NCBI GenBank assembly: GCA_002269645.1
Contig: NIVC01002556.1
Coordinates: 69,204 to 133,203, forward strand
Reading direction: 5' to 3'
Length of the DNA: 64,000 nucleotides
DNA from: Macrostomum lignano
Lineage: Eukaryota
Part shown: one piece after another, positions 1 through 64,000 of the stretch
Position numbering within the stretch: the stretch's first letter is position 1
Layout of the letters: every line of letters begins with the position of its first letter
The notes under the pieces: generated by a model
Database searches by the model: none
Told to the model about the DNA's origin: nothing
What the model saw: only the letters and a program-made list of their open reading frames with translations
Program-made: the position numbers and the translations under genes

Positions 1-436
1 ATAAAGCTAGATAGCTATAATAATGCTAAATAGCTATATCTCTAATAATTCTCTATTTCTCCTTTCTCCCTATCTACTCCTTTGCATCCGCCCCTTCCTC
101 TGCATCCGCCCCTTCCTCTGCATCCGTCCCTTCCTCTGCATCCATCCTTTCCTCTTCATCTGCCCCTTCCTCTGCATCCATTCCTTCCTCTGCATCCACC
201 CCTTCTGCATCCATCCCTTCCTCTTTATCCGTGCCTTCTTCTGCATCTAACCCTTCCTCTGTATCTACCCCTTCTTCTGCATCCACCCCTTCCTCTGCAT
301 CCATCCCTTCCTCTGCATCTGCCCCTTCCTCTGCATCCATCCCTTCCTCTGCATCCACCCCTTCTGCATCCATCCCTTCCTCTTTATCCGTGCCTTCTTC
401 TGCATCTAACCCTTTCTCTGTATCTATCCCTTCTTC
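1..436 (-). repeat. Left-arm copy of the 18-bp GATGCAGAGGAAGGG(N3) array (DAEEGx-encoding) plus its 3' flank, truncated at 436
   Basis: Reverse complement of 51577-51994; homology stops abruptly at 436 where unrelated sequence begins. Confidence 0.92.
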
Positions 437-2639
437 CAATGCGCGAAGCGCATTGGGTGGTCTGGCTTGTGACGAATATAATAATATGAGACGTGTGCAT
501 CGAAAAAATGACAAGAAAAATCTCACAAAAACTGCTGTAACTTCAAAACTACAAGTGCGAATTTCACAAGTGAGGTGTTATTTTAAAGAGAAGAATCTGA
601 TCTATTTAACGAGTATAGTTTTGTATGGATTCACTGCGGAGAAAAGGAACAGGCTTTAGTTGAAATGTTTGACTTAAGATTATGTCTTTACAAAAGTGCA
701 TTTCCTCATGCACATTAAAACTCGAGCTAAAAATGTTCGAGGGTTATAGGTGCGCCTTACTAAGATGCATAACATTATTGGGTTGTTTTTTTCAATTGTA
801 TCAAAAAGTTGGCACTTTGGTTGCAAAAAATGCAAAAATTGAAAATGTACTTTTACAGTTTTTTGCATTTTTTTCTATACTGCTAATAGTTAAGCATACA
901 TACTATGCACCAATTGATGCGCAATTCAAAGATACACAAGTGTGGAAGTTTTCAATTCTTAAACATTTGAAATCAGAAAGTTATCGACGAAAGACTAAAA
1001 ATCATGATCTCAAACTGATTTGAGGAAAAGTGCTCATTATAATTTTTGGAATATGGAAGAAACAATTCAACGCCGTCATCTAATTCCAAACTAACTGTAC
1101 TTTAAGGTACTGCGATGATTTTTTTATTGAAAGAGCGAAACCTGTTTAAATATTTGAAAAAATGGAAAAAAAGTACCTTTTTTCATAGAAATACACTCTT
1201 TTGACTGCTTAATCCGATTTCCAACAACAAAATAGTTGCTTTCCTGCTGGTGCAAACCGTTATTAGGGTGAATTTTCAAAATTGCATACTGTGCCAAAAG
1301 TAAACTGAAGCTTAATATTTATAAACATTAGAAACGGGACCACTAATGGGTATTTTACTTTGGTTACTTACTATGGACTAAACTGGCACTGGCAGAGACA
1401 GATTTGAGAGAAACTAATTGCTCCATTGTATTTGTATTTGGCTCCAGCGTTACAAATTACAATAGCTATTTCGGGGTCTAACCGGCTAAGTTATCAAAAA
1501 AGCTAGATACCAATCACCAGTTTCATCATCAGCTATACCTACCACGATTTTATAGTCACATGCAACAGTAATACCCTCCTTTAAAAGTTTTCAATATCTA
1601 AAATGATGTGTTAAATTTTATAAAATTTCATAAACAGTGAATTTTTAGCTGTTTACGTGCTGGTGGTTTGAACGTAGCTACTTTGTGCGAAAATACACTG
1701 TCATTAATACCGTACCTATTATTGTATTTATTGTATTGAAAGTTGATGTGTAAATTGTACTTTTCTATTTTTTTGTCATTCGTTATCGCACTCGGGCCGG
1801 CCTGCCTGCCTTGTGGGGTGTGGTGGCCTTGGCCACTTTCTCCCCCTTCTGCTAGGATCCAAAGCAAGCTTTCAAGTGTACATTTAATATTATCGATCGA
1901 TTATTTAAAACAAGCCTCTAGTGGCTGGTGTTGAGAGTGAGTGGCCTTGAGTGTACGCGAAAGCAAGAGGAAGCCCATGGGCGGACTATATGAACCTTCC
2001 TTTAGTGGAAAGTTGGGCCTTGTGCATTGCATAGTGTACGCTACACAAGACAGAAGGTAAAGAGAAAGAGAACGACAGGCTAGCCAATAGCGATAGCATG
2101 TGCTTCTTTCTCTCCAGTCCACTATGGTAGGGGGGGGGAGGGGGGTGTCAGACGGCCCAACTCTAACCCCCATACCCAAAACAGCGTACATGTAGAATAA
2201 GAAGGGATTGGGTCCAGATAAGTCTTCCCAAATGTACATGTATGTACAAAGACAAACACAGACAAGAAAAATGGCTCTAAAAACCATTGTTATTGTTACA
2301 CTGTGTGTCTATTTTTATTAACTTGACTTTGACTTGTCTTTACTCTAGCATGGTCAATGATAATTACTGTTACTTCATACCTAATTTACAATTAATTGCA
2401 TAAGATTAAGAAGGAATAATACAATCGAGGTCGAACCCATGATCACTTGACCCACCCACCCATGATCACTTCTGATTCTGACCTACATGTATCTACTATA
2501 TCCTGCCAGTTTCTCCAGTTTTATGGGTCTTGGTGTCGGTGATTCGAGCAATTCCATTACATTTTATCGGTGCAGTGCGTCTATTAATGCTTAGCTACTT
2601 GTATATGTGTTGCAGAACTTATGCTCGTAGTTTCCCTTC

Positions 2640-4040
2640 TAGGGATGTTGACCCCGGGAGTGCTCCCCGGGGAGCTTGTTGGGGAATACTCTCCGGGGAA
2701 TTTAACCGGGGACCCTGGGGAGAAAAAATATGAAAAAATGCATTTGTAACTTAATTTTTGCCATTAAAATAAGAAACTGATTCACAGAAGGCAGTGCTTA
2801 TCCCCACAGTACCGTAGGAATAATTTTTGTCTTATTCCAACGGTACCGTGCGAATAATTTTCTGCTTATCCGCACGGCACACTGACGAGATAGCTGCCCT
2901 ATCTTCTACATTTGCCGTTACATGGGAAGTTTAGTACATACGATTTGAGTGCAGTATAACAACATAACTTGGCTTGAACATTTGTTCTAAAGAAATAAAG
3001 ATTTAACGACTTTTCTATGAGCAAGAATTTTTTTGTGTAGTAACACGCATTTACACATGCATATACTAGTCTAGAACTGATTCGAGTTTATACATCAAGA
3101 TCAACAGCTTCTTAGTATCCTCAGTACAAATTCCCTTTCAATAAGCTATAAACTATTCACGCACAGCATATATATGTAGCAGATAGGGCAGCTAGTAAAG
3201 CAGAGGGAATAAAACAGGACGTGTAGGGCAGCTATCTTGTCAGTGTGCCGTGCGGATAAGCAGAAATTATTCGCACGGCATATGTAGAAGATAGGGCAGC
3301 TATCTCGTCAGTGTGCCGTGCGGATAAGCAGAAAATTATTCGCACGGTACCGTTGGAATAAGACAAAAATTATTCCTACGGTACCATGGGGATAAGCACT
3401 GCCTTCACAGAAAGCTGATTGAAACTCTGTCTATGCTCTTTTACCGCATAATTGCTTATTTCAATGCATTACACGTATTTGAAACACAACACACGTTTGA
3501 TTGTTTTTTCACTAATAAGTCATTCAATCAAGCAAATTGCACGTAGAAAAGAAACCCGTCAGGAAAAAGAAGCCTTACTGACTAGTGACTGCTGTGTTGG
3601 TCTGCGTTGACGGCTTGACGCAGGCGCAGCGCTGCGTCATGCGTCAGGCACTGACGCATAGGGGGGTGTCATACATATACTCCCTATTAGACAAGGACAA
3701 AATGGTGATTTACATATATATGCAAGAAATAAAATTCCGATTATAAAAACAGTCTCATTCATTAATTATCCTCTCACGAGCGTAGCTGTTTAGCATGCAT
3801 TCCAACAAATGCACTTTTCCGATAAAGGTGCGCGCACGATTTCGTGATGCCACATTGTCAAATACAGTTTAAAAAAACATTGTTTAAAATTTTTACCCCT
3901 GCGCCTTGAACATGTAGTACAAAGCTTAAATCAAAGTTTAAAAAATTCCACTTACAATCTAAGTGATCCGCCGTTTTTACTTATTTTTTCTTTTCACCGG
4001 GGTCCCCGATAAGATAATTCCCTGGGAATCGACATCCCTA
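2640..4040. mobile_element. Non-autonomous hAT-like DNA transposon
   Basis: Termini TAGGGATGTTGA at 2640 and TCGACATCCCTA ending at 4040. The 8-mer TTCCCTTC flanks both sides (2632-2639 and 4042-4049, one-base offset). No coding capacity seen. Confidence 0.7.
2790..3403. mobile_element. Mutator-like (MULE) MITE nested in the hAT-like element
   Basis: TIRs of roughly 120 bp starting GGCAGTGCTTATCCCC and ending GGGGATAAGCACTGCC; perfect 9-bp TSD TTCACAGAA at 2781-2789 and 3404-3412. Confidence 0.88.
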
Positions 4041-4845
4041 ATTCCCTTCCTATAAATCATTTGACGTTAGAGACATTTTACAACTCTCGCCCTACTTTAT
4101 CTATTAGGCTAACTTTATGTATGACACGACACAAAATATTAGGAGCATCAGCGTTAATAATGCCTTGAAAGTCTTTAAATAATCGATACAACACTAGGTA
4201 TTATAAAATTCCAACCCCAAAGCTCACTGGGGCGAAAAGACTTTGTCTTCATTAACTAGTTAAAATAAATTAAATAAATGCATACATAACGTCGACATAG
4301 CCATCATAACGACATAAGATAACCTCAAACCGAAGAAGTACACTGACGCGTCGTTCCATCTTACGACATTGCCTTTAAATTATACTTGTTTTTTTCTTAC
4401 TAGAACTCTAAATTTCAAAAAAGGAAACTTTCCAGAAGCACGCTTTCTCAATTAGAACTTTTCGAAGTGCAATAATAAATAATAATAGAACTTGTTTTTA
4501 AAGTAATTGCTAAATAATTGCTTTTTACGAAGTTTAAAAAAATCAAAAGTTTCTCTCTTTATTTGCAAAAGAAACTCTAATTCTGTTTATTTTGCTCTTT
4601 ACAGACCTTTTTTAGCATAGATGACTGATATTACACAGTAAATTTTAAAAAATACTGAAACGTTTGTTTGTTGCTTTAAAAATTCAAATGTGCCGGACTG
4701 ACTGAAAGCGGAGCGGCGAATCAAATAAGGAAAAGAGGCCTATTTAATTCAGCCTATTGTATGTTAATGAAGACGTCGCACTAAAATCTAAATACATAGG
4801 TTCTCTATTTTTGCCCTACTTTAACACTTGTATTCAACAATTGAA

Positions 4846-14043
<9,198 letters not shown>

Positions 14044-15813
14044 GCGATCAGGACGAGCCCAAGACTCGCACGCTGCAGGCCAAGTCCCACACTGAGCCTG
14101 CTTTCACCGCTTGAACCTAAACTCATCTGCCGATTTGCCCTATGAGCTACGATTTTTATGGATGGGCAATTTTTCGTCACGGATAGAAATAAGTGAAAAC
14201 ACTAGCCCTGTGCTTTGTATTAGTGATTGCATCACATAAATATTGTCGTTTCCGATCATTGCCTTTCCGCTCGCACCAATTTTCTGGCTGAATTTTCATA
14301 TTCCCCATTTGAATTGTTTTCAATTCGTGGTAGCAGCCAGATCTGAATCGTGTCATTATCATACCTTAATTCCACTATAACTCTAATCTTATCAGACATT
14401 TGCACCGCTTACACATCCAACTACTTGGTAATTTTTATTTTCAGTTATATAAAATTTACCGGTTATTTTCTAACTGTTTGCCAGCAAATATAGAAACGCT
14501 TTTTCTTTGATTGGTCCTGTTTTACAACTCTTTGAGTATCAAAATAGCAGTTGTTTGCTTAAGCAGCCTGTATCACATTGTTCCGAATTCTTTTTGGTAT
14601 GTTTTCTCACGAATAATAGCTGCCAGGTTTTTATTCTAATTCTTAACGAGAAAACCATGCACAGCAAGCAGTGGTCACGTTGAAACTTCAAAGACACCTG
14701 ACTTGGCCCGCTAGGAGCATCCTGACGTTCCTGTGGGAGGCTGTCCTGCGGGATTCGGCTAAGCGAGAGGCTGTGGTCGGGGCCGAGGAGCGCGATGTTG
14801 TCAGCATAGATCATTTTTACCCGTAGGTATGACTTCGGGAATATTACTGATGAAGATTAAAATGCCCTCAGCATAGGGAGTGAGTAGTTTTTATGAAGGG
14901 GCCTTTAGGACAGAATTCTTCACTGCCTGCATAGCGCCATTTATTGTATCTGTATTATTCGCAAAGAATCGACAACAAGAGGTGACTTGTTAGAGAATTC
15001 CAGCATAATACTTTTACCTGCTACCTTCTAAATCACCGATCAACCACTTTCAGGACATTTTTTCACAGCCACCAAAACACTATTAGTTCCATATTGTTAC
15101 CAGAGCAGGGTCCTCACTCCTTACCCTCTAAAATTACAATAAAAAGTTCCCAGTTCTCTCACCAGGTTTCTATTATAAACAGCACGACCCTAATTACAAA
15201 TCCAAATGCATCCAGTTCATGCAAAAATTCTGGCTCCAAGTAGAAAATAACGTTTCAAATATTAATCAGGCTCTCGCTCAAATCCCACAGTTTTCAACAG
15301 CATGAATTAATAAATAATGACAATGACAGCTACTATAACTGATAAAATTATAAGGCAGCTTCTGTCTTTACCAAGTGTAAGAACACTTGGTCCTATTACT
15401 TAAAAATATCCCTCTACTCGGAAATTCCGGGTCTGGCGTCCATGGCTGCCAGCTTGATTGAAGCTGATGCATTGATGAGGCGAGTCGATTGAAGACGATT
15501 CGACAACAGTGAATTTAAAAACAAACTAGCCTATTGTCTTGAACTGTTCTGATTAGTGATTATCCACTTCGTTAGATATTTAGGTTCTTGTTTATTTTTT
15601 AGAAAGCCAATCAATGACCGGTCATTAATTTGAAGTGACATTTCAAACAATGGTTCCCGAAATACTGGCTACAGAAAACCTGGCTTACAATGAAAGTGTT
15701 TTCGCACTTGCAGTGTTGATTGAGGCGGGCTGCACGCTATTAATCTGTAGAGTTAATCAATTTTTACGCTTCTGTTTGTGCTATGGAACCTGCGACCTAT
15801 CCAGTTTTCACAG

Positions 15814-17530
15814 TCATAGCGCGCGGCTGTGCACAACTAGCCTGTGATCTGCCGGTGCTCTCACGATGCCGTCGTGTCCCAGAAGGATATCCTCTCGCTT
15901 CAGTTTGCAGTCCTCATTCGGTTCGAAACGAAACTTTTGCAGCAGAGGGACAAAGAAGAGGAACAGCTCCATCCGAGCCAGTGTCTCTCCCAAGCAGGAG
16001 CGTTTGCCGACGCTGAAAGGAATGAGGTACTCAGAGGGCTTGTACGTTCCGGTCTCTAGGTCCAGAAATCGATTGATGTTGAACTCGTGCGGCTCCGGGA
16101 ATAGCTCCGGGTCCATATGAACTGAGTACAGATTGGGCAGTACTATGCTGTCGGGCGAAACGGGCAGTCCGTCAAAGTCAACTTCCTTAACGGGTAAACA
16201 TAAGAGAAGATGGTCAGTTTCGCAAAATAAAAACTTGACGCATTCGCTTTGAAAGTGCTAAAGCTTTCTCACCTTTGCAGCTCGGTGCTCAACGCTCATA
16301 GGCACCAGGTTCGCCATCCGCTGAGTTTCATCCAGAAACGCCTGTACCTTGTGCAAACTCCGCTTATCTTTCATGCTGACCTCGCGGTCACCAATGACTG
16401 TGCTGATCTCGATGTGGCAGGCCTCCTGAAGCTCTGGGTGAAAGCAGCAGTATAGCAGCGCCCAGCGCAATGTAGTGGCGGTCGTGTCGCTACCGGCAAC
16501 GTACAAGTCAGATACAGTCCGTATCAGCTGTCGGTTGTCAAAGCTACCGACATCGCCCTCCCCGGAAGCCTGCCGCATCCGCTGCTCTCGAAGATAAGCC
16601 TCAACAAAGCAAATAGGCTCGCTTGACTTATCGTAGTTGCGGCTAATATCCTGAATCTTATCCCAGCAGTAGTCCATAACCCATCGCTCGCTCTGCAAGA
16701 TGCGATTGCTGCTTGGTGAAAGCGATGTAAGCGAAATCGGCAGCTGGGGAAAGAAGACCATGAGTACAGTATCCAGTCCAGCTTGCGTCAAGGCCTTCGT
16801 GTGCTCCAGAAATTCCTCTAGCTTGGGGTCCTCGTAACCGCTTCGTTCAGCGAACACAAGACCTGCTATTACATTGACTACGGCCTTAGTGATGTGAGCT
16901 GAAAGAATTTTTTGTCATCAGATTTATATACTCGGCACTAGTATTGTTGGTACGAAATATTACAAGGCCATGCAGATAACCGGCAACATGTACAATATAC
17001 GAGTATATAGTATTCTCACACTTTACATCCGTCTCCTGTCCATTATAGTCGCTGAGGTGTCTGGCGAGTTCCTGTGCCTCAGTCTGGATCTGTTGCTCCG
17101 AGAGGCTCCTGCCTAGACCGAAGTCACGCAAAACCCGAAGAGCAAAACGGCGCTGATCCTGCCAAAGTGGGCCCTCTGAGAAGAGAAGGCCGCGGCCCTC
17201 GGCTACGATCTGGTAGAAGGGATGATTCGGTCGCTGTGAGAACATGTCGGCTCGATCTACAAATGAGGCTTTGATCTTGTTGTAGCCGGAGATCACAACA
17301 AACTCCTGCGTGCCGATCACAAGCGAGATGACCTCGCCGTAGGCCTTGCGCATTTCATCGACAAAGAGGTACCAACGAAATTGTCGATCAGTGACAGCTC
17401 TGTACATCATATAGGGCAGGCTGCCCAGTATCGGCAGACCGATCGGACCCCGACGTTTCAGCCGCCGAATCAGATGGCGGCTCAGCAGAGCGGCCAGCAG
17501 CCCAACTATCACTGTAATGACGAGAGTCAT
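15814..17530 (-). CDS. Cytochrome P450, clan 2 (CYP2-like), left copy; complement(join(15814..16185,16273..16898,17020..17530)), 502 aa
   Basis: N-terminal TM anchor, GPIGLPILG proline motif, WQDQRRF (WxxxR), AGSDTT I-helix, ETQR (ExxR) and heme motif FSVGKRSCLG; GT-AG introns in phase. Confidence 0.95.
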
Positions 17531-17565
17531 GGCCAATTAATGCTACTCGGTTAGTTACTCGGTTA

Positions 17566-18323
17566 ACTAACTAACTAAAATAAGTAAAATCGGCGCCTCA
17601 GCCAAATGAATAGGCTCTTACGCCTCTAAGATAAATTAGTTTCCATATTAAGAGTGTACTCAGGTACACTAGTCTTCTAAATTAGGCTATAGGAGACTGT
17701 GACCAATCAAGCCGAGCAGGCGACACCAGTCGGGCTGAGGGGGGGGGGCTACCCCCAGCTGTCGGGGCGTCACACCTACTCCAGACACAATACTAAACCC
17801 CCCCCCCCGGGGCCAGCGAGGGTTCAGCGAACCAGTGAGGGAAGCCCGTGCCTTCTCCGGGTCAGTAGTGCCAAAAAATTGGTCATTTGACCAATGCCCC
17901 CACGGCCGTGGCTACCAGCCTGGGACTGCCCCCCCCCACTAACCCCGGGTACTCTTTGCCAAGACAGTCTCTTATCTTTGAAGCGGCAGGAGGGCTAATC
18001 GCCGGGACTATTTCACCCTTTGCTTCGCCAACCCGCCATTTTTATGGTTGCCGTGCCAACGGCCTCGTCCTGCTCAGACTCAGTCCTGGTTTTGGCACAC
18101 TCCAGCTTAAAGCTAGCCGTTCACCAGAGGACACTCCGAGGGAGACCGTCAGAGCATCAACTGGAACCGAGTATAGGCCTGCCTTCCTATACAGCTACCC
18201 ACAGCCCTTCCTGATCGACTATTACCCTCTAACCCAGCCTACTAACTCATTACAAGCTTTCAGCCAGGCAGAGACAAGTGTCACATGGGTACTGCGGTTC
18301 GGCGTCTCTATGCGAGACAAAAC
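17566..18323 (-). mobile_element. Non-LTR retroposon (SINE or 5'-truncated LINE 3' end) with (TTAG)n tail, left copy
   Basis: Perfect 18-bp direct repeats CGGTTAGTTACTCGGTTA at 17548-17565 and 18324-18341; ACTAACTAACTA tail next to the first copy. Confidence 0.8.
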
Positions 18324-20234
18324 CGGTTAGTTACTCGGTTAGAAATTTACTCGGAAATCAGAAAACTTGGATCCAGCACTCGCAAATGCGTCATTTGCAT
18401 GATAGTGGACTCAACTTCGAACTCTAGCCTTCTCTAAGCCTGCTTTCCCTCCCTCGATTGTGTTGCTTTATCTGTGAGCACATGCATGCACAGTACTGTG
18501 CCGTATCTTGCGAATAGCTGGTTCTATTATCGCAATCTACAGTACTGTTGTACACTGTATGTACATGCTGCAGTGTATGCAAATAGCTATATTGATCAGT
18601 TCTTTGGACACAATTGTTTGCGCCTGTCGGTTCTGTGAATTTTACTGTTACACGTATTGATTCAGCTGACCTACATTTAAAATTAACTGTTGCGGAAAAA
18701 CTGCGCTGCACTTGACCTCATAGTGCTATCTTAAATTTATGGCAGTTATCGCATTAAAAAGTCGCCACCTTTGAGAGTGCGCACTAAATTCCAGCTCAGT
18801 ATTGACTTTTGAGTGACGCAATTTGCGCCACGCGACGCAGAGTTGAGCTGAGTGAGGAGGGATTGGGAAGAGCGGAGGACTCGAAGATTGGATGGATGGA
18901 TTAAAGCTTTCGCCAAGGTTTTCATTGTTTTTCAAGCATGTTTTAATATCAAAATGTTTATCCAAAGGTAATAATATGTACTCAGCAACACTGAAGAGTC
19001 GCCACTCTATGCGCCAGTGAGCGATTTCTCTTAGACTGTTCTGAACTAAAAGATGCGAGAAAATTGATCGGGGTAGTAGCGTCACTCGCAAAGATTGAGA
19101 GTCTTATAACCTGCACTCTCAAAAGTGGCGACCACAGACGGAATCTTCTCTGATGGCGACTTTTCGATGTTGTTGAGTACCAGTATATGTACCTGAGCTA
19201 GGTGATTAGACGCTGGACGAAAGACACTGCTCACTGGGCCAAAGGGTGGCTATACTTTTCAATGTTGCTGAGTATATGAGTATGTATATTACATTACATG
19301 TACGCTTGTATCCTGACGTTATGTAATGACGCTAAACATATGTAAAGGTCAATTTTGTCGACATGTCACTTTCAATGATCGGTGGTCAATAAAGCATCAA
19401 TCAACTGAACCTAATTAAAACACATTCACACTTTGTAAAAATCACTCTGATCTATGGTATTTACATGGCGTCTACAGCGTTAGCTATTGAGAAACAATAA
19501 AATGGTCTCCGAGAGAAGGGAATTGCAATTTCGTCTCGGGCGGTCCAAGCTAGCATCGTGTTAGTAAAAAGCGATCAGCTGCATATAGTAAAGTTCAAAA
19601 CAAGGACTACTTAAGTAGACGTTACTTTTGTCGTCCTTGATTTAAAACTGTACGTATTTGCAGAGCTGCAGGACAGTCGGTTGTTAGAGAGCGAGTTTAA
19701 GATCACGTGTTCTGAATTTCATACAATGAAAAGTATAGGTGCATGTACTGTAGTCTTATACATGTATATACAATACATAACGTGTACATGCATGTCAGAG
19801 CGCCCCTGCCGAAATGTATAGACCTTGAACTAACAAGTCAACAACCAGTTTTATTGTATTGTTCTGCACCGCGGCTGAATTTGATGTTGAATTGACGTCT
19901 CTAAGTTATCATTTACATGCATTCAGCCTAACATTAAACTACATATTCATTGCAATCTGGTTCTATAAGGCCGAGCAGTTCGTGTGGAATTCTCTCTACC
20001 ATCACGGCAGCCAGCAGCAGTTCGATCAAAGCCTAATTTCAACTGTTCTTCCGTAGCTCTGAGAAATTAATTATCGGTTAAATACGGTGGTAGCCGCTTC
20101 CCGCTACTTATAGTAGTATGATAGCTAACTTAACGTTTAATTAGTCTAACCAACCCGCGGAGTCTATGAAGGCCACGCTAGACAAGTACAAGTACTCGTT
20201 TACTCAGCAACCAGCTAAAGCCCCCCCCTCTCTC

Positions 20235-20555
20235 ACTCACGCTGCCACACGGCCCAAAATGTTGCATCCCATTACGTGATTCAGAAATGTGCGAAGACAT
20301 AAACTGCGAGGGGTTGCGCAACCCCACATTAAACAGGCCGTCGAAGTCTCCGGACATGAACCCCATCGAGCATGTTTTCGTAAAGCGAAGAGTTCGGCAG
20401 GGTGCCTCGCAGAATGCTGAACAGTTGTGACTGGCGGTTCTGAATGCCCAGCAGCAGCTACCTAAAGTTCATTACCCGGCTGGTGATCAGTGATCAGGAT
20501 GCCACGATGAGTTATGGCATTTTTGCATGCTCGTGGTTCCTACACACGACAATGA
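20235..20555 (+). pseudogene. Tc1/mariner transposase C-terminal relic (mirror copy about 27218-27538, minus strand)
   Basis: RPSKSPDMNPIEHVF matches the Tc1 WPxxSPDLNPIE motif; the end resembles the MPRR..V..ARGGxTRY terminus, with stops and frameshifts. Confidence 0.75.
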
Positions 20556-20974
20556 AGCGAGCAACCTCAGAGTCAACAAGGGCGCAGCAGAGCTCTTAGT
20601 CGTTAAAAAGACGCCTGCTATGTAAAATAGGAAAGTTCTTGGTAATAATTTGCTGTTATAAGATTTTTTCTTCTATTAATTAATGCTTTTTCCATCCATT
20701 AATTCTTTACAACAAGCCAAGATTACTTACACCGTCTCCTACCACTGAAATTCGTGCGTAATTTTTATCAGTTTCTTTCTACGTGATGTTATGAAAATAC
20801 CAGTGACTTTAAATCTATACAAATTACTAACTTTGTTTATCTTTCGAACGTACGAGCAGTTTACTCGGAGTAACCTGTACCTGATATCCTGGAGCAGCAC
20901 AGGCGCTGAATGTCAGCTGCTGTATTTTCGGCTGGTGCCAGCAGAGCGGATTTTAGACAGAGTTGCATCGCCAT

Positions 20975-21778
20975 AGAATAGATAGAAAAGACACATAGGG
21001 TTATAGAATCCTAGCGCGCACGCGTTCGCGAAACAGCTCAGTGGGGCAGAGAGCAGTGTCACTCGGGGTCAGGTCAAGGTCGCTGAGGTCGTCAGTCAGA
21101 GTCTGGATCAGCGTGGCAGCACGGCCTTGGCCGCGTCGAAGCCGTTCTCGCGTTGGGTGAAGCAGCGCCATCGCGAGAGGGTTGGCTTCACCGCGACCGT
21201 GCCGTCGCAGAACGTGGCCGGCGAGGGTTTGTCGCCGCCGCCGCAGAATAACGCTGAGAGGCGGAGGGCCGGTGCGCCGGTCGAGATCGCGGTTCGAGAT
21301 GGTCTCGGGGAATCGGATGCCGAGTTTGTAGCAAAGAAGAGCCCTGTAGGTGCCGTTTCGCGCGTTTTTCCGGGGTGGTGGTCACCGGTACGGCTTCGAG
21401 TCCGTAGAGCAGGATCGGTTCGACTGTGGCGCGTAAAAGCTTGATCTTGAGGGCGTCAGGCGCTGCGGAGCTGAAGACAGGGCTGATCTTGACTGCAGCA
21501 CGCCAGGCTTGTGCTTTTCGGTCCATGATGATATCTTCAGGATTCAAGATCAGCGCGCCCAGGTAGAGGAAGTCTGGCAGGTTGAGATCGTTTCGCCGCT
21601 CGGCAGGCTCAGCTCGGGCGCGGTGCTGGTGCTGATGTGCATCACTTCGGTTTTTCTCACGTTGAAAATGAGGCCGACACGCGAAGCTTCCAGGCAGAGT
21701 CTGTCCAGGGCGCGCTGGGCCGCGAGCTCGTCCCTGCACACTAGAGCGATGTCATCGGCGTAAGCTAAGGCGGCGAGG
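20975..21778 (-). mobile_element. 5'-truncated RTE-like LINE 3' fragment, left copy
   Basis: Mirror of 26005-26807; encodes YADDIAL and RRQTLAGHVLR with frameshifts. Confidence 0.8.
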
Positions 21779-22625
<847 letters not shown>

Positions 22626-22810
22626 NNNNNNNNNNNNNNNNNNNNNNNNNNNNNNNNNNNNNNNNNNNNNNNNNNNNNNNNNNNNNNNNNNNNNNNNNNN
22701 NNNNNNNNNNNNNNNNNNNNNNNNNNNNNNNNNNNNNNNNNNNNNNNNNNNNNNNNNNNNNNNNNNNNNNNNNNNNNNNNNNNNNNNNNNNNNNNNNNNN
22801 NNNNNNNNNN
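22626..22810. other. Assembly gap (185 N)
   Basis: Run of N from 22626 to 22810. Confidence 1.
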
Positions 22811-23289
<479 letters not shown>

Positions 23290-23837
23290 TGAGCGGTGGT
23301 TATGAGAGCTCAGCTCAACCTCAAGCAGTAATTATCTCTGCTCGCTCGCTATTCTCAAGCCAGCACATTGCTTTGCCAGCCTTCCTGCAGAGGGCGAGCG
23401 CTGTCCAGTCTCTACGGTTTCCGGGGCAACCAGCAGTACTGTGCTCGGTCTGTTTTGAGTAATATGCTAGATGGAGTTGCATTCTAGCTAGGATTGTTTA
23501 TTGTCTGTGAGGCAGAAATACGGGTAGTTAGTTGGGTGGTTCGAGAGATCAGTAGAATGGGGTGATTACGAACTCAAAGCAGTTTTCTCTTTGCCAGCTT
23601 ATATCATGCCAGACTATCGTGCTGCGAGTGCTGAGCTGAATAGGCCGTTCCAGAGGAAGGTTGCGAGCGCATTGTGCATCGCGAGTGCTCTGCTTTAATA
23701 AATTTGCCTTAGGCGCTGCACTTAATTCTTTTGCTTCAGTGTCTGCAGCGGCAGGTCAGGACAGGATTTAGAAGCCGTGGTTTTTTAAAATCATAACCCG
23801 TCAGGATTATAGATTAAATGCATCTGCAGACCCTTAA

Positions 23838-26003
<2,166 letters not shown>

Positions 26004-26004
26004 C

Positions 26005-26807
26005 TCGCCGCCTTAGCTTACGCCGATGACATCGCTCTAGTGTGCAGGGACGAGCTCGCGGCCCAGCGCGCCCTGGACAGACTCTGCCTGGAAGCTTCGC
26101 GTGTCGGCCTCATTTTCAACGTGAGAAAAACCGAAGTGATGCACATCAGCACCAGCACCGCGCCCGAGCTGAGCCTGCCGAGCGGCGAAACGATCTCAAC
26201 CTGCCAGACTTCCTCTACCTGGGCGCGCTGATCTTGAATCCTGAAGATATCATCATGGACCGAAAAGCACAAGCCTGGCGTGCTGCAGTCAAGATCAGCC
26301 CTGTCTTCAGCTCCGCAGCGCCTGACGCCCTCAAGATCAAGCTTTTACGCGCCACAGTCGAACCGATCCTGCTCTACGGACTCGAAGCCGTACCGGTGAC
26401 CACCACCCCGGAAAAACGCGCGAAACGGCACCTACATGGCTCTTCTTTGCTACAAACTCGGCATCCGATTCCCCGAGACCATCTCGAACCGCGATCTCGA
26501 CCGGCGCACCGGCCCTCCGCCTCTCAGCGTTATTCTGCGGCGGCGGCGACAAACCCTCGCCGGCCACGTTCTGCGACGGCACGGTCGCGGTGAAGCCAAC
26601 CCTCTCGCGATGGCGCTGCTTCACCCAACGCGAGAACGGCTTCGACGCGGCCAAGGCCGTGCTGCCACGCTGATCCAGACTCTGACTGACGACCTCAGCG
26701 ACCTTGACCTGACCCCGAGTGACACTGCTCTCTGCCCCACTGAGCTGTTTCGCGAACGCGTGCGCGCTAGGATTCTATAACCCTATGTGTCTTTTCTATC
26801 TATTCTA
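26005..26807 (+). mobile_element. 5'-truncated RTE-like LINE 3' fragment, right copy
   Basis: LAYADDIALVCRDELAAQRALDRL...FNVRKTEVM, RRRRQTLAGHVLRR; short TCTA-like tail near 26795-26807. Confidence 0.82.
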
Positions 26808-29450
26808 TGGCGATGCAACTCTGTCTAAAATCCGCTCTGCTGGCACCAGCCGAAAATACAGCAGCTGACATTCAGCGCCTGTGCTGCTCCAGGATATCAG
26901 GTACAGGTTACTCCGAGTAAACTGCTCGTACGTTCGAAAGATAAACAAAGTTAGTAATTTGTATAGATTTAAAGTCACTGGTATTTTCATAACATCACGT
27001 AGAAAGAAACTAATAAAAATTACACCGGATTTCAGTGGTAGGAGACGGTGCAAGTAATCTTGGCTTGTTGTAAAGCATTAATGGATGGAAAAAGCATTAA
27101 TTAATAGAAGAAAAAATCTTATAACGGCAAATTATTACCAAGAACTTTCCTATTTTACATAGCAGGCGTCTTTTTAACGACTAAGAGCTCTGACTGTTGA
27201 CTCTGAGGTTGCTCGCTTCATTGTCGTGTGTAGGAACCACGAGCATGCAAAAATGCCATAACTCATCGTGGCATCCTGATCACTGATCACCAGCCGGGTA
27301 ATGAACTTTAGGTAGCTGCTGCTAGGCATTCAGAACCGCCAGTCACAACTGTTCAGCATTCTGCGAGGCACCCTGCCGAACTCTTCGCTTTACGAAAACA
27401 TGCTCGATGGGGTTCATGTCCGGAGACTTCGACGGCCTGTTTAATGTGGGGTTGCACAACCCCTCGCAGTTTATGTCTTCGCACATTTCTGAATCACGTA
27501 ATGGGATGCAACATTTTGGGCCGTGTGGCAGCGTGAGTGAGAGAGGGGGGGGGCTTTAGCTGGTTGCTGAGTAAACGAGTACTTGTACTTGTCTAGCGTG
27601 GCCTTCATAGACTCCGCGGGTTGGTTAGACTAATTAAACGTTAAGTTAGCTATCATGCTACTATAAGTAGCGGGAAGCGGCTACCACCGTATTTAACCGA
27701 TAATTAATTTCTCAGAGCTACGGAAGAACAGTTGAAATTAGGCTTTGATCGAACTGCTGCTGGCTGCCGTGATGGTAGAGAGAATTCCACACGAACTGCT
27801 CGGCCTTATAGAACCAGATTGCAATGAATATGTAGTTTAATGTTAGGCTGAATGCATGTAAATGATAACTTAGAGACGTCAATTCAACATCAAATTCAGC
27901 CGCGGTGCAGAACAATACAATAAAACTGGTTGTTGACTTGTTAGTTCAAGGTCTATACATTTCGGCAGGGGCGCTCTGACATGCATGTACACGTTATGTA
28001 TTGTATATACATGTATAAGACTACAGTACATGCACCTATACTTTTCATTGTATGAAATTCAGAACACGTGATCTTAAACTCGCTCTCTAACAACCGACTG
28101 TCCTGCAGCTCTGCAAATACGTACAGTTTTAAATCAAGGACGACAAAAGTAACGTCTACTTAAGTAGTCCTTGTTTTGAACTTTACTATATGCAGCTGAT
28201 CGCTTTTTACTAACACGATGCTAGCTTGGACCGCCCGAGACGAAATTGCAATTCCCTTCTCTCGGAGACCATTTTATTGTTTCTCAATAGCTAACGCTGT
28301 AGACGCCATGTAAATACCATAGATCAGAGTGATTTTTACAAAGTGTGAATGTGTTTTAATTAGGTTCAGTTGATTGATGCTTTATTGACCACCGATCATT
28401 GAAAGTGACATGTCGACAAAATTGACCTTTACATATGTTTAGCGTCATTACATAACGTCAGGATACAAGCGTACATGTAATGTAATATACATACTCATAT
28501 ACTCAGCAACATTGAAAAGTATAGCCACCCTTTGGCCCAGTGAGCAGTGTCTTTCGTCCAGCGTCTAATCACCTAGCTCAGGTACATATACTGGTACTCA
28601 ACAACATCGAAAAGTCGCCATCAGAGAAGATTCCGTCTGTGGTCGCCACTTTTGAGAGTGCAGGTTATAAGACTCTCAATCTTTGCGAGTGACGCTACTA
28701 CCCCGATCAATTTTCTCGCATCTTTTAGTTCAGAACAGTCTAAGAGAAATCGTTCACTGGCGCATAGAGTGGCGACTCTTCAGTGTTGCTGAGTACATAT
28801 TATTACCTTTGGATAAACATTTTGATATTAAAACATGCTTGAAAAACAATGAAAACCTTGGCGAAAGCTTTAATCCATCCATCCAATCTTCGAGTCCTCC
28901 GCTCTTCCCAATCCCTCCTCACTCAGCTCAACTCTGCGTCGCGTGGCGCAAATTGCGTCACTCAAAAGTCAATACTGAGCTGGAATTTAGTGCGCACTCT
29001 CAAAGGTGGCGACTTTTTAATGCGATAACTGCCATAAATTTAAGATAGCACTATGAGGTCAAGTGCAGCGCAGTTTTTCCGCAACAGTTAATTTTAAATG
29101 TAGGTCAGCTGAATCAATACGTGTAACAGTAAAATTCACAGAACCGACAGGCGCAAACAATTGTGTCCAAAGAACTGATCAATATAGCTATTTGCATACA
29201 CTGCAGCATGTACATACAGTGTACAACAGTACTGTAGATTGCGATAATAGAACCAGCTATTCGCAAGATACGGCACAGTACTGTGCATGCATGTGCTCAC
29301 AGATAAAGCAACACAATCGAGGGAGGGAAAGCAGGCTTAGAGAAGGCTAGAGTTCGAAGTTGAGTCCACTATCATGCAAATGACGCATTTGCGAGTGCTG
29401 GATCCAAGTTTTCTGATTTCCGAGTAAATTTCTAACCGAGTAACTAACCG

Positions 29451-30206
29451 GTTTTGTCTCGCATAGAGACGCCGAACCGCAGTACCCATGTGACACTTGT
29501 CTCTGCCTGGCTGAAAGCTTGTAATGAGTTAGTAGGCTGGGTTAGAGGGTAATAGTCGATCAGGAAGGGCTGTGGGTAGCTGTATAGGAAGGCAGGCCTA
29601 TACTCGGTTCCAGTTGATGCTCTGACGGTCTCCCTCGGAGTGTCCTCTGGTGAACGGCTAGCTTTAAGCTGGAGTGTGCCAAAACCATGACTGAGTCTGA
29701 GCAGGACGAGGCCGTTGGCACGGCAACCATAAAAATGGCGGGTTGGCGAAGCAAAGGGTGAAATAGTCCCGGCGATTAGCCCTCCTGCCGCTTCAAAGAT
29801 AAGAGACTGTCTTGGCAAAGAGTACCCGGGGTTAGTGGGGGGGGGCAGTCCCAGGCTGGTAGCCACGGCCGTGGGGGCATTGGTCAAATGACCAATTTTT
29901 TGGCACTACTGACCCGGAGAAGGCACGGGCTTCCCTCACTGGTTCGCTGAACCCTCGCTGGCCCCGGGGGGGGGTTTAGTATTGTGTCTGGAGTAGGTGT
30001 GACGCCCCGACAGCTGGGGGTAGCCCCCCCCCCTCAGCCCGACTGGTGTCGCCTGCTCGGCTTGATTGGTCACAGTCTCCTATAGCCTAATTTAGAAGAC
30101 TAGTGTACCTGAGTACACTCCCAATATGGAAACTAATTTATCTTAGAGGCGTAAGAGCCTATTCATTTGGCTGAGGCGCCGATTTTACTTATTTTAGTTA
30201 GTTAGT
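29451..30206 (+). mobile_element. Non-LTR retroposon with (TTAG)n tail, right copy
   Basis: TSD TAACCGAGTAACTAACCG at 29433-29450 and 30207-30224; ends TTTTAGTTAGTTAGT. Confidence 0.8.
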
Positions 30207-30241
30207 TAACCGAGTAACTAACCGAGTAGCATTAATTGGCC

Positions 30242-31958
30242 ATGACTCTCGTCATTACAGTGATAGTTGGGCTGCTGGCCGCTCTGCTGAGCCGCCATCT
30301 GATTCGGCGGCTGAAACGTCGGGGTCCGATCGGTCTGCCGATACTGGGCAGCCTGCCCTATATGATGTACAGAGCTGTCACTGATCGACAATTTCGTTGG
30401 TACCTCTTTGTCGATGAAATGCGCAAGGCCTACGGCGAGGTCATCTCGCTTGTGATCGGCACGCAGGAGTTTGTTGTGATCTCCGGCTACAACAAGATCA
30501 AAGCCGCATTTGTAGATCGAGCCGACATGTTCTCACAGCGACCGAATCATCCCTTCTACCAGATCGTAGCCGAGGGCCGCGGCCTTCTCTTCTCAGAGGG
30601 CCCACTTTGGCAGGATCAGCGCCGTTTTGCTCTTCGGGTTTTGCGTGACTTCGGTCTAGGCAGGAGCCTCTCGGAGCAACAGATCCAGACTGAGGCACAG
30701 GAACTCGCCAGACACCTCAGCGACTATAATGGACAGGAGACGGATGTAAAGTGTGAGAATACTATATACTCGTATATTGTACATGTTGCCGGTTATCTGC
30801 ATGGCCTTGTAATATTTCGTACCAACAATACTAGTGCCGAGTATATAAATCTGATGACAAAAAATTCTTTCAGCTCACATCACTAAGGCCGTAGTCAATG
30901 TAATAGCAGGTCTTGTGTTCGCTGAACGAAGCGGTTACGAGGACCCCAAGCTAGAGGAATTTCTGGAGCACACGAAGGCCTTGACGCAAGCTGGACTGGA
31001 TACTGTACTCATGGTCTTCTTTCCCCAGCTGCCGATTTCGCTTACATCGCTTTCACCAAGCAGCAATCGCATCTTGCAGAGCGAGCGATGGGTTATGGAC
31101 TACTGCTGGGATAAGATTCAGGATATTAGCCGCAACTACGATAAGTCAAGCGAGCCTATTTGCTTTGTTGAGGCTTATCTTCGAGAGCAGCGGATGCGGC
31201 AGGCTTCCGGGGAGGGCGATGTCGGTAGCTTTGACAACCGACAGCTGATACGGACTGTATCTGACTTGTACGTTGCCGGTAGCGACACGACCGCCACTAC
31301 ATTGCGCTGGGCGCTGCTATACTGCTGCTTTCACCCAGAGCTTCAGGAGGCCTGCCACATCGAGATCAGCACAGTCATTGGTGACCGCGAGGTCAGCATG
31401 AAAGATAAGCGGAGTTTGCACAAGGTACAGGCGTTTCTGGATGAAACTCAGCGGATGGCGAACCTGGTGCCTATGAGCGTTGAGCACCGAGCTGCAAAGG
31501 TGAGAAAGCTTTAGCACTTTCAAAGCGAATGCGTCAAGTTTTTATTTTGCGAAACTGACCATCTTCTCTTATGTTTACCCGTTAAGGAAGTTGACTTTGA
31601 CGGACTGCCCGTTTCGCCCGACAGCATAGTACTGCCCAATCTGTACTCAGTTCATATGGACCCGGAGCTATTCCCGGAGCCGCACGAGTTCAACATCAAT
31701 CGATTTCTGGACCTAGAGACCGGAACGTACAAGCCCTCTGAGTACCTCATTCCTTTCAGCGTCGGCAAACGCTCCTGCTTGGGAGAGACACTGGCTCGGA
31801 TGGAGCTGTTCCTCTTCTTTGTCCCTCTGCTGCAAAAGTTTCGTTTCGAACCGAATGAGGACTGCAAACTGAAGCGAGAGGATATCCTTCTGGGACACGA
31901 CGGCATCGTGAGAGCACCGGCAGATCACAGGCTAGTTGTGCACAGCCGCGCGCTATGA
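30242..31958 (+). CDS. Cytochrome P450, clan 2 (CYP2-like), right copy; join(30242..30752,30874..31499,31587..31958), 502 aa
   Basis: Same motifs as the left copy; exon lengths 511+626+372=1509 nt; junctions AAGT|GTGAGA, TTTCAG|CTCAC, AAG|GTGAGA, TTAAG|GAA. Confidence 0.95.
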
Positions 31959-33761
31959 CTGTGAAAACTGGATAGGTCGCAGGTTCCATAGCACAAACAG
32001 AAGCGTAAAAATTGATTAACTCTACAGATTAATAGCGTGCAGCCCGCCTCAATCAACACTGCAAGTGCGAAAACACTTTCATTGTAAGCCAGGTTTTCTG
32101 TAGCCAGTATTTCGGGAACCATTGTTTGAAATGTCACTTCAAATTAATGACCGGTCATTGATTGGCTTTCTAAAAAATAAACAAGAACCTAAATATCTAA
32201 CGAAGTGGATAATCACTAATCAGAACAGTTCAAGACAATAGGCTAGTTTGTTTTTAAATTCACTGTTGTCGAATCGTCTTTAATCGACTCGCCTCATCAA
32301 TGCATCAGCTTCAATCAAGCTGGCAGCCATGGACGCCAGACCCGGAATTTCCGAGTAGAGGGATATTTTTAAGTAATAGGACCAAGTGTTCTTACACTTG
32401 GTAAAGACAGAAGCTGCCTTATAATTTTATCAGTTATAGTAGCTGTCATTGTCATTATTTATTAATTCATGCTGTTGAAAACTGTGGGATTTGAGCGAGA
32501 GCCTGATTAATATTTGAAACGTTATTTTCTACTTGGAGCCAGAATTTTTGCATGAACTGGATGCATTTGGATTTGTAATTAGGGTCGTGCTGTTTATAAT
32601 AGAAACCTGGTGAGAGAACTGGGAACTTTTTATTGTAATTTTAGAGGGTAAGGAGTGAGGACCCTGCTCTGGTAACAATATGGAACTACTAGTGTTTTGG
32701 TGGCTGTGAAAAAATGTCCTGAAAGTGGTTGATCGGTGATTTAGAAGGTAGCAGGTAAAAGTATTATGCTGGAATTCTCTAACAAGTCACCTCTTGTTGT
32801 CGATTCTTTGCGAATAATACAGATACAATAAATGGCGCTATGCAGGCAGTGAAGAATTCTGTCCTAAAGGCCCCTTCATAAAAACTACTCACTCCCTATG
32901 CTAAGGGCATTTTAATCTTCATCAGTAATATTCCCGAAGTCATACCTACGGGTAAAAATGATCTATGCTGACATCGCGCTCCTCGGCCCCGACCACAGCC
33001 TCTCGCTTAGCCGAATCCCGCAGGACAGCCTCCCACAGGAACGTCAGGATGCTCCTAGCGGGCCAAGTCAGGTGTCTTTGAAGTTTCAACGTGACCACTG
33101 CTTGCTGTGCATGGTTTTCTCGTTAAGAATTAGAATAAAAACCTGGCAGCTATTATTCGTGAGAAAACATACCAAAAAGAATTCGGAACAATGTGATACA
33201 GGCTGCTTAAGCAAACAACTGCTATTTTGATACTCAGAGTTGTAAAACAGGACCAATCAAAGAAAAAGCGTTTCTATATTTGCTGGCAAACAGTTAGAAA
33301 ATAACCGGTAAATTTTATATAACTGAAAATAAAAATTACCAAGTAGTTGGATGTGTAAGCGGTGCAAATGTCTGATAAGATTAGAGTTATAGTGGAATTA
33401 AGGTATGATAATGACACGATTCAGATCTGGCTGCTACCACGAATTGAAAACAATTCAAATGGGGAATATGAAAATTCAGCCAACCAGTTGAAGAGGAGGA
33501 AAACGGGGAAATTAATATTGATAAATTGGTGCGAGCGGAAAGGCAATGATCGGAAACGACAATATTTATGTGATGCAATCACTAATACAAAGCACAGGGC
33601 TAGTGTTTTCACTTATTTCTATCCGTGACGAAAAATTGCCCATCCATAAAAATCGTAGCTCATAGGGCAAATCGGCAGATGAGTTTAGGTTCAAGCGGTG
33701 AAAGCAGGCTCAGTGTGGGACTTGGCCTGCAGCGTGCGAGTCTTGGGCTCGTCCTGATCGC

Positions 33762-41041
<7,280 letters not shown>

Positions 41042-41174
41042 TTCAATTGTTGAATACAAGTGTTAAAGTAGGGCAAAAATAGAGAACCTATGTATTTAGA
41101 TTTTAGTGCGACGTCTTCATTAACATACAATTTAGGCTGAATTAAATAGGCCTCTTTTCCTTATTTGATTCGCC

Positions 41175-44100
41175 GGGTCGTTCTCAAAGCTAGGTCACAA
41201 CTTTTTGTTATTGCAAAAAAAGTTTATACATCGACCAATAATCGTACAAAAAAAATTCTTTCGACAATTTCTGTAAGAAGCTGCTACTAAAACCACAAGA
41301 AAACTTGAAATTGAGAAGAAATCAAGGCTATTTGTTATTCTTTGTTGCGGAAAATAAACGACAAAAATATTAAAGAGAAAATAAAATTTTCTTCCATTTT
41401 TATTTTAAATATGCAGTTCAATTTCTTTTGCAAAAATAAAAGAACAAGAAATTGACAAAGGAAATGTTTTTGAGCACAGCATTTTGTTACTCTGCTCTAA
41501 ATCCCAGACATTTAAAATTATCGTGTGCGAAAAAGTGCGAAATTATTATAACATGCACTCGAAAGAACTTCGATCAGTTTAACTAATCACTGAATTAAGA
41601 AGTCTAAATAAGTCTTGAAAGGTTGAATTAAAAATCAAGTTTTCACTATGTATCTTTTCAAAGGCAAGATGATTCGACAAATAAAGAATGTTCATTTTTA
41701 CCTTGAATAGAATTGTTCATTTTTACATTAAATATAATAAAATCTTACTAATAATAGAAAAAGTCAGGGAACTATCCTTGAACACCAAAAAGCACATTGT
41801 GGATTTAATATCGACTGCATGTTCCTTAATAAAGGAATTCGGATACTAGTATATATTTGATTATTTGTAGCATAATTTCTGAAAACTATAACTTGCTTGA
41901 TTTTACTTTAAGTACTCATTACATTAATACTTATACCAAAGCTACATGTACTTAAAATAAAAAATTATAGTTACTTATTAGACATTTTACTCCAATTAAC
42001 TTAAAATAATTCAAATTTATTTTAATTAATTCATTTTTTGAAACTTTTTGGAAAATAGACAAAATTGAATTATTTAATTACCAAAAACCTACTAGCTTAA
42101 CTAAAATAGCAATTAGTCTTTAAGAAAAGATTTCACTTGTTAATTGAGAAAAATGAGGATTGCGAGGTGTAAAAATGCGAAAGAGCATGCAGGAAACAGA
42201 GACAAACAAAAATGTAGGTAAAAGACACTGCACATGCACATAATATGATAACCAGACATAATGCGCACACTGAAACACCAGTAGCAATGACGCCCAAGCT
42301 TTTGATGATCACAAGCGAAAAGGCAAAACCCAGCCATCAATCAAAGAAGTAGACTTTAGCACGCATCTTGAGTGCATCACGCATTTTTTGCAGAGAAGCT
42401 CGAAAATTAACATTGTATTCTGTGCACAACCACCAACTGCGACAGGGTCTGCCGGGGGATTTGTGGGCACGCGGTCGCGGATACAAATCGGAGGAGTCGC
42501 TGACCATTCTGAAATTACAAGCTATATAGTACATGTAATTTTGTGTATTAATATATTTAGCCCGCTTTATTTCTATGCTCTCGTCCGCCTCTCGTTAATG
42601 CATCCCCAGACTCATGCAATAATCAAACTTATGATCGAACTATGCATGGCTTCCGTCCCTCGCTTTGAATCTCTCACCTCCCCATAGTTCCATCAACCTT
42701 ACCGTAGTGGCTTCCTATGCAAAAATCATCCCTCCGCATCTTACACAGGCTACTTCAGGCTGTAGACTGTACTACACTATTAATTAGTTGCGCTAAGGAA
42801 TCTACATGTATTTGCTCGCAGCGCAGCGCGCTGCTCAAATAAGGTTAGATCCATCTAGATATTCTAGTAATTTCAGGTTTGTCCATAGACTAGAGCTCAT
42901 GAGATGAGAATTCCATTAACTAGTACATTTAATATGAATGAACTGCGTGTGTGTGTGCTGTGCATACAATGTATAATATACGAGTAGTTTATGGGCCAAA
43001 TTATTGTGTGGCACAATTCTTGGCATCACTCAGCAGGCACAAGATGCAGTTAAGCAGCGCACGAAAATTCTACAAAAGAAATTGAGCCTGGTTGAGGTGA
43101 TGCGAGGAGGCAGATCCACACAATCTCAGTGAATACACCAGACTGCACCAGATACGAGTCCAGTCGAATGTGCGCACTGGTCTAAGCAGCACACGCATGT
43201 CCTCCTGACAATGACGGCACCTAGCTTCGTCCAAGCCTTTGCCAGCGTCACTGACAGACAGCGTCAATACTACCATGCAGTGCCACCTGCAGCACCGACA
43301 ACGGCAATTCCTCCAGTTAGCCCACAACAGTGGCTAAACTGAGGGACAGGGAACCTACCCGCAGAAGACACACACATACACACACAGCACCGGCAGCAGC
43401 ACTCTGACAGCATAACCTAAAGCTCCATGAGCTCAGTTTTCAAGCATTGAAGAAGCAGAAGCAGTCATCTTGAATCCAGGGATCAGGAAGAGTGTTGCAT
43501 GTCCGACATGTGCTGTTTCCGTGGCAAAAGGTGATGGAGCAAATTAATCAACACTTACTATCTAGCTCGTATTAAGACTAAAAAACTGAGGCAAGCTGGG
43601 ATTAAACCAAGGAAAATTTTTTACTATACTTTTTTACCATATCACTTGTTAATTTGTAAATTGTAAATAATTGCAATTGTTAATTGTAAATAGTGGTTAC
43701 TTTTATAGTATAGTAGAGAGGTACTCTATTTAAATGCAGTAAGAAGTGAAACAAATTTATATATTTAATTATTAAATTAAATTAATTCAAGGTAAATAAC
43801 TAATTTAACCAATTTATTAGGAGTATTTAATATTATAATAAATTGATTTTTATACCTTACACGGAATAAGCTCTACATTCATTTCTTAGCTTGGGGCCCA
43901 TCTGTATAAGGTCAGTTTCTTCAAAATGCTGATTAATTAATTAAGGCCTGTTGTCTTTACTTAAATTTATAAGGGCATCTTAGAAGTTAATATTACTATA
44001 TAATAACATGTATAATATTATTACTATATTATAATAATATAGTTGCAATTTTAATGACTATTGAATAAGTCTAAATGCTTCCCCTATTAACTTTAAATAT

Positions 44101-45024
44101 ATGGTATCTTTCCCTTCAGAAAAAATTAGCATAGAATGACTTGATGAAAACAAAAAAAAATCATTTCGAGATACACATTTGCTGATCATTCAGGTCAAAT
44201 TTCAAGGTCCAGTTTTGCAAATGTTTCTCTGTAGCTTGGTTACAAGGATTCTAATAAAAATATAATAAATATGTCCAATGAACTAACTGATACATAGCCA
44301 AATTGAAGTATTTTCAAAAACAAAAAAAATCATTTGCTCAGTTTACTTTACTGGATATCTGTGTAAAATTTCAGCTCAAAAGGTGCTCCATGGAGAATGC
44401 TAGTGTGGTTACAGGATATTTATTTTGTGCTTCAAAGTAGGAGTTTATTGCGATGCATGGTTGCTTTTAATTATTTTTATCAACAATAGTGCTCTATTTA
44501 ATAACAATTTTTTACAAAAAGATAATAAGACATGTTTTTCTAATTATCTGCATCAAAATGTATCATTTTAAGCGCACATTCTAGACGTCAGCTGAAAAAT
44601 ACATTTTGTGAGATGAGAAGAGGCTATCCCACCGGAAATGCTAGGCGTACAGTTAAGCGTCTATAAAATAATTTATAGTGCAGTTTATTAAGCTTTAAAA
44701 AATCTTAAATTAAATTTATATAAGCTTTCATTTTAAATGTAATATAGCAAGGTTTCAACACAACAACAACTTTTTTTAGCTACAGACATCTTGTAGTATC
44801 AAAAATTAACATCGGTGAAATGATTGAATTTAATTTTTTTCATCGCTAATTATCGCTTAATACCGCCAGATGATTAAAAACACTTTTGCATGATAAAGTT
44901 CAACCCAAAAATTATCTTTATTCACAGATAAAAGTGTCCTATTATTTTCAATATGGCAGTAACAATAGTAAATGTTCGGAAAATTGTTAAAATTTTTGCT
45001 CCTCCTAGAATTTGCGAACGACCC
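41175..45024. mobile_element. 3.85-kb TIR DNA transposon with 4-bp TSD (Sola2-like by termini and TSD; superfamily tentative), right arm only
   Basis: Starts GGGTCGTTCTCAAAGCTAGG and ends CCTAGAATTTGCGAACGACCC; CGCC duplicated at 41171-41174 and 45025-45028. The empty site is visible in the left arm at 4715-4718. Confidence 0.88.
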
Positions 45025-46176
45025 CGCCGCTCCGCTTTCAGTCAGTCCGGCACATTTGAATTTTTAAAGCAACAAACAAACGTTTCAGTATTTTTTAAAA
45101 TTTACTGTGTAATATCAGTCATCTATGCTAAAAAAGGTCTGTAAAGAGCAAAATAAACAGAATTAGAGTTTCTTTTGCAAATAAAGAGAGAAACTTTTGT
45201 TTTTTTAAACTTCGTAAAAAGCAATTATTTAGCAATTACTTTAAAAACAAGTTCTATTATTATTTATTATTGCACTTCGAAAAGTTCTAATTGAGAAAGC
45301 GTGCTTCTGGAAAGTTTCCTTTTTTGAAATTTAGAGTTCTAGTAAGAAAAAAACAAGTATAATTTAAAGGCAATGTCGTAAGATGGAACGACGCGTCAGT
45401 GTACTTCTTCGGTTTGAGGTTATCTTATGACTATGTCGTTATGATGGCTATGTCGACGTTATGTATGCATTTATTTAATTTATTTTAACTAGTAGGGCTT
45501 ATATAGTGTAAACATTTTTTTAGATATGAAGCTTTGTACCAGGCTGTAAAAGTAAATTGTAATGTTATATATACATTTGTAACAATATGGATTTTTGGTA
45601 GCCCTTTGTTTGACAAAATAAACTGCACCTTGTCCTTGCTTAGGCCTAGTGGATTTTTGGAAAATTAAAATGGATCTGCTAATGGTCTGTGTTTTAAATT
45701 GTTACTATTATTGTATTACATTGCTTATTGCTTTTAGTATTGGTAGTAGTCAATTAGGCTTATTTCCAATAGCCTAGAAGTTGGCCTTTCTAGTTAAATT
45801 TTAAAGGACATATTTTAGATAGGCTACCAATCAGTAATCACTTTGGTAACAGAACATTTTGGCAGCAATTTTAGGCAAGTTTGGCAAATCTCCAAATATA
45901 TAAATTATAGATTTAGCAAAAAATGTAGTTGTCACTTGGTTGCTTTAAATTTGAAATAAATTTCTATGTTGCAAATCAAAAACATTTGTTCATTATTAAA
46001 TAATTGCATAAATATTTGTTTAAAAGGTGGTTGAAGCAGAAAAATTTTGTTAAAAGGTTAGACAATTATTTCAAATATATGTTGTCAATTGGCTCTTTAT
46101 CAAATAGAGCCCAACTGGGATTAGAAAAATCTTGTTGGGCAAGATTGGATGGGATTGAATTTAGTGATAGATCCAA

Positions 46177-47917
46177 ATGTGAGGGTTTCCCGACAGATAT
46201 TCAGACAGATATTCAAAATGATCATCTACTACTTTTAACAAAATGGACCAAACGGAAACATATTTTTGGCAGATGTTTACGCATGTGTTTGCAATCAAAT
46301 GAGCCCAAATTTGTTTTATAAAATAAAAAAACTTTACAAAGTGCATTGTTTCAAAGATTGCTTGGCAACACCCTGATTCAGCATCTCTTCAACGTTTTCT
46401 GAAAATGATTCAATTTTTACATCCCATAAATGTGCCCCGTATCCCAAAAAGACATTGGACTAACTCTTATGCATGTTTCAGCTATAAAATGCCGCATCAC
46501 GCGTCTAATAAAATACTTTAATTCTTGAATTATTTTCTTTTAAAGTGTGCTTGGCAATTTGCTTTTTTGAAGGCAAGTCAAGAAACAGCACATATTTGCT
46601 GATGTCAGAACTCCATTTCGCTCTCAAATTAAATGAATTTATAGTTCCATTCTTACGCACATCCCAGCTTTAGAATGACACCATTGAAGCTGAAAAAGAA
46701 ACAGTATTTCCTGAGATATTCGACTCTAAAAAGTGCTTTGCTTTTGAGTCAATAACGCTTGACGTTTTATGTCGAAATATACACCAAGAAATTGTGACAC
46801 CATTTTTTGCTTATGAAATATAAAACTTAACTCACTCTTTTACGCATGTCCCAGCTTTAAAATGACACCTCAGGCGTCGCCAAAGACGCCACCGTTCGTG
46901 AGATATTCAACTCTAAACATTGCTCAGCGTGTACAGACATTCACCTTATAAATCAAATGTACTCCCAATCTTTGTGCACGTGCTCCACCTGTGTTTTTCA
47001 GTCAATTCCGATGAAATTTAACTTGCTCTTTTATGCACGTCCCAGCTTTAAAATGACACCTCAGGCGTTGCCAAAGACACCACCATTTGTGAGATATTCA
47101 ACTCGAAACATTGCTCGGCGTGTACAGACATTCACCTTGAGAAGTCAATTGCAGTCAATCTTGGCGAAACTTTAATGAAGATATTTGATTCGAAACATTG
47201 CTCGCCGTTTAGTTTGAGCCATTATAAACTTTTGACCAAAACAGTAAATTCTATTTTTCGATTTTTTGAATGGAGGCGAATCACCTGAATGATTGATAAT
47301 TTTCGACAGTAAACATAATAATATTATTACATAACATTATAACATATTAATAATACGAGCGACAGTGTCACATCATTATTCACTGACTTCCACTTAAATT
47401 TTGGCATACCTGCAATTAAAAGGGCTTTTAATAAATGATGCAGTTTTGTTTCGTAAGCAAAAAATGGTGTCACAATTTCTTGGCATATATTTCGACATAA
47501 AACGTCAAGCGTTATTGATTCAAAAGCAAAGCACACTTTAGAGTCGAATATCTCAGGAAATACTGTTTCTTTTTCAGCTTCAATGGTGTCATTCTAAAGC
47601 TGGGATGTGCGTAAGAATGGAACTATAAATTCATTTAATTTGAGAGCGAAATGGAGTTCTGACATCAGCAAATATGTGCTATTTCTTGACTTGCCTTCAA
47701 AAAAGCAAATTGCCAAGCACACTTTAAAAGAAAATAATTCAAGAATTAAAGTATTTTATTAGACACGTTATTTTATAAAACAAATTTGGGCTCATTTGAT
47801 TGCAAACACATGCGTAAACATCTGCCAAAAATATGTTTCCGTTTGGTCCATTTTGTTAAAAGTAGTAGATGATCGTTTTGAATATCTGTCTGAATATCTG
47901 TTGAGAAACCCTCACAT
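46177..47917. mobile_element. Foldback/Mutator-like non-autonomous element with long modular TIRs
   Basis: 46177-46325 pairs with about 47770-47917 and about 46490-46825 pairs with about 47440-47770. Internal repeats of about 190 bp (CCCAGCTTTA(G/A)AATGACACC). Perfect 9-bp TSD TAGATCCAA at 46168-46176 and 47918-47926. Confidence 0.85.
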
Positions 47918-48522
47918 TAGATCCAATTATTTGGATTTAGAATCTGAATCCAAAAAAAGTCTCTCTTTTTAAGAAATCCAAATGTTTTAGATTTGGAAAT
48001 TCTGTTTTTTTCTATTTCCTATTTTCTATTTCTATTTCTATTTGGAAATTCTATTTCCAAATTTCCAAATGTGCTTCCAAATATGAAAAAATCAATAAAA
48101 CAAAAAATTATGCAAAGATAAAAGAAATACAACTTTTGAAAAAAGAAAGTAAATTAAAAAATAAGAAAGCAAAATTTAATTTCATATTGTTCATTTTTAC
48201 AATTGTTTTTTTGCAATAACATATATTTTTAGTGTTATTAAGTAAAATTAATCAACTTTAGGACCTTTGAGGCATTCAATCTACGCTTGTAAAGTCACAG
48301 AAACATTTCTAGATAATCATTATTTAAGTGTAATAATTACTTTGTTTTTTTCAAAGTGCAAATATGGCGGATTTTATGTCTACTATACACAGTAAAGTTA
48401 TCAAATTGCATAAATGTAATATGAGTTAATATTAATAATTAGAATCAGTTAGATTAGATACTTGTATATAACAATTAAGTTCAATTCTAAGTTCAATTCA
48501 ATTTAGATACTAGATAGATATA

Positions 48523-50130
48523 ACAAGTATAACTTTATCCATCAACTTTTCTGTCAACTTTTCCGTTAACCTTTCTGTCAAGTATTCCATCAAATTTTCT
48601 GTCAACTTTTCCATTAACTATTCCATCAAGTACTCCATCAACTTTTCCATTAATTATTCCATCAACTTTTCCGTTAACTTTTCTGTTAAGTATTCTGTTA
48701 AATTTTTCCATTAACTCTTCTGTCAACATTTCCATTTACTACTCCATTAACTTTTCCACCAAATATCTCATCACTTTTCCATTAACTATTTTCATTAACT
48801 ATTGTGGTAATGCTATACAAAAATGGGATAAATAGAATACAACAAGGTATTCATTCTATGCTAGACTATTTGCTTTATTTAGTTTTAATAAGTAAATATC
48901 TATTGGACATAGGTCAGGCTACAATGACAGCTAAAGCATTCAGCATATAACATGGGTAGCAAGAGCTTGTGGCACCGGGGGCACATGCCCCCCCCCCAGA
49001 AAATAAGTCCATGCGGTAATTTTTAATGCTTTTTCTAATTTTAGGCCCTATTTAGCAGTTATAAAGGTACCTATGTGGGCTGTGCCTGTCGTCACCCCCT
49101 TGCCCTGTGCCTAGTGCCCCCCCCCTAAAATATTAGGCTCTGCCACCCCTGGCATTTAGCATCTATCTTCCTGTCTGGCTGTCCTTAAGCTAATAGTAGA
49201 CTCAAAGATCCCACCACACCTATTACAAATTACTACCAATAGGAAATGAATGAAATATATAGGTATAGGCTTATTATTATCTATTTAGACATTTAGAGCT
49301 ATGGCGATCTTGGTATGTGCGTGGCCATCTTAGGGCCTTTTCATATTGCTTGTTCTAGTTCCAGAACTAGAACCAATTTGTGAAGTATAACTTTTTGTCT
49401 CCATAACTAGAGGGAGATACGTGCTATAATTTTTTTATTATTGAAATGACAATCGCCAAGAAGAAAGTGAAAAATTGTGCTAAGTGAGGTTGTTAAGGCA
49501 GTCAAACATTCAACAGAATTAAATAGTTATATTGCTATTTTTCTTGGAAGATCTGAACCAATTCTGATTCTGGAATTGGTAATATGAAAAACCTATTAGT
49601 CATGCGCCACATGCAGTATGTAAAGTGACATGTCATACATAGGCCCTACAACTTATCCAATATTTAATTTAAGTGAAAAAGCAATATAGAAAAATGAAAA
49701 AAGACGCTTAGGATGCAAAAATGTTATTGAATATACTTTAACACTTATTTACTGAGACCATAGTATGCCAATGTCAAGTAAGTCCATTTTAATACATGCA
49801 TGTACACCTATGTATTTGTTTGTATAAAAGCCAAAAATGCCCAATAAATTTAAAATAATACAAATTTGAACTAAATTAACAATATTAATAATGTTACTTT
49901 AGTCACTTCCAAAGACTTAAATATGAAATACTACTATAGAATAAATAATAGTTTATGGAATAGTTAATGTAAAACTTGATGGAAAAGTTAAGGGAAAATT
50001 TAACGGAATAGTTGACGGAATAGTTGACAGAAAAGTTGATAGAATACTTGACAGAAAAGTTGACAGAATAGTTGATGGAATACTTGATGGAAAAGTTAAC
50101 GGAAAAGTTGATGGCCAAAGTTATACTCGT
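48523..50130. mobile_element. Non-autonomous TIR element with subterminal 12-bp tandem repeats
   Basis: Termini ACAAGTATAACTTT and AAAGTTATACTCGT; inverted arrays of (CCATC/CTGTC)AACTTTT-like units; 8-bp flank duplication TAGATATA at 48515-48522 and 50131-50138. Confidence 0.72.
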
Positions 50131-51099
50131 TAGATATAGTATAAGCCCAAGCTAGATTGAATTGTGTCAGTAAATTCATGTATAGCAGTAATAACAATTA
50201 CTAATTAGATGACAAGGCATTTTTTGTCACTAAAAAGGGTCATAGTTACTCCCCCTGTTTACCTTTTACTTTTTTTAAATTTGGAAACATTTGGATATTT
50301 GGATTTAGATTTTTTTGTACATTTGGATTCAGTTTTGGAAATTTGCACAAATCTACATTAGGTCCATCACTAATTGAATTTATAAAAGTTGGGACTCAGG
50401 ATTGGTCAAGATTGGGATCAAGGTCTACCATTGGCATCTAGGCTTATTTAGATATAGGATAGCTAAGGATGCATTTATTATAATATAAGCATATGTATTA
50501 GTCTTAATAGTCAAGTCACCCCAAGTGATATTACTACTACTATAGGCCCTATTTTATTACTATAACTTGTAGTTTAGTATAAGTTATTACTATTAGAGTA
50601 TAGAGCCCAGGTGCGAAAAATTGGGTGACAGATGGTTTTTATAATAAGGGCTAGGTCTATTAATTCATTTTTATTGGGAACCAAATTCAAATTTGCACAT
50701 TTTAAGTCTATAGGATTAGGCTCAAATTCCAAGCATGATATTTTGCACCTAATAGTCAAGTATAGGCCTTTTGTCTAGAATCCTAGACACTATGCCTTTT
50801 TTGAGGCAAAAGGTGGCATGATCCACCTATCTTTATCTCTTTGATTATCGACTGTTTTGCAAAATTCAGTTTGTTCTTGCACTTCATGGTAAGCCTAGAA
50901 TCAATTTGTGTGCATTTTAGACATGATGGGTCTAACAAAGTGTCAGAAGCATTATGTTATAACTTCATACCCTTTCCACGAAGTAAATAAATGATATGGC
51001 CTATATAGTGATCGCAATAAAGAGAAAGAGATATATCCATGCTTTGCATGCAGCATCCTGTTCATACTTCTATTGCTCAATTTTGATATTTATTTTTAG

Positions 51100-51921
51100 A
51101 AAGAGCAAATGGAAAGGAAGAAGTGGATGGAGAAAAAGAGGCGGATGCAGAGGAAGGGGCAGATGCAGAGGAAGGGTGGATGCAGAAGAAGGGTAGATGC
51201 AGAGGAAGGGTCAGATGCAGAGGAAGGGATGGATGCAGAAGAAAGGACAGATGCAGAGGAAGGGGCAGATGCAGAGGAAGGGGTAGATGCAGGAAAAGGG
51301 ACAGATGCAGAGGAAAGGGCAGATGCAGAGGAAGGGGTGGATGCAGAAGAAGGGGTAGATACAGAGGAAAGGATAGATGCAGAAGAAGGCACGGATAAAG
51401 AGGAAGGGATGGATGCAGAAGGGGTAGATGCAGAGGAAGTAATGGATGCAGAGGAAGGGATAGATGCAGAAGAAGGGACAGATGCAGAGGAAGGGATGGA
51501 TGCAGAGGAAGGGGCAGATGCAGAGGAAAGGATGGATGCAGAGGAAGGGGCAGATGCAGAGGAAGGGGTGGATGCAGAAGAAGGGATAGATACAGAGAAA
51601 GGGTTAGATGCAGAAGAAGGCACGGATAAAGAGGAAGGGATGGATGCAGAAGGGGTGGATGCAGAGGAAGGGATGGATGCAGAGGAAGGGGCAGATGCAG
51701 AGGAAGGGATGGATGCAGAGGAAGGGGTGGATGCAGAAGAAGGGGTAGATACAGAGGAAGGGTTAGATGCAGAAAAAGGCACGGATAAAGAGGAAGGGAT
51801 GGATGCAGAAGGGGTGGATGCAGAGGAAGGGATGGATGCAGAGGAAGGGGCAGATGAAGAGGAAAGGATGGATGCAGAGGAAGGGACGGATGCAGAGGAA
51901 GGGGCGGATGCAAAGGAGTAG
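51100..51921 (+). repeat. 18-bp (DAEEGx)n array; possible acidic terminal coding exon
   Basis: About 45 units; stop-free from about 51195 to TAG at 51919-51921; upstream TTTTTAG acceptor at 51099 and AATAAA at 51997. Two 1-G deletions near 51170-51195 break the frame. Confidence 0.75.
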
Positions 51922-53169
51922 ATAGGGAGAAAGGAGAAATAGAGAATTATTAGAGATATAGCTATTTAGCATTATTACAGCTATCTAGCTTTATAAAATA
52001 AAACTAGCTTTTTGATAATTTGACACTAAACACTATAATAATGAAATTTAGCTAATCAATTAATATACTTAGTAGTATCCATTTATTAGACTTATATTCT
52101 AATAGAAATATGTATGCATATATATAAAAATTGATATAGGTGCAGTCAATAAATGCCTAAATTCACATAAAAAAAACAATTTAAAACTTTAGTACCTACT
52201 ATCCAATCACAATGTGGACATGAAATTAAAAATATCTATTGCTTAAGTCCTAAATTCCAAGGACTTAAAAGTTCTTCTAACTTTGAAAAAATAATATTCA
52301 TTGATTTTTACTAATCTATTGCCAATAACTCAATGGTCCCAATGGTCTTTTAAGTCTCAAGTGAGTGGTATTACTAGATATGAAAACTAGATATAAGAAA
52401 TATGTTTTTGTTTCTATCAATATATATATATATATGCTTTGCTAAAAAACCTCAATATCTGTAACTTCTTGCAGCCATATTCCATATCTGTAGCTAAGCA
52501 GAACACTTTGTCAAGACCACTTGCTACTTTGTTGCTTTAATAGAACTCTAAAGCTCTTAAAGCAACCTGCATGATAAAGGGCTAATTACAAAGTATTTAA
52601 GTATGCATTTTGTTTGCCTATCTTTTTATATAATTGCTTTTTCCTATATATATCTACTGTAAGTATTATCTATACCATACTGGTGCTAACTAAGTATTTT
52701 GACATTTTGTAATAGCTATATATACATGATAAGAAAAGGTATAAAAAGAGATATAAAAGAGAGATTAGAATATTATCCTAACTATAAAATAAAGCTATAT
52801 AAAATATTGCTTACATACAACATTAATGTAATTACTGATAAAAATAAGTCAATTATTAATTTGAACATAGAGTCATAGAATATCAATATGTTATTTATAT
52901 TATAACATTCTAGTATTCTTAATAACTAGTATTTAATAATTATTAGTATTCTCAGTTTTCAGGTATGTTTTGCTTTGTATCTTATTTTAAATGCACAATC
53001 TGATTTCATGCTGTCTTCGTTGCTCCTTTCTGGCTTCGGAAGTGTAGACCAAAAAAATAATCCTTGCAAGTAAAAATTGCTGTTTTTTTCTTCAACTCTG
53101 TTCGCCATTTTTCATTATTGAGGACACTGACTTCTGCCTGATCTCCAGGGCGGAACCGCTGTTAATGCA

Positions 53170-56100
53170 ATGACTGAGCTTGCTGTAAATGAGAAGGATG
53201 TGGCAAACGAAGCCTTAGAGATAAACGCATCAAATTCTGGACTTCAGTCAGGGGATATTCAGGCCGAGACAGCTGAGTTCAAAGCAGTTTCAACAGAAAA
53301 AACTACTGCTGCAGACACACAGCCACCGGACACTGAGCATAAGGCTACTGAGAATGATTCGGAGGCTGAGAAAGTTGACGATCATGCCACCGAGAGCACC
53401 GCGGCCACTGAGACTAAAACCTTAGAAGCCGAGCCAGTGAAGACTCCAACCAAAGAGGATGAGGTGGTGGAAGCCCAGGCCCCAGCGGAGGGAACGGAGA
53501 CCCCGGGCATTGAAGAGGTAGCGATAGAAACTCAGGCCACAGAAGCTGAAGCCATGCAAACTCAGGCCACAGAAGCTGAAGCCATGCAAACTCAGGCCAC
53601 AGAAGCTGAAGCCATGCAAACTCAGGCCACAGAAGCTGAAGCCATGCAAACTCAGGCCACAGAAGCTGAAGCCATGCAAACTCAGGCCACAGAAGCTGAA
53701 GCCATGCAAACTCAGGCCACAGAAGCTGAAGCTATGCAAGCTAAGGCTTCAGAAGCTGAGTCGGAAATGGCACTAGCAGACGCTAACTCAGCGATGCCAG
53801 ATGCTGGCGATGCTGACGTTTTGGCAGAGCACACCGCCACTGTGGCCGATACTGAGCCAGAGGCTGCGACTGAGTCAGCTGACATCAGCACTTCATCGGC
53901 CGCCAATGGGCCGTTGGAAGACACTGGCTCAGTTTTGGACACGGATAAAGTTCTTGCTGCGGGTGTTAGTGAAGTATCTGGGGAGCAGGAAGTGACAGAG
54001 ACGGTTATGGATGCGGAGGACGCTGCTGATCCGGCCACTTCGATCGATGCAATTGAAATGGAGGATGCACTGACTGAGCATGATGCCGACGCCGATGCTG
54101 CAAACGAAACAGACGATGCGATTATGGCCGAGGCTGAAGCTGCGCTTGTTGAGGCTGAAGCAGAATCTGCAGCAGCTGCGGCCGATGACGCCATGGCAAA
54201 CCAAGCAAAGGCGGCAGAAGCCGCCGATGCTCAGATGGACACCGAGGCGGGTCCTGCAAACAAGATCGAAACTGGCGAAGAAGCCCGCAGCCCGACTGGC
54301 AATGGCGGAGCCGCTACCTCCGGAGCCCATAAGACGCCGGTAAGAACGCCTTCGATGGCAGCGGCAGTGGCCGCGGCGGCAAAGGCGGCCGCAGCAGCAG
54401 CGGCTGCCGGAGGCGGCCCCGCATCGACACAGAGACCAACGAAGCCACGGAAGCCGATTGGGACCGGGCGGCGGTCACGCCAGGCAAGGCGGGACCCGCA
54501 GGAGCCGGTGAACCCGCGCTCCGCCTACACTATCTTCGTCAAGGAGAAGATGGAGGAACTAGGGGTGCACATCAAGGATTCGCCGGATCTCAAGCTCAAG
54601 GGCAAGGAGCAGATTAAAGTGGTGGCTCAGCAGTGGCGGGACCTCTCCGCGGAAGAGAAGGAGCGCTATCAGCAAATGTTTACAAAAGCATTCGCGGCTT
54701 ATGAGCAAGACTTGGCCGCTTACAAGCAGACCGATTCGTACCGCCTATTCCAGGTAAGTTTTCGGGCCCAAAGTTTAGTATGTGTAATCGGCTAGCAGTG
54801 TCTTTATAAACGGCAACATTGGAGTCATCAGGTTAAAAATTAAACTGTCTAACTTGCAGAAGGCAAAGCAAATACTTGCTACTTGCCTGTAAAAATTATA
54901 TATACTCTGTTATTTTTGTTGGACTATTACTAATCAACACAGTTAGCTAGCTCACAGGAAGTCTCTATTCCTGTTTCATTATTCCCACATTCCCTACTTG
55001 CAGGAGAAGCTGAAGGCGATGGACGCAGAGAAAGCAAAAAACAATCCGTCAACTTCATCCGCGCCCAACCCGGCCAACGCTGCCGCCGCTGCTGCCGCCG
55101 CTGCAGCCGCCGCTAAGAAGAAAGCGGTCAGTGGTGTCGGAGGCGGCGGCGTGACCGCCAAAATTGCGGCTGTAGGCGGCGGAGTAAATAAAATCGTCAC
55201 TTCGGCTGCGGCTTCTGCGGCCGCTGCTGTCACGCCAGTCACAGCCGGCAACGCTGCCAACATTGTTCGCGTGAAGGAGGAGGTAGCGCAGCAGCAGCAG
55301 CAGTTGACTCCGGCAATGGTGCCCCAGCAGCTGCTGCAGGGTATGGTGCAGCTTCCGCAGGGTCTGTCAGCAGCCCCAGTGCCTGTGTCCGGTGCCGCCA
55401 GCCAGCCGCTGCTGACGGCCACTCCCATCCGCCTGGAGTCATTGAATCAGTTTCTGCCCATGTCGCAGCTGCAGCACCTGCTGCCGCCTGGTACCGTCAC
55501 TTTGCTGGCCGTCACCCAGCAGCAGCCGCAGCAGCTGCAGCAGCTCCAGCAGCTTCAGCAGCCCCAGCAACTAGCCGCTCAGCTGCCGCCACCGCCACCG
55601 CAGATGCAGGCGCAGCCGCAGATCCAGCAACAGCAGCAGGTGATTGTGTCCTCGCAGGCACTTTTGCCTAGCTTCCCTGAGCTCAGCCAGCCGGCCCTCC
55701 TGGCCTACGGAGGCGCCCAGCCGCAGCAGCTTCAGCAGCTTCAGCCGCAGCAGCAGCAGCAGACGTCAGTCTCCTACGCATTTAGCGGCGCCAGCGTCCC
55801 CCTGCTGGACTCGTTCGTTTCGTCCAGCTCTGCAAGCGGCGGCGGCAGCATGCTAGAGATCGACAGCAAGCTGGGCCTGGTCGTATCCTGCGGCCAGCAG
55901 ACTCTGCAGCAGCAGGACATGAAGCCGCTGGTTAGCGTGGCGAATCTCCAAATTGTGAACGCGGTGGCCGCGGCCACAGCCAACAAACCCATGCAGTACA
56001 TGACGGAGATTGTTGGCATGATCCAGCGCATTGCCCAGGCCATGGACCGCAAGGCTTCTGGCCAGCCAACGCAGGGCCTTGAAGAGGCGGTCATGCAGCT

Positions 56101-56284
56101 GCGCAACAAAATGTACGAGGCCCAGAATTTCTACCAGACCACGACGCGCGACTTTGTCAGCGAGCTACAGGCGCAGATTGACAAGATTCTGCCATCCCTA
56201 AATGACGTGAGGTCGGAGGTTCTCTACAAGCTGCAGGATGTCATCCGGTCCATGATTTTCTCACCGCAGCAGCAGCAGATCTGA
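53170..56284 (+). CDS. HMG-box protein, HMG20A/B-like box, with long acidic N-terminus, A/Q-rich linker and C-terminal coiled coil; join(53170..54753,55004..56284), 954 aa
   Basis: RDPQEPVNPRSAYTIFVKE...VVAQQWRDLSAEEKERYQQ...YKQTDSYRLFQ; CAG|GTAAGT donor and TTGCAG|GAG acceptor in phase 0. Confidence 0.85.
53530..53739 (+). repeat. 30-bp in-frame coding tandem repeat (TQATEAEAMQ x7)
   Basis: ACTCAGGCCACAGAAGCTGAAGCCATGCAA repeats with period 30. Confidence 0.97.
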
Positions 56285-57514
56285 GACTCATCGTGCTGCT
56301 GGCTGCCTTGACCCGAATGCGTCATCTGTCCTCATTAGCGCAAACTGTTTGTCCACATTTGCTTGTCGACTGTCTCTGCTCACCGCATATCGCATAACCC
56401 CTTAACTGGCTTTTTATAAATTGCTTATTCGCTGTTAAAAGCAGATTTTTTACCAATGCTGATAAGTTAATGGCAGCAACGCCAGTCCCATCGGGCCACA
56501 GAGACGCTCGCTGCGCACTGTTATCCCCGTGTAAATTGGCCGTCCTTTTGAATCCCCGTGTGTCGTACCTGAGCTCTGTTATATTCGCCCATCCGTCACT
56601 GGCTGGTCCCCGCGCTTTTCCCGGGAGCTGAGCGGCACCATATCAGCCATTTGTGCCCGATTGCTTGGCAGCTCGCTCGCCCCATCGCGCATCTGAGTGA
56701 CGCCTGTGTTTGGCGTGGCTGTAATTTCTTGCTTAATGTTTTCTCTTTTGTACAAAGCAAATGGCATATGAAGTGTTTCTTCTGTTAAATCTTCGCCCCC
56801 ATTTATTAAAATGTTGGTCATCGCAGCATCAGGTTAGCTTTTTGAGATTGTTTAATTCTATTCTCTTTTTTATGTTTTTTTCTCTCAGCCCATTGAATTT
56901 TTTAATTGCCGCCATTTTGTCGGCCCAGCGCGCACACGAGTTTCCCATCAAACTGACCCATTTACTATAGCATGTACGCCATCTTTAATGTAAATTTTAG
57001 CCTTTTATACAAAGCTGTGTACGAGATGCTTGTAAATAGCGATTTCCCCTGTCTAACTATGAACTTACATGTAGCAATACATTATGTAGCTGCAGCAATA
57101 CTATATTTATGGCTGAAATGCGCGAGTGTGTATTAATATCAACATTTTCCTCTCTGAAAATTTCTGTTTCAACTCTAAACTGTTGCGCAACTTTATAACT
57201 TTGCTGAATCTTTGTTTTAGCGAGTCTGTCCTCATTTATCTTGACTCATCTCTCTGTATCTTTTTTCTCTTGCTCTGTTTATCTCATTGTCTAACAGGCT
57301 ATTCATTGTCTTGAAGCAAAGTAAATTAAAAATATATAATACGCGTGTGTTTATGTAACTTAGAACTGGCTATTGTGGCTATCTGTCTTTGGCTTCTAAT
57401 TCACACTCAACAGAAACCTAAGATAGTATAGTAGATCATTCTACTATATTAGTAGTATGTGTAGCAATGACCGGAGACTGTAAGTTTACTTAGATACTTC
57501 CATTACTTGCTACT

Positions 57515-57800
57515 ATAATTTGGCTAGTTGTCAGTCCTGGCTACTCATAATTTGGCTAGTTGTCAGTCCTGGCTACTCATAATTTGGCTAGTTGTCAGTC
57601 CTGGCTACTCATAATTTGGCTAGTTGTCAGTCCCGGCTACTCATAATTTGGCTAGTTGTCAGTCCCGGCTACTCATATTTTGGCTAGTTGTCAGTCCCGG
57701 CTACTCATAATTTGGCTAGTTGTCAGTCCCGGCTACTCATAATTTGGCTAGTTGTCAGTCCCGGCTACTCATAATTTGGCTAGTTGTCAGTCCCGGCTAC
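57515..57800. repeat. 32-bp minisatellite (about 9 units) just upstream of PSMA2
   Basis: CATAATTTGGCTAGTTGTCAGTCC(T/C)GGCTACT; CTACTC recurs at 57541, 57573 and 57605. Confidence 0.96.
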
Positions 57801-57861
57801 CCAAAGCACAAACTGAGCGCTCTCTTGACCCCGCTGCGGCTTTCTCCCTTTCGCAACAGCA

Positions 57862-59050
57862 ATGTCCGAACGCTACGGATTCTCACTGACTACATTTAGC
57901 CCCAGTGGCAAGCTGGTGCAGATCGAGTACGCACTGAAGGCTGTGGAGGCCGGCGCTCCCAGTGTGGGAATCAAGGCTACCAACGGTGTTGTACTGGCTG
58001 TGGAGAAGAAGTTCTCTTCCGCTCTGATTGATGCCGCCTCTTTGCACAGGTGAGCATCAATTCTTTGCTCCCTTATCTGCTCTCTGCAGTAAAATCTATG
58101 TCCTCGCCACCCGACTGCCCACCCTGCAGAATCGAGGCCGTCACCAGCCACTGCGGCTTGGTGTACAGCGGCCTTGGCCCCGACTTCCGCGTAGTGCTGC
58201 AAGATGCCCGCCGGTCCGCTGTGGCCTACCAGCTGGCCTACGGGGAGGCGATCCCGCCAGAACAGCTGGTGCAGCGAGTGGCCGCCCTCATGCAGGAGTT
58301 CACGCAGAGCGGTGGCGTCCGGCCCTTTGGCATCTCCGTGCTGCTGGCTGGCTGGGACCGCGACACCAACCGGCCAATGCTGTTTCAGTCCGACCCGTCC
58401 GGCACCTACTTTGCCTGGAAGTCCACGGCGCTGGGCAAGAACCACGTCAATGGGAAGACCTTCCTGGAGAAGAGGTGCGCTTGTTCGCTGGTCATAACAT
58501 ATTTTAGCTTTCAGCTAAAGTCCGCAATGTAATCCTCTTTGGAGAAATGATTGCCTACTGAAGAGTAGCAAAAAATGCGAGCGAATCTCTTATAGTGCGG
58601 AAGGGTTGCTCAACATTCTGAGCAATCGTTGAGTAGCTCAGAGGTCCCGAATTCTGCTGGCATTTGTTCTGAGCAATCGTTGAGTAGCTCAGAGGTCCCG
58701 AATTCTGCTGGCATTTATTCTGAGCAATCGTTGAGTAGCTCAGAGGTCCCGAATTCTGCTGGCATTTATTCTGAGCAATCGTTGAGTAGCTCAGAGGTCC
58801 CGAATTTTTCTTGAATAGATTTTGAGATAAAAAATTAATGAAAAAGACCATTGTTTCTCCCTTCGCTCCGCCCAGGTACAACGAGGAGCTGGAACTGGAG
58901 GACGCGGTGCACACGGCCATCCTGACGCTGAAGGAGAGCTTCGAGGGCCAGATGACTGAGGACAATATCGAAGTCGGCATATGCAAGCAAGATGGCTTCA
59001 AGAAGCTGAGTCCCTCTGAGATCAAAGATTACCTGGCCGGGATCCAGTGA
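57862..59050 (+). CDS. PSMA2: Proteasome subunit alpha type-2; join(57862..58049,58130..58474,58876..59050)
   Basis: [64 protein letters not shown]; phase-consistent GT-AG introns. Confidence 0.97.
58616..58805. repeat. 51-bp minisatellite (about 3.7 units) in PSMA2 intron 2
   Basis: AGCAATCG recurs at 58621, 58672, 58723 and 58774. Confidence 0.95.
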
Positions 59051-59939
59051 GCGCAGTGCTGCAATGTGACTCCAGAACAGCGCTTGTTGCTATCTCTTTA
59101 TCTCTTTCTGTTCAGCACTTGCTCCGTGTTCATGCCTGCTCTGTGCAGTCCCTAGCTATCCAGCGGCGCCCTGACCTGCTCAGAGCCTGTTATCTCCCTC
59201 CGCTTGGCAGCGGCTCCCAAACTATTTTAAAGTACATTTTCTGGCCAAGCAGATCGCCGCTAGCGGCATTTCTCTACTGTGCCCGACCTCCACCCTCCCA
59301 GTTTTGCTGCAAACCCCTTCGCCTCGGTTTTCGAATAAATTCTCATTCCCCATGGCCCTGCAGTCACCGCGCGCTTTACCAGTTAATTAATTTTATAGCC
59401 CTAAATTGCTCCAGGAATAGCCACTGTTAGGCAAATAAATACGAAACCGGTAGGAATTTTTTTGCGTAACATTTTTGCTCAACTTTCATGTTTACGCAAT
59501 AACAGCACCTTTGTGGTTGCTCTTTTGTTGCGCAAAAGACGGTTTGGTTAGACCATGCGCATTATGAGCATACATCTCGAGGATTGATTGCCCCCTCGAT
59601 CTTACCCCCTCCCACATTGACCTTCCCTCACACTGCCCCCCACACTACTTCCCAATTTTGCCTCCCCCACATTTTCCCCACAATGCCCTCCCCCACATCC
59701 CTCCACACTGCCTCCCAACATTGCCCCCCACACAGCCTCCCAACATTCCCCACCCCAACATTGTCGTTGCACCCTAAAAGGTTGCTTCACCCAGCAGCAA
59801 GAAGTGATCCCAACGCTTCATAAGAACATCAAAAATCAGCCAGTCTTTTGGTGTTGCTTGGAGATAATTTTTCTTTGACTATTTCATTGACTGGTGTAAA
59901 TTTCTGCTTCAGCTGGTTGCTTCACACTGTCCTGTCAGC

Positions 59940-62931
59940 ATGCAAGGGCGCTTTCTGCTCACCTTAGCAACAGTTGCCGGGCTGTTGCTAGCCGGTTGCC
60001 AGGCGGATATTTACCTGCACTATCCGCGTGGCTCCAACAACCGCCTGAACGAGACATCGGCGGCGCGGACCAACGCTAATCGCCTATTCGACTCGCAGAA
60101 CAACAACAGGGGCGGCTACAATGTTGGCGAATTCGGTGCTCAGCAGTTCGACGAGAAATATTTCTACGGGTCCGGCGGCGCCAGCCGCCTCTCTGTGGAG
60201 TGGACGATGCAGCACGGATGCAGGGACGGGCGGCAGGGCTGCCGGGTGGTGGTGCAGGCCATGTGCCAGCCGCTGGCGGGCGCCGGCCTCGACACGCTGC
60301 GGAACGGCAACTCCACACAAACGCAGGGGTTTCAGGCAGCTGCCAAGCCGCTCGACGAGACCGTGGACAGCTTTTTGGCCAGGAAGGCGGCCTCCGCCAC
60401 CGCTCAACGAGGCCTGCACGAGCCTTTCGAGTGGTGAGGAACTAGCGATAAGCCTGCCGCGTCCACTAACTGACATTTTGGTCTGTGGTGTCCACAAACT
60501 GACATTTTGGTCTGTGTTGTCCACAAACTGACATTTTGGTCTGTGGTATCCACAAACTGACATTTTGGTCTGTGGTGTCCACAAACTGACATTTTGGTCT
60601 GTGGTGTCCACAAACTGACATTTTGGTCTGTGGTGTCCACAAACTGACATTTTGGTCTGTGTTGTCCACTAACTGACATTTTGGTCTGTGTTGTCCACTA
60701 ACTGACATTTTGGTCTGTGTTGTCCACAAACTGACATTTTGGTCTGTGGTGTCCACAAACTGACATTTTGGTCTGTGGTGTCCACAAACTGACATTTTGG
60801 TCTGTGGTGTCCACAAACTGACATTTTGGTCTGTGGTATCCACAAACTGACATTTTGGTCTGTGGTGTCCACAAACTGACATTTTGGTCTGTGGTGTCCA
60901 CAAACTGACATTTTGGTCTGTGGTATCCACAAACTGACATTTTGGTCTGTGGTGTCCACAAACTGACATTTTGGTCTTTGGTGTCCTGAGAGACCTAGAT
61001 TTGTGGAGGGACCAAAGTGGGCTCTGTATTCACTGTCTGATTTTTGTGATAACCGTTGAGTTGTCTAGGGTGATGCGGCGTTAAATGCTTTGAGTTGCCT
61101 AGGCTGTTCGCGCAGAAAATTCAAGTGCAATGAATTGCTTCTAATTAGCCTTTAATCTCAAAACTCGCGCGCTGGAACCAGGTACGACGCCTGTAACGCT
61201 CGGGAGCGGAACCGCGGCCTGTTCACCGCGGACCAGCGACTTCGGGGCGGCAGCGCCGTCTACACCAGGCAGAACCCCGCAGGTACCAGGCGCGGCTACG
61301 AGTGTCCCGAGGAGCGGGATTATTATCCCTACTGGCACCCGACGCCCTGGCTGGACGTGGCCGTCCTCACTGACAATCTGGCCGAGTGTCCTGCGCTCGT
61401 GGCCGCCTCGGCCGCGCCAACCCATGCCTGCGTGCGGACCTTCGCTGCGGACAGCGGCCGGCGGCTCTGGGCGGTGCCGGAGAACAACGAGTTCGACTGC
61501 GCCAAAAACGGCGGCCGCTTTGTGGCCTTCTACCCCTACCTGGAGGTGAGCTGGTGGGTTTTTTTATAGACACAATCGATTTCTTTATTGACTGCAACAC
61601 TAACTGCCAAGCGAATCACTCAAGAACTCTTAATAGTCAGACTTTTCCCGAGCTGAATGCAGTCGCTAAACATCTCGATGGTCTTGAATGCTGCTGACTT
61701 AAAACTTGCCCAGTCTTGTCCATATTATTATTCGGGGCCCACCCATTTGTACGTCACGTATCTCTACGTGCTCAGAACTCGCCCCCACCAGGTAGCTTCG
61801 GCCATAGACAACGAGGCCGCCTGCTCAGCCCGCGGCTACCGCTGGGCCGTGCCGCATCGGCACCGCCTTTCGAGCCTGCAGCCGGCCTGTCTGGTGCCGC
61901 CGCCGCCCCTGGACTGCCGCCTGGCTCCGACAACCCGCGACAACCACCTGGGAGACAAGCTGGGCGGCGGCCCCGTGGCCTACGACTGGCAGCTGCCCAA
62001 CTTTCCATCCGGCGACGCTCAGCGCTGCGTCCTGCGGCTGCGCTACAATCTGACCTCCTCGGACTCGGAGCAGCTAATCCGTCAGAATCCACTTGTGCAG
62101 CCCGGCCTGCAGCTGGCGGTCAACAGCAACCAAGTTGGTCGGGTGTTTCAGGACCGCAGCCACGTCTTCCAGCTGCATCGGGTGCCGGTGCCTGTGGCCA
62201 GCAATCTGCACCATGTCGGGGTTCGCGGCAAGCGAGGTGAGTGCAGGTGCACCAGTTCATCCCTATCTACAGGCAACAGTGCAGGTCCACCAGTTCATCT
62301 CATCTACAGGCAACAGTGCAGGTGCACCAATCCATCTCATCCACAGGCAACAGTGCAGGTGCACCAATCCATCTCATCCACAGGCAACATAGTGCAGGTG
62401 TACCCGGCAGTGGAGTACGACTTTACGCCAACGCGGCTGTCGGCCCGGGTCGGCGATCACCTGTTCCTGCAGTGGTCGGGCTCGAACTCGCACAACAACG
62501 GCGCCCCAGCCGGTGACGGCCAAGCCGGCGATGACGGCGCCGGGGCCGGCGGGACGGACCGCAGCAACCTGGCAGAGGCCGGCCACGCAAACGACAACCT
62601 GCCGCTGCCCTGGGAGGCGTCCGGCTTCCTCAACGACGGTGCCGGCCGCGCTGTGTGGGCGTGGCACGGCCAGCTGGACGGGCTGGCGCCGCGGGACTTC
62701 GGCCTGGCGCTGGCCTCGGCTGGCTACTATCGCTGTTTTGCTAAGGCTGCCTGTGGCGCTGACAGCGAAGAGGCGAAGACGCCGCTGGACCCGGAGCTGA
62801 ACGCCGCGCCGGCCAGCTTTCCGGGCCTCCTCATCCGACTGGACCGGGCCGGGCAGTTCAAGTTCATCTGCACTCGCAACAACAATTTCTCAAACAGGAG
62901 TCACAAATGGCTGCTCACGGTGACTGACTGA
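59940..62931 (+). CDS. DD3-3: DD3-3-like secreted protein; join(59940..60433,61182..61545,61792..62236,62384..62931), 616 aa
   Basis: Signal peptide, then DIYLHYPRGSNNRLNE, RLFDSQNNNRGGYN, ERNRGLFTADQ, GYECPEERDYYPYWHPTPW, VRGKRGNIVQVYPAVEYDF and CTRNNNFSNR, as recalled for the DD3-3 family. Exons sum to 1851 nt. Family call is from memory of motifs. Confidence 0.85.
60469..60985. repeat. 29-bp minisatellite (about 18 units) in DD3-3-like intron 1
   Basis: ACTGACATTTTGGTCTGTGGTGTCCACAA, period 29 (60469, 60498 and onward). Confidence 0.97.
62241..62400 (+). repeat. 37-bp tandem repeat (about 4 units) making up most of DD3-3-like intron 3
   Basis: GTGCAGGT(G/C)CACCA..CATC.CATC.ACAGGCAACA repeats; ACAG|GCAAC occurs with G at 62273, 62310, 62347 and 62384. 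Confidence 0.92.
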
Positions 62932-64000
62932 GCCGTGACTCGTGCGAGTTCAGTTCTGCATTCTGGCACCTGCTAGCCAACGGTTAGCCGACTCGGGGAA
63001 TTGTGTACCATTTTGATTACTTGGCGCGGTTTCCTATGAACCAAATGTTTATCTGCGCGCTATCTGATATTCAGCATCAATTTTAATTCACAACGCAAAA
63101 CTAATTTTTGCCTTCGTTGTAAATCAAATTTCTCGTCTTTCACAAAGTATTGATTGTAATATAAGTTTTTATGTGAATTCGCTTCTTTCCGAGTTTTAGA
63201 TTTTCAATGCGCTGTGATACTCCAGATTGGTGTAATCAATTTTGCTTTAATAAATTTACAATAAATGCATCACTTGATCGACCCCACGTTTTTATAAGAA
63301 AGAATCAATAATGGCTCATTCGTTAATAACCGGTAAAATTAATCATTTTTTTGCTGTGAAGTTCATGCTAACCAAGGACCTGAGGCGGAAGGCCTTTAAG
63401 TTCAATAGATGAAATGGCAGCAAACATTTTGTGCTGCTGTGCGCGTATAATTATATTTACAAACAGCGCGAGATTGAGATGGAGGTGCAAAAGGGTGGCC
63501 GGCCGGCTAGTCTGGTATTCTAGACAGAGCTAGACAGAGGTTGAGGGGTTTCAAGTGTGGCTGCACTGGTGCTTGCCGGTCGCGTACATTCTGGCCGCCA
63601 CACAGCTCCTCCCAGCACCGAGCTAGGCCCGAACGTCGGGTGATAGTCGAGGCAGCGAGAGTGCTGAGGAGCGGGCGACGAAGTCAGCCGGGCGCCGAAG
63701 GCGGCAGGGATCGAGGCGGGCGCCGAAAGCAGCAGGGGCAACAAGGCGGCAGGGGCGCGAGGCGGCGCCGGAAGGCAGCAGGGCGCAGAACACATGCAGC
63801 CGGGGCGCGGCAGTCGACAGTCAGTTGCCACCGTGAGCCGGGTCGATTCTCCTGCACAGAGGCTGGGGACGTTAGGCTAGCAACAGCGGTTCTAACCTAC
63901 ATGTAGCTCGTAGAATGAGCTGCAGCGTGGCGGTGGTTGGTCCAACGCGGGGGCCAAAAGGCGAAACCCCAGGAGCTACGGGGGCGGCTGACTGAGCCGA

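What the first reader, a model, noticed from the sequence alone, without database searches (positions are those of the whole stretch)
1..51994. Gene-bearing palindrome of at least 52 kb with arms of at least 22 kb and a small spacer
Seen: the first 52 kb is an inverted duplication centred near 23.9 kb, and the left arm runs off the window. Two intact genes are mirrored (ADH> <CYP | CYP> <ADH). The arms differ by SNPs, small indels, one minisatellite unit and TE insertions, so this is not a fold-back copy of a single read. Known: large gene-bearing palindromes arise by breakage-fusion-bridge or fold-back repair and can be maintained by arm-to-arm gene conversion. Inference: either a real amplified locus or two haplotype/homeolog contigs joined tail-to-tail at the gap.
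Basis: partly seen in the sequence, partly recalled or inferred. Interest (0 to 1): 0.8.

Follow-up and report, generated by a model that had tools for sequence, protein, structure and literature searches.

The report
Probable mis-scaffolded haplotype contigs, not palindrome
The mirror-image duplication is really in the deposited sequence, but its two halves are separate assembly contigs of the flatworm Macrostomum lignano joined only by an unsequenced scaffolding gap, so it is most likely two versions of one locus stuck together tail-to-tail rather than a true genomic palindrome.

Summary
The window is M. lignano Mlig_3_7 scaffold NIVC01002556.1:69204-133203. The mirror image spans about 76 kb (scaffold 57252-133203) and also includes HMG-box, PSMA2 and DD3-3 upstream of the window. 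The interpretation as a palindrome is not supported by anything except a 185-N SSPACE mate-pair join. Window 1-22625 and 22811-64000 are two Canu contigs. Homology runs to the last base of the left contig. The right contig (41 kb) is entirely a second copy of the left contig's last 35 kb plus a 2.35-kb overhang. No arm/spacer boundary is seen on the left, and no outer boundary on the right. Both free contig ends show consensus-error bursts, and both lie in one degenerate LINE copy. The arms are genuinely different haplotypes: they carry TE insertions with target-site duplications, about 0.3% SNPs in the inner part, and about 0.01% in the outer 11 kb. The assembly is documented as highly redundant, with 159-330 of its 710 gap joins flagged by REAPR. 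My estimates: mis-scaffolded allelic or L1/L2 contigs about 0.75; a real young palindrome about 0.2. Only read-level data can decide. Interest is low.

The parts
1..22625 (.). Contig A. This is the terminal part of a longer Canu contig that continues about 69 kb upstream of the window. It forms the left 'arm'.
   Evidence: Only one N run is present. The window equals NIVC01002556.1:69204-133203. L003 and L005 show the contig continuing through HMG, PSMA2 and DD3-3 into SMAUG-like and TTL genes.
22626..22810 (.). Scaffolding gap of 185 N placed by SSPACE, with its length estimated from read pairs. It is the only link between the two arms.
   Evidence: Assembly method from PMC5730564. REAPR flagged 159 FCD errors plus 171 low-coverage cases among the 710 gaps.
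22811..64000 (.). Contig B, 41,190 bp, which ends at the scaffold end. It forms the right 'arm' plus a 2.35-kb overhang.
   Evidence: L002 is 100% identical to window 49916-64000 and ends at scaffold base 133203.
22811..25159 (-). The apparent spacer, which is really the overhang of contig B. It holds the rest of a degenerate LINE (endonuclease C-terminal part, RNase H, zinc-finger-like tail) and ends in a (TTAG)n array at 22814-23289.
   Evidence: Sequence reads. TRF. Frame-stitched translations hit Exo_endo_phos_2 at 30.3 bits (gathering score 27.4) and RNase_H at 24 bits (gathering score 25.8).
22240..22625 (+). 5' endonuclease part of the same LINE at the end of contig A. The last 726 bp of contig A carry 10 of the 14 one-bp indels found in the inner arms.
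   Evidence: The rate is 13.8 per kb against 0.29 per kb elsewhere (binomial p = 9e-11). The last true SNP is at 21344.
8227..22625 (.). Inner homologous block, left copy. It pairs with 39957-25160.
   Evidence: 45 SNPs (29 transitions, 16 transversions) and 26 indels.
25160..39957 (.). Inner homologous block, right copy.
4846..14043 (+). ADH class III gene, left copy. Exons: 4846-4851, 10474-10815, 11118-11519, 11877-12223, 14010-14043 (376 aa). Intron 1 holds the A-only LINE, and the last intron holds the 72-bp minisatellite.
   Evidence: Pfam ADH_N. tblastn. Model built with the g4 copy's annotated 376-aa ADH as a guide.
33762..41041 (-). ADH class III gene, right copy. The protein is identical to the left copy. 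Exons: 41041-41036, 37404-37063, 36760-36359, 36001-35655, 33795-33762.
15817..17530 (-). Cytochrome P450 gene, left copy.
   Evidence: Pfam p450. Residues 1-500 of paralogue P0128 align; the one stop lies in a short intron.
30242..31955 (+). Cytochrome P450 gene, right copy. It differs from the left copy by one substitution.
12357..13775 (.). 72-bp minisatellite, 19.7 units, in the left arm.
   Evidence: TRF.
34030..35521 (.). 72-bp minisatellite, 20.7 units, in the right arm.
   Evidence: TRF.
5076..8226 (-). Non-LTR retrotransposon (SAP-domain ORF plus reverse transcriptase) found only in arm A. It replaces 854 bp that arm B (39958-40811) shares with the outgroup copy.
   Evidence: Pfam RVT_1 and SAP. 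Junctions. Outgroup comparison.
41176..45024 (.). DNA transposon of 3,849 bp found only in arm B. TIRs are GGGTCGTTC...GAACGACCC and the TSD is GGCG. The site is empty in arm A and in the outgroup copy.
39059..39363 (.). MITE of about 297 bp plus TSD, found only in arm B. TIR is CATACATGCGCAAC and the 8-bp TSD is GTCATTAT.
437..4254 (.). Arm-A-specific TE-derived block. It replaces about 1.7 kb of ancestral sequence that arm B and the outgroup retain.
45494..51576 (.). The arm-B counterpart of that block. It keeps ancestral backbone pieces (50610-50373, 46161-45494) interrupted by about 4.2 kb of B-only insertions.
51577..64000 (+). Outer, nearly identical block: 18-bp satellite, HMG-box gene (53170-56284), PSMA2 (57844-59050) and DD3-3 (59916-62931). 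It is mirrored upstream of the window.
   Evidence: 13 substitutions in 12.2 kb, with only one between 52768 and 63765. An error burst occupies the last 1 kb. The PSMA2 protein is identical in both arms: PAA56933.1 = PAA56939.1.

Best explanation
The 'palindrome' is most likely a scaffolding artefact, a false (heterotype) duplication in inverted orientation.

Contig A and contig B are two assembled versions of the same M. lignano DV1 locus. They are either the L1 and L2 copies of the large chromosome in a tract where those copies are unusually similar, or two alleles of one subgenome. They differ mainly in a 12-kb TE-rich stretch between HMG and ADH.

Canu resolved that heterozygous stretch into two paths. 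Contig A comes in from the outer flank, runs through haplotype 1 and dies out about 1.3 kb after the haplotypes converge. Contig B is built from reads anchored in haplotype 2. It overlaps the shared outer flank by about 11-12 kb, roughly one read length, and runs on through the inner flank until it breaks in a (TTAG)n array.

SSPACE then joined the end of A to the (TTAG)n end of B across an estimated 185-bp gap, which produced a mirror image.

What is shown: the contig structure, the containment of B within A's range, the contig-end error signatures, the genuine haplotype differences, and the assembly's documented error rates. What is inferred: that the join is wrong, and why. One possible cause is read pairs with same-strand geometry treated as opposite-strand, which would join exactly this kind of short-overhang allelic pair with a near-zero gap estimate. 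That mechanism is untested.
For: (1) The two arms are joined only by the N run. Mlig_3_7 was built from Canu contigs scaffolded with SSPACE using Illumina and 454 pairs.

(2) Homology runs to the very last base of contig A (22625 pairs with 25160), and B simply continues the same LINE. No left arm/spacer boundary is seen.

(3) Contig B is only 41.2 kb and ends at the scaffold end about 1 kb after DD3-3. Contig A continues collinearly into SMAUG-like and TTL genes, in the same order as on the independent copy NIVC01000543.1. B is therefore contained in A's range except for a 2.35-kb overhang.

(4) Both free ends show consensus noise. Ten of 14 one-bp indels fall in A's last 726 bp (p = 9e-11), and a similar burst occupies B's last 1 kb. 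The 11 kb before B's end has a single substitution. This is the pattern of read-length overhangs of a haplotype bubble.

(5) The arms are distinct haplotypes, each with its own derived TE insertions that have TSDs and empty sites, polarised against the outgroup copy.

(6) Only three annotated copies of the locus exist in the assembly: the two arms and one on NIVC01000543.1. The genome is reported to be about 85% three-copy (PMC10733133).

(7) Published error rates are high. Redundant blocks total 180-312 Mb. REAPR scores only 64% of bases as error-free. Of 710 gaps, 159 have FCD errors and 171 have low fragment coverage. 36% of assembly length lies in S/L chimeric scaffolds, and L1/L2 chimerism was not assessed. 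93% of read pairs multi-map.

(8) An assembly gap between a duplicated pair on one scaffold is a listed hallmark of false duplications, and was not found for true ones (PMC9516828).
Against: (a) Normal opposite-strand read pairs from an allelic overlap would not support a tail-to-tail join. An inverted SSPACE join needs same-strand pairs, so either a real inverted junction exists or some library or processing error occurred. I could not check this.

(b) The arms differ by only 0-0.3% in substitutions, well below the reported L1-L2 mean of 1.91%. They are therefore not a typical L1/L2 pair, and the 'three copies = S+L1+L2' argument is weakened. Only two diverged lineages are seen: the arms together, and g4.

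(c) A real young palindrome would give the same contig pattern, because Canu would break at a fork between near-identical arms.

(d) No read depth, spanning reads or other assembly could be examined.
Confidence: 0.75

Rival explanations
1. A real, evolutionarily young inverted duplication (palindrome) on one M. lignano chromosome. Its arms would be at least 35-39 kb, with an asymmetric spacer of about 2.5 kb. It could have formed by a fold-back or template-switch event whose junction lies inside a LINE element, hidden in the 185-bp gap. Later TE insertions would have modified the arms, and arm-to-arm gene conversion could have homogenised the outer 11 kb.
For: SSPACE made an inverted join with a small gap estimate, which for correctly specified libraries requires several same-strand read pairs (the rest is inference). 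The arms are much closer to each other (0-0.3%) than the reported L1-L2 average of 1.91%, as expected for a recent duplication. An asymmetric short spacer is typical of fold-back inverted duplications (general knowledge). M. lignano DV1 has an unstable, recently polyploid karyotype.
Against: No sequenced molecule crosses the centre. 130x PacBio coverage did not bridge a putative 185-bp gap. No inner boundary is seen on the left arm and no outer boundary on the right. The right arm ends with its contig inside a region identical to the left arm. At least five large TE or structural differences sit within 12 kb alongside about 0% SNPs in the alignable parts, which would need both rapid TE activity and selective conversion. 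Between 22% and 46% of gap joins in this assembly are flagged by REAPR. No fourth copy is annotated, although one would be expected if another homologue carries the locus as well, unless copies are collapsed.
Confidence: 0.2
2. Both copies are real and lie on one chromosome, but not as drawn. They could be a direct or dispersed segmental duplication, with the scaffolder choosing the wrong partner end or orientation.
For: The same low divergence would fit a recent duplication. The scaffolder's error rate is high.
Against: No arm-specific flank is seen at either end. Contig B never leaves the range of contig A except to continue the same LINE. Nothing in the sequence calls for a second locus.
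Confidence: 0.05

Closest known systems
False heterotype duplications (haplotigs retained and scaffolded next to their partner), as characterised by Ko et al. 2022 (PMC9516828) and targeted by purge_dups (PMC7203741)
   Same: Two near-identical copies sit on one scaffold, separated by an assembly gap. The copies differ by genuine heterozygous variants. One copy is a short contig contained within the range of the other. Contig ends carry excess consensus errors. Genes appear falsely doubled (ADH, CYP, HMG-box, PSMA2, DD3-3).
   Different: The orientation here is inverted rather than tandem, which ordinary read-pair logic does not readily produce. The read-depth, discordant-pair and k-mer criteria could not be tested.
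L1/L2 haplovariants of the large chromosome MLI1 in M. lignano DV1, and their mis-expansion or collapse in Mlig_3_7 (PMC10733133)
   Same: The assembly and line are the same. Three copies of the locus are present in the assembly. Indel-length differences are very large (about 40% here, against 32-36% reported) and caused by TEs. The authors explicitly report wrongly expanded allelic variants, mostly between L1 and L2, and say L1/L2 chimerism was not assessed.
   Different: Substitution divergence between the arms (0-0.3%) is far below the reported L1-L2 mean (1.91%). The three copies are not equidistant as the genome-wide pattern would suggest.
Gene-bearing palindromes of primate sex chromosomes, such as human Y P1-P8 (from my own knowledge, not checked here)
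   Same: Mirrored arms tens of kilobases long carry intact genes. A short unique centre is present. Long tracts have about 99.99% arm-to-arm identity.
   Different: Those palindromes are shown by contiguous sequence through the spacer and have defined inner and outer boundaries. Here the centre is an N gap, boundaries are unobserved, and a 12-kb stretch of the arms is structurally different.
Fold-back or breakage-fusion-bridge inverted duplications with a short asymmetric spacer (from my own knowledge)
   Same: The geometry matches: one arm extends about 2.5 kb further than the other before the turn.
   Different: No junction sequence, copy-number step or terminal deletion is available. The arms are not identical, as they would be just after such an event.

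Membership tests
False heterotype duplication (criteria of PMC9516828) | Assembly gap between the duplicated pair on the same scaffold | tested here: met
   The only N run (22626-22810) lies exactly between the arms. Homology reaches the last base before it.
False heterotype duplication (criteria of PMC9516828) | The copies differ by genuine heterozygous variants or haplotype-specific sequence | tested here: met
   58 substitutions with a transition:transversion ratio of about 1.8. TE insertions have TSDs and empty sites, polarised against an outgroup copy. Read k-mer multiplicity itself was not testable.
False heterotype duplication (criteria of PMC9516828) | About half the normal read depth over each copy | not testable with these tools
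   No reads are available.
False heterotype duplication (criteria of PMC9516828) | Discordant read pairs or no long reads across the join | not testable with these tools
   No reads are available. Indirect evidence only: Canu did not bridge the join with 130x PacBio coverage, and REAPR flags 159-330 of 710 gaps assembly-wide.
False heterotype duplication (criteria of PMC9516828) | One copy is a short contig that overlaps, or is contained in, the partner contig's range | tested here: met
   Contig B (41.2 kb) maps collinearly onto scaffold 57252-91828 of contig A, with a 2.35-kb overhang. A continues beyond B's outer end.
Genomic palindrome (sex-chromosome type) | Both arms lie on one DNA molecule, shown by contiguous sequence through the centre | tested here: not met
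   The centre is an unsequenced SSPACE gap.
Genomic palindrome (sex-chromosome type) | Defined inner boundaries where each arm gives way to a unique spacer | tested here: not met
   The left arm ends with its contig while still homologous. The 'spacer' is contiguous with the right arm only.
Genomic palindrome (sex-chromosome type) | Defined outer boundaries with different flanks on the two sides | tested here: not met
   The right arm ends with the scaffold inside near-identical sequence. Only the left side has a flank.
Genomic palindrome (sex-chromosome type) | Very high arm-to-arm identity maintained along the arms | tested here: inconclusive
   About 99.99% over the outer 11 kb and 99.7% over the inner 14 kb. 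About 12 kb in between is structurally different.
Fold-back / BFB inverted duplication | A sequenced fold-back junction and a copy-number step | not testable with these tools
   Any junction would lie inside the N gap. No depth data are available.

The most novel reading that the evidence does not exclude
The SSPACE join is correct, and M. lignano DV1 carries a real, young, gene-bearing palindrome. It would have arms of at least 35 kb, an asymmetric spacer of about 2.5 kb, and a turn inside a LINE element. It would duplicate ADH3, a CYP, an HMG-box gene, PSMA2 and DD3-3. Its outer part would be homogenised by arm-to-arm conversion while TE insertions erode the middle. That would be an autosomal palindrome caught early in a neopolyploid with an unstable karyotype.
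Probability: 0.2. Interest if true: 0.5.

Novelty: not a real feature. Interest (0 to 1): 0.12.

Why it matters
If the structure is an artefact, which is the likely case, it matters in practice. Five genes on NIVC01002556.1 (ADH3, CYP, HMG-box, PSMA2, DD3-3) are counted twice in the deposited annotation; for example PAA56933.1 = PAA56939.1, and DD3-3 appears as g1 and g2. The scaffold should be split at base 91829-92013 before any analysis of gene copy number, subgenomes or structural variants. The case also illustrates a class of inverted false duplications in polyploid or heterozygous draft assemblies that can look like biologically interesting palindromes. The two contigs remain useful as a pair of haplotypes showing recent TE insertion polymorphism in M. 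lignano. If the structure is real, it would be a rare autosomal gene-bearing palindrome in a flatworm, but nothing in the sequence itself requires that.

Tried and rejected
(1) Chance or low-complexity explanation for the mirror: rejected.

(2) Single-read fold-back (missed SMRTbell adapter) artefact: rejected, because the arms carry independent TE insertions with TSDs.

(3) Homeolog (S versus L) contigs: rejected for the arm pair. The independent copy g4 is about 2% diverged in genes and 12-20% in intergenic DNA from both arms, while the arms differ from each other by 0-0.3%.

(4) Early inference that the organism was a different Macrostomum species (74% and 87% protein hits): wrong. Those hits were a paralogue and an ORF-versus-spliced-protein effect. 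One search shows 100% DNA identity to Mlig_3_7.

(5) Early inference of a fourth copy from the name 'g4': wrong. 'Mlig012640g3' is PSMA2 on the same 545-kb scaffold.

(6) Third homologue search on an ADH exon with a 1e-60 cut-off returned only a fish protein, so that search was wasted.

(7) Six guessed ORFs looked up to find annotated proteins in the inner region: none is in the collection.

What follows CYP, the LINE and (TTAG)n on NIVC01000543.1 therefore remains unknown. This would have been the best comparative test.

(9) L004, L006 and L007 never reached the Python sandbox. Repeating the P0125 look-up did not help and cost one look-up. I worked around this with DNA alignment and by pasting 4.3 kb from get_sequence.

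(10) The supplements of both M. lignano papers hold no per-scaffold coverage or classification tables and no SSPACE library orientations.

(11) A Pfam call with a wrong frame failed and was repeated.
Full report
**What is in the window.** The window has a single N run, 22626-22810 (185 N). It therefore consists of two sequenced pieces: contig A (1-22625) and contig B (22811-64000). Self-BLAST and a MAFFT global alignment confirm a strong inverted duplication. Window 8227-22625 pairs with 39957-25160. Further collinear anchors are 4255-4718 with 45493-45025, 4714-5075 with 41175-40812, and 1-436 with 51994-51577. ADH (class III) and a cytochrome P450 are mirrored as ADH> <CYP | CYP> <ADH (Pfam; tblastn).

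**Where the window comes from.** The closest database proteins were from Macrostomum lignano. The locus fetched for the DD3-3 hit (L002, GCA_002269645.1, NIVC01002556.1:119119-133203) is 100% identical over 14,085 nt to window 49916-64000. The window is therefore Mlig_3_7 scaffold NIVC01002556.1, bases 69204-133203, and the window's right end is the end of the scaffold. According to the assembly paper (PMC5730564), Mlig_3_7 consists of Canu v1.4 contigs from PacBio reads, polished with Pilon and then scaffolded with SSPACE v3.0 using Illumina and 454 paired-end and mate-pair data. The 185-N run is an SSPACE join whose length was estimated from read pairs.

**The gap test requested by the scan program.**
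- The last bases of contig A (...TTCGTTTCCGCCTACCTGGATATCCT) are matched base for base by the reverse complement of contig B up to 25160. B then simply continues (GGAGACGTCCCTCC...).
- That continuing sequence is a degenerate non-LTR retrotransposon. My frame-stitched translations hit the LINE endonuclease family Exo_endo_phos_2 (30.3 bits, gathering score 27.4). RNase H follows at 24 bits, just under its cut-off of 25.8. The element runs into the (TTAG)n array at 22814-23289, with which contig B begins.
- The letters on the two sides of the gap are therefore not continuous in any ordinary sense. The left flank is the sense strand of the LINE's 5' part, and the right flank is the reverse complement of the same element's 3' microsatellite end.
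- Either a fold-back junction is hidden in the gap, or the join is wrong.
- The 'small spacer' (22626-25159) is seen only as part of contig B. No left arm/spacer boundary is observed, because contig A ends while still homologous.

**How far the mirror extends.**
- The DD3-3 cluster contains a second protein on the same 133,203-bp scaffold (PAA56932.1, against PAA56940.1 in the window).
- Its locus (L003, scaffold 48325-71334) shows HMG-box, PSMA2 and DD3-3 upstream of the window in mirror orientation. SMAUG-like and TTL genes follow.
- I reconstructed the spliced PSMA2 protein (241 aa). It is identical in both arms and corresponds to PAA56933.1 and PAA56939.1. Exactly two places encode it, both on this scaffold.
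- The mirrored structure runs from scaffold 57252 to 133203, about 76 kb.
- It is asymmetric. Contig A carries on past DD3-3 into SMAUG-like and TTL, in the same order as on an independent copy of the locus on NIVC01000543.1. Contig B ends about 1 kb after DD3-3, at the scaffold end.
- Contig B (41.2 kb) is therefore contained within the range of contig A, apart from its 2.35-kb overhang at the centre.

**How the arms differ.**
- Inner block: 45 substitutions in about 14.1 kb (29 transitions, 16 transversions; 0.28% outside the minisatellite) and 26 indels. The last substitution is at 21344.
- End of contig A: 10 of the 14 one-bp indels fall in its last 726 bp. That is 13.8 per kb against 0.29 per kb elsewhere (binomial p = 9e-11).
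- Outer block (51577-64000): 13 substitutions. Seven lie next to the satellite (51775-52767), one at 55232 and none from 55233 to 63765. A garbled GC run and several 1-bp indels fill the last 1 kb of contig B.
- Both free contig ends thus show the indel-dominated noise of thinly supported PacBio consensus. Over about 11 kb the two 'arms' are essentially the same sequence.
- Real divergence is concentrated in a TE-rich stretch between HMG and ADH.
- Arm B alone has a 3,849-bp DNA transposon (41176-45024; TIRs GGGTCGTTC/GAACGACCC; TSD GGCG) and a roughly 297-bp MITE (39059-39363; 8-bp TSD GTCATTAT).
- Arm A alone has a 3.15-kb LINE with SAP and RT domains (5076-8226) and a 3.8-kb block (437-4254).
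- I used 4.3 kb of the third copy as an outgroup. Arm B keeps the ancestral backbone with added insertions. Arm A has replaced about 1.7 kb and 0.85 kb of ancestral sequence with TE material.
- ADH3 is identical in both arms (376 aa; exons 4846-4851, 10474-10815, 11118-11519, 11877-12223, 14010-14043). The CYP differs by one substitution.

**Genomic context from the literature.**
- DV1 worms carry three subgenomes: S, plus two differing copies (L1, L2) of the large chromosome (PMC10733133).
- About 70% of Mlig_3_7 by length, and about 85% by coverage, is present in three copies.
- SNP divergence is 2.41% for L-S and 1.91% for L1-L2. Indel-length divergence is 32-36%.
- 93% of read pairs multi-map.
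- 36% of assembly length lies in S/L chimeric scaffolds, and L1/L2 chimerism could not be assessed.
- Wrongly expanded or collapsed allelic variants are common, mostly between L1 and L2.
- The assembly paper reports 180-312 Mb of redundant blocks and 63.95% REAPR error-free bases. [quoted passage not shown]
- Ko et al. 2022 (PMC9516828) list the hallmarks of false duplications: half depth, an assembly gap between the pair on one scaffold, discordant pairs and haplotype-specific k-mers. They note that true duplications lacked these properties.

**Interpretation.** The most economical reading is a heterozygous bubble resolved into two crossed contigs.
- Contig A enters from the shared outer flank, runs through haplotype 1 and peters out about 1.3 kb after the haplotypes reconverge.
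- Contig B is built from reads anchored in haplotype 2's TE-rich core. It overlaps the shared outer flank by about one read length and continues through the shared inner flank, until it breaks in a microsatellite.
- SSPACE then joined the end of A to the microsatellite end of B.
- This explains why homology reaches the last base of A, why B is contained in A's range, why both ends are ragged, why 11 kb are virtually identical, and why only three annotated copies of the locus exist.

I put this reading at about 0.75.

**What argues the other way.**
- Ordinary opposite-strand read pairs from an allelic overlap imply A followed by reverse-complemented B with a huge negative gap. SSPACE would discard such pairs. 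An inverted join needs same-strand pairs.
- That favours a real junction, unless a library was mis-oriented. 454 circularisation pairs are natively same-strand.
- If such pairs were treated as opposite-strand, they would join exactly this kind of pair, with a gap estimate of 2d - 2349, which is near zero (d = distance of the second read beyond contig A's end; 2349 = length of contig B's overhang). This is my inference and is untested.
- The arms are also much more alike (0-0.3%) than the average L1-L2 pair (1.91%). They are either an atypically similar L1/L2 tract, two alleles of one subgenome, or a young real duplication.
- A real young palindrome would also make Canu break near the turn.

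I therefore keep a real palindrome at about 0.2, and other arrangements at about 0.05.

**What could not be done.** No reads, read depth or alternative assembly were accessible. The inner part of the third copy, which would show what normally follows CYP, the LINE and (TTAG)n, could not be fetched.

**Verdict.** The mirror image is real in the record, but there is no evidence that it exists in the genome. It should be treated as a probable inverted false duplication at an SSPACE gap. Interest is low. The decisive tests are simple read-mapping, depth and PCR checks.

Noticed in passing
window 4846-14043 (left) and 41041-33762 (right): The ADH class III gene has a 6-nt first exon (ATGGAA). Intron 1 is 5.6 kb in arm A (containing the A-only LINE) and 3.6 kb in arm B. 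The whole 72-bp minisatellite sits in the last intron. An ADH exon search found no M. lignano hit in the protein collection, although the copy on NIVC01000543.1 is annotated as 376 aa.
   Followed up: partly
window 12357-13775 and 34030-35521: The 72-bp minisatellite is open in several frames on both strands, giving spurious ORFs of up to 551 aa. Any ORF-based scan would flag these as genes.
   Followed up: no
window 21900-22625 and 62998-64000: Both contig ends carry bursts of 1-bp indels, and a scrambled GC run lies at 63766-63770, relative to the other copy. This suggests unpolished consensus at the ends of Canu contigs in this assembly. CDS calls near contig ends may be frameshifted.
   Followed up: yes
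window 15817-17530 and 30242-31955: The CYP gene appears intact in both arms, but an exon-2 search found no matching protein in the collection, so it appears unannotated. Its nearest annotated relative (74% DNA identity) is the Mlig006662 family, listed as g1-g3 on three scaffolds.
   Followed up: partly
window 78-436 and 51099-51994; L007 (g4) about 3200-3350: An 18-bp satellite (GGATGCAGAGGAAGGGAT)n lies between HMG and ADH in both arms, with different array lengths. BLAST found no counterpart in the g4 copy, which has an (AT)-rich simple repeat in roughly that interval.
   Followed up: partly
window 60461-60986 and 62240-62404; L004 10001-13000: Two intronic tandem repeats in DD3-3 differ strongly between the arm copies and the g4 copy. 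The 29-bp repeat is longer in the arms, and the 37-bp repeat is greatly expanded in g4. The two arms are identical to each other over this 3 kb.
   Followed up: partly
window 3866-4256; L007 1-405: A TE end (GGGCGAAAAGACTTTGTCTTCATTAA...) at the edge of the arm-A-specific block has a 91.6% identical copy inside ADH intron 1 of the g4 locus, at a different position and orientation. This suggests a recently active family that inserts around this gene.
   Followed up: no
window 49333-49593; L001 1463-1720: A 261-bp repeat shares 86.6% identity with a sequence on an unrelated scaffold (NIVC01001281.1). It lies among short inverted tandem repeats at 48515-50138.
   Followed up: no
L007 / L004 versus window 40607-53191: Intergenic DNA of the g4 copy is only 80-88% identical to the arms (BLAST identity including gaps). 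Divergence across the mostly genic 3-kb DD3-3 region is 2.06%. This is much higher than the genome-wide 2.2-2.4% SNP figure published for paralogous copies.
   Followed up: no
window 4210-47843: Protein accession numbering (PAA56934 for left HMG, PAA56938 for right HMG) implies three annotated proteins between the two HMG genes. They are probably the two ADH copies plus one other. I could not identify them.
   Followed up: partly
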